A DNA stretch of 64,000 nt from Zygnema circumcarinatum SAG 698-1b. Its lineage: Eukaryota > Plantae > Zygnematophyceae. The notes beneath the pieces are model-generated. The model was given only the letters and a program-made list of their open reading frames with translations. It did no database searches and had not been told where the DNA came from. Numbering within the stretch: position 1 is the first letter of the stretch; each line of letters starts with the position of its first letter. The position numbers were made by a program, and so were the translations under genes. Location: NCBI GenBank assembly GCA_037447605.1, contig CM074811.1, positions 1,550,001 through 1,614,000 on the forward strand. Reading direction: 5' to 3'. Positions 1-64,000 of this stretch are shown here, one piece after another.

Positions 1-3000
1 GTCTGGGGGGGTCTCATTGGTGAAGGCTGGGCACCCCATCTCCCAGCAGCCGGTTAGCTAAAGAAGTAGGCATACATCAGACACAAACACCATAGTACTG
101 TAAGTTTTTACCTACAATCCTTCAGCGGGCTTATCAAACAGTATTCAGCAGCTTGTGGCTTTAAAACAGAAGCAAAGATGGTGTCCTTTGTTTTTTAGAC
201 GGGGTGTTGCTAAAGTACCACAAAGGTTGCAGATGAACCGCCGTCCTTGGTCAACAAACTTCATAAAGGGGTTGATATACGCCTTACACCGGCCACACCG
301 AACAGGTCCCGACTCCTTGAAGTCCACTACCTGCGACTCAGGCGTGCCTTGCAGCCTTAAAAATCCTTTCATGTGTGAGAGAGCCTCCAAGAAAACACTC
401 ACATCCCAATGTGTAGCCACATCACTCTTTTATCCTACTTCTCAACAGGGAAGATGTTTACCATTCACTGTCTGCCTCCTCAAACCCATATGCACAAATC
501 TTCCATTGGTGCAGAAAACCTGCAGTAATATCTGCCATCCTTATCTCTACTACCCTCCATAACTCCCTCACCTGGATGGGCTCCTCTGAGGGGTCCTGCA
601 ACGCTAGGGGCTGCACCATCAGCGCAAAAGGCATTGCTGACGTGTTGAGAAGGTCTCCCGAGCATGGAATCTGCCTCCTCCACAACAGACAGCATGAGCT
701 GGTCAGCGTCGTCAGAGGCCAATATTGAAGAAGAGACCTTAAAGCCAGGAAATGATAGAACTGAGGGGATCATCTTTCAGCAGCATCTCGCTTATTCAGC
801 ATATTCGTGTCCGTGACGACATTTTTCCAACGGCGAGCCGGAGCTATCACAACAAGGAACAATATTCCGAACAGTACAGATGTATTTTCATTCCACAGTA
901 TACATGCCACTCCTCATATTCTTCCATTGAAAGAAAAGAGTTAAAATGTTTTTCTCTAGCTATTCTTTGCTTCACCTGGTTGAGAGTGCAGCGCATGAAG
1001 CGTGGGCTGCAGTTTCCCGTGTCTTTGACCAGAAACTGTGAGGTCGCTGGCTGATGATCCCATCCCAAAAATGCCACCCCAAATTCCAACACTCAGACCA
1101 AAAGTCAAACACGCATTCCAAGCGAGGGAAGGAGTCAACATCTCCACCTCAGTCTCATTCCCAAAATGACGGAAGCAAACAAGCAGAAAGGCAGCACTTA
1201 CCGGTGGAAGGTTGGCTGTTCCATCCACTCGCGTTTCGAATGTCCGCGCTAAGGAAGGCGCCTGTGGACGCGGAATTTGATTTGGGTCGATTCGAGAGGA
1301 GGGAGGCTGTTGGGGCATGGGGGCCTGCATGGTCCCCGGAAGGATGGGCGGAGCCGGGGGCACTCCTGCAGTAGGGAGAGAGGCCGCATTTCCAATGGGA
1401 GGGAGAGGAGGGGCAAGTCCAGTGGCCTGCAAAGAAGGCGAAGCATAAGTTGGGTGACCTTGCAGCAGCAGGACAGGAGCCCAACAAGATCTGTATAGTT
1501 GCTTTGTACTTAACAGCAAAAGATTACACTGCCGCCCAGCTAAAAGGTCCCCACTCTGCCTGCCAGATGGGCGAATTTCTACAAGAAATAGCCATTCAAT
1601 ATTATTACAGCATCAATTGAAACAAAAACACGGGAAGGAGACACATAAACATGAAAAGACAGAGGGGAAGTGTGCTGGCCCATTAAGCAGCTACACATGG
1701 GTTCCATAATATGCATGCCCATAGTTTTTGTCAGCATTCCTCTAAATAAGAATAACCACTGACATGATTATTCATTCATTTGCATATGGGCCAGTCAAAG
1801 CCCTGGTTGCACTTTCTCTGGCATTGCGGATTGCAGCATAATTCCAACTAGCATTGACACGTATTAGGCTTAGGCCTATGCCTTTCCTGCACCATTTGGC
1901 CGAAGTTAAGGTTGGGGTTGGGATTGGTAGCTTTTGATCGGCCTAAGATATTTAAATTGCACGTAACAAGATAAGCTCGTTCCCACACAGAATCAGCTCG
2001 AGCTGAAATGATCATAATTTTTTTCTGCTTTCTAGATGCATCCGTTTCCTACCGCATACCCCATTTCTTGCTCCGCAGTTGTACTTGCCTCCCGAACAAT
2101 CGATGACAACTTAGACGGGCTCACCCTCTATCTCTTTTAGCTCAAATCAGTCCCTATTCTCTCTATAGCCAAACCGTAAACAGTTGATCCACGCAAATTG
2201 TCTAGCTCACTGTCCTCAGTTCTGTGCCTAATGTTATCACATCAGAAATTCTGAAGTATTAAATCCTCTCGATTATTTGCCACACCAAAAAAAATTGTAT
2301 ATCTGCGTGAATGCTAACAACATACAAAGGATCCGGTAGATTGAGTTTTGGAAATCTGGAAGCCCTTCCAAAAAAAAAAAAAGAAGGGCCCGACTGGACA
2401 GGCGATATTCTTTTTTCTAGACATATTGCATCAGTGGCTACGAGCCGAATTTAGCTGCCTGTCGGTGAAGTTATGTGAATCGCTTTTGTGTAATAGATAA
2501 ACTAAATCATACCTAATAAGTACTTAAAACCAACCTCTCATCCCGTAATGACATGTATAGGTTCGAGTTTGGTCATGTTTAGGTCAGATCCTAAGTGGCA
2601 GTTCTCAGATATGCAGGGTTCAGCATCACTATAAAAAAAGGGCAGCTAGTCGATATGAAATTGCCTAGCACAAGGGTAACAAGCGGAATAAACCCTCAAC
2701 AAGAAGTAACAAGACCTTTTCGGTGTTTCAAACCTAAATGCCAAAAATAAGCATCGAGTCTGATGCACCTTACAACGATCTGGCAAAACAGGCCAAGCTA
2801 CAAGCATTATCCGCTTCCTATCGGCAGGAGGAATCTGAATCAGACCCAACTCCAATAGTGATAAGGTTCCACTAAAGACGACAGATTCCTAATAGTGTCG
2901 TTCTAAGAACATGATGAGTTTACTAAGAGCGAGTCGCACTCGTTTAAAAAATAGCTGCAACCGCCACTACCTCTTGACTGATCCGAGAAAAAAAATCTTC

Positions 3001-4271
3001 TTGGCTAGTCGGTAATTTTCAAATGCTCAGATTAAGTGCTGAAACCCTCCTTGACCAAGCTTGATTGAAACGGAGAGCAATCAGGCTTGGGAAAGGCTGT
3101 CGACACTAAATTTTTGCAATGCTTATGCTTGTAGGCACATCTTTCCTCATGGAAGGTAAGGCTGTTCTTTTGAAGGAAAAAAAAGACAAACAACTTTAGG
3201 AAGTCCTGGCTAAGGGATCTTACTGTACAAGGCTCCAGGGCAGCATAGGGTGGGAAACAAGTGCAAAATCGAGCATATGCATTCGAGGAACAGGAACATG
3301 ACTAGAAGTCTGATGGGAGGGCAAACTCCACTTACCCCAGGGACAGATCCGCCATATGCGTTGGGATAAACTCTGCGTGCTTGATGGGGAGCCTGATAAG
3401 ACCCTACGGCAGGGACAGAAGGTGGAAGGGGGGGACCTCCAGGAGCCAACTGAGGAGGAGGGGGGCCAGTCAAAGACAGTTGTCCTAGTTCTGGTGTAGG
3501 AGGAGCTACTTGCTGATAGGCTTGAAGGGGAGGGTGTCCTGAAAAGACAGGTGGACCAGCAGTAGGGGTTGGAACTGAAGGAACAGGCTGCGCATTAGAA
3601 AAGGCATTTGGAGCATGCTGTGCAAGCGGAGGAGCAGGACCAGGGGGTATCGGAAGGGAAGGCTGTTGAGGCCTTGCTGCAAATGCAGTCTGCGCAAATG
3701 AGGTCGGAGGGGCCTGCTGAGCAAACGGCGAAGAACTGAAGGGGGAGGGAGGAGGGCCTGCTGGTGCGGTTTCTGGTGCTCCAGCAAAGTTTGAAGAGGG
3801 AGGCTGCGATGCAGGGGGCATGGGTGAAGCAAGATTGGCCCGAGGCGGCGGTGCAGTGACAAAAGAACCACTAGGAGCGGCTGCTGTGACTGTTGGAGGA
3901 TAGCCTGGGGGAGGTGCCCCCGGCCCCGGGCCTGGAGGGCCAGCTGGACGAGGCACAGCCCCAGGAGGAGGGCCGCGGGGAGCACCAGGCCTTACGCCTG
4001 GAGGAGGGCCTGGAGGGCCTCTCGCTCCCGGAGGAGCTGCTGAAGGAGGTCCATACCGGGGCCCTGCAGGAGCGACGCCTGGCGGGGGCCCAGAAGGGCG
4101 CCCTCCTTGCCATCCGGGAGGCGGCGCAGTGGGCCCCGAAGGCCCAACAGGTGCGCGGGGAGCTCCGGGCGGGAAAGGACCTCCCGGGCCGCGGCTGGGA
4201 GGAGGCTGCTGCATGCCTGGAGGCGGCGCAGAGGGAGGCCCTCCGGGGCGAGGCTGCTGCTGCGGCCTCAT
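1..4271 (-). CDS. SEC24: SEC24C/CEF-like COPII coat subunit, 5' part (spliced; continues beyond window start)
   Basis: Likely start MRPQQQ at 4271. Pro-rich exon 4271-3336 and exon 1422-~1202 (SSRIDPNQIPRP) are followed by exons encoding ATSQFLVKDTGNCSPRFMRCTLNQ, IPCSGDLLNTSAMPFALMVQPLALQDPSEEPIQ and VVDFKESGPVRCGRCKAYINPFMKFVDQGRRFICNLCG (Sec23/24 zinc finger), then FTNETPPD at the window edge. Junctions are GT-AG. Confidence 0.95.
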
Positions 4272-4560
4272 GGCCAGCGGGCAGAGCGAGCGGGAGGGCA
4301 GCGCAGGGCCGAGCAGGGCAGCAGAGGGCAGGGCAGGGCAGAGCAGAGCAGCTGGCGGGGAGGGGGAGAGTTGCAGCCCGAGGGAGGAAGGGAGGGAGGG
4401 AGGCAGGGAGGAGGGGGGGCCGAGCTGCCGCTCCATGGGAGTCGTTCCGTTATTTTGCACAGAACGGCGGTTCCATGGAAAGTGGTTCCGGTTCCTGCGC
4501 GCGGGAAAGCTGGAAACGGCCGGGGGTCGGCTGGCTGGCGGGCGGGTGCGAACGAAGACG

Positions 4561-4660
4561 TCTGAAATCTTAAGTCAGAAGTCCAAGAGCTTGAAGTCTG
4601 AAAGTCCAAAGCCCGACCGTTCGAAGTCCGAAATCTGAAGTCAAAAGTCTGAAGTCCGAG
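4561..4660 (+). repeat. Degenerate heptamer array (GAAGTCY-like) upstream of SEC24
   Basis: Repeated gaagtcc/gaagtct/gaaatct units: tctgaaatcttaagtcagaagtccaagagcttgaagtctgaaagtcc...cgaagtccgaaatctgaagtcaaaagtctgaagtccg. Confidence 0.6.
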
Positions 4661-4691
4661 GTGAAACAATCGAAGCTGCCACGACGCACTG

Positions 4692-4713
4692 CCAATCAGA
4701 GACAGCCACGTGG
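4692..4713 (+). promoter_or_regulatory. ERSE-type element CCAAT-N9-CCACG overlapping a G-box (CCACGTGG) upstream of SEC24
   Basis: CCAAT (4692-4696), cagagacag (9 nt), CCACG (4706-4710), about 420 bp upstream of the SEC24 start codon. Confidence 0.55.
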
Positions 4714-4858
4714 CAATATGGACGACATGCGGGCATGTTCATTCCTGTCGTATGTGTGGGCGCGTATTGGGAAGGGCAGGGCTACGTTGTTGCGCCCCTA
4801 GGCGTAGTTTTTCGTTCCCAGCTTTTTACTTTTGTGGCTAGGTCCTGTGCGACCAATT

Positions 4859-4919
4859 CCCCATGATGATTTTGTCCATGTATATTTGATGGCATCGCCA
4901 TCGTGAGATCAAATGCCAC
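4859..4919 (+). repeat. Dispersed intergenic element, copy 1 (core CATCGCCATCGTGAG)
   Basis: Aligns with 28168-28237 (+) and 49509-49582 (-). The 15-bp core at 4893-4907 is identical in all three copies. Confidence 0.75.
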
Positions 4920-5528
4920 TTCCAACTTTTGCCCATAGTAGTTGCAGTTCTGGCGAAATGTTTATGGCGCAGTTAGAGTACTGTAGGCTGTTTACATAAT
5001 ATTTATATGTTTGTAAATACGAGTGTCAATATCTGAAAAATATGTAGAGGATATATGTAACCCTAGGAGCCCTGAAATCCCGAACTAAGGATTGGCGTAA
5101 ATAGAATGGCCTACACTTTTCACGCCATGCATCTAAGACTGTGGCTTCGTATTCAGTGGGGTCCGCACTATTCAGAGGTAAACCGGGTGAAGTAAACGAG
5201 TTTGCAATTGGGGTGGCCCACACTAAACGGGAACGGTTAATAATAGCAAATATACCTACACAAGCAGTGAGGAGAAACGCCTTCACAAGCAGTAAAAGTC
5301 AACTCAAGAGATATTAACTCAAGAGCTGATGGATACTCGTGCTATTGGTGTGGTCGTCGTCTACATTTGACCTAGCAACACACAAGAGTCGGAATTACCT
5401 GCACTGCTAAAGGACAGATGAACCGCAACCCTTCCAGTTGAATAGAAATGCACATTGAGTACATGGCCACTAGCATGTGCCTTTATAAGTCAAAGCTAGC
5501 ATACCTTGGCTTGCACTCACTAGGCCCC

Positions 5529-8500
5529 TCATTGGCCTGCTATCTCGTTGTCATCAGACTTCGCCACCGATTCCTCTTTCTTCTCTAATCTCGCTGAAGC
5601 GTAGTCCATCAAAACGCTTTCTTTTTGTTGGGGATCTGCAGAGACTTCCTCCTTTCCATCTGCAAGCTCCTCTGACGGCTCGGATGCTTGTTCTGAAGGC
5701 ACCTTCTCATTTGCGCCAGTCACTTGTGAATCCATATCTTCCTGGTTCTGTTTACCAATCCGTATAATGCTGGGCCCACCAATTCTCAATTTCAATAGCT
5801 CACTCCTCCATGCCAAGATTAGTCTCCCTTTTTTGTCTATCGCCTCATAGAAGGTTTGCCCTCCCTTCTTTGTGGGAAAGGGTACCTTTGCATCCGGAGG
5901 TGCTTCGAGGGAGCCGATGTAAACCAGGCAAAGTCCGTTACCCAGCTGCATCTTCTTCCATTTCCCTCTAGTTGCAATGACGAGGCCTTGTCCAACTAGT
6001 TCTCCATCCGCGTCCAACACCTCCACTTCATCTTCTCTTCTTAGCCTATTTCCTCTGTCCGCATGTTCTGACTTAGATGACCCTTTGGCGCTTGTTGCAC
6101 TTTCCCGAAACCTGCTCCTGCCCTTGCCTTCTCCGTTTGAACCCTCTTCATGCTCCACGTCTTCACACTCCATCCCTGCCTTAACCTTCCCAGTACCCTC
6201 CTCTGCCTTCCCTTCCAGGTCATCGTCATCCTCCTCCTCGGACTCATCTTCCTTATCTTCACTTTCGTCCTCCTGTCCTTCACCTCCACTTTGCTCCTCG
6301 CCTCCCCCTTCACCCTCCAACGAATCCTCCTCACCAGAGTCATGGTTACCATTCTCATCCTTGTCCTTTTCATCCCCTACTTGCTGCTCCTTCCTTATTT
6401 CTCCTGCCTTCTTCACAAACCCTTTTCCTTCTATGCCATCCAGCTCTCCTTCACCTTCTTCCTCCTCGAGGTCCCCATCCTCCTCTCGGCCACCTCCATC
6501 AACTTCATCCTCACCCTCTACCTCTTCCTCCGATTCCTCACTGTCTCCTTCTTCTGCCCCATCACCATCAAACTGTCGCTGGTCCAAATGCTTCAATACG
6601 CTGTCCTCGTCTCTCCCACTCTCGTTTCCTGCTGCATCCAGTTGTCCCTCAGGTCCACTTTGCACAATCCCGGCCCTCACTCTCTCCCCAGGAGGTACCT
6701 TCCTTTTCTTCTTTCTGAGACTTGCGTCGGCTCCTGCAGTCTCCTCTCCCTTTTCTGGTGTAGTCCTTGGCCTCCTTCGTTTGGCAGGAAGTACGGGAGG
6801 AGCCAATACAGTCTCTCGTCGAACCGCTCTACTAGCTACTGGCCTCCGGCCTCTGTGCTTGTGATTGTTGATCCTGAACAGATACCGAATCGAGAGAAAC
6901 ATTTAAAACGGCACAAGGTTCTGTAGAAACATACAACTAGAGTGCATACGGGACAAATCGTGTTGACAAACTAGGACAGCCCTGCCTCACAGACACAAGG
7001 ATTTATGTCTTAAAACACCTCGTCCAAAACATTCATTGAAAGCTTGTGTTCTTCGGATGGGTGCCTACAAACTTGTGTGCTTTTTCACATGATCAAAACA
7101 GCAAGATACAGATAACACGAGGACAGAGAAAACGAACCAAACACTGTATCTGAGAGTGTCATGGAACAGTCCAAACTATGGGACAAAAAACAAAAAATAA
7201 TCATCAGCATTAATGCCCCAAAAAGACCTCACCGAGGGAACACCAGTCGGGTCATATCAACGGACTAACTCTAAAAGAGCCAGGAATCAAGTTCCTTACC
7301 AGTTTTTCAGTTGAGTGATCGATATTCTTGATCCCTGCATAAGCATGAGCCATAATCAGCTGCATCAGGAGAAGAATAATCTCCTCCCAACAGGCCATTG
7401 ACATGCACAACAACAGCATAAGAAAGGGGACTACTGAACACCCTTCGATCCTAGCAGAAGCATTGTAGTAAAGCTTGGAAAGGCATGCAACTAGTTCTGC
7501 CATGCACAATTGATGGAGTCCTTACCTGGACCATGTCATTAAGCACATTCACCCACTGCTGCAGAAGTTCTGGAAACCGATGCATGTCGGGTTCCTCCCT
7601 GAGGGCCTCTTCCATGGCATCCGCTTGATCTTCAGTCATAATCCTCCGTCTGGCAACCCGTACCTTATCGTCGATTCCAGGCAGAGGACCTTGTTTTGAC
7701 ATTTTACTTGGCACTTCCTGTGCATCGTCCCTTGCTACCTCGTCGTCGCCTTCCCCTCTCTTTCTTCTTCCAACACTCTTCAGTCTTGCTTCGCCTTCCT
7801 CCGCATCACTCACCTCCACTCCATCCCCGATATCATCCTCTACCCCCTTTCCACTAATACTATCAAGAGCCTTCACTTTCCCTCGAGAACGAACCCTGTC
7901 AACAACCCTCTTCTGAGCTCGCTTACCGCTTGTCCATTTTCGCCGAACCTTTTTCCTTGGGCGATTTCCCCAGCCGTGTGTTCCCCCAGAAGGAACCTCC
8001 CGTTTCACCTTTTTCAGTTTCCTTTCCATTGTCTCATCCTCCTCATCCGTCATCCCTCTCTTTTGACTCCCACCAGACTCACCATCATCCTCTCCTTGTT
8101 TCCCTTCACTCTCGCTCTCGCTCCCTTTTCCATCATCCCTCTCGTAAAGCTGAAGGGTCTGTTCTTTCGGTAATTTCTTCATCCTCGTCTTCTGGCGTGA
8201 TCGGATATTACCCTCACCTTCTACATCCGATGCACCTTGTTGTTCTCCTGACTGTTCCACGCTCTGAAGGTCATCCTTACTCTGCCTTTCTATAAGAGTT
8301 CCTCCTGTCATTTCTTTACCCAGAATTTTCTGTTCCACAGACTTTTTACGAGCTTCTGAGACAGGTTTGCCCAATTTGATGCTTTTTCCACCTTGGTTGC
8401 GTGTAGCCTTGCCACTTCTATAATCTTCTCCCTTGAGCTTCTTATTCCCAGTTTGTTTCAAGGAAGTAGACTTCATATGCTCTTGAGAAGCTCCTTTCCT

Positions 8501-11500
8501 GGACCTCCTCGGCCAACTCCCACCCCTCACACGTTCCCAGGAAGAACCCTTTCCTCCTTCCACACCATTCTCATCTCTGGATTTGCCCATCCCCATGAAC
8601 CCTGCCTTTCTCGAATGAAGTCCTTCATCCTGCGGTTGGCGCCTTCCAAAACCCCTTGCCGGAGAGCCACCAACCTCATTGGCTTCTTTACCATTCATCC
8701 GTCTGCTTGCCCCCGGGCCCCCCTCCTGCTTGAACTCGCCCTCTGCAAAAGTTGCCATAAGGCGCTGCCAGCGAGGCTGCTGCTCCCTGCGGGACTGCCA
8801 CTGATGGAGGTTCTGCTCATGCGCATCAAGGATGGAGGCCTCTTGAGAGTGGTCCTGGAGTCAACAAGACCAGCAGTTTGTCAAATCAGCATTTTTCTAC
8901 ACAGCAGAGGAGGTATTTATGAAAAACGAAACTAGATGTAAAAGAAGTGGGTCCATCGGTGCAAACTTTGAATCTTTTGTCAAGGTGGCGTCAGCTCCTT
9001 TCTGACCAGCCTACTTGGAAATTTTACAACCATTTCTCTAAATTCATTGTATTTTAGAACCGGCCGCACAACCTCCATAACTGTGATTCTATAAAAGGAC
9101 GGTGATTACGTGGAGAAACTGTCACTTTCAATACTCCTTTGTCAGAAAGTAATGCGTAGCCACTAGGGAGAGCGTTAACTCGAAAGTAAACAAAAAAATG
9201 GTCTCTCCGAATCACACACTGTCATTCACAATCCCCTGATGCATGTTGACTACACATTTAATGCGGCTAATTGACATATACTACATGAAGTTAACTTAGA
9301 ATCCGGTTGTCTTCAAAAGCACTCGACAAAAAAGAGCGTTGAGCCTCACAGTCGTTGACGAGCAAGAGTCTTTCAATCCGCTGTGGGAACAGATCGCGCC
9401 ATGAAGTGCTTCAGAAAAACGGCTGCAAGACCATGTCCCGTTCACATGGTCACCTCAAGGAATGACAAACTTAACCTAGCTACTAATGCTTTGACGAACT
9501 CTATCATTAAAAAGGTGAACACAATTGCCATAAAATCTGCCATTGACCCCACAACGAAGAGGTGTACTTCCACGTGGAAATGCAGCAATCACTGAGAATT
9601 GCGTGACCTTAGCACCCTCTCCCTTCCAGGACTGCTCAATTCAAAAGGTACTCAACGTCCAACTTTGCTTTCCGCAGCTTTGCTCATCAGTGGCCCGCTA
9701 AGGCATGTTAAAAATATAAGTCTGAGGCAAAGAGGGGATGACGAGAGCATCATGAAGCACCTGACAAGGTAAATATCGTCGTTAGCAACCTTATCCTCCG
9801 GAAGAGACATCACGAACTCCACTAACAGATCTGCACAGCATGCATCCTTCGATTTCGTCAAACAAACCGATCTAACTAATTTTTGCTGACTTGTTTGACG
9901 AAAGTGGTAATAGTAAGTATTGTGGGATGTGGACTGTCCAGTGTTCAAAAGCTGGTATATCCTCTGTGTAATACTTCAAAGCTGCGACAAATTAGCTCAG
10001 ACTACGAGTTGGTTACATGAACAGGTACTCGTCGTTGCAAAATGAAGACTCGGTTCGGCAGGAAAAAGCATTGAGCCAAAGCATACAGAAAACTGAGGGC
10101 AGGACAAGAGTGTGATGCTGAAGAAAGGAACCATATAACCTTTCATCCGAACTGCTTGTATGACACTTCAAGTACTTTCAGGACAATTTCAGATGCAACA
10201 ACTTACAAAGGTTCTCACAGATGCGGACTGCAGTGCGTGCTCGAGACTGGATAAAGCATTGATGATCGGGCAGCAGCGGGCCAACTTTAAGACAATCGAT
10301 GAAGTTTTTCAAAAACTGGTCCCTCGTCTCTGTTTCCACACCAAGTTCAAGCTAAATGAAACGCAAACTAATCGAGTACGAACTGAAACAATGAAGGACC
10401 CACTCATGCGGCAAATTACCTTGTTTTTTTTAAATTGGGAAGGGAAAAACCACAAACCTTCAGCTGTCCTTCGACAGGAATGATTACACTAAAACACATA
10501 AGGAGCACTTCCTACACAAGTATCGAGAAAAATCCTCTGCATGATTCAGGAGCGAACACTTTGTAACAAAGGCTATTTTTCATCCACCTGTTTGCAAGAA
10601 CTACATCAAAGCTGGGACTGAAGAGAAATGGATTAACTTACCTGATGTTACGTAGGGATTATAACAAAGAAGGTTTCCAAACAAATGCACCAGCAGGGAA
10701 GCCATCTCATGCACATGAGCCTCCTCTGCCATCTTTTCCGGCTTCAAATGCACTGGCGCTTCCGCATCATCTGCTCCGGGTACTTTGTTAATCAAATCCA
10801 AAACCGATATCTTCACCTCCTGATCGTCTCCCGCCTTCTTCACTTCGTCGTGAAACTCTTCCCATTTCTCCTTCAGTTGGAACACAGCACCCAATGCATG
10901 AAAAGGTCTATACACAACAAATGCATCGGCCTCTTTTCTCGCCCGCCCTCGAGCCACTTCGCCTCCTAACCAGTGCGAGACAAACTCTGCAGGGGGAGCT
11001 GCGAGCATCTCAGCCAAGCACGGGGTCTGCAAGAGGAAACAAGGGCAAGTCAGCTGCATACAAGGAAGGTTGACAAGGAATGGTCAACAGAAAAGTTTTA
11101 AGCCAGCTAATATGTACTCACTACTGCCTGGACCTTGTTAAGACTTCAAAATTCCAGATTCCACGAGTTCGGAGCTCGCATCATGTCTAGACAAACGAGT
11201 CAAAACGGTGTGGATAAACAAGATCCAAGCGGTAGTAAGCCAGCCGAGAAAGTCTTCTACAAAGACACAAACCCTTAGTGTACATACATCGGTGCATGCA
11301 AACCCTCGGTACACACAGCGTCGCATTTGAGGAATTTAAAAATATTGAAGATGCACTGTTAACTTCCATTGACCGGTTTCTGACATGTTGCTTTGAATAA
11401 GCAACATGTCAGCTGAAAGCTGTTAATAAAGACATTCCTCACATCACATGTGCATGTAATAACTTTCTTATCAGAAAGAGAGCTATTCCTTATACTTCCT

Positions 11501-14500
11501 GATAAAAAGTTTAAGAGCTTCAAGCGGGGCATTGCAAAACTTGCTCATAATGGCATCGCACCAAGGAAAAAAGAAGGGTCAATAAAATAAGAGGACTGAA
11601 GCCTCAAATTCCAACATCAATGCACAAAACAAAACAATGTGTAAAAATTCCAAAGTTTGGTTGCACACACCGAATAGTCCATCAAGGAAGTCCGAAAGTT
11701 GGAATCGTCCGACAAAACATCCGCCATCCGCAGCGTGTTAACTTGGAGCAGGCCATGCGGGATGCGTTTGACCTTCTCAATGTCCTGAAGGGAGAGGTCA
11801 ATGAAATCATCGTCCACGGGCCGCTTCAGCGTCATAGCAACGAGGTGACAAACCTGCAAAAAGGATCGGAATCAGAACGTTAACTTGCCGAAGAAGAAGA
11901 TAGGAAAACAAGAGATGCCGGGGGTTGAGCGAATAAACGTAGAACACATTCAATATGCGGTTATAAACACTAAACAATGGAGCAAATAGAGGAATAACGT
12001 GCTGTATTTCTGTGTGATAATGCAACGCAATTGTCGGGCTCGGAGTAAAAAGAAATCAAACTACAGAGTACAAGTACTCCCCGTCAAATTTCCAACTGAT
12101 ACAAGTAGGCATGTCAACTCGTTTAGACCCGGAAGTGGCAACCCATGATGTACCTCAAGAATCACTTGAGTAGCCAGCCGCGCGCTGCGATGGCTTCGTG
12201 CCACGATGTCTAGAAACGAGTCGGACTCAGTTTCACACACCAGCACCATCTGCAGAAGTGGCAGAGGTTGCCCCATCAGATGCCCGATACGGAAAAATAC
12301 TTTTCTGACACTAGGAATATAACGAGTAGTCAGAATTTGTAAACAAGTCCTTTGCCAAGAATCCAGGTAGGAGTAACGTGAGCATATCCTCACATGCATC
12401 CACCATACTTGACATTTATCTTTAGATATTCATACAAGATGCGCTTGCTATAGGGGCATCTATAGCATCAGTCGCAACTGTTCGGTTGTCAATCGAAAGG
12501 ACTGTTCCATCCACACTGGAAACTAGACTCGTCAACAGACGGGTGAAGGAAAGTCAGCAGATTGTTTAAGATGTGTTTTCGGCGTGCACTTACTATTGCT
12601 AGAGCTCGTGACTTCATTCGAGATATAGAAACGGAGATTGTGGCCCGCAAGTAGGGGCTCAATCGCCAGGGCCAAGGAAGCCTCAATTTCAAGATTGCGA
12701 GCAGAAGCCTCAACAATCCCCCTCCTTGACAGACTTCCTGCAACCTCGAAATAGACGAACCCCAATCGAGTATTTGGTAGATGTAAAATGGCCGTCCCAC
12801 AAAGAAACTTTCCTGATCTGGTTTCAGACTTCAAGAACTTGTTCAAAAATCACCAAAATGCGTCGGGCAACACCTTGACACACCTTTGGGAAATGTTAAG
12901 GTTTGACTCTGTGCAAAAGAACTCATGGCTGGGCTTCAAAGAACTCATACTCTATTAAGCAAGCACAAAATAGCTCAGGAGACAAACAAGTGCTTCTGTA
13001 AGTGGAACTCATGCTGTCTCCATGCAGGTAAATCCATCAAGGGCATGCACTTTAACAGTCAATTGTGGAGTCTTCAAATGGTCCATGAGCAGGAAAGCCC
13101 TCTCTCTTGAGAAAATCCCGGGTAACAGCACATAGAATCATTCAGGAAAGCAGCACCCATCAGTGTAGCATTGATAAGGCAAGGTCTGTTTCCAGGGCAC
13201 TGAGGAATATCAGTCGCTTTCCGAGTAAAGAACTGTCAAGTTATCAACTCCAGAAGTATTACGTCAACTCATAACACAAGTACACTTGATTGAAGGAAGC
13301 GTGGAATTGTCTCAAACCTCATGACGAAGTAAGCAGTCCCGGAAAGGCCTCGATGAGATCAGCATTCGGAGTGCTTGCAATGACGCCTCACATTGCATTG
13401 ATATGGCCTCCACCTCCCTCTCCTCCATATAGGCCTCTGCGGCCACCTCTCCAGTGGTTACGCAAGCATACCCACCAGCTGCTTCAAGCTGGCCTTGAAG
13501 CATTTCAAATGATTTTCGTATGCAATCAATCGCCGTATCCATGAACAAATAGACCTGAATGCGCCACATAGGCCAGAAAATTGTTACAAAAAAAAGGCCA
13601 TGCATCGGTATACCTGCGTCAAATTACTTGGTGCTCAAATTCTAGCCACGTATCTCCGATTCATAAAAATGATCAATTACAGTAATCAGAACCGTCCTTC
13701 AGGCAAAGTGGTCCATATCACCTAAATATGCCATGGCCCCCTAGCATTCACTCCAACACCGAACGGGCTGCTACCGACTAGAAGATATGGAAGATAACAA
13801 GGTGCAGAAGTCAAGGGGCATAAAACTAGTCAATCCAAGGTCGAGCCACGAGTTTCCAAAATGGAGTGATACCTTGGAATGGCCGAGGAGTACGACAGCA
13901 ATATCACTCCATTCTTTCGTGACAACAGCCGGCAAAAGGTGTAGAGAGCTTGCAATGAGTGTGGGTCGGACCAGACAGGAACCATCAGGTTCCATTATAG
14001 CATTCGACCTGACCTGTGCAGCCCCCATAGCACCTCAGGTACATGGACAAGCTATAAGGATAACAAGACGAAGAATGTAAATGAAAGTCAGCAGAAATCC
14101 GAACCAATCAAGGGGATTGAAAGGAGACGAAAAATTAACCAACTTCAAGATAACAGTATAAGCGATTTCTGCTGATTGCTGTGCTTGGCAGCAATGACAG
14201 GCAGGTTCTCCAGAGAGGAGGAGGATATATCAATGCCTCACTCTAAGCCTTCTAAGGACCCACCGTGTTCCCATTCACCAACCTCAAATGCCTTCACAAC
14301 AATCACCGTAAGCAAAAGCAATCATAATGAATAAGTTTGGCAGTGAGACGTGCAAGCAGGAACGGGCAAATGGCTTGAACTCACATGCGTTGGCATTCCG
14401 AGCCTGATGAGGAGGAAGAAAATGAGGTCCAATATTTGTTCTCGTACAGCACTGTTGATGAGCAAAATCTGATCCCCAGGCACACAGAAACTGTAGGGTT

Positions 14501-16491
14501 AAACCGAGAATCCACTAGAACATAATCAAACACTGGTGACTGTTAAATCAATCAGACGTCCACATAGAAATAGAAGCGTAATTAGCTCAGGACTGAATTG
14601 ACCACAGTGATGCAGTATATTGATACATCTTTTCCTACCGCTGCTGTACTATATTGCTTACTCGTTCTAGGCGAGGTACCCTTGAGGCCAATTCACAGAG
14701 AGTGTGGAGGAGGCGTATTCCCTTGCTTATGTACAGAAGATGCGTGGCAGTATCGTCCACTGCCGCAGATGCGAGCAGGTGGAGAGGCAAGGCCATCGCC
14801 AGCTTGTCAAGATCCAGCTGCTCATTCAGGCAGTAATAAGTGAACATGAGAAAAGGTTTCACAGCTCCACAATGAGGAACCTTGACCTTTCTAGAGAAAA
14901 ACAGATGAAAGAAACAAAGAACTTGAATGGAGCACAAACGTTTCCGAACCAAACTTGACATTTGTAAAAAAGGGACCTACGGTTTTTTGTCTAATTTCAC
15001 AAACTCATCAATCAGCTGCATTCAAAAAAAGGAATTGAGGCCTTATTGGCAAGCATAGTCTCAGGCCTATAGTCGTGTCCCTTTGACACAAGAATTTATG
15101 CTTCAATACTATTAAGTTTAATCCAGGAAAATTGTGCCAAACAATATTCATGTTCCTTATGCAATTGTAACGAAGCATTGGATAAGGTTGTAGCAGGACG
15201 AAGAACTTTAAGTCATCTAGAACTTAAAACAACCATTTTTATTTGTATTTGGACAAAGAGATTTTGTCACTAGAGTTGGAAAAAGAACGAATGGTTCAAT
15301 AAAGCTGATAATCAAACTTGCAGGTAATGTAACAGACATGACGAAGCAACTTTAAAAGGTTATGGCCCGTGGAAAAAAAAAGGCGGAGTATGACAAACAA
15401 TTGTCACTGGAAATGTGTCAACATTGGACAATCCGTCTGTGTTGAGAGAGAAAGAGAAAGAAGAAGGCATAGAAGGGTGGAAGGAGAAAGACGCAGAGCA
15501 AGACAATCACTGCTGTAGCCCTTATCGAATTGACAATTCTCCTAGAACAAACAACAGGGGCTGCAAACTAAATCCTCTTGGGTTGACCAGATTCAACTGA
15601 TGCTATATACTTCAATCTGAAATGAGGAGTTTCTTCACGCTTGCGAGGAACACAACCAGGCAAATGCGCAGATGCTAACCAGAATAGTAGCGCCCTCCGC
15701 ATTTGTCAGACGCAATGTCAAGTCCTGTGAGTTGCGGACTATGGTACTCATGCTTCTTGGACTCAAATAATACAGTTCGCTGACAGCCAACTGCATATCC
15801 GGAAACTGCACCAATCAATGTATCTGGTCAGATTGGGCAGCTATGCTGACTTCTCCACACACTTCACGTTATGCAAGGTTAAAGCGAGTTTGAATATGCT
15901 TAACGCAGGGCACGCTGATCTCAGTATACATCAAGGCGAACTGAAAAAATGTCTTCCAGAAGCCATTGCTAACGGCTAAACCATTCGGTATGTTTCGCCA
16001 TTCTATTGCCATGCGATTTTGAAATGCACGAGTTCACACAGAATGGAACCGTAATTTCAGCTGAAACGAGGAAAGGATTCCGCCAAACAAGGAATGTAAA
16101 GTAAACAAAAAAATAGGGTTGCATTGGCGAAGGGAAGTCACTTAAGAATTATCTTTCTCCAGCCCGACCGTCTAGGTTTTGTTCGTAAGTTCAGAATATT
16201 TTCCCATTCTGCGAAGTCTCTGGTTTCGGATGTTTATCTCCATCTTAAGCACGACGCAGATGCTGCAGCTATCTCTTTTTGTGCATAAGAGGTAGCTAAT
16301 GTTGATATTTGGCTGCAGCAGACTCAGCACGAACAAAACAGGCTAACACGTACCTCGGAGTGATGTATATTCGTCATATTGCTGACGGCAATGGAAGGGA
16401 AAGGCACTAAAACTTATGCTCCGGATAACCGCACCGGAAATGGAACGCAACCTCCAAATAAGCCCGAGCACATCACGCTTGCCTGTTCCAT
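5529..16491 (-). CDS. NDX: Nodulin homeobox (NDX) protein, multi-exon
   Basis: Spliced exons give NDX-type motifs: FPDMQLAVSELYYLSPRSMSTIVRNS (~15815-15685), LDLDKLAMALPLHLL..KGIRLLHTLCELASRVPRLE, REQILDLIFFLLI, QCEASLQAL, GGGLLRLLLAILKL, LVCETESDSFLDIVA, GLLQVNTLRMADVLSDDSNFR, the atypical homeodomain RRRIMTEDQADAMEEALREEPDMHRFPELLQQWVNVL..GSRISITQLKNWINNHK (split over three exons) and the C-terminal EVEVLDADGELVGQGLV..GKW..VPFP..TFYEA domain. The start at 16491 (MEQ followed by a possible GC donor) is tentative. Confidence 0.9.
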
Positions 16492-17043
16492 GAGCTCTCG
16501 CCGATATTGCAACCCTAACATGACAATGAGAGAACGCTCATCAACGCCTTGTCTGCATAGCAAGCTGCGAGTAAGCTCGCTGCGCCCCTCCTGCCCCGCT
16601 TGCATCCGTGTTCCCGCAACCCGGAGTCAACGGAGTGGCGCAGTTTTCAGCCGCAGTGCAGGAGGTCCAGCAGCAGAGCGCCATGCGAGCCGCCGTCAGC
16701 AGAAGAAGAAGGAGGCATCATGGCCATCAGCGGAAAGGAGGCAGCCGCGCCTGCGTCATGGCTGCTCGCCCGCCCTCCCGGCCCGCTGGCGCCACGCCAT
16801 GCCCTGCCATGCCATGGCGAAGAAGACGCGGGCGAGGACGAAACCTTCCCTCCCTCCGTTGCGACTGTCCTCCCCGCAGGCCGTGACCTCCCTCCCCGCC
16901 GTACGGTAGCCATGGCCAGGCCGTGCAATACAGTACGGTATGGTACGAAAAACCTATTTCGTACAATGTGTATATTCGCGGTCAGATATTTCAATGTACG
17001 GCAGGCATGGACAGAAGAAATGTCAAAGGGGGACCACTAGGCG

Positions 17044-17099
17044 AAACCAAAAACCAAAAACCAAAAACCAATAATCAGAAACCAGAAACCAGAAACCAG
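17044..17099 (+). repeat. Heptamer array (AAACCAR)n in the NDX/translin divergent promoter
   Basis: aaaccaa aaaccaa aaaccaa aaaccaa taatcag aaaccag aaaccag aaaccag. Confidence 0.8.
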
Positions 17100-17184
17100 A
17101 GGCCGTTTTCGGATAGCTCTTTGTTCTATAGCGGCACGCGCCAGGAAATCAAGAACACGGCTCCAGCGCTTACTTGAACGACAT

Positions 17185-17238
17185 CCAATCAGGGATTGCC
17201 ATGTTGGCACACCATCTGACGTGGCAGACTGAGATTGG
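17185..17238. promoter_or_regulatory. 54-bp inverted CCAAT/CCAC module, copy 1
   Basis: ccaatcagggattgccatgttggcacaccatctgacgtggcagactgagattgg, lying between the NDX and translin starts. Same length and motif positions as copies at 28631, 49394 and 52598. Confidence 0.7.
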
Positions 17239-17380
17239 CCTATTCCAGCTCGGAATTCCAGCTGGCGCCCTGCAGATGCAGGATGCAGCTCGCTGCTGTA
17301 AGGCGCGGAGGGAGGCCCTGAAGGAGTCCCTGAGGGAGGGAGGTGCATGGGGCGGCGGTAGGGGTACGACTGCAAGTCGG

Positions 17381-20300
17381 ATGGCCGAAAACGTGATGGC
17401 CCTATTTGAGAGCTTCGGCGCGCAGCTCTCAGAAACCAATGATGTGAGGGAAAGGATCAAGGCTGTGGTGACGACCCTGGACACCACCGTGCGCCAGATG
17501 CAGGCGGCTCTGCCCCCCGTATACAGCGGATCAGCAGCTCTGGGTGAGACTATTGACTTGCTGAGGGGGACAAAAAACCAGAAGACAGATGCCATTGTGT
17601 GATGCTTGTCTTCAGCATAGAGTTGATTAGTCAATGAGGGGCATATGATCTTCGTGACTCAAATATGAATGACTCGGTCACCGCTACCAAGTTCAATTCA
17701 GGTTGAATGGAATTCAGGCTCAAGGTGGTTTGGGAAATCCAGTAGTGCAGGCCGTGGAGCATGTCAAACGCCTCTTACCTTTGTTGCGAGAGTCGTATAA
17801 GGAGTTGGCGAGCATCTTGAAGGAACGACCTGGGGAGTATTACAGGTGCACTCCAAATACTTGTAATCAGCTCACTTAGATTACTTTTGTTCTCGTAGTT
17901 TTCGGTTGTGTCGTCATTTTTTTCCATTTAAAAAAAATCTATTCGTTTGCAGACACTTTTATGATAGTTATTGAGCAAAGGAGTCCTCTAAAAAATTCTT
18001 TCGTCTGCAGCCTCTTCTTTCCTTTGCTCCTCTGCTTGAACTCCTCTGAGTCTTTTGTAGAGCAAAGATGAGCAGAGGTTGAAATCTAGTTCTTGCTTAA
18101 TGTAGGCCGCTTGATGTTTATATTAGAAGGGGGTTGAGCACATGTTTGAGTTTTAACTTTAATCTCTCCGCGTCTGGAGGTCATTTCAGACGTTGTACAA
18201 TAGAGGACATGATCTCATGTAAGCTTTAAACTGGCAAATTTCAAATTGACAGTTTTTGGGGTAATAAAGTTTCACAGATCGGACCATTAGACAAACCAGT
18301 CGACTGGTTGGCAACCAGTGGTTGCGGACCGAAACAACCATTCGACTGGTTTGGAACCAGTGGATGCCATTGGTTGGCAACCATTCGACTGGTTTGGAAC
18401 TAGTGGATGCCACTGGTTGGCAACCAGTCGAATGGTTGGCAACCAGTGCCGCCGGATCGAAACAACCATTCGACTGGTTGCCAACCAGTGGCATCCACTG
18501 GTTCCAAACCAGTCGACTGGTTGCCAACCAATGGCGCAGGACTGAAACAACCATTCGACTGGTTCGGAACCAGTGATCCAATGGTTGGCAACCATTGAAT
18601 TTCTGAAATTATGCCTTTTTGCAAAAATGGGTCATTTGTGTTTTTTGGTTGGTTGCCAACCGTTGACAACTAGTGTAACAAGCCTGATGCGTACAGATGC
18701 GTACGGATTCGTACAGCCGAATCGTACGGTTGTACGGGGATTCTGTACGGCCGAATCGTAATAGTTTTCTCCGAAACGCCGACGGCATTTTGGTGACTGT
18801 AGCGTTCAGTTCGCTACAACTAGTGATTTAATGGTTGCCAACCATTTGATTTAATGGATATAACCAGTCGACTGGTTGCCAACCAGTGCCGCCAGATCAA
18901 AACAACCATTCGACTGGTTGCCAACCAGTGGCATCCATTGGTTCCAAACCAGTCGACTAACCAGTCGACTGGTTGCCAACCAGTGGTTGCGGACCGAAAC
19001 AACCATTCGACTGGTTGCCAACCAGTGGCATCCACTGGTTGGCAACCAGTCGACTGATTGCCAACCAGTAGACGTCCAACCATTGCCATCCAATGGTTGT
19101 CCAATGGTTGCCGATCCACTGGTCCGAACTGTGTAAAGTTTTCAAGAATTCAACTTCTTAAGGAATTTGACAATTGTTTAGGTCTCTGCTTGTCACCTTG
19201 TGGACATTGGTCTGCACTCATTTTAAACAGCTGGTAGGGAAGTGCCTTGCCGAGGTATGACAAGCATTTTATTTTCTTCGTGAACTGCCTGCTCCTGATG
19301 AAGTCTATGGACATCTGAATGGTTTAAATAACTGCGGGATAAATTGCTGATAACTGGTTTTACCATTTGGGTTGTCCGGAAAGGAGTGAAAAATGCGCGT
19401 GCTCGTGTCGACCCATGATCGATTGTGAATTGAAGTCCTTCACCGTAAAAAAGGCCTCGTACTACTTTCGGATGGGATGCCTTTTTTGGCTATTCGTGTC
19501 TGATCGCAGTGGCAGGTAACTGATATGAAGAGGTGGTTATGGGGGCGCCAGATACCATGACCACTGGCGCACTCAGAACAACTCTGTCTCGTTCGTACTG
19601 GCTTTCATACATTGGTTGGAGCACGGCACGTTGTTGCCTCTCGTCGAGATGGAGGCGCTACTCAACTGTAAGTAACTGCTATCACAAACTGATCTGATGT
19701 GCCGTTGCATCATCTCTGAACCGACTGGCATCTTTAGGACAAGACTTTGAGCTTTCGTTTTTCTTAAGCTATTTGGCAGAAGGTGGTGTTGATAGGAGCT
19801 TCTTGCGCACAGTGGAAGGAGAAATGCTGGCGCTGACTTTGATACAGTTGAGAATCTTGCTTTTTGACTTTTTGCAAGAAATACGAGACAGGACTGACAA
19901 AACTTCCCATGTTGAGCATCACTGAGGCCATTGTCACTGTTTGAAGAAAGACTTGTTGAAAACCCGATATGCCTCTTCCAGTAGTCAGTCAAACCAGACA
20001 CTACTTCGCTTGTGTTACATTGGAGCTCGTATTGGTCGTTGCAGTGAATCACGAAGAATTTGGACTTGAGCTGGAGGACTATCTTGCAGGTATCATCACT
20101 GCCTGTAGGCCAGATTTATGGTGCCATTCTGTCAGATATTGGTTGTTTGCTTGACATTGAAATGTAGAACTATTAGGAACGTTTCTCATCTAGAGTGATT
20201 TAGCTTAAAAACAATTTGTCTGCGAAGTTATCTTAAGACGAGCTAGCAGGTTACTCTGCGATTTTTTTGCAATCAAATAGAAGTAACTTTTTTGTTACGA

Positions 20301-21215
20301 AAGCACACTGACCTGTGGAACCCGATCGGCAAATACAAGAAGCATGCACTGATTGGAGATTTGGCTGGATGGACGTGACGGATTGCAGGGTTGACCATGC
20401 TCTCAAGTGAATTGGTGAGCCACAAACCAACATCTGGAGAACAGAGTTTTGCACTAAATCGGGTGATGCTTTTGTTAAGAGTTGACTCTAGTGAAGCGGT
20501 AGCTTAGACTAGAACTAACTGTGCCTGCGTTTATGTGCAGCCTCGCTATGTGATCAACAGGGTGACAGCTGGCGATTACGAGTGCCCTCGGAGGGTTGCT
20601 GCCTTCCTTAACGAGCTCTTTGCAGGCTTTCGTCTTCTCAATCTCCGAAACGATTCGTTGCGGAAACGTTATGATGGTATGATAGCCTTCATTATCTTTT
20701 AACTCAGACAATGGGGCTGACCTCTCTGAAAGGTATTGGCGGCCTTAAAACGGGTTTCCTTTACTTTGTCCTGCTGGTGGTGAAGATCCCGTATTGGCAT
20801 TCTAGCTGCGACTCACCTACCTTATACTCCATCATTTCAACTGATAGCAGTTTCAATGGCTTGTTGGGTGTTCCTTCTCGCTAAGACTCTTCTAGCTTGT
20901 AAGGATTGTATTAGTTACAAGTATCGGTACTTTGCCAGTGATCAAGGGGAAGCAGTTTTCCAGCCTCCTCTCTGCTGGAAGCAAATGTGAATACCAGCCT
21001 TTTCAGACTATGTTTCTGTTGTTGCATGTGGGCTGAACAATTTGGTACTTGGGGCCTTTGTTGGCTGGGTGTGGGGGAGTGAGCTCTATCCAGGAATGAA
21101 GTACGACTTGAAGAGAGTGGAAGAGGTACTTTACGATGTTAAGATAAGGGGCCTCATTGGCGATGTACAACATAAGGGAGATGATGCTACTGAAATAGGA
21201 GGCGTGCAAGTATAA
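17381..21215 (+). CDS. TSN: Translin (C3PO subunit)
   Basis: Exons encode MAENVMALFESFGAQLSETNDVRERIKAVV, YKELASILKERPGEYYR|YHDHWR..FIHWLEHGTLL, LNHEEFGLELEDYLAG, LTMLSSEL, PRYVINRVTAGDYECPRRV..FRLLNLRNDSLRKRYD and GMKYDLKRVEEVLYDVKIRGL; stop at 21213-21215. In-frame upstream ATGs make the start uncertain. Confidence 0.96.
18273..19133. mobile_element. 861-bp non-autonomous DNA transposon (hAT-like: 8-bp TSD, short TIR) in translin intron 2
   Basis: TSD TAAAGTTT at 18265-18272 and 19134-19141. 14-bp TIRs CACAGATCGGACCA and TGGTCCGAACTGTG with one mismatch. Internal arrays include four perfect copies of the palindrome AACCAGTCGACTGGTT. Confidence 0.9.
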
Positions 21216-22225
21216 GTGGTGTGATCTGTACAGTTACCTTTTTTTGCTTCTTTCAATTTGCTTTTGTAAAAAAGTTTCTGTGAGTCGTGCAGTATACTTC
21301 GCCTCTATGGTTTGAATTCGACAAACCAAAAGTCTACGGTCTAGGTCTAACCTAAGGACTTTACAATGTCTGCCTCCTTGCTTGTACTGTTCCAGCTTTT
21401 CCCCTGAAACAAGGCTTGCTCGTATCCCTCTAGGAGTGCCTATCTGAAAGGAAAAACTACGAAAGTCTATATGTTTTTAAGATTCGCCCTTTTCCCCCGT
21501 CAGAGTTCGACTCCCTTTTCACCCTATGTCGTCATTTATAACAAGATGACTAAGTTTGTTTCTTCTGTAGAGTTGAGTCGATTCAAATGGGAAGTTCAAC
21601 ACAAAAGTGCAGAGCTTCCCTTATGGTTTTCACAGCCGCAAGCCAAGGCTCACTCTTCCAATAACTAAAAAATTGAAACTGCAACTCTCTTTCCTCCAAA
21701 GTTCCTCACCTAAACCCCTATGCTGCCCTCCCTACAATTTCGCCAAAAAAGCCAAGTGACTTTAGGTTTGGTTCCAAGAATCACCTCGACCACAGATTTG
21801 TCGCCAGTGATACGTAAGGATGCACTGGCTTCAAAATGAGCTCCAAAAGGCACATTCCCGAAGACACATTCTTGAAAACAAGTATCGTTGTGATGGCGAC
21901 TGAATCTGATTATATTCAGTCCACTTCAAAGGGTGCTGGTCCTTCAGATGCAGCATGTAGTTGACTGTTCGAAGACTGTCGAAGTATTTTGAGCGATCTG
22001 TATATTTCCTCTTGGCCCCAACCCTATCTTCTCGCCCAAACGCGAGGCAGAAACGACCCACACAAGCAAGCACAAGGCCTGTTTGTGAGTCACGAGCAGT
22101 GAGTAACCTTGAGACCAAACTTGTCTTCGCGGCCTGCTTGGAACTTCAGCAATCTGTTGCCCTTCGTCATTGCCAGCATTTCAGGCTTGAGAACTGCAGC
22201 TAGAGAAGCAAGCAGGCAGGCCAAC

Positions 22226-22240
22226 GGGCGGGCGGGCGGG
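22226..22240 (+). other. Canonical G-quadruplex motif (GGGC)3GGG
   Basis: gggcgggcgggcggg: four G3 tracts with 1-nt loops. Confidence 0.5.
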
Positions 22241-22316
22241 CAGACATTATTTCGTTTCGTTTCGCCATCCGCACGTCATGGAGATTTTTTTTGTTTTTTT
22301 TTCTCCATATTATCGG

Positions 22317-22700
22317 GAGTCAGACCTTGACCATCGCCAAATCAATTTCGTAAGCCTGTCGGGTGAATTAAGCATTGGCTAGGTACGCATTTCGGTACGG
22401 CTGTGTACGGCGGAGCCCTGGATCCCGACCCGGAATTCGTACACGAAAGAACTGACTTTTTGTATAAGCAATTCGGAAATTTCGTAAGCGATGGTCAAGG
22501 TTTGACTGGAGTCAGACTTAGCACATGGCCAAATGAACTTAGTAAGCCTGTCGGGCGAATTAAGCATTGGCTAGATACGCATTTCGGTACGGCTGTGTAC
22601 GGCGGAGCCGCGGATCCCGAGCCGGAATTCGTACACGAAACTTTGACTTTTTGTATACTAAATTCGTGAATTTAGTACGCTCCGGGCTAAGTCTGACCCC
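22317..22700. mobile_element. Two tandem ~190-bp MITE-like units upstream of TFIIE alpha
   Basis: Unit 1 has inverted ends 22319-22337 and 22488-22506 (19 bp, one mismatch). Unit 2 has inverted ends 22511-22522 and 22686-22697 (12 bp, perfect). Both begin GGAGTCAGAC and share a ~115-bp near-identical core (22350-22465 vs 22542-22656). No clear TSD. Confidence 0.75.
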
Positions 22701-22883
22701 CCCTATTGTAAGGGTGGCTTTATTTTTGGGACTTTTTTTATGAAGTTTTATTTTCAGTACTTACGGACTTTTTAAATAAATCCCGTAGTTGAAGATGCCT
22801 TTCGGGGCCAGGGGACTGCGAGCAGGAGCAGGAGCAGGAGCAGGCCGGGGGGCGGAGGGCGGAGGGCGGAGCGGGGTGTCGCC

Positions 22884-25800
22884 ATGACGAGCCTCGACCC
22901 GTTCCGCAAGTCGGTCACGCGCCTCCCTTCTCCCTCCTGCTGCTTAGAGTATAGCCTTCCCAAGGTTAGGGTTGAGGTTTCAAATCCCTTTTTCCGCTTG
23001 AGATTTGGTTTCTCAATTAGGTCAAAAGAGTAAACAACAAAGCTGGCCTGTTACTAATCAACCTACGTTAATTAGGCTATAGGGCGAGAGATAGGATTGT
23101 GTTTATGGTTAGGGTTAGAGTTAGGGTTAGGGCTAGGCTTCATAGGATGAGGCCTAAGCATTTGAGGCGGAGCTGGTGCTGATTGTGCTGCTAGAACAGA
23201 CTGGTGAAGCTGGTGGCTCGCGCGTTCTACGATGAAGAGATTCCGCCGAGGGATACGAGCAAGAGCAAGGCAGAGAAGGCAGACAATCGGGGAAATGCAG
23301 TAGTCATTCTCGACGCCCTTGTGAGGTACCTCTCTCATCTTGCATGAACCTTCGATTTTCACGTTATGCTCAATCACCCTTTGTGCTGGTCTTCTTAAAT
23401 AGTACTAATGAACTATTCTTCTTGAGGTTGCGGTTAACAACATGCATTCCAGGAACATACAATTTGTTTTACCTTAGTCTGCGACATGGCACTGCAGATC
23501 TTCTCTGGCAAGGGCTGCGGTTCCTTGTTCTGTCAGCCTGTCTTTCTTGTGTTGCCTCTAGCATGTTTGAATTTTAAGGGGACTCTAATCTCTTTTATCC
23601 GGGCCTTATCAGAAATTTTAAAGTCGGTAAAATATTATGTTGAAAAACTTACAGCATCCTGTTGCCGGTCCTGCATTCCGAAAGTAATGCAATGTAATTA
23701 GCTCGTTCCTTCCGAGCCAGGCTCTCCTTTAGGAAGACTCTTCTCCAGATACACTTTAGATGAGGGGCATCCCTTAATGCTAGTAGATGTCCATCTGCTT
23801 TTTCAAAATTTCCCTTGAAAATGATCCTGTTTCTTGTTTGGCTTGCTATAGCCATCGTCCTTTCACGGTTTACGGTAATACCCAGGTCTGTGAACACATT
23901 TTGGTATTCGAAATGTTCAATTCGAGATGAATTGAACAAGTGAATCGGGAACGAACCGATCGTTACTCAATCTCCCTGTAGCTGCAAATTGGAAGTTTCG
24001 AACTGGCGGATTGCAGTTGCGCATGGTCCCCATACAGTGTTCGTATTTTGTATTGTCCGAAGTGCAACAGGTTTGGACAAAGTTCAATTACATTAGAACA
24101 AAAAACCAATCTTCTTATGCCAACTGTCACTCAGTGTCTTTTGGCATTGAGACTTAAGATTCAAATGGGTTTTTTACTTGAGCTTTCCAAATTATTATTT
24201 TCCCAACTTGCTCAAGTCGGTGGTTGGTAGGGTAGTACAGCATGTGAGGATCAATGTCACGAATTTCCTGTCACATGCATTTTACGTCCTATCTATTTTC
24301 TGTACTTTTAGCTGTATAGCTTTCTTTTAAATTCCATATTTGTGATTTTTTTTGTGAAGACGGCAATGGATGAAAGAAGAAGAGCTCGCGCGTCAACTGC
24401 ACCTTCATCCCAAGCAGTTGCGCAGGACTCTAAGAGCTCTCCAGGAAGATCGGCTCATTGTGCGAGAGCAGAGGAAAGAGGTGAGTCAGACTGCATTACC
24501 ATCAATTGGCATATTTTTTTGTTCTTGAAGAGCAGTTAACTCTCTTACCACAATGTAGACATTCCCTTTTTTTATTTATTTATGTCATCTATTTTAGAAC
24601 TATGGAGATTTGTTCAAGCCATTCTATAGAACGTTGCATTTGAAGCAGGCAAGCCTAAACTGGATTGCACTAAATAGCAGGGCCTCTTCCAAATGTTTCT
24701 GAGTCGTAGTTGAAGTCTTGAAGGAGTTCCTAAGACTCCCTGTGATTTTTGACAACTCATTCAAGAGTTGACAAACGGAATCACATGGAGTGAATTCACA
24801 AGTGGCTCCAAGACATTGGGATTCTCATAATTATAAGGCGTAGGGGCCATATAGTGGCTCCTGGGGGTTGCTATCTAACGGGCTCTTAGGTTTTGTCACC
24901 ATGCAGAATGCCCGCACAGCCAAGAGAGTGAGGCAGGCAGTTGCAGCAGAGACCGGCGAGGAGGTAGCACAACAAGATGACGGCGTGGAGGAAAAGCTGA
25001 AGCAGCATGAGTACTCATATTGTGCCCTGGACTATGGCCAGGTACAGGACAGGTGATGAGAAGAGGTGATGAGAATGGGCGAGAAGCTAAAATTTGGGGT
25101 GCAGTAGAAAGCATTCGCATAATTTTACAATTGTATGCCTCTCTTTTTTATTATTATTTTTCTACTTTTTCGTTTCCTTGAGTTGGAATTCTTGTGTCGC
25201 CTTCTCTGAGTGCGTGTGGTGCTTCGTGTTACAGGAGTGATTGTCTTAGGGACCCCTCGTAGACCTGATGTCATGTCTTGCTGGTTTTGATGTCTCTTGT
25301 TTAGAGCCTTCCGTTTGTCATGCTTTTTTTTTTTTTCGTGATGGTGTTGCAGGTTTATGATGTCATTCGTTATAGGCTTTTGCGGGCCAAGAAGAAACTC
25401 AAGGATGAACTGGAGGACCGCAATGTCCTGCAAGAATATGTCTGTCCCAATGAGCCGTGCAAACAGCGGTGAGGTTTACTGCAGTATGCAGGACAGCGAA
25501 GTTATCAAAATTTAATAAGGGGATGTATGGACTACTGAAGGAGGAGAGAGCGGTTGATTTCACACGTCATTACAGTTGGGACTTGCCTACTATGAGTGAT
25601 GACAGTGCCATCTGCACTGCAGCCGTCGCTTACCGTTTCCTGCATTCTTTTCAATTTTCTTCTACTGGATTGCTCTTTTTTGGTCCAAAGTTGTCCAGCA
25701 GTTTAAGCTTGGTATTGAAATGCATGGGAGAACGTATCCTTTCTCATTGAGATATTGGGTAATTGGGCAGATACTCTGCACTGGATGCAGCGAGACTGGT

Positions 25801-27708
25801 GGATGCAATCAGCATGAACTTGCAATGTGAACGCTGCAGCACGGAGCTCGTCGAAGAGACCAATCAACTGGGAGCCGAGGGAGGGGAAGTTGGGGGCCCA
25901 ATGCCCGGGGAAGGGGAGGATCGCAGGACGAGACGGGACAAAATTCGGAAGATGCTTGACCGCATGGAGGTGTGTACGATAGTTGGTGGCGAGGTCAGCT
26001 TAGTTGTGAGTTAAAAGACAAGAGTTAAGGATGTTGTTTGCTTTTTTTGTGGAAGTGGTCTGTTATGACGTGATTGTGAAATTGGAGAGCACAGAGCTGC
26101 ACCTTGGAAGGCACGGAGGGGCTATGTGGCTTGACTTCTGTGTGATGAAAGAGAGGATGTGTGTGAGAAGTATGGCAAACTTTCTATAGAGGGGAAACGG
26201 TGGATGGAACTTGTAATCTGTAAATGGAGCTCGGTTTAATGTGAGCGTACAATGCATGTAGGGTGAGAAGTGCAAGGAGAGCATGATTCTAATATAGCTT
26301 ATTCCATGTGGTGGAGGGTGCAGAAGCAGCTGAAGCCATTGGCCGAGCAGCTGGCGAAGGTGAAGGAGCTGCGCCCCCCCCAGTACCGCACTCTCGCAGA
26401 GTGGGAGGCCCGGGCCAGCGCAGCGCAGAGGGCGGCAGCTATGGGGCTCGATGTGCCGCAAAATGCTCCTCGCCAGTCAGCACACAGTGGCTATGCTGCT
26501 CCCATGCCGTTTGTGGGAGAGACACAGGTATGCTGCATATGCTGCACTCAATGTGGTTCTGCAAACATAGGCCAAATGATTGCATTTTCTCGTTGTCCAA
26601 AGTGCTGTCGTAGCTTTTTCTGCCTTTCTACAGTTCCTTGGAAGGCCAGTTCAATGTCCCTATATTTCTGTCGTCCCATTCCATTCAGCTCTCCAGCTGT
26701 TTTCAATGTTGCATTGAAGCTTGGTTGACTGTCTCCTTGTTTTTCCTGTGTTTCTCTTTATCCACTATACTTGTTGTCGCCTGAGTCCATCTCCCTTCGC
26801 GTTTTTGCCAACTGCTCTCAGGTGCGAGGTTCTTGAGCTTACATGTCACTTGTTGTTTCATGCAATGCTCTTTGGCTGCAGGTGGAAGTGATGATTGGAG
26901 GAGCCGAAGGTGGGTCCAGTGCAGGTGGAGAGCAAAATTTGGGAGCTGCAAAGCAACAGAAGGTTATCCCGGCATGGGCGATCCGTGAGGGGATGAATCT
27001 GACGGCCGCCCAACGGGGTATCAAAGCTGAGGAAGAAGAAGAGGACACGAAGCCGACGATTGTGAAGTCAGAAGATCCCTCTACAGAAGAGGCAGCTGAG
27101 CAGCAGCGTCTGGCGGTAAGAGCTCTCCCTTCCTGCCTACCGGACACTCTACTTCCAGTTTAACCCTAACACCCTAAAAACCCTAAAAAAAAATTGTGGA
27201 ATTCAGGTCTATCTTTGCGTGTATTGCTCGGGATTCAGGCCCGTTTACAGGTGCAGGTGGATCATGTGGTGTGAAAGGGAGTAACAGTGAAGTTTAGACT
27301 TCATTGTTTACTAGTAGATGATGCTCTTTGTCGCACGGCGTGTGCGTCATTTTGCAGGAGTATTACAAGGCGTACTACGCTGCTCTTCAGGCGCGTCAGG
27401 TGGAAGAGCCGCAAGCTGACTCTGTCAAGCAAGAGGAGCAGCTGGAAGTGAAGGCAGAACCGGGTCAGCCGGATGAGGAGGATGGGGTGGATTGGGAAGA
27501 CGAGGGGGGTGCTGGAGGTGGAGCCACAGCAGAAGCGGAAGAGGAAGAGGAGTTTGAATGGGAAGGGGGAGAGTCACAAGAGCAGGACGGTGAGGCAGGG
27601 GACGGTGCTGGAGGCAGTGGTGAGAAGGCGGACTTGGACAAGCAGGAAGGGGGGGACGCTGGGTTCTTTGGAGAAGGAGATGACGACATTGAGTGGGAGG
27701 ATAGCTAG
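22884..27708 (+). CDS. GTF2E1: General transcription factor TFIIE alpha subunit
   Basis: Spliced MTSLDPFRK|LVKLVARAFYDE..DNRGNAVVILDALVR|RQWMKEEELARQLHLHPKQLRRTL (winged helix), DVIRYRL..LKDELEDRNVLQEYVCPNEPC, YSALDA..LQCERCSTELVEE (zinc ribbon) and an acidic tail ending DDDIEWEDS*. Confidence 0.95.
23109..23137 (+). repeat. Short TTAGGG-like array in TFIIE alpha intron 1
   Basis: ttaggg ttagag ttaggg ttaggg ctagg. Confidence 0.7.
27162..27190 (-). repeat. Telomere-like / telo-box array in a TFIIE alpha intron
   Basis: aaccctaac accctaaaaa ccctaaaaaa on the + strand. Confidence 0.6.
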
Positions 27709-28167
27709 AATGGTGTGCCTTCGAAAAAAAAAAATCTTTAGGGGTGTGAGGTTTGCCCTCAAAAGAAAATTGAGGCCCTTCACTCTCTCTATTTTTCATT
27801 TTTCTTTTTTAAATCATGGAGAGGCCTTGGTAATGTCTTCCAGTGCAGCCTCATTTGTTGGGAGGAGCACTGTTAGAATGCTACCTCGTCCTTTTGGACA
27901 CCAAGAAGAGCGACCCCCCTCGGTTCCATAGAAACTAGGCCGCCTATCAGCTGTGTACATAGCTGTAGATTGATTGTCACCCACCCAACTGGCAACATGT
28001 GCCGCCATAAACACTGTACTTCTGTTTCAAAAATGGTCCATTTCGATCTCCTCTACAGCTTGTGCCACACATCGGCGACCTTCACGACTGCTTTTAGAGC
28101 TGCATTGTTGAGTCTAGACACAGGTTTCAACTCGTAGTTTCTTTCGTCTGCCCTTCAGCCAGTGTTT

Positions 28168-28237
28168 CGTGGTTACCCATGCTGATGTTGTCCGTGTAGA
28201 TTAGGTGGCATCATCGCCATCGTGAGGTCAATGCCAC
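28168..28237 (+). repeat. Dispersed intergenic element, copy 2 (core CATCGCCATCGTGAG)
   Basis: Core at 28212-28226, flanked by the 7-bp inverted arms gtggcat and atgccac. Confidence 0.75.
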
Positions 28238-28630
28238 ATCATGCTTTTATAACCTGTTAGCTGTCTTGGAGACAACGGCGAAACTGGATACATGCACAAC
28301 AGCCTCTAGGTTTCTATTCTGGCCGAAGTTCAGTTCCAGTTCACAGTAAATGGGACCAGCGAACGGCCCGCCGCGTCCGCCACGCTTTCCACTTTTCTCA
28401 AAAGTCAAACGGCCAAAGTGCCGCCGCAAGATGCCAAGATTCCGCCCCTTGACAAATGGCAGCCTCTGAGTCGTCCTTTTTCGCCTCGCTTTTCGCGCCG
28501 ACCACTCTTCACCGTCCGATCCGCCACGTGGCGTCCGCTCGGCCCCGCCGTGACGCGCCCTCGTCGAGGTGGAGGCGGCGCAACGGCCCAAGAGCCGAGT
28601 CGCCATTGAAGAGTACCCCGTACATTGGAT

Positions 28631-28684
28631 CCAATCACGACGCGCCACATCGGCACTGTGTCCTGCGTGGCAGGCTCCGATTGG
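28631..28684. promoter_or_regulatory. 54-bp inverted CCAAT/CCAC module, copy 2
   Basis: ccaatcacgacgcgccacatcggcactgtgtcctgcgtggcaggctccgattgg, about 110 bp upstream of the EamA gene. Confidence 0.7.
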
Positions 28685-28791
28685 CTGCCGAACAGTAGGC
28701 TGAACGCAGTCGGCTCCCAAGTGGGCGCCGCCTTGAAGCTTCCGTAAAGTGCCATGGTGGCAGAGCGGCATGGCTGCGTCGCCAGCACGCC

Positions 28792-31662
28792 ATGGCCGGG
28801 CACGGGTACGGACATGGCGGCATACATAGGGCCATGCGACACTGCATGCCTGCGCCTGTTGCAGAGAAGAGCTTGCATTCTGCGGCAGCCATGGCGGCAG
28901 CTCCCGCCCTTGCGCCTTGCAGCGCCAGGCTCGTCTGTCAATACAGCTGCAACGTTGCAGGATCGAGCTGCAGGCCCGCCTGCCAGGCACGGAAAGGAGA
29001 TGCTGAGGAGTATCAGCGTCGGAAGAGGTCCGGGCGGAAGGTACGCGAGGCCTCTCGCGGGACGTATTCGAATGATGCGGGAGTGAGGCAGTCCTGCAGG
29101 CAGCCTCCATGGACAGGCATCCATTTGCAGCATGTGAACGTTCGGCAGAAGCCGCAGCCGCCTATTGTATGGCAGAGAGACCGCGGAAAGTTTGCGAAAA
29201 CTCGGAGGGGGCGTGGCCCTGCTACTCCGAGAATGAGGAGAAAGGAGGCGGCTCTTGCTGCAAGAGCGGCTGCTTGGGGTCTGACTGTAAGCACAGATTG
29301 CTGTTGAGGGTTTTGGGATTGATCTTCAAAATAGATTTTTCTTTTTTTCGTCTATTTCCCTTTTAATGAATTTTTAGTTAGTTCGGCTGACTGTGGCAAG
29401 AACATGACGATCGCTACCTTCACTTTAGGATTAAAGGTGTGCTTTTTTTCTTTGGATTGTTTCTGAATCACTGTAGGTTTCTCCTTTCCACGCCGACATG
29501 AGCTCTCGGGATGGACCGGAGCACAGTGAAGTGAATCTGCACATTGTTCAAGTTGCGGAGGATGAGAAGATGGAAAGAAATTCGAGGAGAGCGAGAGGCC
29601 TCATACTTCTGAACCTTCTTGCAGCTCTGAATGGCACAAGTGCCGTTGCCACAAAGTTCATTGACGATGAAGCTCTTGATGTTTCGCCCAGCCTTATATC
29701 TCTTGTTCGCTTTCTATCAGCAGGTATTAACAGAGGTGGTGATGTGGCTTCTCACATGTGGAAATTCAATGTATATACCAAGCTCAAACAATTTACCTGT
29801 TTTCCGTTTTGAACATTCTAAACATGATTCCTTGCTGTGTGCATGAATTACTTGTCTTTGCATGAACAGATCCAAAGCTGTAGTCCTCTGCAGTTAACAG
29901 GATCACTGATTCTGCTAGTCGTGCCTATGCAGCCATTTTTTTCTGCCCTGCCTTGCCGACGGCTTTGTCTCGGAGAGATCCTTCTTTGGTGAAAGCAGGC
30001 GTGGAGCTCGGCCTGTGGAACTTTCTCGGGGTTTTGGCTATGGCGTCCGCCTCACCAGGCAGTTCTGATAGCAATGCCCCATTGCTGTTTGCATTTTCTG
30101 TAAGTAATCTCTTCCTATGCAGTGCCAGTCACATACAGCTTGCAAGTGATGGATCTGCAGCTTTGTAAAACCCTTTGAACTGTCACGTTGTCCATGTCTT
30201 GGCAGAGTCTCGGCAAGTTGCTGCCAGCACTGTGATTTCACTGATTATTAAAGGCAGTCAACCTTGCGTTTTTCTTTGTCGGTGTTTGGATTGACTTGAT
30301 TCGACAATTTTCGATTCGATTGTGTCCTCTCGAGGCTACCTCAGTTATTTGACGTCATCAGATGCCTGCAGGCTTAAATTTGCGCTGTTGGGTTTGACAG
30401 AAACTTTCTGTCTACCTTTTGTGCAGGTCCTCTTTCTACCCGGCCTGGAATTTTTCGCCGGACAACGTATGAACAAATCCTCGTGGCTCGCAACCATAAC
30501 AGCACTTGCCGGTATGTTTTCACAGTTAGTTAGCCTGATTTTCTGTGATCTTTTGTATGGATCAGCCAATAAAGAGGTGAGAACTCACGTGCTAACTCCA
30601 ACAGCCGTATTCGCGTATGCAGGCATGGGCGTACTTGAGGAGGAAAACCAAAACTGGCAAGGCTTTTCCATCCCACAATTGTCGGACTTCCGAGGAATAG
30701 TGGCTGCGTTCGCTTCTGCTGTTCACGTTTGGAGATCTGAAGCGCTGGGAAAAAAGTTTGACGCCTATCAGTTGACCGCGGTCCAGATGGGAACACTCGC
30801 GCTGCTTGGATGTGGATGGGAGATGCTTTCTGTCGGACTTTCCAAAGAAGGGCCAGAAGATATATTGCAGCAACTCCAGTTGCTTCCCTGGGCTCCTTTA
30901 CTTTATGGAGGTCTGATCTGTTCCGGCCTCTGCAATTGGTTAGAGCTGAAGGGGCTCCATGCAGTTCCTGCGTCAACGGCACTGTTTGTATATACAACTA
31001 TTCCACTCTGGGGGGGCTTTTCTTCGTTTCTCGTTCGCGGGGAGATTCCTGCTCTGTCGGTGGCACCCGGTGCTGCAGCCATCCTTTTCACTGTGTTCCG
31101 GGCACAGGCTTCCTTCATGGAAAGGGTGGAGACGCCAAGCCATGGCCATCCTGAGGGCCTCAGCAGGCAAAACGAATCCTCCTCTTCTTTCAATGAAGAA
31201 CGTCTCAAAGCAGTGGAGGCACAAACCGCAGCTACAAGCAACCTCCAAGCGGCGTTTCTCACCTCGCAACTGAAGTTTCCATTTTACAGCATGCAAGCAA
31301 AGCGTCTGTTGGCTGAAGTTAAAGTGAAGATCAGCATAGCGAAGGCATCTCTTGTTTCTTTGCAGATCTCGGTGGCAAGCTGGGCTGACCATTGGCACAG
31401 TGCTCATAGCAGCCTTCAGATTCCAGGCATCCCAAGTGGCGGATCTTCAACGATGCCAGATGCGCTAGGCCGCCTGTTTGCTACAACTGCTGACACCCTC
31501 TCTGCTGGAATCTTAGCTGCCACGCAGCTATCACAAATGGTTGAGATTTTGCCGGCAGGACTGGTCGCTGCTCTGGGATGTACAGCTGAGATTTTTAAAG
31601 TCACTGTGACAGCTATCGCGGTAGCAGCAAGCACCACATCGGGATCTGATGCCTCGGACTAG
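28792..31662 (+). CDS. EamA/DMT-family membrane transporter, probably plastid-targeted, with C-terminal extension
   Basis: Basic Ala/Ser/Arg-rich first exon (start 28792 or the MAAAPA ATG near 28890), then GLILLNLLAALNGTSAVATK..SLVRFLSA, KAGVELGLWNFLG, VLFLPGLEFFAGQ..WLATITALAGMGVLE and LTAVQMG..LPWAPLLYGGLICSGLCNWLELKGLHAVPASTALFVYTTIPLWGGFSSFLVRGE. The pattern fits two EamA repeats. Confidence 0.85.
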
Positions 31663-32219
31663 CGGCTGGTGAAGACAAGGAGGACTACTCGACTTGGACG
31701 ACCACCTTTTTTTCTGTTACTATATTTTTTCGAGCCATTTGTACATAATTACATGAGTGGGACGGGTGGGAGGTCATTCCTCTCTCTAGTTTTCAAGGGA
31801 CTGACATTTTTGGAAACAATTTATGGCGTTTCCCTGCCACGAAGGGGGGCGCAAATAAAGCAGTGGAGGTACCTGTCGTGTTGGAAGGCACTAGATAGGT
31901 TTTCAGTCGCTGTTCTCTTCAAGATTTCTTCACTTCGTTGTTATTACATTCATGGGAGATCCGTCGTCCTTAGCGAATTTTCAACCTACTGAAGGGCGGT
32001 GGAAGAGATTTAGGCAGAATAGGAGGCTGAAAGAAGACCACCGTAGTTTCCTTTACTGCCCCTTTGACCGGAGGAGGGTGACTGGAGAACAAGATGCCAT
32101 TGTTTTATTTGCCGCAACGAGCAGGGAAATGTTGGATGTCACCAAATCCAAGGCAGGGGATTGCATGTGTCCTTGTTCTTCGCACTTCTTATTGTACAGT
32201 GTGGCATAAACTCTCCACT

Positions 32220-33110
32220 TCAACCTGCAGGCCCTGCGAGGGCACAGTAGTGCATAAACGCTTGTGAAGCTTTCTATTCTTCATTTTTATTGAATTGTAA
32301 GCTGCGTGTGGATTACTGGACGTAAAGTTTCTTTCGACCAGAAAGCTTATTTACTCATGGGCTGTGTGGTTTTCGTGAGTTCCGGAACATTGTGGGATAT
32401 GAATCTGCTACCTTTGGCACTCAACTTTGCTTCCGTCTTCTGTGCCATGTCGATGCGACAACTCTTGCAGCCTGTGGGCAAAAAGGCAAAAACAAAGGCG
32501 AAAGGACCAAGGCAAGACCAGCCAAAGCGAAAGAACGAGCAAGAGTTTTTTTGTGATGTGGCCCCAGAGCTCACTCTGTCTGCGAGCGTTAGACACGTCT
32601 GCTTTGGATGCCTTTTGCACCAAAAAAATCGCAGGTAACATCTGGTCCTCGCGGGTAGAGTCGTAGCCTTCACCCACATCCTGCAAGACCAATTTGTTAC
32701 GAGGCCAATGCTACAAGACCTGTCGCAAAGCCACCTTCCAAGCGAGGCTGAAGCCTTTGCCGATTCACTCCAAGGCAAAAGAAAATCATGGATGACATAA
32801 AATCTGTATTGCTGCATGAGCGTCTTGCCAGTCTTCGTGTGTTGTGTTGTTACTCCTCCCCTCGTTCTTTCCCCCATGCAATCTCTTTCTTCTCTCCCTC
32901 GCCCTTCTTCCTTCCTTTTCCCCCATGGCGCTCTCTCGAATTTGCGAAGCCCAATTCACATGCAGGCGCAAAGCCCTTCTGTTACCCTATCGAAATTGCG
33001 AACCTCAAGAAGCAAAAGAGCGTGGCAGGGAGGCAATATGGTATGCGGGCGCAGCAGAGGTAGCGGCAGACAGCCATGGCGGGCGGTAGAGAGCGCGACC
33101 TGGAGCGCAT
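32220..33110 (-). CDS. Putative small spliced ORF (67 aa), unidentified
   Basis: Candidate exons 33110-33100, 33003-32986, 32803-32735, 32680-32640, 32471-32412 and 32224-32220 join by GT-AG into MRSRFAISIGFYVIHDFLLPWSESAKASASLGRMWVKATTLPARTRCCKSCRIDMAQKTEAKLSAKG*. No family recognised, and alternative frames exist. Confidence 0.25.
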
Positions 33111-33623
33111 CAGCTGGCACGAGGCCCTGCGCGTGCTGCTCCGCGCGCTGGCCCGCCTCCTGCCTCGCCGGGGCCCGCTCGCCTGACTGCGCTGCAGCAG
33201 CAGCTGGAGGACCGCCTCGCCTTTGAAACCGCAGAAGGGGTTGCCGCGCCATCGTCAGGATTGGCCAAAAATGAGGCGGCAAAGAAGAGGCTGAGCCGCT
33301 CAAGTCGTAGGAGCCTTTGGCAGGTCGTGTGTACTGAAAGGCAGGCACTTCAGTTCTGCAAATATGCAGTCGGAGTACAGCATGAGGTGGTGCTAGAAAT
33401 ATAGAAAATAGCAGCACGCAGGCACTCATGCCCTCCTGAAGTTCGAAGAAGATTTCTTCTGCGGAACTTGGCGTCTCAGGATGTCGTCAGTCTCTCTTTC
33501 CGCAACGCGTTTTACCTCGCAGGCTGGTATGTTTGGATTAAATCAACCATTGCCGCCTGGAAAATTTGACCACATTCCATTCTTCTGCATGCCACAGTCT
33601 GACGGTAGAACAGTTTCGCTAAT

Positions 33624-35874
33624 ATGTATGCGCGTTCTGCTGGGTGGAATTATGCTGCTCTGGTCACAGCAAATACAAGCGTTCTGTGGCAATCGTCCTC
33701 AGCTTATATTTCAACATCAGTCTCTCGAGGTCATCGTTCATTAACTCAATGCAAAATGCGAGCAAAGTCTGAACATGACATCATTTTTCCCAGCATCATG
33801 GAGGACATTCCAAGCACTGTTGCGGGATTCAGCACCAGACATTTTGGAAACTTGAGCATGAGCCAAGAAGGGGCACCTCTGTGTGAAAATTTTTGGAGAC
33901 TAGAGAAGAGAGTAGGTGGTGAAGGCTACTCCTGGGCACTTCCCAATATGGAGCATGGCACGAACGTAGCGTAAGTCACCATTTGTGGTTTTCAGGCCCG
34001 CTTTACCACAGTAGTTGACGGTGTATGGAATGAGTGTCTGTTTGGGACGCAGAGCATGAAACTTACCTTTTGAAACCACATTAAGTAGTTCACATGAAGG
34101 ATTTTGATTTGTCCCGGATGATACTTAGCTGAATCACTTTACTTTTGAAGGATACCACTCTATCTTGCACAAGAAAGCGAAAAATTAAACGCGTCTAAAG
34201 AGAAATAGCACGGACTTCCCCTTTGCGAGACATGTTGGAAATCATCTTGTGTCCGTTAGGGTCTGTGTGGGAGGTAATCCTCTACTGCATATTTGGAATC
34301 TGAATCGCTTTTCCAGCTGTTTCGTTTGTTGAAGGGTATATGCTGGCAGCTGAACAAGTGAAGTAGGCCAAAACAAAGCGGTCAGGGCAGGAAAATGCTG
34401 CTATGGGGTTGGTCTGACATTGGTGCCTGCCGTTTGCAGAGTGGTTCATTCAGGCGGCCGTGTGCCGAATTGTGACGGGCTCGTCACTAGCGCTGAACGG
34501 CTTTTCATTTGCGTCACAGGTAGCTGATATAACTACATATGAGATTTTCGGTTGTGCCGGTTTGAATCTGGCAGAGAGCAGCTTTTCATGAAGTGTATGA
34601 GGTATTTGAGAGCTTCCTTGTTGGGATACTGGAAGGCGTGTAATTTACCTGGAAGTTTGTTATGCCGCGTTATGCTGTGCATGCAGCTGCAGACTGTGGA
34701 TCTGTGTTGCTGGCGGACCCGCTTACAGGAGTAATCGGTAAGAGAGTGAGATTCAGTTAGGGCCGCCATGTGCAGTCGTTACGAGAGCCATGTGCTGCCG
34801 ACCTGCTATATATAGCTCTACAGGGTGTGAAGTGTTTCCGTTTGCATGAGTTTAGTGGCTCAGTTATCATAAGATGTCATTTCGGCCGCACCAGTAGTTG
34901 TGCAGTTCGATTGCTATGCATTCATCCTTTTCATCAAATGGGTACTTAGAGACAAGTCTAGTCTGGCCATGGGCCATGGGTATTATCGGTTTTGTGAAGG
35001 AAGTGTACGTGCGCACAGACTGAGATTCGCAGCTCGTCTGCATCCTTCCTGATGATGCTGCGCAGGTGTGTGCCACTGCGGATGGAGAGGAACGGCAGCG
35101 GGCATTGTTGCTGCCACGGTGCAGACTATGAGGTGAGTCCCCTGCTGAGGCGGATGCTGTGCGGGACATTGGTAGCTCTCTGCCTGTGCGGATTACAAAC
35201 CCAATGCTTTAACGGCACAGGTCTTCTGTGCTTGTGCAGAAGGGAGGGGGCGCATGTACAGTCAATGAGGGCGTTCGTGGGGCCATGCATCAGTGTGGAC
35301 AGTTTTGAGGTAGGCACTCGCGTTTCTACGGCTGAGGCTGCGAGCTGCTGCAGGAGTTGCGTGAAGGTTGGATTACTTCTTCGTCTCTGGTGGAGGTGAT
35401 TCAGCGTTGCTGCTTGTGCAGGTGGGAGAGGAGGTGGCTGCCATGTTTGACCCCGAGTTCGTGGTGCGGAAGAGCAGTTGGAGGCGGCCCCATGTCGATC
35501 TGAAGGTGGGGTTGGGTTCGCTCTCCTTTTGATCAAGTTTTCTGAAACATTAGCCTTCTTGTATCGCTTCGTGTGGCGCCAATTACGTCAAGTCCATCAC
35601 CCTTGCTTTGCTTTGAATGTGTCATTGCATCTGCCAAGGAAACGACCTTCTGTCGAAGAGGAGATTGCTCCGACCCCTTGACGTGATGGATACTGAGGAT
35701 GCACAAGGGACTGGGTTTGTGCAGGCTGCCATTCAGCAGCAGCTGGCGGAGGAGGGCGTTGGCGCAGTGGAAGTCCACCCCTCCTGCACGCTGCTTGACT
35801 CCGCCCACCTGTTCTCCCACAGGGGGAGTCAGGGCTCTCCCGAGCGCCACATGGCCTTTATAGCGCTCCGCTGA
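33624..35874 (+). CDS. YfiH/PgeF/LACC1(FAMIN)-family protein (purine nucleoside phosphorylase / peptidoglycan editing factor fold)
   Basis: Seven exons (~33624-33970, 34440-34519, 34687-34737, 35066-35132, 35240-35309, 35422-35505, 35725-35874) join in frame: AGFSTRHFGNLS..MEHGTNVAVVH..CDGLVTS..VTAADCGSVLLADPLTGVIGVCHCGWRGTAAGIVAATVQTM..FVGPCISVDSFEVGEEVAAMF..HVDLKAAIQQQLAEEGV..CTLLDSAHLFSHRG..RHMAFIALR*. The 5' end is uncertain. Confidence 0.9.
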
Positions 35875-37152
35875 CCTTGTCTACTGGCACGCATGGCGTC
35901 TCGCTTCCCCAAGAAGGAAATTGGCTCGCCTTCGTGTGAGAGATGATGCGGGTGGCTGCTCTTCAGAAGCAAAACCAACCTTGCATTCGGCCGTTTGTAG
36001 CGGCTGTTTGTAGCTACGCAGCTAGAGAGCCACCCCTTCAAATAAGTAGTCGTTCATTCACCTTGTATACATATTCTTTCTAAAAAAGAAAACCCATATA
36101 ATCATTGCCGCATGCATGACATATGAGTGATGGGTTTCTCGCCTGTTGAAACACGTTGTGCCGTTCTCTCGTTCTCGTTGAAGTGAGCGAAGGACACGGC
36201 TGAGAATTGCAGACCTTCCATGAGGCCTTCCGTCTGTACGGCCAGCGTTACCGTTCGACCCAATACTGTACGGGCATAGCACCGTTTGAAACCTCGACCG
36301 TACGATTCGTACAGCTTGACTGCCTTACATTTGGGGTTGCGTGGAATCCACGCGAGCACGGAACTGTCGTGCGTCACGGTAAGATACATCCTCGGCTTTG
36401 TGCGTGCATTGGTCTACGTGTACGGCACGTATCGGTGCTGCTCATGGCAATCGAATGACGCCACGTGCATAGATGGCGCCACAAGCGCCAAAAGTGCCTG
36501 CTTTCGGCAGTGTACGAGATTTCCACGTGGCGGCAGGACAGCAAAATATGTACGGCCTTGGCGAGGTCAAAATTCAACTTTTTCGATTGTCGTTTGCGGA
36601 CCACCGTGACGGCGCGTGACGAGGAATCTTCTCTGACAAAAAAAGCAAAAAAAACTTCCAAACCTTTCCCTTTTTTTTTTAAATGTATATATATGTAATT
36701 TTTTAAGGGTGGTTCTTCCCGAGCCATCGACTATCGACCGCTACGAGAAATCTCGAAAAAAAAATTCTCAAGTCCCAAAAATCTGCCCGTCCTCGGACAG
36801 TCCCAGATTACCTGCCCAAAAAGCGGCGAACGTGGCCTAAAAAATTCTGCAACAGCCTGCTACGGTCCGGCGGGCAGCAGAAAAAAAAACTTCGGATTCC
36901 TCGGCGCGCAGTGCCGGCCGACATCGGCGGCATCGCTTCTCCCTCTCCTCGGCGCCGTCGAGAGCCTCTCTCGTCGAACGCCCCCCTCGCCGCCGCGTGG
37001 CGCCCACCTCCCGCCATGGCGACCGCAGCTCGCAGGATGGCGTACAAGGCCGCGCAGGGAAGCCATGGCAGGCAGGGCTCCCCCGCTCCACCCTGCGGGT
37101 GCCTCTCCCTGAACCCAAGACTACCTCCTTCTCAAAACCCTAAATTTGAGGG

Positions 37153-39888
37153 ATGGCGACGGAGAGGAGCAGCGATACCGCGGCTCCGGTGGCCGTGCAG
37201 ATGCCCGCCGGGTCTACCTCCGCCATGGGCTTCAATGAGCGCCATGGCGAGGAACCCATCCTGCACGACATCCCCATGGACCCTGCTCCGCGGGGGCCTG
37301 AAGGGGCAACCGCCGCCGTGCATCCCGCAAGCCCTCCCGCCACTGTCGCCTCCGCGCCCACTGAAGAAGACGAGATTCCTCCGAACACGTTGGGCCAGTG
37401 GAGAATGTCAGTAATGACCCACTTCTATCTTCTCCGCGTGGTTTGCTTCCTCACATTCTGCACGGGCCTCGCCTATTTGGGCTGGAAGACAGCCATGGTG
37501 AGTTGGCACATCACGCGGGCCGGTGCTACATGCATCATCTTCCTCTGCAGCGAGCTCCTGGTGTTCCTTTGCTCCCTCATGCTCATGCTGGAAGTCAGCG
37601 TCCCCGCGAGAGAGCGGCCCCCCATGCTCATCCCCGACGAAGGTCCCTTCCCCTCTGTCTCTATCTTCATCTGCTGCTGTAAAGAGTCTCTGGACGTAAT
37701 TCAGGACACAGTTCGAGCGGCGCTTGCTCAAAAGTACCCTCCAGAGCGGTACATTGTGTGGGTGCTTGACGACGGGGGAGATGACTCCCTCAAAGCGTGG
37801 GTGGAAGGGGAAAGCATTGAGACGGCGGGGCGAGTGCGCTATGTGCGGCGACCGAAGCCAAAGGGGGTTCCGCATCACTTCAAGGCGGGGAATATTAACT
37901 GGGGCTTGCGGCAAGCGGGAGGTGATTTCGTGGTCATTTTGGATGCGGATATGATTCTGTCCAAGTTCTATATTGCGAGCGTGTTGCCGCACTTCACATC
38001 GACGGATATCGCCTTCGTGCAGTGCCCTCAAGCGTTTTACAACATTGTGAAGGGGGACCCTCTGAACGACTCGTCGCTGGACTTCTACGATGTTTTTCTT
38101 CCGTATAGGTGAGGGTGCGGCGGCATGTTCAAGGAATAGAAGCAGCACTGTTTACAGAATGCTAGTTACTTGTGGAGGATGTGAGTGGAGGCTTAATGTG
38201 ACAAGACCGCCGGATTGATTGTTGCTGCCCGCAGGGATGGACGCGATTCAGCGCAGTGTGTAGGGACCGGGGTATGTATTCGAAAAGAAGTGCTCCGAGA
38301 AAATCACGGCTTTACAACGGGGTCCATCACAGAAGACTTTGATACAGCGATGAGCTTTCACTCCAGGGGCTATAAAACGGTGTACATCAACCAGGTAAGC
38401 AATCTACTGAAGCAGCAGATTGGTCTGATTATGTTCTTCACGCCTGCCCCTCTCCTTCTCAGTTAATACAATGATGTTGGCGTTGTTGGGAGTGTGCAGC
38501 GGCTGCAAGCAGGGCTGGCCCCGTGGACGCTGGAGGGGTACATAAAGCAGCACCAAAGGTGGGCGACAGGGAGCCTGCAGATCCTCTTTCATCGCAACCC
38601 TCTCTGCATTCGGGATCGCCGCTTTAGCCTCTACCGCCGAATCAGCTACTGGTATGCTGGTGGGTACCGCCGCACAACGTAAAGAGATCTCATCTCGTCA
38701 TCTGCAAAATGCTCGAAAAACGTTATCTGCTTGCACACGTACGAGGGTCAGCATCCAAAATGACGGTTACTTTTTCCCTCCGTTGTTCCTCGTATGTCAT
38801 CCTAACACTTAAAGGGGTAAATCGGCGGGTGGGTGCAGGAGTGCAGTACTACATGAACGTCGTAGTGATGCTCATCCTCATCATGCCCATTGTCATTTTG
38901 GCCTTCGATCTGCGCATCATGATTGAAGCGCCACCCACCTACGTTCAGCGCCTCTACATCCTCCTGTTGGTGCCGTATGTGACCTCCAGCCGCCTGCTCT
39001 GCATGTGTCTTTTCTCGCGCCTCCGCAGCGGAATGATGGTACAGATGCGGGGCGAGCAGGTCAGCCTCTCCCTCCTCACACTCCAGCGTTTCAAGCGTGC
39101 ATATGGAGGGAAGGAGTGAGGTTATGATAAATTTCACATTTTAAAACGTGAGAGTTGTCGAGAAACTGAATTCGTAATTCCATAGTGATGAGACATTCCA
39201 TCTGGTGGACAATCTCATGCAGGTTTGGTATTGGATGGCGCCTTTCAACTGCATTGCCATCCTGCGTTTCTTCTTCCCCTCGAAACATTTCAAGTCAACC
39301 GGCAGTTCCAACCGGAGGCCCACTGTGTGGTCCCGCCTCTCCACCGTATGGTTCCACATAGCATTCTGCGTTGTTGCCATCGGCGTTGTTGCCTGGAAAT
39401 TTTCTCAGCTGGAGTATCGTGACTGCGGAAAAGTAAGCCCCCCTCTTTCTCAACCCACATCATGTCTCCCCTCTCTCCCCTCCCTAGGGGAGTCCCTAGG
39501 GGAGGGAGGGGAGATACGTCATTCTGAGATGAAGCGAAAGAGCTAATGAGTGCCCTCCTTTCTGATGCAGCTCTTGAAGGTGACATCATGGGCTCCTTTC
39601 ATCATATTTGGAGTCCAAAACATGATGGTTCCCGTTCTCTATCAACTGAATGCGCCAAATCATCCCAAAGTTACCAACCGGCGCCAAATGTTGACATATG
39701 ACGAAAATGGGGTGCCACGCACCCATCCAGACCAGCTCTACCCCGAGTCTGATCCGCGCCTCTATCTGTTCTATCTCGTGCCTGGCCTCTGGTTTATTGG
39801 AATCCTGTTTTATTTTTACGTTGCAATAGCAGACATTCGGCCTTCGTTTTGCACAAAAAGCGGATTTTTTGATTATGACCACTTTTAG
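37153..39888 (+). CDS. Processive GT2 beta-glucan synthase, compact bacterial/fungal-type (no RING, P-CR or CSR insertions)
   Basis: Two N-terminal TM helices, then VLDDGG, PHHFKAGN, ILDADM, FVQCPQAFYN, GSITEDF and QHQRW (D,D,D,QxxRW signature), then several C-terminal TM segments. Six exons. Confidence 0.92.
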
Positions 39889-40670
39889 CTCCTGCAGGAG
39901 TAGGTCTCGAAACAATTGGGGTAGCAAATTTGATCAGCGAATCAGACAGCAGAACTGGGCCCCTAAGAAATTTTCTGCTAGGTTTTATGTGAGACGTTTC
40001 AGTTCCTTCGTTTTCAGGGGTTGGGAAAGAAAAAGGCAAATCTCTTGCCCTGTTCACTTTGAAAAATTGACGATGACGCCATCACCCTTCTGAAAACGGA
40101 ACACGCAGCGTTCTATGTTACTTCTCGAATATGTGAGTGGAGAGCAAACTGAAATGAAGGGGCTTATTTGCCTGGTTGCATGTTTGGTTCACAAGGTGCA
40201 AGATTGCCCGAAAATGGATAGAGAAACACCGACAGTTTTATCTAAAACTGCTGAAAATTTACATTCTTGGAACACACAAAAAGAGTGGAGACATGCTCGC
40301 CTCAGAATACAGCAAGTGATGCACAATGGAAACGAAAGAGACATTTTTGTGATAGTTTAAAAACTCGTCCATTAAAATTGCCGGCGGTAAACAAGGATCA
40401 AGTTTAAATTATTTATTTCGGTTTGCCCTAATTTACACGACAGCCTTCCCCGAACACAGACATTAAAAAAGCGGTGAAACAACCTTTCCACCTTCTACAT
40501 GTGGAACAATTATGAAAGAATGGTCTACGCTAAGGGGAAACCCTACATCCTCTCATCAAGGAAGTAAGCAATGAGCCTCAACAAAGGACGGGCTAATAAT
40601 CTTGGCAAGACCCAGTTCCAAAAGTCTAATTTTTTTTAAACATGCAACCGAAAAGTTGGCTTCCTACCCT

Positions 40671-43600
40671 CTAATCCTCAACTGGACTGGGCACAAGGCT
40701 GAACCATCCGTCATTTCTGTGCGATCTCTGACTTGCCCGAGGAGCAAACGGTAGTTTTCCATCCGCTAAGCCTAAAAGATTCAACGAGCCTTCACTAGCC
40801 GACCTTGACATGCCTCCAAGACTTAATTTCTTTGCTGCATTGTGAAAAACTGGGGAACCGAAGCCTTCTGGGCTCCCGTCCGAGGTCTCCCTCAAGTCAA
40901 AAAACTCATTAGCTGTATCTAACAGTTGCAGATTAGGGAAGGAGTCTATTTTCCTTCCCAAACCTAAACTGGGACCCTGCATGCGCGTTAAAAGCCTTTG
41001 GGTTGGCCAAACTGCACTGCTTTCAAAATCATACGAGGACTCTGTCTGTGAACGACCATTGAGCTCTGGCAAGCGCGCAGAGTCAAAAGGAAGTCCTGCG
41101 ATGCGATTAGACTTGATAAACTCACAGGCACTGCAAAACTGTTTGCGCATGTCCGCACCCCTGCAGAGGGTCAACGGCGGCTGCATATGGTCACAGCTGC
41201 GGGAGGCAGCCATTGGTCTTGAAAGACAGCTCCCTGCGGTTCTCCGCAGACCTGACCAGCCGCTCCTGTGAGGAAGTTGAGCTGACTTTGTTGGGCAAGA
41301 AGTGGCAGTCTCCACTCCAGGGGAGCTATTTTCAGACTTCGAGAAAACATCTTCTGCTGTTGAGTAGTTCGAGTTCCAACAGCGACGTGGTATTTCCTTA
41401 GGATCAGCGCAGCTGGGTGTGGACCCTTCTTGCACATCCCAGGCTTGCCAGCGATCTGGAGGAGTCGATATGCCCTTCACTTTGTCATTCTGACTCAGGT
41501 TCAAGACTGCACCGTCCTTTTGGAGTCCATCACGTGACACCGTCAACTGCACAAGAACAGCAAACAGAAATTCTGAGTGCACAAGTTCCGCAATTCTTGT
41601 TATCGAAGTTACAGAGACACTCATCACGTTCTCCGATCGATTTGCCTACTGCTTGCGAATCAGTGTAAACCGTTTGTCTGTGATATTCTAGCGATTCCAG
41701 CAAGTCGCAGACACGTAGCCCCTCTGCAAAAACAATATCTCAGTGGAAGATTGCCTCAAGAGAGCACGCCAGCTTTAACGTCCCTGAGACGTTCGGCAGT
41801 CCAGCAAGTCACATGATTCACGTGAGAGAAAAAGAGGCATGATATGGAGAAGCAAAGCAGTCAGGAGGACCTCTCTGTACTCAATCCACACGCAGTTCTG
41901 GGGCAAGGTGAACCATTCATCAGGAAACAGGGAAAGCCTGCAAAAGTAAAAAATGGCATGCTACTCAAGTTTCAGGGCCTGGTGAATTATGTCATTCGTG
42001 TGTCAATCTCTCACTTTGCGCCGCATCACACCTTGCTGAAAAACTTCATTGACATTGAACGACATGAACCAAACGAAAGATGCTGGCTAGAAGCACACTT
42101 GGCCTCACTTATGATTCCTGCTGCTGTCTGCGCCCTGCCTATGGCTGATCCTGGACACCGTTTGGTCGTTCCCCTCTCCTCCAGAAGCGGCCTCTCAGAA
42201 TGTGACTTGCACTGCAGGACGTCACAAAAGGCACAAGCAATTGGACTAAGAAAGGAGGATGGGAGATGGATATCTAACCGTAAGTAATTTGCTGGAGGCG
42301 CTAGTTTATACCACCGGTGAACCTTACTGAATGCTACGAGGAATTCCTGCAATTCAGGCTTCAATATTTACGTGGCCTTAAGTTGACCGACTGGATGGAC
42401 TCGTCTGAGATCAAAGTTGAGCCAACTCTGTGATGCAGAATGCTCCATTGGAGCATTACTGCTTTCGAGGTTTACATCTTGAGCAAAGCATAGACGGCCT
42501 TGCATGCGCCTTAGCAGGTAAAACACCTGAAATAAAAATACTGGTAGCAAGTGTTTTAACTGTCTCAAGGGATAGAGCTGAAGGTTGCTGGTAACTGTTC
42601 AACCAGGTTAAGCACTCCAGCAGAAATAGAGCTCTTACGGTGGTGTTCCTATGCTTCTCTGCCATATGCAAAACCAGTACCTAAATGCACTGAATTTCAT
42701 CAGTGGGCTACCGCTGAACCAACAGTGAAGCTGATCAAGCTTCCGTAAGACTCAAACCCTTCTTGAGGCTTAGGCGCTTCATAATGCTCATGACGAGCCC
42801 ATACACCGACTCTCTAGAACATGTGCATTCGTGAGGTTGGGGAGCTGCACTTCTCTGAAATCCCGGGTTTATGGCCCTTACTACTTTGTCCGATTACGAT
42901 TGAAATTCTCGGTTAATACGTACAAGAAAAGAAAAGCCATTAGACCAAGCCAGAATTTCAGAAGGACTAGGACGAGCTCGAGCATGAAAATCCGCAATTC
43001 CACAATTATCCCCCCACAATTAATACAGCGAGCAAGAAGAAAACAGAACAAGCAATGTGTGATCTTCACTCAGAAGCATGAAGCACACCCAGGAAAGAGT
43101 ATAGCTTCCCACAAAAAAAAACCCACAAAGCTGCTTGTTGATTTGTCTCATCGGCAGCAGCAAACATGCTGAAACCTCACATAACACGTTGCTTGCGAAT
43201 CCTATTTCCAACGATTCAGATCTGACCATGTTCTTCAACAAAATGATTCTTAGCGTACACCACAAACAAGATACTTTGGGTACGTCCTAGTACCATACAT
43301 ATTTCTCTTGGTTTGCAAGTGTGGATTAGTATGTAATATGGATCACACCTGAATGGGAATACAGAAGTTGCATGGAAGAAGAAGCACAAGAAACTCTTAC
43401 ACTTTCAGAGATGCGGTTTGCGTTTGTGCAGAAGGTTGGGCTTATGAGTTGTTCAAGCATGCTTTCAAGTTTGTTAGCATCTTAAGGGATAGCTGCTTGC
43501 GTCTCTAGCGCACATCACCTATTAAGCTGTCGTCGAGTTAGTTCCGAGAACATTACAACAAAAGGCAACAAATTTTGACTCAACAACTCACACTTCCACC

Positions 43601-46600
43601 TCTCACCTCACCTCTCTCGCAGCGCAAACAATGTGCAGCTGAACTCGAGTTCAGCTGAGACCTTATTGAACACAAACCCAGCCGGCAATGGACAGATTCC
43701 ATTTCAACGAAATACCGACTCCAGAAACAAGTTAATTCCTTTGTATGCATTCAGAGGCATTAGAGAAAAAAGGCGTCAGAGCACTCAGACAATCATGCAA
43801 CAATCGAAGCAACTTGTTACCTTCAGCTCTGCCAGTTGTTGCTCCATTCGAGCCTTGTCTTGTTCCACTGCAACGCGAGCCAATTCTTGTATCTCCAACG
43901 CCTGTCGTAGTCGTAAAACCTCCGCCAACGCTTGTTCTGCTCGAGCTTTTTCTTTCTGAAGGGCCGTTTCAAGGACCTGAATTTTGTGTCTCTCCTCAGA
44001 TAGCGACTCCCGTTCTATCCTTAGTGCTTCGGTCAAGTCCTTCACTATTCCATCAGCACTACCGTCAACAAACTCCGAGTTTTCAAGAGACACCTGCTGA
44101 ATGGAACTTGGAGGGTGCTGTATTTGACTGCTTTGCTTGAGGTCCACATTTCCCATCACTACCTCATCCAAAGTGCTTTCCTCTTCAGAGGGTCTCTGTC
44201 GGCCGTCAGATGATTGAGACCCTTCAGGATCTGAGACGTGTAAACCAGCACCCTGCTCGCCTTCCGGCTGCCTAACAGCCCGTACCCACGGTGAACAAGT
44301 TCTATCGACAAGGTCTACCCTCCCTTCATTAGCATATGTAGCACTTTGAATCTTAGGCTGTCTTGTGCTTACGCTCTTCCTCTTTTTACGCGTTTCTGCC
44401 CGTCCTGCAGACGACCGCAAGTTGTGAGATTGATTCAACTCCTTGCTAATCACCGTCTCAGTGTCTGATTGTTGGCGATGTTTGGGTCCTTCCACTTTGT
44501 GATGGAGTCCTCTGCTGCTCGATTTCCCATCCACTCTGATCCACTCACTATCATCCTTTAGTGTTCCCTGCTCTTTGTTGCTAGCGATCTCTTGTTTCTC
44601 GGCTACTAATGGATACACCTCTGATTCTGATTCAGAACTAATATCGCGCCTTCTGTGATCCACGGTATATTCTGCTTCAGGCACAGTCACTAACGAACCA
44701 TTGAGCGATTTCTTAAGAGTCTCGGCGGCCATTATCTCAAAAATGTCATCACTATCTGCTATGACCTCCAAAGACGGGAAAGTATCAACTGCTGAGCACG
44801 ACGGTGATGACGACGGTGATGACATAGACTCTGGATTTCGATTCAGACATGCCTGAACACCATCGTCTTCAGTGCTCTCCAAATTCTTAGTTCCTCCATC
44901 CTTCCGGTTCAGCCCCTCCCTTGCATTTCCCTTTCTGTCCTTGCGCTTGTTCTTACTTCTGTGACAACCAACTCGAGCAATTGCTGGTCTGGTCGCTTTA
45001 ACATTCTCTTCATCAAATAAGCTTAGCAACTCTGCTTGCCTTTTCGCCACTTCTTCCTCAAGAGCAAGCCATCGTTTTTCCTGCATCCTCAATAACAGCA
45101 ATAAAAAAAGCTTATCAATACATAATAGCAATGTACACTGTCGTCATGGTCTGGTGTTAGCATTCAATGCGCGCAAACGATGCAAGCTAATTACCAAGTA
45201 ACTCGCTGGAGGATGGCACACATTAACTCAGAAAATGGATTTGCCCATGCAGTTGCAGTAAGACAGTTTTGTGAAAGAAACGCAACCAGTCAAAATTGCA
45301 CTGGGACTTGATTGGACAGTGATGGATCAGAAACTTTCAGCAAAAGCAGCAAGACTGATCAAACCTTGCGACTGGCCTTCGACTCAGAAATAGAGCTACA
45401 TAGAGATATCTTACAAGGACAGTGGAAGCTGCAGTTCCCTTCAGAGCTTCCATATGCGCGGTTCTCGCTCTGCGACAGCGCTTAGTTACATCCGCTCCCT
45501 TGTCACAAAGAAGCACTCTGCACGGAGAACATGCAATCTGTGAGCTACAACGCTATCAACTATTGTTTCTGTGCCGACATTACAAGTACTGTAAGAAAGG
45601 TCAACCCCACATATGAATAATGCGAAGACCCGACCCATCAGACGACTTAAACGTTTGCCACATAAATCAAACCAAACCTTCAATTCATAACAGACATATG
45701 ATACGATTTTGAACTGAGTCCCCTGAAGAAAGCATACCCGCCAGCTGTCATCCTAGAGGTAAATACACTCAGATCCAAGTTTCTCTATTTGGCTACAGTG
45801 AGGTCCGAGGAGAGGGCGCTTTGCTTACAGACAGTCTGCAGAATTACTTCGTGCACCATGATGCAATGCTGAGCATCCATCTGTGTCCACTGCATTGATA
45901 TCCGGCCCCCCTTCTAAAAGGGCTCTTGTCGCATCCACCGCGTTGCGAGCCACAGCATGCATCAGCGATGACTTGCCCTCTGAAGTCTTGGCATCTATAT
46001 CTGCACCAGCCTGCCAACCCCACAAGTACTGTTTAACAACCAGAGTAAAGTGGCTATCTTCCAATACTGAAAACAACGAACAGATGAAGTTACAACGAAC
46101 ACCTAGCAAATTCAGAACAGAGGGGTGTGCTGGTATGGAATTTTCGGGGGCTTAAAAATAAACATCCCAGTGGCACTCGATGGTCTACACTTATAGAAAA
46201 ATTCCCCAGCTTGGAGCCCCACAAAACCAGAAAGCAATGTAAAGTTGCACTAGCGTAACCCGGAATGTTGCATATATGTGTTGAACCCACCTCCAACAGG
46301 AGATGTATGGCCCCAGCGTGCTGCCCTTCCGCAGCCGCAATTAGAGGCGTCACTCCTCCATGTGATCTAGCATCCACAGTTGCTCCTGCATCCAGTAACA
46401 CCTTAATGCATTCTTCGTGCCCATTGTATGCCTGCAGAAACAAGTTCATGATAAACAGTGACGTTAGTGTCTTGAAGTCTGGCAGTCAAGAGACAGGCAG
46501 ATTAAAAATATTACACTAAAGCTAAAAAATGTGGAGATGGGGAGCAGAATGACTTACAGCAGCAATGAGGGCAGTCACACCAACTCGGTCCTTCGCATCT

Positions 46601-49133
46601 GGCTCCGCTCCCCCCTCCAGAAGAATCTTCACACAACTGCACAAACAACAAAGGCACAGACTACCGTGAAAGGAGATTCCATGCAGCTGAAGCATCGAGT
46701 GACGAAGAGGAACAACACATTCCTTACATAACTTGGAGGAAGTTGACTTCAAGAAAGGAATGCTACTTCTCTTCTATCTGAGTGGCTAATGAATGATCAC
46801 GGAAGTGGACAGACAGTATCAGGGGATGCACAAATAAGGCGGAGTATGACTATGTCGAGCATATGTACGGGCAACATCAGTTAGGCACTCACTCGGCATA
46901 TCCACTCTCAGCAGCTACTGTAAGGACTGGCCACGGATTCTCCAAAACCCTTGGTCTGCATGCCATAGGCCCAGAATCTCAAAGCACTTAATGATAGAGA
47001 CCTCCCTTAATGACTAGGGTCGTTGACGTAACAAACCTCTCCTTACAATCACTAAACATACATACCCGGGTGCTCCCTATGGAGTAACAGTTCACAGTGA
47101 AGCCGTCGGTGCTAAAGTTTACCTCAATAAGAGTGAAGGTTGTAAGGACAGGGATTGCGGAAACTTACGTTGAAAAGCCACTGTCCGCAGCTGCCAATAA
47201 GGGCGTTGCTCCATCGCAATCGTGAGCTTCAACGGAAGCCCCATTATTCAACAGAAGCCGCGCAACTTCCAAGTGGCCATTGCGACATGCCGCTGTAATG
47301 CACAAAAACGAGAATTAAAGCCTTTTTCGGGATGCGTCCAAAGGCGTTCAGAGAATTGACGAACAGAGGACCGACATGCAACTGAGCTAGACCTTGTCTC
47401 CCCCGAGTGGACAACTAATTTCGCTATTTCTCAAATGCAACGTTTAACTAGAGAAGTAGAGAACTAGAGAATACACAGAATTCAAGTCTCAGCTGTGTTT
47501 CTATACATGCAGACCAAAACTATGGCTATGGTATGCATGGCGATGCAACCTATAGTGGTATGATCATGGTGCACGCACTTTGCCTGTTCACAGATAGTCT
47601 ATCACTTGCCTGATAAGGCATTCCCAAGTGTTGCTGCTCTGCTCGATCTCCAGAGAGGGTCAGCAGTTTCTGGAAAAAGGTTCAAGGAGGATGCGACAGC
47701 GGCAAGATTTCCAACCGCTGATAAGTTAATCAACTCTTCGTAAGGCGCCTTTGAGCCATCGCCAAGGAGCGACTTCTGTAGCCCCTGATTCGTCATGCAT
47801 AGCCTTTCGTTTGAAGCAAGATGTTCCTTCCACTCAGAATTAGCTAGTAAGGCAATAGTTGCATCCATGTCGCCTCGAGGTACAAGCGACCCATCATGTC
47901 CGTGCACTGTGCCATTATTGATATCTACAGCAAGTTGCCTGGCTGTTCTCCCAGCTTTGTCTTTAAGAAACGGGTTTGCCCCTGAAAAACGAGGACCAGA
48001 CACAGTTTCAATACAAACGTATGAAAAGCATAACAAGCTACAGCTATTATCAAGTTACATTGTGCTTTCATTGAAGATACTATGTCTAGACAAGAATTTA
48101 GCGCTCAGTCTGGTGAGTAGACTAACCACGCTCCAACAACAATGCTATACACTGGCCCCTGCCGTATCCAGCCGCCATATGAAGCGGAGAGAAACCATCT
48201 TGATCCCAAGCGTTAGGATATGCCCCTGCAAACAAAGTTCAAATTGCCCAAAATCAGTGCAAAGTAAGCATCTGACGATGTACAATCATGCAGCAGACTC
48301 GTTTGTTGTGCGCACAAAAAATGCAACCATCGCCTGCAGTTGAACTGTAGCAAACACATGACAGAACTTTTCAGTTTAATTCTAATACACGCACAAACAC
48401 CGGCACACTCCCGCCAACACATTCTGAGTCATTGTGCTCGCCTTGTCACATGCTCTTTAGTGCCACATATGCCGCTGTATCACCTCCTTTAATAACTAAA
48501 ATCACATAACGAGCTGGCGAAGCAATGGAAGCCCCGGTCCGACAACAGCTCACCTGCATCCAAGAGAACTTGAGCACACTCCTGAGACGCCATGCCACAC
48601 GTGAAATGCAGAGCTGTTCGCCCTCTCTCGTCTCGACCGTTGATTCCCGTATAGTACTCACTGCCTGGTGCGACTTTCGCTACTTCCTCAGTTGCACCAG
48701 ACTCTGAAGGCAGACCAAAACAACGAGTCAGTTAGCTAGGCCAGCGCCACACTAAAGAAACCACGAAAGCCAAACAAAAAATGTGCTGGAAAGTCGGAAT
48801 GGTACTCCAAAACCCGCATTCTTGGGGTAAGCCTCTGAGCTAACGTAAGCATTGCCTCTGTTCATGCCTGCAAGAAGATCCTCAACCTTAAACACACTCC
48901 ACTCCAACACGCTCACCACCTTCCAACCTCACTGAGCCCACTCCATTCCCCGTCCCCGAACTAGCACCTTTCTCGCCGAGCTGCTTCTGCATTTCCACCA
49001 GAATGCGGCGCACGCGCTTTATCTGATTCTTCTTGGCCGCATCTATCAGGTTGATGACTGCATCCGCCGAGTCCTGCCATGCCTCCCGCTCCCCTCGCGC
49101 AGGCCCTGCCGAGCCTGGTCTAAGCGGCGGCAT
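40671..49133 (-). CDS. Large ankyrin-repeat / coiled-coil protein
   Basis: Start MPPLRPG at 49133. Ankyrin exons [87 protein letters not shown] and [24 protein letters not shown]; a long coiled-coil exon ~45100-43818; further in-frame exons ~42810-42285. Whether ORF 41627-40671 is the last exon is not fully resolved. Confidence 0.8.
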
Positions 49134-49393
49134 TTTGCCTGGCCCTCCCTTCTCCTCCCCTCCCCTCTCCTCTCCCTCCCCTTCAGCCCTCTGTCTCCTC
49201 CTCCCTGAGTCTGCGCCTGAACGTGGACCTCCTCTCCCTCTCTCCCTCCCTTGCAGGAGCAGCCCTGTGCTCGGCCGCCCGGCGGGATCCGGCACCCTCA
49301 GGCGAGTGGCGGCCCGTGGCCGCAGGGATCCGTCGGGACGGGCTGGCAGCGGCCACGCCAAGAGGGGAGCCGCCGCCCTATCCGGGACAGGGG

Positions 49394-49447
49394 CCAATCA
49401 AACCGCGCCACGTCGGATAAAAGTGCTACGTGGCACGCGTTGATTGG
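49394..49447. promoter_or_regulatory. 54-bp inverted CCAAT/CCAC module, copy 3
   Basis: ccaatcaaaccgcgccacgtcggataaaagtgctacgtggcacgcgttgattgg: two exact CCAAT-N9-CCACG elements facing each other, about 260 bp upstream of the ankyrin gene ATG. Confidence 0.75.
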
Positions 49448-49508
49448 CTCCTGTCATCGACTCTCGCACCCACAAAAGTGAATTGACCAAGCGATGGGTT
49501 GCATGCAT

Positions 49509-49582
49509 GGGTCTCACGATGGCGATGGGATGCCATCCTATGGACATGGACATGGATAAAATGGGAAAATGGGGAAACCACG
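49509..49582 (-). repeat. Dispersed intergenic element, copy 3, within a CATG-rich tract
   Basis: Reverse complement of the core (ctcacgatggcgatg) at 49513-49527. The flanking cgtggtttcccc...tccatg similarity extends to the other copies. Confidence 0.7.
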
Positions 49583-50012
49583 AGAAAGCATGCACGCATG
49601 CATGCTACCATGGCTCCATGAGACGCATGACTTATGCATTGCTCATGGGATGAGCCACACATGTCCGTTCGAGCCTCATCCATGAGTCCATGGCTGCATG
49701 TCATGAAGGATGCTGATGCATGGATGCATGTTGAAAGACGGGACGGCACATTGGAGGCCAAGCTCAAGGAGATAAAAAGCATGTTTCTGATAATGGTGGG
49801 GACGTCTTCGGACAAGACAAGAAGAGTGAAAGGAAAGTGCGCCAAGTTCTCTACTATCTGACTTCTAGCTACTAGGAATCAGCATACACCCCTCCCTCCT
49901 CAGCTTTGCGGATACTCAGCCCCTTGCATATGTCTACTCTAAACAGAAGCCTAATCTTGAAGACACTCCTCATGTATTGACTTCAAAAACAAAATTTTGC
50001 CCGGCAACACCC

Positions 50013-51337
50013 TTAAGGAATTGAAAAAGGCGACTTCGCTCTGATGAAGTCTTTCAGAAGGCGCTTCTCCTCGTCTATCTTCCTCTTTTCATGGAGAGAG
50101 GCAGGCTTCTCTTTTCGCTTCTCAGCCAGTATCCACTGCAAGATTTCTCTCCACTGCTCTGCTGATACAACGTTCTTACTTTCAGGGGGTCTGTGGATAG
50201 GTATTTGAGCTTCTCCTTCAGCCACAGGCGGCGCCACAATTGTGGCTTCCTCAGCAAGAGTTGCAGTGTCACTATCTGTGGAGGGCACATTGTGAACATT
50301 CACTCCATCCTCAGACTCAAGAGGTAAAGGTTGATCATCATGGTCCTTGGACTGCTGCTGTTGGCGGTGATCCTGAAGGTTAGCAGCAGTGCGCGACGCC
50401 TCCTCTTTTGCTTCCTTATTCTCTCCCCCTTCCTTGTCCTTGTGGTGACGGCGGGGTGGTGCTCTAAAGAACATGTACCCTGCACCAACTTAATGTCCAC
50501 GTCATTACAGGAAGAAAAAATGTCTACGAGTCTATCACAATCACCAAAACAAGTCGTGCTTTAATCTCACTGTGTCCAACGATACAAACTTGGAAGCAGC
50601 TAAGCAGGGGCTAATAGTGACAAACCACACCACTAGTATATCTTCATACTACTGAAGCTTTCTGAATGATTTTCATAGAAAGCTCTAAAATCTCTTATTC
50701 AAATAGCAGTGCGTAAATTGCTACACTGTACTTGATAGCTTAACATTAGTGTGCACTGCAAAGAATTACTTAGCTTTGCATATTGTGGGTGTACGACATG
50801 ACAAGCAAGACCTTGCTGCTGGAGTGAATCCTGTTGAAGACCTCATCTGGCGGTTTGAAACTACAATGACATAATCAATCAACCTCAGTCAACCTTTTGG
50901 AACAGTGCATCTGTCGGAGAGTGCCGCCACTTACCGGCCACAAGAAGGTTCACTCCAAGAAGAGCGCCATAAATGCCTCTTGCTCTATACAGAAATGGGG
51001 GTTTCGGAGATGTATAGGGCGTGCTCGAGCTGCTGGCTTTATTGTTCATGACTTTTACAGGTTCACCTTGAAGACCAAACAGGCGCACCAGTAGAACATG
51101 AGGGCACACAAATTGGCTGCGGGTGCGCATGGTGAAACATTCTAACTTGAATCTGTACTTTTAGAAAATCAAAGTACTCAGTAACAAAGCAGGTGGAACA
51201 ACCACTCCCAAAGCAGAAAATCCTGCAGCCAACCCCTAAGCATTTTTTGAGGGATTGTCGCAAGTACCGGTTCCCCGCTTCAGCCCTCTGGACTTGCGAG
51301 CAAGCAGCTTGAGGCCCGAGAGCCGCCCACCACTCAT
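50013..51337 (-). CDS. Small single-TM protein with a charged C-terminal motif (uncharacterised, plant-type)
   Basis: Exons MSGGRLSGLKLLARKSRGLKRGT|GEPVKV..IYGALLGVNLLVA|GYMFFRAPP..SAEQWREILQWILAEKRKEKPASLHEKRKIDEEKRLLKDFIRAKS. The final motif resembles an uncharacterised plant family as I recall it; unnamed. Confidence 0.75.
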
Positions 51338-52597
51338 TTTATTTACTGAGAGCTGAGTGCCAAGATCAGCGCACTACAATCCTGCACGAGAATTCCACAA
51401 GCACGGCACAGGGCCGTACTGCTGAGTGAGGTGCAGGGAAATATGACCGACCGACCGACCTTGAAGATCTTGAAGTCCCCAATTAACAATTGACTTGAGG
51501 TCTACATTCAAAAATCACCGTCTTTGTGCTCATGAAATACGACGAAGGTGGAACCAGAATCAAATTCTCTTCGTGCACCATGTATCTCTATTTTTTCAGA
51601 TTTATTTACTTATGCTTCTCATTCGGCCAGTATTAGAATGTCGAGACGCTATCAGCAAGGACTGCTTCAGGCACAAAACGTTCAAGCAAGAACATATTTA
51701 ATTCCGACCGGTCACAGGCTCACCAAGGGCACAATTAACTTGAACGGAATACCCATAGGATCAATTTGCAGAAAGAAATAATTCGAAATTTTCAATCATT
51801 AGATTTTTTATGAAATAAATTCACTAACAAGCAGTCTCACGTGCTTTCCCCAGTCTTGAAAAAGCGCCTCAAACTTCTCAAGTACCGAGATTTTCCCAAG
51901 CTTTTGTGAAATTCCAACGCGCTCGCTGGTCTTGAAGTGTATCTGCTATTCGAAGCGCTCACATTTTGAGGACAGTGCCGGGGACAAAGGCGAGTCCCGG
52001 CCAGAGGAATAGGATGCTGCGCCAGTCAGTCAGTCAGTGCTGCTGCTGCTGCTGCTGCTGCCTGCCGACCTCACGGCCCTGCAGTTCTCCGCGATGACGC
52101 CTGCCTTCCCTGCCGGCCTCCCTCCATGCTCAGCTTACTGCCAAGGCGCCCTCTCATAGACGCCAGTCCCGTCCCTAGAGAGGACCGTCCCGGGACTGTG
52201 CAAAATATCGTATCGAGACCGTACCAAGTGATATCGTATCGTAATGATATATCGAGGTGTCACGCGTGCGTGACATGACTCACATGTGTACGGACGGTAT
52301 GGTTTTCAGGTCCATCGTCGGTCCTTACACCCTAGGTCGGCCGTAGGGGTTAGGTCAGGTAGGTCGGTAGATCGGTAGGTCGGTTAGTAAGTGCCTGTAG
52401 TCCATTCGGCGCACAGCGGAGACCGTTGGCGGAACTAAATTGACTTTGCGTCTTTCGTCGTGCCACGTGGCTAGATATAATTCGTCCACGTAGGCAATCC
52501 GTTTCTCTAGCTCTGCTTTGCTGAGCGTCATGTCACGAGACGGACAAATCATGGCCTGCCACGCCATCCAGTTTTGCATACGTGTCAAAGTGTGACT

Positions 52598-52651
52598 GGC
52601 CTGATATTTTGCCATGTTGGCAAAATTGTTGACGTGTCACACCATGATTGG
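52598..52651. promoter_or_regulatory. 54-bp module, copy 4 (left CCAAT box lost)
   Basis: ggcctgatattttgccatgttggcaaaattgttgacgtgtcacaccatgattgg. Inner motifs and right GATTGG sit at the same offsets; TBCE divergent promoter. Confidence 0.55.
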
Positions 52652-52892
52652 TCGTCGCTTAAGATGGCGGGTGGGTACCGTGAAAGGCGACCCTCTCTTC
52701 CGGTGTGGCTTATGCTGCGACAGGCGCAGGCTCTCTGTCAGTTGCTGGCTGCAGGAGGAGAGGGCGAATGGTGATGGCGGGAGGCGCCATGGCGTCGGGA
52801 GCAGCAGCTGCCTGACAGGGGGCCATGGCTGCACAGGCGCCTTCCCAACGGAGAGCCCTTTTTCGGAGGGTTGTGGCGTTATAGGGCGCAGC

Positions 52893-55800
52893 ATGGCAGT
52901 GCCAGAGAGAGAGCAGCGAAGAATGGCGCCGGCAGGCAGCGGCAGCCACAGCACGTTCTCTGCAGGCCAGCGGGTGCGCGCAGCTGCAGCGGCAGAGGCC
53001 GACCGTGGGACTGTGCGCTTCTTCGGGTCACTGCCGGGGCGGCAGGGCGTGTGGGCGGGCGTGGAGTGGGACGAGCCGTCGCGAGGGCGGCATGACGGAG
53101 CCTTGGACGGCCAGCGCTTCTTCAGCTGCAGGGTTCCAGGAGCGGGATCGTTTGTCAGGCCGCACAAGATTGACGGGGGGATTTCATTGGTGGAGGCGCT
53201 GCATGCGCGATACCAAGACACCGCCAACGAAGGTATGAACTAAGTGCAATCGTTTGGGTTAATCTAACAGGATTTTTTTTTTTTTGTTTTTGACTACGGA
53301 TATGTGTAGATTTATGTATAAGTGGTTTGTCTCTCGACGTGTTTTTGCCGAGATTATTGATTGTATCAAATGTCGGAGTTATAGTAAAGAGACGGCGTAG
53401 TCTTATGAAATGCGCCAAGAAGTTTTGTTGAGAGGATAGTCTTCAGTTGACAACATTCAACTTTTCAAATTACGCTGGGAAAAGGGTGCTGTTTCATCCC
53501 CGCTGCTGCAAATGTCCAAATTCACTAGGCCTACTTGTCCTACGCACCATGAAAGCAATGCATACAAAGCGGACCTAGTAATCCTGCTGGTCAGCACTTG
53601 AGGTTTACTCTATTTATCGTAAAAGTATCCCGGTTATGCGTCTTGTAGACGCCCTTATGTGCCTGATAACCTTATTGCAGTTCATAGGCATTATTTTCTG
53701 GACCAGACTTTTCTTTCCACTCTGCAATTTGAGAAGGCTTGGCTTTGATTTAAACTGTCTTAAGTTCACGAAATAGATGAGTCATAACTCTTCCATAAAT
53801 CTTTATGACTAAAATGGCAGTACGGAGGACAGAAGTAGTAATTATGGCGGGTTTTCCATTTAAAGGTGATTCCTTTGTTTCTTACGTGTGAAGACGTCTT
53901 GAGATCTGGAACGATTCCCTGACTGCAAAGTAGCAGTTGAAATGTTAAAGCCTGTGAAACCTTCAGGCGGGCTTGGGATGATGCCTCTTTCACCCTTTTA
54001 TTTTATTCGCCAAAAAATCAGCAAGCTCTCGGATGCTACTCCACAGCACGTACAGTGTGTACTTCGATATCAGTCCCTTGCGATTCGTACAAGATTAATG
54101 CTTGAATGCTGTTTTTCAGATATGCAGGTCCGGCTTGGCAGGAAGATGATGACAGTTACCCTCGTGGGTGTCGATAAAGCGCTTAAGCGACAAGGCAAGC
54201 TGGCGCTTCTGAAATCTGCCTCTCTAGAGGACATGGGAGTGAGCTCGGCAGGGCCCCCCGGAAGTCTGAAGTCGATCATTCCAGGTGTGGACACCTTCAT
54301 AGTCACCTGTACTGTTAAGCAAGCAGACATTGGCTTTGTATTGGAAAGGTTCTTCGCAATGCGAATGAAGCAATCCAAGTCCTTTTGCTGGAAAAAGTGA
54401 TTTCGTGAATGTTCAAGTTGCATGGAATGTTTAAAATTTGGTGTACCAAAGAAACACAAGCATTCTCGAACCAAATGATTTGGAAACACGGTCTGGTGGA
54501 AGCCTACGCTTTGTATAACCCGAGTTAGTGTGCGGACGGTCGACGGAATGAACAAGTCTTTTCAATAAAATTTTCGAGGGTTATTTTTTTTTTTTTGCTC
54601 TAGTTAAGTCAACCATTGCAAAGTTTTCACCGTGTTCGTTCCTTCGCTCAACCCAAGGATTCTAAATTCTTTGAAATTGCTTGAAGTTGCATGAACTACA
54701 TCGATGTCGAAACAGAGATTGCCTACTCTCTGTAACTTTGAATCTGAACCTGACTGTTGAGAGCCACATATTGGTTTATCAAAGTATTGAATTGTCCAAA
54801 GATTTGTGCATATCTTTATCTGTGCATGTTAGTGATTGGAAGGGTATATTCTGTCAGCCAGCAAGGCACCTGAATGGCATGCTATTCCTCTGCTGTTTCT
54901 GTGCGGGATTCGTTGCAGATTTGAGAGAACTCATTTTGGCTTACAACCTCATTCCTGATTGGCTGGTAAGCCAACCAAAGTAATTGAGCTAGTCTTGCTG
55001 TCGTTTTCTCTTGGCTTTAGCTGGAATGTCTTCCTGTGAGCTTTTGTCATCCAAGAAGTGAACTTCTAATATAGTCAGAAAGCTGAGCCAATCTCCATCC
55101 TGGCAAACGGCAAGTGGAGCGCAGCTTACTGCGGGTATTGTTTGCAGGTTGTGGCTCAGCTCAAGGAAGAGCTTCCCTTACTAGAATTGCTTGATCTTTC
55201 AGGCAGTCGCTTAGCACCCATGCCCTCAACATTGCGCATGGCGGGGTTAAGGACTGTTGTGCTCAACAGCTGCACCATAAACTGGCAAGAGGTGAGCAAG
55301 CAGGATTATGCCAATTGAAAATTCTTTGAGTCTGAGACTGCATGTTGATATCATGAGTTCACTTCTTCTAACTCTGTTTGAATTGATGGCGCTCCCTGGC
55401 TTCAGGTGGTTGCAATCCAACACGCTTTGCCTGATTTGGAGGAGCTTCATTTGTGTCGAAACGATATAGCTTCTCTGGATATGCAGGTGGCACATGCTCC
55501 CCTATCTCTGCGTTTCGTGGTTTTGTTTGGTCGTTTATGAATGGAATATGCTGGCCGACTGCAATACAGCAGAACCACACGCAATTTTGGAGGATATGGA
55601 CGGGGCTCTGGCCCTTGTGAAATTGCAGAGTTGCCATTAACTGCAACTTCTTTCACAGGGTTGCAGCTCAAGGCAGGGCAAGGAGACACCTGCCCTAATA
55701 CAGGAGCTCTTTCCGCGTCTCAAGCTGTTGGATTTGGAGGAGAATAGGCTGGAGGACTGGAAAGAGATTGACTGCCTCGCATGGCTTCCGTGGTAAGAGG

Positions 55801-58800
55801 GCAAGTCACGCTGCATGCAGCACATGGGGTGGCCTAATGGACACACAGAGGAGAGGTGTCAAGTTCTGGGTACATTCGACGTGAGAGTTAGCTAGGCGAG
55901 GATGCAGTTGAGATAAGCTAATTTTTGTTCGTCGACTTTGTAAGAGCCCTTGAAGAGGTTCGACAGTTTAAATCATGTGGATTCTCGTCCTACTACAGGT
56001 AGAAGGATTGACTTCCTAAAAGTTAGCTGGATTGCTATTGTCCCAAACATGTCCAAGCGTTCCGTCGTCTTGTAAAATGTAGAGTATGCTTTTACTTAGA
56101 AGCCCTTTATGGCGGGCGAGCTGACAGAAGTTGTGCATAACTCATGAAGTTGGCAGGCTTCTTGCTTTTCGGAATTCCCAGCTCCTGTTATGATTCCCTG
56201 GAGTCTGGTATTCCTTAGTGCTCAAATGGAGAATCATTTTGTTAATGACTGTAGAGTGATGTTGCTCTCAGCACACTGAACACTTTGATTTGCAGTCTGC
56301 AGGAACTTTGGCTCAGCAACAATCTGCTGACTAGCATCCACCCATGTTCTGCGGAGGGTACAGAGGGGAGAGCCCCCTTTTCAAAGCTTCACGCTCTGCG
56401 ATTAGGTATAGAACGGATCCTTTCTCTCCCCACAATGTTATTTTTTTATAAGCCTTCTCCAGATCGCTTTTGTATTCTTCCATCTTCTGCTCACCCTTCG
56501 GGAGGTCCATGAGAACATATTTTTGACATGTTCCTTGTGCCGACTGGGAGAGCTCGACAGGAAGCAATCGTATAACAGACTGGGCATCCATAGACGCTCT
56601 CAACACCTTCCCCGCACTTGAGGTGAGTGGGCACATGGGGCTCAAGCTCTGCAAATTCGGCTTGCTGCTGTGGTATTTAGTCATGGGCTGGGAGGACGAC
56701 CGACTATCTTGCTCTTTGCAAATGGTAGGGTTGGTGTTTGTTTTTTCCCATGCCTGGTCTAGTCTCATTTGATTGAAAGTTGTCGGTCTCACGACAGGAT
56801 TTGCGCATCTCCAATAATCCGATCACTGCGAGTGCCGATGGAATCAGCATATGGTGCACACTGGTGGCGCGGGTGGCCTCAATCCGTACTCTTAATCATA
56901 GCAAGGTCCACACAAACATCATCAATCTTCCTCGGTTCATGCTCACTCCTTGTGCTCGCTGTCTTGTCCTTGCTATCATACTGTCGTGTACGTACGATAT
57001 TTTCATCCGTCATTTTGAGTACGAGATGAATTGCTTGAAGTTCAGACTGAATATTGGGTATTTTAAAGTACTTGCAGGTTGGCATTCTATGGATTCGTGG
57101 GGACTTGTTGACCTGCATTAGAGAGACCGTAGACATGGAACTTGTTTTCTCAAGTTGATGATCTTTCGATCATTCGTGAAGATATGTTCATGCAGATTGT
57201 TCTTGTTCGGAAGAGAAGAAAGACAATTAAGCCAAAGTGCATGTCTGCTGTGCCTCCCTTGTGTTTGTTCTTGGTTGTTCTCGTTCAAGCCTCTGTTTTT
57301 CCTTTGAAGGCTAATCGGAAACTAGTTGTATCATTTACAGGGAAATTTTAAATAATCAGAATGAAAGGTTTTACCTGTAAAGTGGTTTCTGTGGAGAAGT
57401 AGTAGTTGTCATTAAGTGCAAAGTAATTGTACTGAAGTCGCGAATGATATCTTGTTTCAACTTGTGCATGAAGGTCGTAGGCCACAATGTGCAAGTCTGG
57501 GCCGAATGCCACTCTGCTTGTTGGAGGCTGAATGTGGATGCGAGAGGGCGCATAGAGTGCGTAAGTGAGGCTGAGTGGCGGGTGACTTTGGGGAATGCAG
57601 GTGTCTGTGCAAGACCGTAAAAACTGTGAGATCAAGTGAGTGCTGCTCACGTTTGGCTGCACCTCGCTTATAAAAGCTGAGAAGATTTGAAATAAAAGAA
57701 GTCAAGCAGTCATTTCGTAGGATCTAAGCATTGAAGTTTACAAGTCAGCAGCGGTGAGGGGCTAAAGTTGTCTTTGTTTGTAGCATTCAGGCTTAGCCCA
57801 TCTGAAATTGAATATAGAAGAGCTTCAGCTAGTTGACGTGAGCAGAACTTCATCGTTTATGTATGTGAGGCAATTGCTTGCAACGCTAGAAGCAAGCAAA
57901 CAGATTCCATACAGGAGAGGTGGTTTGTTTTCACTGCAGCATTGGAGTCTTTGCCAGAGAGTCTTGGGATCAAGAGCATTACATAAGAAGGAGGCTACGA
58001 ACGAGCTGCAGAGGTCAAGAGTAGGAGATTAACAAAACTCGGGAAAGAGCTGCTGGGGTTTTAACTGTCTTTGCGTTACTGAACAACCGCCGACTGTGTT
58101 CAGCAAAACTCTAACTTGCTATGTCACCAAGTCTCTTAATCATCTACTAACGAGAGAGTCCGAGCATTAGAGTTCCAACCTGTTGAAATTTCTTTCGTAC
58201 AGGATGATAACATCTCGAGATGATGATGCTGAGAAGGGGATGATATTTTGCTGTTGCAGTTATGTACAGAATGTGATGCGTTCCATGCGCGGTGCGTCCG
58301 AGGCAGATGTGCTTCGCCTTCATGCTCGGTAAGCATGCTGCATTCGCCTTCGCTCTAGGGGTCTCCTTTGTAGTGCGGATGAATATGGTGAGTAGGTAGA
58401 GGACGGGTTGTTGCTTACTTTCAGGAGCTCTCGCGGGTGCAGGCATTCTCTGCTCCGTGCGAAGTATGAAATTCCCCTCGACACTGCTCAGACTGGACCT
58501 GCTTCAGCTTCAAAGGCCGGCCATGGTTTTATCAGTATCCATCCACAGCTTCTGAGCTCACAGGGTCTCAATATGAGGGCTTGGTCCTTCCAATTGATTC
58601 AATTCTCGGACGAAGGGTTTTTGCAAGAGGGAGTAGTTTCAGGAGTTTAGGGAGCCTTGACGAGTTGCAGGCATATCCCTCCTGTGTGCTGCAGAGGGGC
58701 CACAAAGGCGCCGTCAAGTGACTCGTAAGCTTCCTGCCTCCACCACGGTCAGCTCCTTCCCTCGCTGTACTTCTGCTCGTAGCTCAGAATACCCATGTTC

Positions 58801-59847
58801 TTGGGTCCACGCTGACGTGTATAATAGGCCGACGATGGAATCTGCTCTGATAAAGAATTGGGTGCACTCGCAGAAGTAAGTTAAAGATGAAAAGAAGAGT
58901 TTGTTGATAATGAGTTCTGTTCAAAACGGCAGTGGGTAACGCTGCCAGGGTCTTTCACATCCTCCCGCCAAGGACCTTGTTTGCCTGTATGGCCAGCATT
59001 CTTTGAAATCGCCAGCTAAAGGAAAGTTAGGAAAGGAGTAGTTACGGATTAAATCGTTTTTTTGTGTATTCACAGCTTAGCTATTCCTTTCATCCCTTGA
59101 TGGATACTAGCACTGATTTGGTTGTTCCATGAATCCATGATCCATTGACGGCATGAAGACTCCAACTGATCAAGGCTTGTCAACTGCAAGATGATGGATG
59201 CTTTCTCAATGCTTGCTTTCATTTTTTTTTATTTTACATATTTGGCAGCTGGTCAAGCTGAAGCTACTCTGCGAGCGGCTGTTTCAAGTGAAGTCGCAGG
59301 AACAAATACTTCTTTTAGTGGATGAGGTATTCGTTTATTACTCACCATTATCTGCCAATTACAACCTTTTTTAGGAGGTTCCTTTTGGCATATGCATGCC
59401 ATTTTCTGTACCAGTTGCAGCTGGTAGTCAAACGGATTATGATCATATTTATCATTAATGAGCATTTTCACTGTCGTTAATTCGTTTCGTGGTTAGTGGC
59501 GTTCACAAATGCCACGTGGATGGGATAAGTGTGTTTGTAGCGTAGGGCCTTTGCGTTTTTACCGCAACACCCGGTTGCATGGAAGTCTGTTCCATTGCTG
59601 AATCCTCAAAAGGAAAAAAAAATTGCACGGGCCCTTGTGCATTACGAGTGTCTTAATGATTTTTATTAACAGATTGGTTGGCTTATCGTGATTGAATGCA
59701 ATGCTTGAGGTGCAGTCCGGCATTCAAGAAGCTGTCCTTCCCACACTGTTGCTGCGAGATGCGGAGACATTGGGCGAGCTTGGCCTTCCGTCTGCTCCCA
59801 CCATTTTGGTGGCAAAGGTCCGTCCTCTCCGATCGCTCCCTCAATAA
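52893..59847 (+). CDS. TBCE: Tubulin-folding cofactor E (CAP-Gly, LRR, ubiquitin-like)
   Basis: CAP-Gly GTVRFFGSLPGRQGVWAGVEWDEPSRGRHDG..GSFVRP; LRR exons (LRELILAYNLIPDW, LELLDLSG, LEELHLCRN, LQELWLSNNLL, LRISNNPI); VSVQDRKNCEI|YVQNVM..LHAR; UBL ISLLCAAE..TRKLPASTT|LVKLKLLCERLFQV..|..TLGELGLPSAPTILV; stop at 59845-59847. Start is 52893 or 52923. Confidence 0.95.
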
Positions 59848-60827
59848 AGCACACTATGCATCTGAACGCTCCTGCCATTATAATTCCTTTCTATCAAACT
59901 GACAAGTGGAAATCGCTGCTTTGGGAGTACAGGGGGATCCAGACAGATGGCATAGTGCTTCTTCTCGGGAGCTCGTCAAATATTGGAAGACTGCGATTGC
60001 TGACATGCAGTAGGTGCGTCAGCGGGTCGTGCTTGGGATGCAATATCAATGCAGGCAAATTATAAGTGTACTCTCCATTCCTCATTTTTCTGGTGTGGGT
60101 TCGGTTCTATGTCTGCTTCCTTCAGACTGAGTGATTATCTGCTGCAAAAGGCTGCTTTCAACTGGCGTTTCCTTCCGTGGAATATCTGCACTGCATGCAG
60201 ATATCACCAAAAGCCATCTTCGTGTGTGAAGGTGGCTGTAAGAAATTGCTCTTTTCTTTTGTGCATTGCAGCAGCTGCGGTGCTCAAAAAGTCTGTGTCA
60301 GATTTGCTTCCCACCTGACTAGTGGAGGCGGAAGGTTTCGTGCAAACACTTTGTAAAGTAAACAGATGATTAGCGGAGGATGAGTTTATGTTGCATTCTT
60401 ATGTGTAACTTTATCCTGCATTAGGAAACGTTTTAATCTGACTTCTGTCAATGATGGTTGAACAAATGATGTGATTAGAATTTCGTGGTAATGAAATATT
60501 CACACAAAGGCTAGTACGTGCTACACAATTAAATTTTTTCATACTTCCAAGTTTTTTTTCATTTTAAAAGCGTCACATGTACAAACTCGACATGTGAGTA
60601 AATGACATGTGTGCCTCATTTAATTATTCACAATCTCTCTTAAAAGTATATCTGCGACCTAAATGCCTGGGCCAATTGTCCTGCCTAGGCCCCCCACTAG
60701 GTCCACGGAGCCAAACTCTCTTGACTTCCGATCTTAAAGAAAAATCAAGGACCATGGCTTTGTAACACCCTTAGTTTGCTGCCCCTTACATGGTCCCTCC
60801 AAGAAAGCCTCTCCTTATCTTGCCGCC

Positions 60828-61764
60828 TTACACGGTCCCTCCAAAAGCAGCCGATGCGGCCACTGCCAGGAGGATGAAAGCGGCGGATTGGAAGGCGCTC
60901 ACAAAGCCCGCCCCTCGGCTGCTGGCATTTGCCGGCACTGCAGACCCGTCCGTTGCGCGTGATGGGGTGTTGGGAGTCACATTGGGAATCCCATTGGCGG
61001 TGGGAGGGTCTTCGGATGGAGGAGAAGGTTCCGAGGGATCCTCCAACATAGGTGGGGCTGGAGCAGGAGCGACTGGGGGCGCAGGCGCTGCAGAGGAAAA
61101 ACAGACGTGAAAAGGGACAGATGACACAAAGGGAGGGTGGAATTAGTGCGCGAGTGATTAATCTGAATGATTATAAGCCAGTTCTATGCGCTTCAGGCAG
61201 CCAGAGTTGATGAGCATTTAAAAGAAACCCTTTTCGAACTAAAAAATCCAAACTGCGTGTTTCGGCGTTAGAACGAGCAGGTCTACGAGCTATATTGCTC
61301 GCTAAGCTACGCAAAAAAAAGATCCACAGCTTGCCTAATGCAGGAGATAGAAGCTTACGAGGGCTGGGGCACTGAGAATTTCCCGCAAGCTGGAGCTGCG
61401 TGTTGGGGATCCCACAGAGGCGCGAGGAGAGCGAGGCGAAGGTAGCGGGGGTGATGTTGTAGTACGAGTTGCTGTAGAAAGCGCAAAGGCAGAGGTTGTT
61501 GTTGGCGTTCAGCACAGAGGCGCAGCACGACACGGCCGTGATCGGGTTTGTGCTTCCCGATGTCAGATATCCTCCACATGCATTCGCCGCCGAGAGGATG
61601 ATCGAATTGCAGTCAGGTGAGTCGGGAGGGGGGGGGGGAGCGGTGGGGCTGACGGGCTGATTGGGAACCTGTGTGTTAGGCAGGAACTGCGCAGCAGACG
61701 GCGCAGAGAGCGCCAGAAGTGCCGCGCACACTAAGGAGAGAATGGCTGCGGCCTTGCACGCCAT
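60828..61764 (-). CDS. Secreted 8-cysteine-motif nsLTP-like protein with Pro-rich/AGP-like regions and probable GPI signal (LTPG/xylogen-like), copy A
   Basis: Signal peptide MACKAAAILSLVCAALLALSAPSAA; C-X10-C-X16-CC-X10-CLC-X22-C-X14-C; exons 61764-61359 and 61087-60828; Pro/Ala-rich linker and hydrophobic tail (ASSRGAGFVSAFQSAAFILLAVAASAAFGGTV*). Confidence 0.9.
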
Positions 61765-62171
61765 GGCTGCGTCGTGAGAGCAAAAGGCGGAGGAGCGGTG
61801 CAAGCAGCTGCTAGATCGCCGGCGCTGTGCAGTTCAGGCTGTTGTGGACTCTGCCAAAAGCGGTCGAAGCGCGCGCCATTTAACTGCCACTGCGCGCCGA
61901 AAATTTGAATGTCTCGCGAGGCGCGGCGGCCCCGCCGAGGCGGCGAGTGACTGCGACAGCGCGCCGTGGGCGGCGCCGCTCGCCCGCTCTCCGGAGGAGG
62001 CAGAGACGGAGGAGGATCTGACGGGCCTCTGCCGCCGCCCCATATCATGGGGGCTTCGGAGAGAGCAGGAAAAGCAAGCAGAGACGAGGCTAATCAATCA
62101 GCTCAAGTTTGCATCTGTCTACGTAGAGGACTTGAAGTGCTTAATCGCAGAGCTACCAGTGCTTAGCAGCC

Positions 62172-63039
62172 ATGGCATCCGGCAGCTTTGTTGAGTGCGC
62201 AACAGTGGCGGCTACTGCAGTGTTTCTTCTCTCAGCGTGGGCTGTTCTTCCAGCATCCGCCCAGTTCTTTGGGAGCTCGACCCCTGTTCCCGCCCCTGCT
62301 CCTGCCCCAGATGCCCTTTCTCCCTCGACTGAATCCGGCCCGGAATGCAGCGTTCAGCTGTACTACAACTACCGCTCCTGCGCGCCCTACCTCACCACCG
62401 GCTCATCTGTGACGACCGGGGGGGCCACCTGCTGCTCGGGCCTGCTATTGGCCAACCAGAGCGGGTGCCTCTGCAGTCTGGGCGAGGGGGGGGACTCTCT
62501 CCTTTCATTGGACGAAGTGACGAGTATCGCAACCACGGTGTGTGGCTTCCCCATTGGAAGTCTGTTGCTGCCCGGAAACAGCTCCTGCGATGCGCTAGGT
62601 ATGCCTCGGCCCCTTCAAAGAGTGAATTTTCAAGTCTTATGAATTGGATCGGTTTTTTATGCTGCATTTCATCCAGCATTTGCTGCTGCAGTGCACAGGA
62701 GTGCGCAGGGATTGTTGTTTTTATCGGCAAATGGGCTTAAAGACGTGCTGGTCAAGAATAAGTCGAACTAAGTTTTTTCGTGCAAATCTGGGGCTTGTGG
62801 TGTTGCTTGCAGCTCCGTTCGCAGTGATGCCTGCGCCATGGCCCGTTTCAGAGGATCCTCCTTCTCCTCCTGCTCCAGTCGCCATGGCTCCTCCTCCGAG
62901 CCCCGTGGTCGACACGACCCGCGTGGGAGACACCACAGAAGCTTCGAGCGGTGCTCGCCTTTATCTCCCTCTCTGGAAGACGGTTCACTATGTGGCCTAT
63001 ATGGGCATGGCATCTTTTGCCTTCGCTCTAATCTTCTAG
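62172..63039 (+). CDS. Secreted 8-cysteine-motif nsLTP-like protein with Pro-rich/AGP-like regions and probable GPI signal (LTPG/xylogen-like), copy B
   Basis: Signal peptide ..AVFLLSAWAVLPASA; same cysteine spacing as copy A; exons 62172-62598 and 62813-63039; tail ASSGARLYLPLWKTVHYVAYMGMASFAFALIF*. Confidence 0.9.
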
Positions 63040-63727
63040 GATGAGTAATCCATGGGGTTCTTAATGGATTTCGTCCCAGAATATTCGTCTGCTGCCGTGC
63101 CTACCTGCATTGGAGGACATCACATATTCGGCTGGAAATAGGTTTGTTTTAATAGTCGGGTACGAATGTACAGGGTCACTAGTTTTGTGACAGTGCGTTA
63201 TAATGTTTTTACAAGTTTCCGTGGCTTTGAAACTTATAAAAAGAGCTGCTTCTTTCTTCTTCATTCTTGCTGTTGGACGAAATTTGCATTTGATGCATTT
63301 TTCTTTTTCTTCACGAAAAAAATCTTAAATAAGTTGGTTTTCATAATCGTAAGATGCAACGAGCTGCTCACATGTAAAAATAGTCGGCGCGCAATTTACT
63401 GCAAGATGTAAAGTGGAGCGTTGTTTGTGAACCCTCCTTCTTCCAACCGCCCTTTGGGCCGAACACCATTTGCAGTCGCTGGTTCACTTACCAATCGTGC
63501 TAAAAGAGATTGAAAACGAGCCAAAGAAGCCCAAATTAATGATAAAATACCTGCTCAAAAAGCAGCAGAGCCATCTCATCCGGTAAATCTATGTTGCGTA
63601 GCAGCAGCAGAAAATCAATCAATAGCGTGCGAATAAAACTGCCCTGCGCGCCTTAGCTTCCTCAAACCGCAGTAGTGAAGACAGTTACGTTTGCCATACA
63701 TCCTCTGCGGAGAACAAGAGAGACCAC

Positions 63728-63776
63728 AACCCTAAAAACCCTGAAAACAAAATTGTTAACACTAAAAACCCTAAAA
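63728..63776 (-). repeat. Telomere-like / telo-box cluster
   Basis: aaccctaaaaaccctgaaaa...aacactaaaaaccctaaaac on the + strand. Confidence 0.55.
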
Positions 63777-64000
63777 CTTAAACGTGAGACAGCGAGAACA
63801 GTCAACCGTTAACAGTGATCCGCATTGTGACCTTGAATTTTCCCTTCACCATGAATGCTTAAAGACCCTACAACACCCTGGAACCCTTCTGTGCGTTGAC
63901 TCCAACCACGTGCCGCGATGCTGCTCACAAGCGCCGGTGCCCGCGACGCTCACCCCTCAGATTTGGAAAAGCGGTTCCCCTTTGAAGGTCGAACAGCAAA

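Follow-up and report, generated by a model that had tools for sequence, protein, structure and literature searches.

A convergent 54-bp pair of ERSE-I-type elements as a candidate promoter module of ordinary algal genes

Introduction

The ER-stress element ERSE-I has the bipartite form CCAAT-N9-CCACG and is found in animals and land plants, where it is bound by NF-Y together with ATF6 or XBP1 or, in plants, with bZIP28 or bZIP60. NF-Y prefers CCAAT boxes within the context RRCCAATCA/G, and these boxes usually lie at about −60 to −100. To our knowledge, hardly any work has addressed promoter grammar in the algal relatives of land plants.

In Arabidopsis, a CCAAT-N8-GCCACG(T) composite is documented in the sections consulted of two studies (PMC5499772, PMC11472169). 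Bipartite CCAA-N9-GCCA and CCAA-N12-ACGT elements in the same plant peak near −100, are insensitive to direction and are enriched in tunicamycin-induced promoters (PMC5499772). The consulted part of the COBIND study reports that sites of the Arabidopsis G-box bZIPs HY5, ABF1/3/4 and GBF2/3 are accompanied, at ERSE spacing, by a motif for NF-Y (PMC11472169). Human NF-Y modules include CCAAT–E-box pairs at 10–12 bp with USF/MAX, as well as double-CCAAT promoters, and are also present in repeats such as LTR12 (PMC4889920).

Here, we focus on a 64-kb stretch of algal DNA (the window) containing four copies of a 54-bp unit in which two ERSE-I-type halves face each other. If many unrelated genes share a module of such strict geometry, it would be a rare, directly testable case of transcription factor stereo-alignment (NF-Y with bZIP), and would serve as a constitutive promoter part ready for use in transforming these algae. 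It would also show the recruitment of a stress element into general promoter use, possibly aided by transposons.

Sequence and geometry of the dyad

Re-reading of the sequence bore out the four gap-free modules described in an initial annotation, including the missing left CCAAT box of the last (table 1). Their ungapped alignment (n = 4) gives the consensus CCAATCA-N6-GCCAYRTYGG-N12-CGTGKCA-N6-GATTGG. Each dyad comprises two facing CCAAT-N9-CCACG halves, with the CCAAT boxes on the outside and the ACGT boxes on the inside. The two CCAAT boxes are oppositely oriented, with 49 bp between their centres, and each is paired with its own ACGT site. A half consists of an RRCCAATCA/G CCAAT box and an ACGT-core YGCCACGTCRG site with exactly nine bases between them. 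Judged by motif flanks, the bases around CCAAT fit the NF-Y preference, and CCACGTCR fits ATF6/bZIP28-type factors. Several ACGT boxes read CCACGTCA/CCACGTCG, the ATF6/bZIP28-type extension.

Table 1. Positions of the modules, related sites and transcript features in the window.
Feature	Position	Strand	Description
Module 1	17185..17238		54 bp; left half CCAAT-N9-CCATG (one mismatch); right half exact, 17220-17238, minus strand
Module 2	28631..28684		54 bp; left half CCAAT-N9-CCACA; right half exact, 28666-28684, minus strand
Module 3	49394..49447		54 bp; both halves exact
Module 4	52598..52651		54 bp; no left CCAAT; left ACGT-type box GCCATGTTGG; right half CCAAT-N9-ACACG, minus strand
Degenerate second dyad	52545..52599		55 bp; CAAAT-N9-CCACG ... 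CGTGT-N9-ACTGG; adjoins module 4 upstream, 2-nt overlap
Single exact half CCAAT-N9-CCACG	4692..4715	+	ACGT box forms a perfect G-box palindrome, GCCACGTGGCA
Perfect G-box palindrome GCCACGTGGC	28523..28532		99 bp upstream of module 2
Perfect G-box palindrome GCCACGTGGC	52462..52471		between gene B and TBCE; 74 bp upstream of degenerate dyad
TBCE transcript contig starts	52709..52731	+	three runs: 52709, 52724, 52731; one preceded by adapter sequence; approximates TSS
Gene B first exon	51962..52145	−	RNA coverage stops at ~52145; splice joints with CT..AC ends

The ERSE geometry previously proposed for the halves proved to be an exact ERSE-I match in its two-box sequence, its 9-nt spacer and its extended plant form, CCAAT-N8-GCCACG(T). 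The modules differ from ERSE-I in that they pair two elements convergently within a constant 54 bp and lie before genes other than ER chaperones. They resemble the Arabidopsis NF-Y/G-box-bZIP composite, in which the distance from a CCAAT box to an ACGT-core site is fixed and which occurs mostly in promoters and beyond stress genes; however, that composite is described singly in the consulted part of the source, with no mirror-image pair or fixed dyad length (PMC11472169). With human NF-Y modules they share a CCAAT/CACGTG-type stereo-alignment, a pair of CCAAT boxes in each promoter that encloses E-boxes, and promoter enrichment, but a 49-bp separation in opposite orientation lies outside the human double-CCAAT classes of 19, 24–28, 35–37 and 43 bp (PMC4889920).

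The two halves are unequally preserved: the start-proximal half is intact in all four modules, but three have a degraded distal half, with decay mainly by CpG-to-TpG/CpA changes. Given this decay, the second half may be dispensable, and the dyad may be partly a historical footprint. A placement of both ACGT sites on one helical face was dropped, since the cores are 18 bp apart while the CCACG pentamer centres are 21 bp apart, and the phasing depends on the centre chosen.

Enrichment and spacing

Chance expectation for the two motif patterns was derived from dinucleotide-preserving shuffles of the window. The pattern CCAATC-N7-GCCAC occurs six times against 0.03 expected, a count reached in none of 100 shuffles. 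A 41-nt right-hand pattern matches exactly at four sites and, with two mismatches, also picks up module 1 read in reverse, against 0.00 expected, and the expectation for whole modules is 0. Among CCAAT/CCACG pairs within ±40 nt, the spacer is exactly nine in five of seven. Three facing CCAAT...ATTGG pairs have a total length of 54, where 0.06 would be expected for any one length; every other length within 20–120 has at most one, and divergent and tandem controls are flat. The initial annotation had proposed a genome-wide search for a sharp 54-bp spacing peak; within these 64 kb such a peak is present.

ERSE-I halves number five exact and seven more with one mismatch, or about one exact half per 13 kb. 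Set against 535 in the human genome, five per 64 kb is a roughly 450-fold higher density. Sites occur in about five of the ~16 promoter regions of the window, so the idea of a general promoter architecture holds for about a third of them, not for all.

Genes and transcripts

The translin ATG (17381) is 143 bp beyond the end of module 1, and the inferred 5′ end of the minus-strand gene NDX lies on the other side of the module. Module 2 stands 70–108 bp before the candidate ATGs 28754 and 28792 in the putative first exon of a gene for an EamA-type transporter; the conserved exons of this gene span 29929–30102 and 30427–31359. The start of module 3 is 259 bp before the ATG of an ankyrin-repeat gene (49133–49135, minus strand), and the module directly borders on the 3′ end of gene B. 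For TBCE, whose protein product carries a CAP-Gly domain, the first plausible ATG is at 52893, 242 bp downstream of the end of module 4. By annotation, none of the four downstream genes encodes an ER chaperone, in keeping with the earlier view that translin, the EamA-type transporter, the ankyrin-repeat protein and the tubulin cofactor TBCE are not classic unfolded protein response (UPR) targets.

Transcript starts were taken from assembled RNA contigs and are approximate 5′ ends only. The end of module 4 is 58–80 bp upstream of the TBCE contig starts, and module 3 lies 13–142 bp before the end of ankyrin-gene RNA coverage; promoter-proximal placement is thereby supported by RNA at two modules. 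The divergent gene B/TBCE intergenic region measures ~560 bp, and in run X10 a single contig spans it, reflecting genomic DNA or read-through. Two of the promoters had been called divergent: spliced RNA contigs confirm this for gene B/TBCE, while NDX/translin is inferred from minus-strand exons. The dyad as a bidirectional promoter is unsupported, as modules 2 and 3 face another gene's 3′ end on their far side. Nor does it appear to drive two genes, as each module is near one transcription start only, module 4 being ~450 bp from the start of the other gene.

Spacers, flanks and structure

Across the 24 spacer columns, identity between copies is 4–10 (mean 7.3) against 6 expected, a near-chance level at which the description of the spacers as unrelated is essentially right. 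Modules 1 and 4 share slightly more, namely the identical variant TTGCCATGTTGGCA and TGACGTG.

An alignment of ±100 bp flanks at the four sites revealed no homology beyond the module, with invariant columns inside it only. A window-wide repeat search grouped only the modules themselves (family D4), and no terminal inverted repeats or target-site duplications frame the four sites. The initial annotation had named flank homology and target-site duplications as signs of a transposon family; in their absence the copies are alike at the level of motifs rather than repeats, and a transposon or MITE origin in this window is rejected on the flank alignment and repeat searches. All four copies are exactly 54 bp, without an indel, while their spacers are at chance. 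The geometry is therefore constrained, whether the copies arose independently or by saturated divergence, and is apparently under selection.

Module 3 is embedded in a 70-bp true palindrome (49386–49455) with 28-nt arms that are 86% complementary, the only true extended palindrome among the four. Because it includes the spacers, it hints that this copy may have originated by inverted duplication or from a fold-back element. DNA-fold z-scores for modules 1–4 are −1.3, −0.6, −6.2 and −3.1, with module 4 in a different register. The modules have no match to an Rfam RNA family; the cleanest RNA run shows no coverage over them, or almost none, and they lie outside transcript coverage in run X16. 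A structured RNA or hairpin element is rejected on these grounds, and since hairpin potential is not shared, what the copies have in common is protein-type motifs rather than structure.

Dyads outside this genome

Metagenome contigs were scanned for the convergent dyad with a variable inner gap. A 53-bp convergent double ERSE was found before an animal-host GRP94/endoplasmin gene (contigs L013 and L048 and ~19 further loci) and is kept across many diverged copies. It has the same layout as the algal dyad, CCAAT-N9-CCACG ... CGTGG-N9-ATTGG, is one base shorter and lies ~270 bp upstream of the start codon. Unlike the algal modules, it represents a single orthologous promoter, that of a classical ER-stress gene, and its inner spacer and ~300-bp flanks are conserved, which points to conservation by descent rather than reuse at unrelated genes. 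The 53-bp peak was accordingly rejected as a general spacing preference. Nonetheless, this animal counterpart suggests that the paired arrangement may matter functionally beyond the algal lineage.

Other dyad lengths were singletons, or one locus assembled several times. The algal-type 54-bp form gave one exact match only, on a green-alga-like (chlorophyte-like) contig, L022. An exact-protein look-up of one window ORF returned no match, and the EamA and GT2 ORFs had homologues of no more than 72% identity, located on short contigs. Three contigs (fungal; a 5.7-kb metagenome scaffold; 2.2 kb) held no informative sites and are far too small for enrichment.

A lineage-specific architecture, as first suggested, does not hold at the level of the half-site: the consulted parts of the Arabidopsis studies contain the CCAAT-N8-GCCACG(T) composite (PMC5499772, PMC11472169), and the animal GRP94 promoter has a near-identical convergent dyad. 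The literature searched contained no description of an algal or palindromic ERSE dyad. The half-element is already known as ERSE-I; what is new is the fixed convergent dyad, its density and its use at non-ER genes.

Discussion

We consider the 54-bp unit to be a promoter-proximal cis-regulatory module of two convergent ERSE-I-type composites, serving as a constitutive platform for ordinary genes, and give this reading a probability of about 0.6. By analogy with ER-stress elements, an NF-Y trimer on each CCAAT box would recruit or stabilise a bZIP of the G-box/C-box-binding type on the neighbouring CCACG(T). Placed about 40–150 bp upstream of the transcription start, the dyad would act as an activating or nucleosome-excluding platform, and the half nearest the start bears most constraint. 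The functional module of facing composites put forward earlier stands in its geometry, motif-level copies and promoter position; occupancy by NF-Y and bZIP, like an activating effect, is predicted from motif sequence, and the ACGT box may instead be bound by a bHLH. The module seems to be a promoter building block open to reuse, rather than a switch reserved for stress.

That the pattern arose by chance, or from the composition of GC-rich promoters, is extremely improbable. The promoter regions of the window are indeed GC- and CpG-rich, with many ACGT-core motifs, but shuffles that preserve dinucleotides predict 0.03 and 0.00 where six and five sites were observed, and the spacing histograms are single sharp spikes; enrichment and spacing counts effectively refute it. 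An enlarged UPR-type regulon, with the four genes stress-induced through NF-Y and a bZIP28/bZIP60-like factor, would make the modules genuine ER-stress or proteostasis elements. The exact ERSE-I match and extended ACGT boxes agree with this, as does the enrichment of the same bipartite motifs in Arabidopsis tunicamycin-induced promoters (PMC5499772) and the conserved dyad before animal GRP94, and the EamA-type transporter and tubulin-folding cofactor would be plausible in a broad proteostasis set. Translin and the ankyrin-repeat protein, however, are not secretory-pathway genes, and the density of exact halves relative to the human genome is too high for a specialised regulon; we regard such a regulon as unlikely.

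Descent could also account for the fixed length, if palindromes were seeded by fold-back transposons or hairpin-mediated inverted duplication and selection then kept the gene-proximal half while the rest decayed. The palindrome around module 3, in which spacers and flanks pair too, would fit such a history, as would the palindromic form of the lone chlorophyte-like match, the CpG transitions in three of four distal halves and the variant common to modules 1 and 4; transposon-borne NF-Y sites are known in mammals, according to the consulted part of PMC12065363. Against it, homology ends at the module borders, terminal repeats and target-site duplications are missing, and unconstrained substitution to chance spacer identity should have brought indels, yet every copy is 54 bp. 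We hold descent as the source of the fixed length to be rather doubtful, although it is compatible with, not opposed to, a constitutive promoter module. A broader synthesis, offered tentatively and as something of a long shot, is that the 53–54-bp convergent double ERSE is an old, geometry-constrained enhancer unit, seen at animal GRP94, once in a chlorophyte-like contig and here in a streptophyte. In this lineage it would have been generalised from ER-stress genes to a large share of ordinary promoters; fold-back transposons may have dispersed the copies, which would later have lost all but the half nearest the gene.

Neighbouring sites

Related sites occur elsewhere in the window (table 1). 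The degenerate dyad beside module 4 scores 18.0 and 16.7 bits, while shuffles yield 0–2 matches of at least 12 bits per whole window. The single exact half lies ~230 bp upstream of a long minus-strand ORF (3210–4460), with its CCAAT on the gene side. The perfect G-box palindrome is present in three copies, against ~0.06 expected by simple arithmetic.

Sequence and spacing of the dyad

The four modules share one layout over 54 bp: CCAAT, 9 nt, CCAC(G/A) or CCATG, 16 nt, CGTG(G/T), 9 nt and ATTGG. The left CCAAT is absent from module 4 (52598), and our reading of the sequence agrees with the initial annotation at all four stretches, this loss included. From the box order and the 9-nt spacing, each half reads CCAAT-N9-CCACG, the layout of ERSE-I, which is an element of NF-Y plus ATF6/bZIP28. 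Chance is excluded as the origin of the modules: the pattern CCAATC-N7-GCCAC has 6 matches in the window where dinucleotide-preserving shuffles expect 0.03, and a 41-nt right-hand pattern is found with 0 mismatches at all four modules against an expectation of 0.00. The spacer is exactly 9 nt in five of the seven CCAAT/CCACG pairs lying no more than 40 nt apart anywhere in the window.

A test for a peak in spacing at 54 bp had been proposed; within the window, three facing CCAAT...ATTGG pairs have this total length (0.06 expected per length), every other length from 20 to 120 occurs at most once, and divergent and tandem CCAAT/ATTGG controls are flat. A weight-matrix scan gives 10 matches, against 0–2 in shuffled windows, and adds a single perfect half and a degenerate 55-bp dyad (see table). 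The spacers are, as first described, unrelated while the offsets are fixed: copies agree at 4–10 of 24 spacer columns (mean 7.3, with 6 expected), and all four modules are exactly 54 bp long. Constancy of length despite randomised spacers would place the geometry itself under constraint, with either an independent or a single origin of the copies.

Positions of dyads, half-elements, G-boxes and associated features
Feature	Position	Strand	Context
Module 1	17185-17238		translin
Module 2	28631-28684		EamA-type transporter
Module 3	49394-49447		ankyrin-repeat gene
Module 4	52598-52651		TBCE
Single perfect half	4692-4715		
Degenerate 55-bp dyad	52545-52599		directly upstream of module 4
G-box palindrome GCCACGTGGC	4705-4714		ACGT box of single half at 4692
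G-box palindrome GCCACGTGGC	28523-28532		99 bp upstream of dyad
G-box palindrome GCCACGTGGC	52462-52471		74 bp upstream of dyad
Gene B, spliced	exons 49455-50478, 50934-51064, 51266-51380, 51962-52145	minus	RNA contigs
53-bp convergent double ERSE	L013:5549-5601; also L048, L007, L008, L019, L024, L031, ~14 more loci		metagenome contigs

Anatomy of the halves

The consensus of nine halves is RRCCAATCA/G-N5-YGCCACGTCRG. The bases around CCAAT agree with the usual preference of NF-Y, and the inner box is a complete G-box/C-box-type site around an ACGT core. Perfect G-box palindromes number three in the window against about 0.06 expected by our own arithmetic. The CCAAT boxes are outermost in the dyad, so that a CCAAT lies nearest to the gene on whichever side the gene sits. 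All four modules have an intact gene-proximal half and three a degraded distal half, in which almost all changes are CpG transitions of GCCACGTCGG to GCCATGTTGG (twice) or GCCACATCGG (once); this pattern suggests that the proximal half bears most of the constraint. Judging from the sequences, dyads may begin perfect, as module 3 with its palindrome is, and later decay in the half away from the gene.

Gene context

Module 1 ends 143 bp upstream of the translin ATG, in a region that probably also holds the 5′ end of a long minus-strand NDX gene; NDX homeobox and Nodulin_C domains are encoded in the window. The translin intron contains nested direct and inverted repeats (18283-19072; units of 71–125 nt, arms up to 97% complementary) that match a hAT-like element, itself without an ERSE-type site. 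A local tandem duplication of 133-nt and 54-nt units, 74–90% identical and spaced by ~191 bp, occupies 22316-22697. Module 2 lies upstream of what may be exon 1 of the EamA-type gene; conserved exons of this gene begin at 29929, and its best named homologue is a moss protein. Together with the NDX homeobox and Nodulin_C domains, this homologue places the window in a plant-lineage genome.

Contigs from RNA runs were placed on 48200-54100, their ends serving as approximate 5′ ends only; one contig, from the run X10, crosses the intergenic region between TBCE and gene B, the minus-strand gene beside it. TBCE contigs from three runs start at 52709, 52724 and 52731 (one with adapter before it), 58–80 bp downstream of module 4. 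The degenerate dyad (CAAAT-N9-CCACG ... CGTGT-N9-ACTGG) adjoins this module, which gives the TBCE promoter a tandem pair of dyads; the ‘missing left box’ of module 4 coincides in part with the right-hand box of the adjoining dyad. Since gene B has its 5′ end at ~52145, the TBCE region is a divergent promoter; a short tandem array of TAGGTCGG (four copies, 52351-52384) also lies in this promoter/5′ region.

The longest 3′ end of gene B (contig end 49455) meets the edge of the module 3 palindrome exactly, which leaves module 3 alone between gene B termination and the next promoter. That promoter serves the minus-strand ankyrin-repeat gene, where RNA coverage fades across 49252-49381, 13–142 bp from the module. 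A CCCTC-rich tandem array in its promoter/5′ region (49143-49182) interrupts the RNA contigs at 49252. At 4692, the single half is ~230 bp upstream of a minus-strand ORF (3210-4460). By these positions every site is 5′ of a gene, and about 5 of ~16 promoter regions in the window, by our own count from ORFs and RNA joints, have one.

Repeat and structural readings

When the modules are aligned with 100-bp flanks in both orientations, invariant columns are confined to the 54 bp, and a window-wide repeat search recovers them as a weak three-member family comprising the module alone. Inverted repeats or duplications framing a module were found at none of the four copies. Flank homology and target-site duplications had been named as marks of a transposon remnant; the copies are without either, and on possible seeding by transposons the window is neutral. 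A true palindrome is present in module 3 alone: it spans 70 bp (49386-49455), its 28-nt arms are 86% complementary and reach 8 nt past each CCAAT, and its DNA-fold z-score is −6.2. For modules 1 and 2 folding does not exceed that of shuffled sequence, the small palindrome in module 4 is a different one, and an Rfam search of the window returned no matches. Because flanks, spacers and folds are not common to the copies, their common feature is the fixed placement of short protein-type motifs.

Interpretation and comparison with known NF-Y composites

We consider the dyad to be, with a probability of roughly 0.6, a functional promoter module under geometric constraint, in which the ERSE principle of NF-Y plus an ACGT factor would work at ordinary genes. 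Exact spacing, sharing of motifs alone and location 5′ of genes lend partial support to the functional NF-Y/bZIP module proposed in the initial annotation; its half is already known as ERSE-I. A history of palindromic seeding, in which the proximal half alone matters, is a possible but rather improbable account; the intact proximal halves and the palindrome of module 3 are consistent with it, and it is compatible with the promoter-module reading. That the modules reflect a greatly expanded stress regulon appears less probable still. The 64 kb of the window contain 5 ERSE-I and the whole human genome 535 (PMC5890977), a density roughly 450 times higher here. Arabidopsis motifs of the CCAA-N9-GCCA and CCAA-N12-ACGT type are enriched in tunicamycin-induced promoters (PMC5499772); the genes downstream of the modules in the window are ordinary ones.

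These Arabidopsis bipartite motifs have a preferred spacer, peak around −100 and are insensitive to direction (PMC5499772). An NF-Y-like co-motif accompanies the G-box sites of the bZIP proteins HY5, ABF1/3/4 and GBF2/3, the two together making an ERSE (PMC11472169). In human cells a CCAAT box and an E-box keep a distance of 10–12 bp, and the spacing in double-CCAAT promoters forms classes of 19, 24–28, 35–37 and 43 bp (PMC4889920). Within the accessible parts of these sources, none of the composites pairs convergent CCAAT boxes whose centres are 49 bp apart, as the window dyad does, and our literature search turned up no account of such a dyad from algae or other organisms.

Counterparts in metagenomes

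Scanning metagenome contigs with both halves exact and an inner gap of 4–30 nt gave 54 loci, 21 of which form the one sharp peak in length, at 53 bp. These 21 are homologous to one another and represent a single AT-rich eukaryotic promoter, with ~300 bp of conserved sequence, from host-associated metagenomes. In the contig L013 an endoplasmin/GRP94 gene lies downstream of the dyad (exons 7033-7230, 7755-7967 and 8096-8284; candidate start codon ~270 bp downstream), and in a comparison with structures an exon matches endoplasmin at E = 7e-19 and cytosolic HSP90 at about 1e-4. A convergent double ERSE of 53 bp, one base shorter than the 54-bp dyad of the window, thus precedes an animal gene of the classical ER-stress set.

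The exact length of 54 bp is matched at one locus alone (L022:8504-8557), fully palindromic, with the first ATG of an fn3/purple-acid-phosphatase-like ORF ~50 bp downstream. High GC (0.69), a scarcity of introns and genes for a PHYLLO-type MenD/MenC/MenH fusion and Las1 mark the contig as probably that of a green alga; in a database this large one such match could arise by chance, and the locus is therefore a lead only. Three ERSE-like halves and two GCCACGTGG G-boxes are packed into 59 bp of another contig (L017/L044:1746-1804), which is AT-rich and bears fragments of a plant-type copia reverse transcriptase; their geometry is unlike that of the 54-bp dyad.

Follow-up and report, generated by a model that had tools for sequence, protein, structure and literature searches.

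We find that the window (the whole stretch of 64,000 nucleotides analysed here, from the alga Zygnema circumcarinatum SAG 698-1b) carries a gene whose product is, by its sequence, an amidase of the PgeF/YfiH family (PF02578), and we are highly confident both of this identity and of a horizontal origin of the gene from bacteria. An intact, intron-containing PgeF/YfiH gene had been proposed in a preliminary description made from the letters alone, and spliced transcripts and PF02578 matches bear this out. A single eukaryotic relative was detected: P0001, a protein of 310 aa with 61% identity and a leader of its own, from the transcriptome of another organism (runs SRR8128902-07), which we refer to below as the orthologue. 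Our best explanation of the whole, in which a transferred PgeF acts as a plastid MurNAc-aminoacyl amidase, is a tentative one that falls a little short of an even chance.

Transcript structure and the N-terminal extension

The transcript evidence consists of spliced contigs from four runs in four studies (X1, X2 and X3 among their labels), in which the gene is both expressed and spliced. The preliminary description had proposed seven exons, and its six introns are each absent from the spliced contigs in four of four runs; GT-AG borders and an open frame are found for the six downstream coding exons (34440-35874) and for the 3' end of exon 2 at 33970, so that its model stands from 33970 onward. 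Its N-terminus and its exon count do not stand. The start at ATG 33624 and the first 15 codons that follow from it (MYARSAGWNYAALVT) were rejected because they lie inside an intron (33527-33669, GT..AG) that is removed in all four runs. Reading on from an in-frame stop at 33409, one first meets an ATG of the same frame at 33481, and from there the frame is continuous into exon 2; with this coding exon added upstream the gene has eight coding exons and encodes a protein of 282 aa. The true N-terminus reads MSSVSLSATRFTSQA, followed by ANTSVLWQ... as in the earlier model, and its MSSV.. resembles the MAGV.. of the orthologue. The features of the gene are as follows (window positions):

32606-32634, + strand: 3' end of an additional non-coding exon farther upstream; 25 loose letters of an X3 contig equal 32606-32630 exactly
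32966-33526, + strand: leader exon, in which the conserved upstream ORF and the initial 46 bases of coding sequence lie; contigs run to 33525/6 and are joined to 33669/70
33076-33186, + strand: conserved upstream ORF of 36 codons, placed by similarity to an ORF in the orthologue's leader
33481-33526, + strand: coding exon 1, start codon and first 15 presequence codons
33527-33669, + strand: intron 1 (143 nt), containing ATG 33624, spliced out in four runs
33670-33970, + strand: coding exon 2, remaining presequence and start of the PgeF domain, with Phe90, Met109 (33948-33950) and His111 (33954-33956)
34440-34519, + strand: coding exon 3, with Asp128 (E. coli Asp89); joint 33970 to 34440 in four runs
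34687-34737, + strand: coding exon 4, with Asp145 and the putative nucleophile Cys146 (34695-34697); joints in four runs
35066-35132, + strand: coding exon 5, with the HCGWRG motif, His163 (35074-35076), Trp166 and Arg167; transcript joints and Pfam match
35240-35309, + strand: coding exon 6; open frame and transcript joints
35422-35505, + strand: coding exon 7, with the RPHVDLK motif common to Rubricoccaceae proteins; transcript joints
35725-35874, + strand: coding exon 8 and stop, with His265, Arg266 and Arg274 (E. coli Tyr227, Arg228 and Arg235); Pfam and TIGR00726 matches
35875-36098, + strand: 3' UTR as far as the poly(A) addition site, from the end of an X2 contig

Seven GT-AG introns thus lie in the coding region and at least one in the leader, where the join of the non-coding exon fits a GT..AG intron at 32635-32965, a region that the other contigs cross unspliced. 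Contigs begin in the leader at 32949 (X1), 32935 (X2) and 32962 (X3), and the donor past 33526 reads GTATGT. At the other end the poly(A) site is placed near 36098, where an X2 contig closes with eight untemplated A. One X2 contig skips the 51-nt exon 34687-34737 with the frame kept. The upstream ORF is identical at 19 of 31 aligned residues to an ORF in the leader of the orthologue's transcript (L002, 64-159), marks the only stretch where the two leaders resemble each other at the nucleotide level (68% over 100 nt) and has the same start context, CAGCCATGGC, in both genes, making it a candidate conserved-peptide uORF. An Rfam search of the window gave no match.

The protein starts with an extension of 48 residues. 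A leader of about 45 residues, rich in Ser, Thr and Ala and free of acidic residues, had been described earlier; its first 15 residues are now replaced, but the Ser/Thr-richness and the lack of acidic residues survive (computed composition: 38% Ser+Thr, no Asp or Glu, net charge +6, low amphipathic moment). A downstream start that removes the presequence had been named as a possible refutation; the supported start at 33481 lies upstream of 33624, and the leader of 48 aa is kept. The orthologue's extension, at 72 aa, is likewise acid-poor, basic and Ser/Thr-rich, and is disordered in its AF2 model (pLDDT <50 for residues 1-66). Between the two genes dN/dS is about 0.08 in the domain and 0.32 in the extension (extension dN 1.1). 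These properties suggest an organelle-import-like presequence: targeting to an organelle is probable, and the plastid is slightly favoured as its destination, with a mitochondrial or dual location an open alternative. A leaderless form could arise from translation at the internal Met45, which lies close to the point where the bacterial ancestor began.

Catalytic core and substrate pocket

Whole-protein comparisons were made with the spliced 282-aa protein by direct alignment, and profile and structure searches were run on the orthologue. Spliced together, the window protein matches bacterial PgeF over residues ~50-282 (blastp, E about 1e-65, 45-49% identity). Even single exons match Pfam PF02578 in colinear order, covering profile positions 113-132 (the HCGWRG exon, E=1.8e-5), 137-157 (a weak match at E=0.13, below the Pfam cut-off) and 191-237 (the last exon, E=2e-6), and the last exon alone matches TIGR00726 (E=8.9e-7). 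Exon 2 alone found no match in Pfam, NCBIfam or PDB sequences, the N-terminal third of the domain being too divergent for a single-exon search, and a word search with exon 2 yielded no candidates; an alignment of exon pieces on the E. coli YfiH scaffold was dropped as poor. The orthologue matches PF02578 with E=1.4e-50 and scores 136.6 bits against the TIGR00726 equivalog, just under its cut-off of 141.15 (Rubrivirga, 148.5; E. coli, 276.5). The core of its AF2 model is mostly above pLDDT 85, and the top 18 Foldseek matches in the PDB are all YfiH, YlmD or PgeF structures (E 1e-18 to 1e-22, TMt 0.71-0.80), among which E. coli PgeF/YfiH (PDB 7F3V, 7W1G, 1Z9T) has the same fold at a TMt of about 0.8. 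The YfiH alpha/beta/alpha fold is thus predicted for P0001, as distinct from the window protein itself. In the protein atlas we saw generic bacterial PF02578 clusters only.

Editing by the E. coli enzyme needs His71, Asp89, Asp106, Cys107 and His124, each of which is required (PMC12280929), and residue mapping finds all five in the window protein. The intact His-Cys-His triad described earlier is present as His111, Cys146 and His163 (P0001 His136, Cys171 and His188; E. coli His71, Cys107 and His124), and Asp128 and Asp145 correspond to E. coli Asp89 and Asp106, two columns that are invariant in 196 bacterial homologues. Most contacts to UDP-MurNAc are also shared. In E. coli YfiH the nucleotide-sugar and the aminoacyl carboxylate are contacted by Trp127, Arg128, Tyr227, Arg228 and Arg235, with Trp127, Arg128 and Arg228 holding the UDP and MurNAc parts and Arg235 the carboxylate (PMC8844914); the window has Trp166, Arg167, His265, Arg266 and Arg274 in these places, and His at the Tyr227 position also occurs in 28 of the 196 bacterial homologues. 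Of 34 columns with ≥90% conservation among bacteria, 28 are retained in both algal proteins. Geobacillus stearothermophilus YlmD (PDB 6T0Y, 6T1B, 1T8H) belongs to the same family and fold, and its triad (His80-Cys125-His142) is matched in the alga; the region of its gatekeeper His47 is shortened in the algal proteins.

The pocket that sets specificity is altered. At the position of E. coli Gln69, 194 of 196 bacterial homologues have Gln, whereas the window protein (Met109) and P0001 (Met134) have Met; the position of Arg51 (E. coli numbering) is Phe in both (window Phe90), and Gly234, which adjoins Arg235, has become acidic. Gln69 determines the selectivity of the E. coli enzyme for L-Ser over L-Ala, and in the Q69M mutant activity on UDP-MurNAc-L-Ser is ~22-fold lower and the preference over L-Ala is lost (PMC8844914). 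Since the algae carry the substitution that is non-selective in E. coli, a Ser-selective editing role of the algal protein is doubtful, and the idea that the editing role came through unchanged is not supported. The algal protein differs from the E. coli one, which is cytoplasmic and selective for UDP-MurNAc-L-Ser/Gly, in these two substitutions, in Tyr227 being His, in its presequence and in an overall identity of only 28%.

We propose that the mature protein would be a cysteine amidase of PgeF/YfiH fold, with Cys146 as nucleophile acting with His163 and Asp128, with His111 and Asp145 kept, and with the residues by which E. coli YfiH holds UDP-MurNAc retained. It would be imported into the plastid stroma and there cut peptidoglycan precursors or turnover products at the amide bond that links the first amino acid to the lactyl group of MurNAc. 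The pocket would have been remodelled towards hydrophobic residues (Gln69 to Met, Arg51 to Phe), which makes a Ser/Gly-selective proofreader such as bacterial PgeF unlikely; a less selective MurNAc-aminoacyl amidase is the more likely form of the enzyme. The host lineage fits such a role, zygnematophytes being reported to have a peptidoglycan synthesis toolkit and antibiotic-sensitive plastid division (PMC13519894, PMC9434261). We regard a MurNAc-linked amide as a putative substrate, possible but somewhat less probable than not, and the protein as a plausible candidate for a plastid role in peptidoglycan metabolism.

The same pocket changes would also suit a repurposed cysteine amidase that kept the scaffold and acts, perhaps in mitochondria, on a non-peptidoglycan amide such as another N-acyl amino acid or hydrophobic conjugate. 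Two near-invariant bacterial pocket residues have become hydrophobic in both algae and Gly234 acidic, the distribution is narrow, and composition does not assign the presequence to a type; but Trp127, Arg128 and Arg228, which hold UDP and MurNAc, and the carboxylate-binding Arg235 are all kept, and the host lineage still makes plastid peptidoglycan (PMC13519894). We consider this alternative unlikely, though it is the most credible one.

A purine-nucleoside enzyme like FAMIN/LACC1 and YlmD/YfiH (phosphorylase, deaminase or MTA phosphorylase), working in salvage in an organelle or the cytosol with no link to peptidoglycan, is quite improbable. Nucleoside activities have been measured in the family (PMC6978800), and the change of Gln69 to Met is evidence that the pocket used for editing did not just stay as it was once the gene had been transferred. 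The weak phosphorylase of E. coli PgeF and LACC1 is, however, independent of the triad and the two Asp residues (PMC12280929), whereas in both algae the triad, the Asp pair and the arginines for the UDP diphosphate and the carboxylate are under strong purifying selection. Furthermore, the Arg that hydrogen-bonds hypoxanthine (YlmD Arg59, a purine-base contact in the inosine complex, equivalent to E. coli Arg51) is the one replaced by Phe in both algal proteins.

Relatives and bacterial origin

After P0001, the next relatives of the gene are PgeF proteins of the Rubricoccaceae (Rhodothermota), at 45-49% identity across the whole domain (Rubrivirga and Rubricoccus; e.g., P0011, L007 and L008). 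They share with the algal proteins the motifs AADC, FEVGEEVA and WPRPHVDLK, a short domain and all catalytic residues. They are unlike them in being 224-232 aa long with no extension, in having no introns, in their ~70% GC and in keeping Gln69; they are also without ~20 residues around the SLNLG/NR region, part of which the algal proteins keep. The pgeF gene of Rubrivirga sits after aroE.

A careful maximum-likelihood tree, built on bacterial sampling and comprising neither cyanobacterial nor LACC1 sequences, holds the algal pair at 100/100, joins it with the Rubricoccaceae clade at 97/86 and places both inside a Rhodothermota-type clade at 99/86 (ultrafast bootstrap 97-100% for the Rhodothermota-type grouping); of the phylogeny suggested in the preliminary description, this covers the bacteria other than cyanobacteria. 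In an AU test a position of the algae just outside the 18 Rhodothermota-type rows is not rejected (p=0.49), so nested and sister placements are not separated. Because the trees join the algal pair with Rubricoccaceae-type PgeF, we take the origin to be horizontal transfer. Of the endosymbiotic or horizontal origin suggested earlier, the horizontal half is supported by these neighbours, and the endosymbiotic half is not: the best 80 genome matches listed and the named protein matches include no cyanobacterium, and no cyanobacterial PgeF is listed from the plasmid collection.

Vertebrate LACC1/FAMIN is a eukaryotic member of the same domain family, a longer protein whose C-terminal part is formed by DUF152 and which showed no editing activity (PMC12280929, PMC6978800). 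It too is without Gln at the selectivity position, having Thr there (PMC8844914). The algal protein has only its extension of 48 aa, disordered in the orthologue model, keeps the Arg235 equivalent in place and groups with Rhodothermota. The LACC1 type suggested earlier is not supported: an additional folded domain like that of LACC1 is missing, and in a tree free of LACC1 sequences all neighbours are bacterial. Judged by residues and relatives, the gene appears neither cyanobacterial nor LACC1-like, and it is, with LACC1 compared by description only, an independent transfer rather than a LACC1 orthologue.

These relatives also bear on the reading from which the work started, an ancestral cyanobacterial, Ser/Gly-selective plastid editing factor common to mosses and other plants that retain peptidoglycan. 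The intact catalytic residues, the presequence-like extension and the peptidoglycan genes of streptophyte algae and bryophytes (PMC13519894, PMC9434261) agree with it, but its origin and breadth are largely refuted: among the matches listed the nearest relatives are Rhodothermota and not cyanobacteria, the N-terminal piece of the domain, searched exhaustively, recovered only one eukaryotic cluster, the 120 best matches to the orthologue include no protein of a land plant, the selectivity residue is altered, and according to published surveys plants lack the family (PMC12280929, PMC6978800). The survey of eukaryotic relatives is thin, the window's own protein being missing from the collections searched (an exact look-up of an exon-level ORF returned no contig). 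We consider this reading very improbable, and with only one other eukaryotic relative detectable, the idea of a part of the plastid peptidoglycan pathway that is general to green plants and had been overlooked is not supported.

That the gene is a bacterial contaminant in the assembly or a dead remnant of a transfer, as the high similarity to one bacterial family might suggest, has a negligible chance and is refuted by the seven coding GT-AG introns and at least one leader intron removed in the RNA of four studies, the poly(A) tail, a dN/dS of about 0.08 relative to the orthologue, which belongs to another organism, a eukaryote-like composition (GC 0.44-0.55 in the algal genes and 0.68-0.70 in Rubrivirga) and plant-type genes on the same contig (an NDX homeobox gene, an EamA transporter and a GT2 synthase).

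A probable transferred amidase in a streptophyte alga

The transferred-PgeF explanation would have a nuclear gene of a streptophyte (zygnematophycean) alga, taken from a Rubricoccaceae-like bacterium that belonged to the Rhodothermota or stood close to them, gain eight or more spliceosomal introns after transfer, together with an organelle-type presequence of 48 residues upstream of the bacterial start and a long leader that contains a conserved uORF. Moss MurE, with its 62-residue transit peptide, is likewise a nuclear, bacterial-type enzyme of the peptidoglycan pathway with an N-terminal extension, and a non-cyanobacterial affinity has been noted for plant MurE (PMC9434261). The plastid peptidoglycan enzymes of streptophytes are, however, widespread and tested in function, whereas the PgeF gene is known from two organisms and its function is predicted.

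The weight of the finding is limited accordingly, with function and localisation putative. The PgeF/LACC1 family has been described as occurring only in bacteria and in vertebrates or metazoans, with plants lacking it (PMC12280929, PMC6978800), and the window gene is a counter-example to that absence, found in those algae that are the nearest to land plants, a lineage that still builds peptidoglycan around its chloroplasts. It represents a clean, datable transfer from a bacterium to a streptophyte, followed by the gain of introns, presequence and upstream ORF, and gives the plastid-peptidoglycan field a concrete, testable candidate. In a bolder version, which we hold to be distinctly unlikely, the protein captured from a Rhodothermota-like bacterium would be a natural Q69M enzyme with a plastid leader that cleaves MurNAc-aminoacyl amides, does not discriminate against L-Ala and serves the peptidoglycan metabolism of zygnematophyte plastids as a brake or a recycling step, its translation gated by the uORF. 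If true, the chloroplast wall would have in it a first enzyme dedicated to regulation or salvage, and the plant lineage a first representative of a family that the literature describes as missing from plants.

Gene structure, transcripts and an upstream ORF

Eight coding exons form a PgeF/YfiH-family gene at 33481-35874 (+) in the window, with GT-AG borders throughout and an open translated frame. Single exons match the YfiH/PgeF/LACC1 domain (Pfam: PF02578, Cu-oxidase_4) in colinear order:

Profile positions 113-132: single-exon match, E = 1.8e-5
Profile positions 137-157: single-exon match, weak, E = 0.13
Profile positions 191-237: single-exon match, E = 2e-6

The stretch is present in 7 of 10 public runs under the same species label, and we aligned contigs of 4 of these 7 runs, from four studies, to 32900-36700. 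One contig stops at 36098 and continues in untemplated A's, placing the poly(A) site there; together with the removal of the introns, this indicates that the runs are RNA-derived and that the gene is expressed and spliced. The preliminary description had proposed seven exons from 33624 to 35874, and all six of its introns are spliced out with GT..AG ends in 4/4 runs; its six 3' exons and the 3' end of its first exon are exact, but the first exon was mis-called. A further intron, 33527-33669 (donor GTATGT, acceptor CACAG), is removed in all four runs and contains the formerly proposed start, ATG 33624, with its first 15 codons, which excludes that start. The first in-frame ATG of the upstream exon is at 33481, with an in-frame stop at 33409, and the corrected protein, again of 282 aa, begins MSSVSLSATRFTSQA before running into the previously described ANTSVLWQ... 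Minor splice forms fall in 34520-35065 and 33971-34453 (+): an alternative acceptor at 34454, 14 nt downstream of the main one, shifts the frame (two runs), the 51-nt exon 34687-34737 (Asp145-Cys146) is skipped in frame (one contig of one run), and a cryptic donor lies at ~34274 within intron 2 (one run).

We searched 1.84 billion cluster representatives exhaustively with HMMER, taking the 71 domain-opening residues of exon 2 as query, and recovered one cluster of true relatives, P0001, a 310-aa orthologue from another organism's transcriptome, seen only on ~1.9-kb transcript contigs of runs SRR8128902-07. Nine further matches, rejected as relatives, are long repetitive proteins aligned in several short stretches. 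The window protein and P0001 are 61% identical over their full length. Because alignment with bacterial homologues starts at window residues ~49-53, the N-terminal extension comprises about 48 residues, of which 38% are Ser+Thr and none Asp/Glu, and its net charge is +6; that of P0001 is 72 residues long, basic and acid-poor, and its start (MAGV..) resembles the window's MSSV... The presequence-like leader claimed earlier is thus retained after correction, the start having moved upstream and not to a downstream position that would cost the presequence. Rough dN/dS values between the two proteins (dS is saturated) are ~0.08 (domain) and 0.32 (extension, dN 1.1), as expected for a conserved enzyme whose targeting peptide evolves fast. 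We infer that the extension acts as a signal for organelle import, and its composition (rich in Ser/Thr, with few Arg among the first 30 residues and a low amphipathic moment) makes the plastid a more likely target than the mitochondrion. An internal Met45 (33756-33758, +) sits about where bacterial proteins begin, and P0001 likewise carries a Met no more than two residues away; Met45 may be a relic of the donor start codon or an alternative start giving a leaderless isoform.

The transcript leader before the main ATG spans at least ~520 nt, with contig starts at 32935-32962. In one contig 32634 is joined to 32966 by removal of an intron, 32635-32965; others are unspliced here, covering the region from 32900 or further upstream. 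A high-depth contig of 4.7 kb extends ~3.8 kb upstream to the region of an EamA-type gene (29498-31662), which, with the mixed 5' ends (32606-33526, +), points to read-through or overlapping transcripts. The main AUG has several others ahead of it, and the 5' end is heterogeneous. One short frame in this leader has a counterpart in L002, the transcript carrying P0001:

33076-33186, + strand: upstream ORF of 36 codons, peptide matching that of an equivalently placed ORF in L002 (64-159)

The two peptides share 19 of 31 residues, with the common core ...WHE..L.LLR.L.RLLPRR, and the start (Kozak) context, CAGCCATGGC, is identical in both transcripts; comparison of the rest of the two leaders gave no similarity outside the upstream ORF. 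It looks like a conserved-peptide uORF, suggesting translational control, and a small co-transcribed protein is an alternative candidate for its product.

Bacterial relatives and origin

Bacterial contamination is rejected on three grounds: the seven GT-AG introns in the coding region and at least one more in the leader; a GC content of 0.55 in the window gene and 0.47 in the coding sequence of P0001, compared with 0.68-0.70 in Rubrivirga; and the presence on the same contig of NDX (nodulin homeobox)-type, EamA transporter, and GT2 synthase genes. Two long ORFs at 5529-8755 (-) match the plant NDX domains Nodulin_C (E = 9.6e-13) and HTH_NDX (E = 1.5e-7), supporting a plant-lineage nuclear origin of the contig.

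The first ~100 matches listed in a word-index search with P0001 are bacterial proteins of 222-257 aa (E from 1e-55 to 1e-44), and those with names are all PgeF or "polyphenol oxidase family" proteins from Rubrivirga, Rubricoccus, Rubricoccaceae, or Bacteroidota bins. Over residues ~50-282, identity of the window protein to these Rubricoccaceae-type proteins is 45-49%, against 28% to E. coli YfiH. Among the matches listed when one genome was scanned for each bacterial species, Rubrivirga comes first (46%, 43%), followed by Salinivenus, Balneolaceae, Saprospiraceae, and Chitinophagales, with a fall to ~32-35% for Alphaproteobacteria and others. In a tree of 97 rows (IQ-TREE, LG+C20 PMSF; cyanobacterial and LACC1 sequences not among the rows), the algal pair (100/100) groups with a Rubricoccaceae clade at 97/86, within a Rhodothermota-type clade (99/86) that Balneolota and Chitinophagales rows join at 100/85. 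A topology in which the 18 bacterial rows of the Rhodothermota-type clade exclude the algae is not rejected by an AU test (p = 0.49), and as far as these data go the origin lies within or sister to Rhodothermota-type PgeF, and is placed no finer.

The bacterial transfer proposed earlier is therefore right, Rubricoccaceae-type PgeF being nearest by both hit ranking and tree. The same ranking and supported grouping, in a tree without cyanobacterial rows, argue against a cyanobacterial source and against the suggested endosymbiotic inheritance. Affinity to LACC1 was also wrongly suggested: the gene is an independently transferred branch and not a LACC1 orthologue (tree without LACC1 rows). At a Rubrivirga locus (L007, 3153-4687), pgeF comes immediately after aroE (shikimate dehydrogenase), the ORFs overlapping, and lies outside any cell-division cluster; one metagenomic protein, P0020 (506 aa), was called as an AroE-PgeF fusion.

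Conserved fold and altered substrate pocket

The AlphaFold model of P0001 has a confident core, with pLDDT below 50 for residues 1-66, and YfiH/YlmD/PgeF structures account for all 18 of its highest-ranked PDB matches (TM 0.71-0.80 by target), one of them being E. coli YfiH-C107A with UDP-MurNAc-L-Ser. Loss of His71, Asp89, Asp106, Cys107, or His124 abolishes editing in E. coli (PMC12280929), and all five have equivalents in the window protein (His111, Asp128, Asp145, Cys146, and His163). Among the UDP-MurNAc contacts of E. coli YfiH (Trp127, Arg128, Tyr227, Arg228, and Arg235; PMC8844914), only Tyr227 is replaced, by His, a common bacterial variant. Among 197 bacterial sequences, 34 alignment columns reach at least 90% conservation, and both algal proteins keep 28 of them. 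P0001 scores 136.6 bits against the PgeF equivalog model TIGR00726 (NCBIfam), just below its cut-off of 141.15 (Rubrivirga protein, 148.5). The gene encodes an expressed, conserved, bacterial-derived cysteine amidase of PgeF fold with an N-terminal extension.

The substrate pocket differs. Gln69 of E. coli YfiH hydrogen-bonds the L-Ser hydroxyl and was named the specificity determinant (PMC8844914); this position is Gln in 194/196 bacterial homologues and Met in both algae (window Met109, 33948-33950). The E. coli Q69M variant falls from 274,084 to 12,489 nmol/min/mg on UDP-MurNAc-L-Ser but only from 23,451 to 10,353 nmol/min/mg on the L-Ala substrate (PMC8844914 Table 1), so that the twelve-fold preference is gone. 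Both algae have Phe (window Phe90, codon 33891-33893) in place of the near-invariant "NR"-motif Arg, a position equivalent, with numbering checked, to E. coli Arg51 and to YlmD Arg59, which hydrogen-bonds hypoxanthine in an inosine complex (PMC6978800). Gly234, adjoining the carboxylate-binding Arg235, is Glu/Asp in the algae (window Glu273, codon 35850-35852). With the catalytic and UDP/MurNAc residues kept and Gln69 and Arg51 changed, the pocket that accommodates the variable substrate portion becomes more hydrophobic, and since the changes are common to both algae, they predate their split. Taken together, the three substitutions look like coordinated remodelling.

Proposed role in the plastid

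Zygnematophytes are reported to make UDP-MurNAc-aminoacyl intermediates: they possess the MurA-G, MraY, PBP, and DDL toolkit, and chloroplast division in Closterium is sensitive to antibiotics that block the synthesis of peptidoglycan (PMC13519894). Moss contains detectable UDP-MurNAc-Ala (PMC9434261). Once imported into the stroma, the enzyme would meet such intermediates and, because of the Gln-to-Met change, would be expected to cleave the lactyl-aminoacyl amide with little discrimination between Ser and Ala. Such low discrimination would suit a flux brake or a recycling amidase more than a proofreading enzyme; free MurNAc-L-Ser is a further substrate of E. coli YfiH (PMC8844914). What stands of the earlier interpretation is a bacterial transfer with a presequence and a plausible link to the plastid wall; the "editing" selectivity it implied is probably wrong, given Met at the Gln69 position in both algae. 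A rival to the brake or recycling role is a repurposed amidase with a non-wall substrate. Another rival, a FAMIN-like nucleoside enzyme, is weakened, as the weak nucleoside activity of the E. coli enzyme and LACC1 is independent of all the conserved residues strongly kept here (PMC12280929) and the purine-binding Arg is lost in both algae.

Only two eukaryotic members are detectable, so a general part in the plastid pathway is not supported, and a literature search returned no report linking PF02578/DUF152 with streptophyte algae. Within a known family, the gene forms a new eukaryotic branch that arose by an independent transfer; the presequence, the changed selectivity residue, and the upstream ORF set it apart.

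Follow-up and report, generated by a model that had tools for sequence, protein, structure and literature searches.

Two divergently transcribed genes of two exons each, A and B, lie within the 64,000-nt stretch of the Zygnema circumcarinatum genome that we analysed (the window). Gene A (60828-61764, minus strand) starts with an ATG at 61764 and encodes 221 aa. Its exon 1 (61359..61764) contains a putative signal peptide (about 61690-61764), followed by a Pro-rich stretch and a Pfam LTP_2 domain whose eight-cysteine motif (8CM, 61369-61611) is complete within this exon. An intron of 271 nt (61088..61358, GT..AG, phase 1) leads to exon 2 (60828..61087), which carries an AGP-like linker rich in Pro, Ala, Ser and Thr (PAST), a GPI-type signal (about 60831-60920) and the stop codon. 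This signal comprises a small-residue site (S192/G194), a spacer and a 16-residue hydrophobic tail. Gene B (62172-63039, plus strand, ATG at 62172, 217 aa) is built alike. Exon 1 (62172..62598) encodes a putative signal peptide (about 62172-62261), again a Pro-rich stretch, and an LTP_2 domain with the complete 8CM (62346-62588), and exon 2 (62813..63039) the PAST-rich linker, a GPI-type signal (about 62947-63036; S188-G-A, a 12-residue spacer and a 15-residue hydrophobic tail) and the stop codon. The intron in between (62599..62812) measures 214 nt and is likewise of phase 1 with GT..AG borders; its joint is listed as 62596/62811, with the cut at +2. In both genes the intron sits at the same position, 10 nt past the Cys8 codon.

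Transcript contigs established the structure, transcription and splicing of both genes, and the ends of both first exons were fixed by spliced contigs. The joint of gene A (61087/61359) was matched exactly by Logan contigs of runs X19 and X25, that of gene B by contigs of runs X19 and X26. Beyond the stop codons, a gene A contig extended to 60683 and gene B contigs to about 63175. The head-to-head arrangement with ATGs at 61764 and 62172, proposed in the initial annotation, is thus borne out, with a gap of 407 bp between two genes that are both transcribed and spliced.

This gap (61765..62171) accommodates the 5' UTRs of A and B together with their divergent promoter. At its two ends, the start codons of A and B share an identical context of 11 nt, GCAGCCATGGC. 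The 5' ends of the transcripts almost abut, as Logan contigs of gene A reach 62103 and a gene B contig begins at 62108. That is, both genes are transcribed divergently out of a very small common region, in agreement with the bidirectional promoter that had been suggested. A CCAAT-N9-CCACG dyad is absent from the 407-bp region.

Gene A was also found in unspliced contigs, spanning 61069-62003 in run X26 (depth 87) and 61107-61966 in run X28 (depth 26). In these two runs the intron-retaining form was the sole assembled form of gene A, while the gene B intron was absent from the same runs. Retention of the gene A intron is predicted to end the protein after 197 aa, with linker and tail missing. 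Apparently, retention is run-specific, and the anchor would be lost with it.

Each protein begins with a hydrophobic leader that ends, as far as hydropathy and the -3/-1 rule alone indicate, in a cleavage-type site (SAA|QF or ASA|QF). A Pro-rich stretch follows before Cys1. The 8CM is complete in both proteins, with Leu in the CXC element (CLC) and an identical spacing of 10/16/0/10/1/22/14; no other 8-Cys motif occurs in the 64-kb window. The linkers between the 8CM and the GPI-type tail (60 aa in A, 49 aa in B) consist to 61-68% of P+A+S+T and contain 6-8 (A/S/T)-P dipeptides. Taking all PAST-rich segments beside the LTP_2 domain together, PAST content is 58-68% with 3-8 (A/S/T)-P dipeptides each, in keeping with the AG glycomotifs that characterise xylogen-like AGPs. 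Small residues precede the hydrophobic C-terminal tail, namely ASS-R-G-A-G in A and ASS-G-A in B. Hence the leader, the QF start, the Pro-rich segment, the 8CM with Leu in CXC, the Pro/Ala/Ser-rich linker and the tail past a small-residue site, all of which the initial annotation had listed, are present in both proteins. A rule-based GPI scan found small omega and omega+2 residues, a spacer of 9-12 residues and an uncharged hydrophobic end of 15-16 residues in both, and named angiosperm LTPGs scored by identical rules show the same pattern. Both proteins are acidic (pI 4.1-4.2), whereas classical nsLTPs are basic.

We then considered family membership. LTP_2 (PF14368) matched with 30.6 bits in A and 22.6 bits in B, against a gathering cut-off of 22, while Tryp_alpha_amyl scored under its own cut-off for the pair and Hydrophob_seed (PF14547) gave no Pfam match in either protein. 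The domains of A and B align with each other free of gaps (30% identity, E 1e-11). Since both domains pass the LTP_2 cut-off and align in this way, the features described above are not due to chance. Compared by hhalign with ten angiosperm LTPG domains, the algal pair reached a probability of 96.7% (E 3.1e-10), and in language-model features exon 1 of gene A was nearest to LTP_2 clusters (0.87, 186 features in common). By sequence and profile, A and B belong to the nsLTP family, as the profile check proposed for them had anticipated.

Relatives were nevertheless scarce. An exhaustive profile search of 1.84 billion representatives returned three angiosperm multi-domain LTPGs as its only true matches, one of them named 'Non-specific lipid transfer protein GPI-anchored 2'; a bacterial repeat protein was also matched and judged spurious, and neither a self-hit nor an algal match appeared. 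Large protein searches with A and B gave no significant single-domain LTP, the protein libraries, K. nitens included, contained no close relative, and a metagenome scan detected no relatives. Word-indexed searches of proteins, run with gene A exon 1 and with the aligned first exons (E up to 10), stayed blank, and exact look-up of the A and B ORFs read through their introns, together with a 457-aa ORF, found no record. A sequence search of the PDB matched titin only, which we attribute to chance.

AlphaFold predicted helical models at moderate confidence (pLDDT 65.5 and 67.3; pTM 0.52 and 0.53), with four helices in A and five DSSP segments in B. Among Swiss-Prot models, Arabidopsis LTPG29/23/11/16/9/21 matched best (query-based TM of about 0.55, with probabilities of up to 0.97). 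For gene B, every named cluster among the best 30 AFDB clusters was an LTP or a bifunctional-inhibitor protein (6 were unnamed). A search of 48,161 PDB chains with the gene B model, independent of Foldseek, ranked wheat nsLTP2 (Z 5.3, 65/67 residues, 2.6 A), lentil LTP1 and DIR1 first to third, and the matches of the gene A model were led by Cor a 8, lentil LTP and Pun g 1. Fold scores are modest (TM about 0.55-0.62; Foldseek E-values of 0.01-1 and Z of about 5, each weak on its own), but nsLTPs head both the Foldseek and the VIA-align lists. The models therefore support, with moderate confidence, the four-helix nsLTP-like fold that was expected.

NDX homeobox domains in the window indicate a streptophyte host. 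This host is very probably one of the green algae closely related to land plants. Besides NDX homeobox genes, the neighbours comprise only EamA transporter, GT2, CAP-Gly and ankyrin genes, and no lipid-pathway genes are among them. Rfam and tRNA scans of the 64-kb window were empty. Since no lipid-related neighbours were found, a role of A and B in an ancestral extracellular lipid-barrier system is speculation.

Reviews up to 2016-2018 placed nsLTP domains in land plants only. So did, as late as 2025, a paper on xylogen-like AGPs of bryophytes (PMC12209756), and these publications based scenarios for cuticle and AGP evolution on this view. The view of nsLTPs as a land-plant innovation, on which the initial annotation relied, is outdated, as Huang et al. 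2023 (PMC9832785) described 29 nsLTPs from 13 green algae, including a pair from Klebsormidium nitens. The existence of nsLTPs in green algae as such is therefore already known. On GPI anchoring of these algal proteins, the text of PMC9832785 as consulted here reports no result.

A and B have one LTP_2 8CM and a PAST-rich linker with AG-type motifs, along with a putative signal peptide and a candidate GPI-type signal, in common with land-plant LTPg and xylogen-like AGPs (Arabidopsis LTPG1-34, AtXYP1/2, Physcomitrium PpLTPg2/8), which are also their best sequence, profile and structure matches. As in LTPg, the CXC residue is hydrophobic, and a single intron past the Cys8 codon leaves the domain and the anchor on separate exons. 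Type G genes have one intron, variable in position, beyond the Cys8 codon (PMC9832785), and A and B each have a single phase-1 intron there, in agreement with the spliced contigs. However, identity to land-plant LTPg domains is only about 25-35%, and A and B carry an additional Pro-rich stretch ahead of Cys1. Their cysteine spacing of 10/16/10/22/14 (typically 9/14-17/12/21-29/6-12 in LTPg) is not covered by the sets of xylogen-like LTP domains from embryophytes (types G and G/D) that we compared. In particular, C4-C5 is 10 in A and B, while the compared embryophyte domains mostly have 12 and never 10, and C7-C8 is 14 versus 6-12. Land-plant genomes contain about 4-34 LTPg genes; here two lie within the 64-kb window.

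With the green-algal nsLTPs of PMC9832785, the pair has in common the algal host, adjacent paralogues (there with 1-2 genes per genome), a precursor mass near 20 kDa with extensions beyond the 8CM, a low pI and a Pro-rich N-terminal region. The Chlamydomonas genes CrLTP1/2 are arranged head to tail, 579 bp apart, whereas A and B are head to head. Leu in CXC is common to A and B, the Klebsormidium KnLTPs and group AII, and a single intron is also found in KnLTP1. Compared by description, neither KnLTP1 (24+205 aa, pI 7.5) nor KnLTP2 (3 introns) fits A or B. Unlike algal nsLTPs of groups AI and AII, A and B have neither extended C2-C3 or C1-C2/C6-C7 spacing nor introns inside the 8CM. Spacing without such extensions and an 8CM contained in one exon argue against the chlorophyte AI/AII lineage.

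As the best overall explanation, and a fairly probable one, we propose that A and B are a pair of GPI-type nsLTPs that handle lipids at the cell surface and share a divergent promoter. Weighing against it are the moderate confidence of the models, the divergent cysteine spacing, the acidic pI, the long and partly hydrophobic spacer of gene B, the absence of significant single-domain LTP matches and of lipid-pathway neighbours, and the anchor-less form of gene A in two runs. One very short promoter region would drive both genes, and the N-terminal signal peptide would bring both proteins into the ER. The 8-Cys domain is predicted to form a disulfide-locked four-helix bundle with a hydrophobic pocket, and Leu in CXC points to disulfides paired as in LTP2/LTPd/LTPg. 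The PAST-rich flanks of the 8CM are probably hydroxylated and O-glycosylated, as in arabinogalactan-protein modules. The C-terminal signal is probably replaced by a GPI anchor that would hold the 8CM on the outside of the plasma membrane, where the domain would bind hydrophobic cargo and pass it on at the membrane-wall interface, possibly with a role in a hydrophobic wall layer.

Flanked on both sides by Pro-rich segments with AG-type dipeptides, the 8CM could instead be a mere scaffold in a wall-structural, adhesive or signalling chimeric AGP/HRGP (xylogen-like or HyPRP-like) and not a lipid carrier. We regard this as the less likely function, though one to be taken seriously: land-plant xylogen-like AGPs function in signalling, an N-terminal Pro-rich stretch is typical of HyPRPs and of Chlamydomonas LTPs too, and the window offers no lipid genes nearby. 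Against it stand the Pfam match to LTP_2 and not to Hydrophob_seed, fold matches that are lipid-binding nsLTPs, and Chlamydomonas CrLTP2, which has a similar Pro-rich leader and binds C20-C24 fatty acids. In HyPRPs, a Pro-rich N-terminal domain is followed by a Hydrophob_seed-type 8CM that forms the C-terminus. We rejected HyPRP identity, because PF14547 gave no match and because linker and GPI-type tail follow the 8CM in A and B, whereas HyPRPs end there. The lipid-carrier and glycoprotein readings are compatible with each other.

It is rather unlikely that A and B are nsLTPs without a GPI anchor, be it that the C-terminus serves as a tail anchor, that it is a cleaved propeptide or that soluble intron-retention forms dominate. 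The GPI calls are rule-based, the gene B spacer ahead of the hydrophobic tail is long (12 residues) and partly hydrophobic, and the unspliced gene A contigs of X26 and X28 point to the shortened 197-aa product. Yet the tails are uncharged, reach to within <=4 residues of the C-terminus and have small-residue triplets at the usual distance; moreover, tails of named angiosperm LTPGs score alike, and spliced forms of both genes exist. An embryophyte source, such as a compact-genome bryophyte with ordinary land-plant LTPGs, is very improbable, for although NDX homeobox and LTP_2 domains exist in land plants and a hornwort genome carries one or two xylogen-like genes, the spacing is unlike that of the xylogen-like domains compared from all 12 hornwort genomes and from Marchantia, Physcomitrium, lycophyte, fern and seed-plant sources, and no land-plant single-domain LTP was near enough to score. 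If true, it would leave the molecular reading in place and remove the evolutionary point.

For the nsLTP pair, five aspects are new: the G-type, xylogen-like layout in an alga; the intron 10 nt past the Cys8 codon, placed as in land plants; a cysteine spacing beyond the compared embryophyte range; abutting divergent transcripts; and the apparent run-specific retention of the gene A intron. The chlorophyte proteins of Huang et al. 2023 look unlike land-plant nsLTPs. The pair is relevant to the idea that G-type LTPs originated from GPI-anchored chimeric AGPs, and confirmed anchoring would shift the origin of GPI-anchored chimeric LTPs to before embryophytes. With two genes in the window and one promoter, A and B represent a low-redundancy system in which the role of anchored LTPs could be examined at a cell surface that has no cuticle.

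A further reading, which we consider improbable, is that A and B descend from the stem of land-plant LTPd and LTPg, and that the GPI-anchored, AGP-chimeric LTP, with its 8CM on one exon and linker plus anchor on the other, existed in streptophyte algae before the move to land. In that case, one gene could switch between an anchored, G-like product and a soluble, D-like one through regulated intron retention, which would be a plausible path to the D/G split. Some features of A and B as such recall type D nsLTPs: the intron-retaining gene A transcripts would yield anchor-less, LTPd-like products, the spacing of A and B resembles 'G/D' patterns (10/17/9/22/7-9), and the type D protein DIR1 is in the top three structural matches of gene B. 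In LTPd, however, the intron lies 4 nt past the Cys8 codon and no GPI signal follows, whereas in A and B the distance is 10 nt and the spliced transcripts encode a GPI-type signal.

Two divergent genes lie within 60500–63400, as read from the sequence and its open reading frames, with the coding sequences assembled by script. Gene A, on the minus strand, starts with an ATG at 61764; its first exon (61359–61764) is followed by an intron (61088–61358, GTAAGC...TGCAG) and a second exon ending at a stop codon (60828–60830), which gives a product of 221 aa. Gene B, on the plus strand, starts at 62172 and encodes 217 aa in two exons (62172–62598, and a second ending at 63039) separated by an intron at 62599–62812 (GTATGC...TTGCAG). 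Both introns are of phase 1 and start 10 nt past the codon of the last cysteine (Cys8) of the eight-cysteine motif (8CM). We aligned transcript contigs from four public sequencing runs of the same organism (X19, X25, X26 and X28) to 60600–63300. The splice joint of gene A (61087/61359) was found in X19 and X25, CT..AC on the plus strand being GT..AG on the minus strand, and that of gene B in X19 and X26 (62596/62811, which with the cut shifted by +2 is 62598/62813). Therefore, both models are confirmed to the base. This bears out the initial annotation, which had described two divergent genes about 400 bp apart; their start codons are separated by 407 bp and lie within an identical 11-nt context, GCAGCCATGGC.

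The sequence features noted at that first reading are seen in both products. A hydrophobic leader ends at SAA-QF in A (25 aa) and at ASA-QF in B (30 aa), and is followed by a Pro-rich stretch of 26–28 residues. The 8CM comprises 81 residues with identical spacing (10/16/0/10/1/22/14) and Leu in CXC. The linker past Cys8 has 60 residues in A and 49 in B; 61–68% of these are Pro, Ala, Ser or Thr, and there are 6–8 [A/S/T]-P dipeptides. According to a rule-based script, both C-termini conform to a GPI signal, with small omega and omega+2 residues (S192-R-G or G194-A-G in A, S188-G-A in B) and, after 9–12 spacer residues, an uncharged hydrophobic end of 15–16 residues reaching the C-terminus. Angiosperm proteins named as GPI-anchored lipid transfer proteins (LTPs) gave the same picture under the same script. 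Both precursors are acidic (pI 4.2 and 4.1). A and B are old paralogues: the two domains align without gaps at 30% identity (E 1e-11) and the linkers are not alignable. At 62319, X19 has C for T, changing Ser50 to Pro in the N-terminal Pro-rich stretch of B, probably a strain difference.

Both proteins scored above the curated cut-off of 22 bits for Pfam LTP_2 (A 30.6, B 22.6 bits); Tryp_alpha_amyl stayed below threshold, and the same scan gave no match to Hydrophob_seed. Neither protein is present in public protein libraries. An exhaustive profile search against 1.84 billion representatives returned four matches in total. Three are angiosperm proteins (Turnera, Camellia and Nymphaea) with two to five domains of the GPI-anchored type (LTPG), Pro-rich linkers and GPI-type tails, the Nymphaea entry being named 'Non-specific lipid transfer protein GPI-anchored 2'; the fourth, a bacterial repeat protein, is spurious. 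When the profile of the algal pair was compared with that of ten angiosperm LTPG-type domains, the probability was 96.7% (E 3.1e-10), and language-model features placed gene A exon 1 nearest to LTP_2 clusters.

The AlphaFold2 models, for which only a shallow alignment was available, were helical (A four helices, B five DSSP segments), with moderate confidence (pLDDT 65.5 and 67.3), and non-specific LTPs (nsLTPs) led the fold matches. For A, the top Swiss-Prot models were Arabidopsis LTPG29, 23, 11, 16, 9 and 21, and the top re-aligned PDB entries were nsLTP1 allergens (Z 5.1–5.7), followed by 2S albumins and soybean hydrophobic protein. For B, every named cluster among the best 30 in AFDB was an LTP or bifunctional-inhibitor protein (6 were nameless), and a Foldseek-independent comparison with 48,161 PDB representatives ranked wheat nsLTP2, lentil LTP1 and DIR1 first to third. 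These scores are weak singly, but combined they assign the domain to the nsLTP/prolamin fold. Sequence evidence supports the LTPG-like reading well, and the predicted structures support it moderately.

We then compared the pair with known nsLTP types, using the LTP domains of xylogen-like arabinogalactan proteins (AGPs) in Tables S7 and S8 of PMC12209756, of which the bryophytes and part of the remaining groups were covered; the tables list 12 hornworts, Marchantia, Physcomitrium, lycophytes, ferns, gymnosperms and angiosperms. Among the embryophyte domains compared, C1–C2 is nearly always 9, C4–C5 mostly 12 and never 10, C6–C7 21–29 and C7–C8 6–12. The spacing of A and B (10/16/10/22/14) falls outside this range and is nearer to the few 'G/D' patterns in that set (10/17/9/22/7–9). 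In the Edstam criteria, as given by PMC9832785, the land-plant plan has one intron past the Cys8 codon, at a variable position in type G and 4 nt past Cys8 in type D, whereas chlorophyte nsLTPs carry several introns within the 8CM. On this comparison of spacing and introns, A and B share the layout and exon plan of LTPg but not its cysteine spacing, and they do not belong with the chlorophyte AI/AII proteins. Nor do they fit KnLTP1 and KnLTP2 of Klebsormidium nitens in size and pI.

The view of nsLTPs as a land-plant innovation, still repeated in the literature (PMC5052319, PMC5874595, PMC12209756), is out of date, because the text of Huang et al. 2023 (PMC9832785) describes 29 nsLTPs in 13 green algae, including two in K. 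nitens, while Chara and Chlorokybus had none, with fatty-acid binding and late-zygote expression shown for Chlamydomonas nsLTPs. PredGPI is named in its methods, and the text consulted gives no GPI result for the algal proteins; our literature search found no later paper on GPI-type LTPs of streptophyte algae. The original observation was confirmed and its LTPG-like reading supported; its evolutionary framing is only partly novel. Judged by the NDX homeobox domains in the window, the genome is that of a streptophyte, and it very probably belongs to an alga and not to an embryophyte. The pair thereby shows the type-G layout and exon plan in an alga as well, and bears directly on the 2025 proposal that all G-type nsLTPs started as chimeric AGPs (PMC12209756).

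The 5' ends of the transcripts nearly abut: in X25 a spliced gene A contig reaches upstream to 62103, and in X28 a gene B contig starts at 62108. This fits one compact divergent promoter; since contigs carry no direction, the transcripts may also overlap. Across the four runs, the contig depth totals for A and B increase in step (about 5/4, 13.5/9.6, 25.7/20.5 and 87/101), which is only a hint of co-expression in four runs picked by gene A.

The 5' UTR of gene A is long, with contigs extending to 61966–62103. An upstream ATG at 61879 opens a 22-codon ORF (61811–61879, minus strand) ending 44 nt ahead of the main ATG, and in the longest form a second ATG at 62048 opens a 105-codon ORF (61731–62048, minus strand) overlapping the main start, suggesting possible translational control. 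Downstream of gene B, a loose end in X28 connects about 63141 to about 63384 with GT..AG on the plus strand, which points to an intron of about 242 nt (about 63142–63383) in the gene B 3' UTR or in a neighbouring transcript.

Gene A was assembled as spliced only in X19 and as both forms in X25. In X26 and X28, the sole assembled form reads through the entire intron 61088–61358 (depth 87 and 26). Genomic DNA does not account for this form, because in these runs the gene B intron and flanks are at zero or near-zero depth and gene B is spliced in X26. With the intron retained, the frame of A stays open for 62 codons, giving a product of 197 aa that lacks the linker and the anchor signal; read-through in B meets a stop after 14 codons (156 aa). 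Retention in A may switch the protein between an anchored and a soluble form, or it may be simply unproductive splicing; the contigs are not quantitative.

The most likely products are GPI-anchored, probably O-glycosylated LTPs at the outer surface of the plasma membrane, binding hydrophobic molecules at the membrane-wall interface. A candidate use of such cargo is a hydrophobic wall layer, e.g. a resistant spore wall. The pair offers a low-redundancy system for experiments. No lipid-pathway genes were found in the 64-kb window. Elements of the form CCAAT-N9-CCACG occur 12 times in the window at up to one mismatch (3.0 expected), none of them in the promoter of the LTP pair; three mirror-image pairs span 54 bases each (17185–17238, 28631–28684 and 49394–49447). 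Two long ORFs at 5529–8758 (minus strand) with Nodulin_C and HTH_NDX domains are probably exons of a single NDX-class homeobox gene, NDX being a streptophyte marker.
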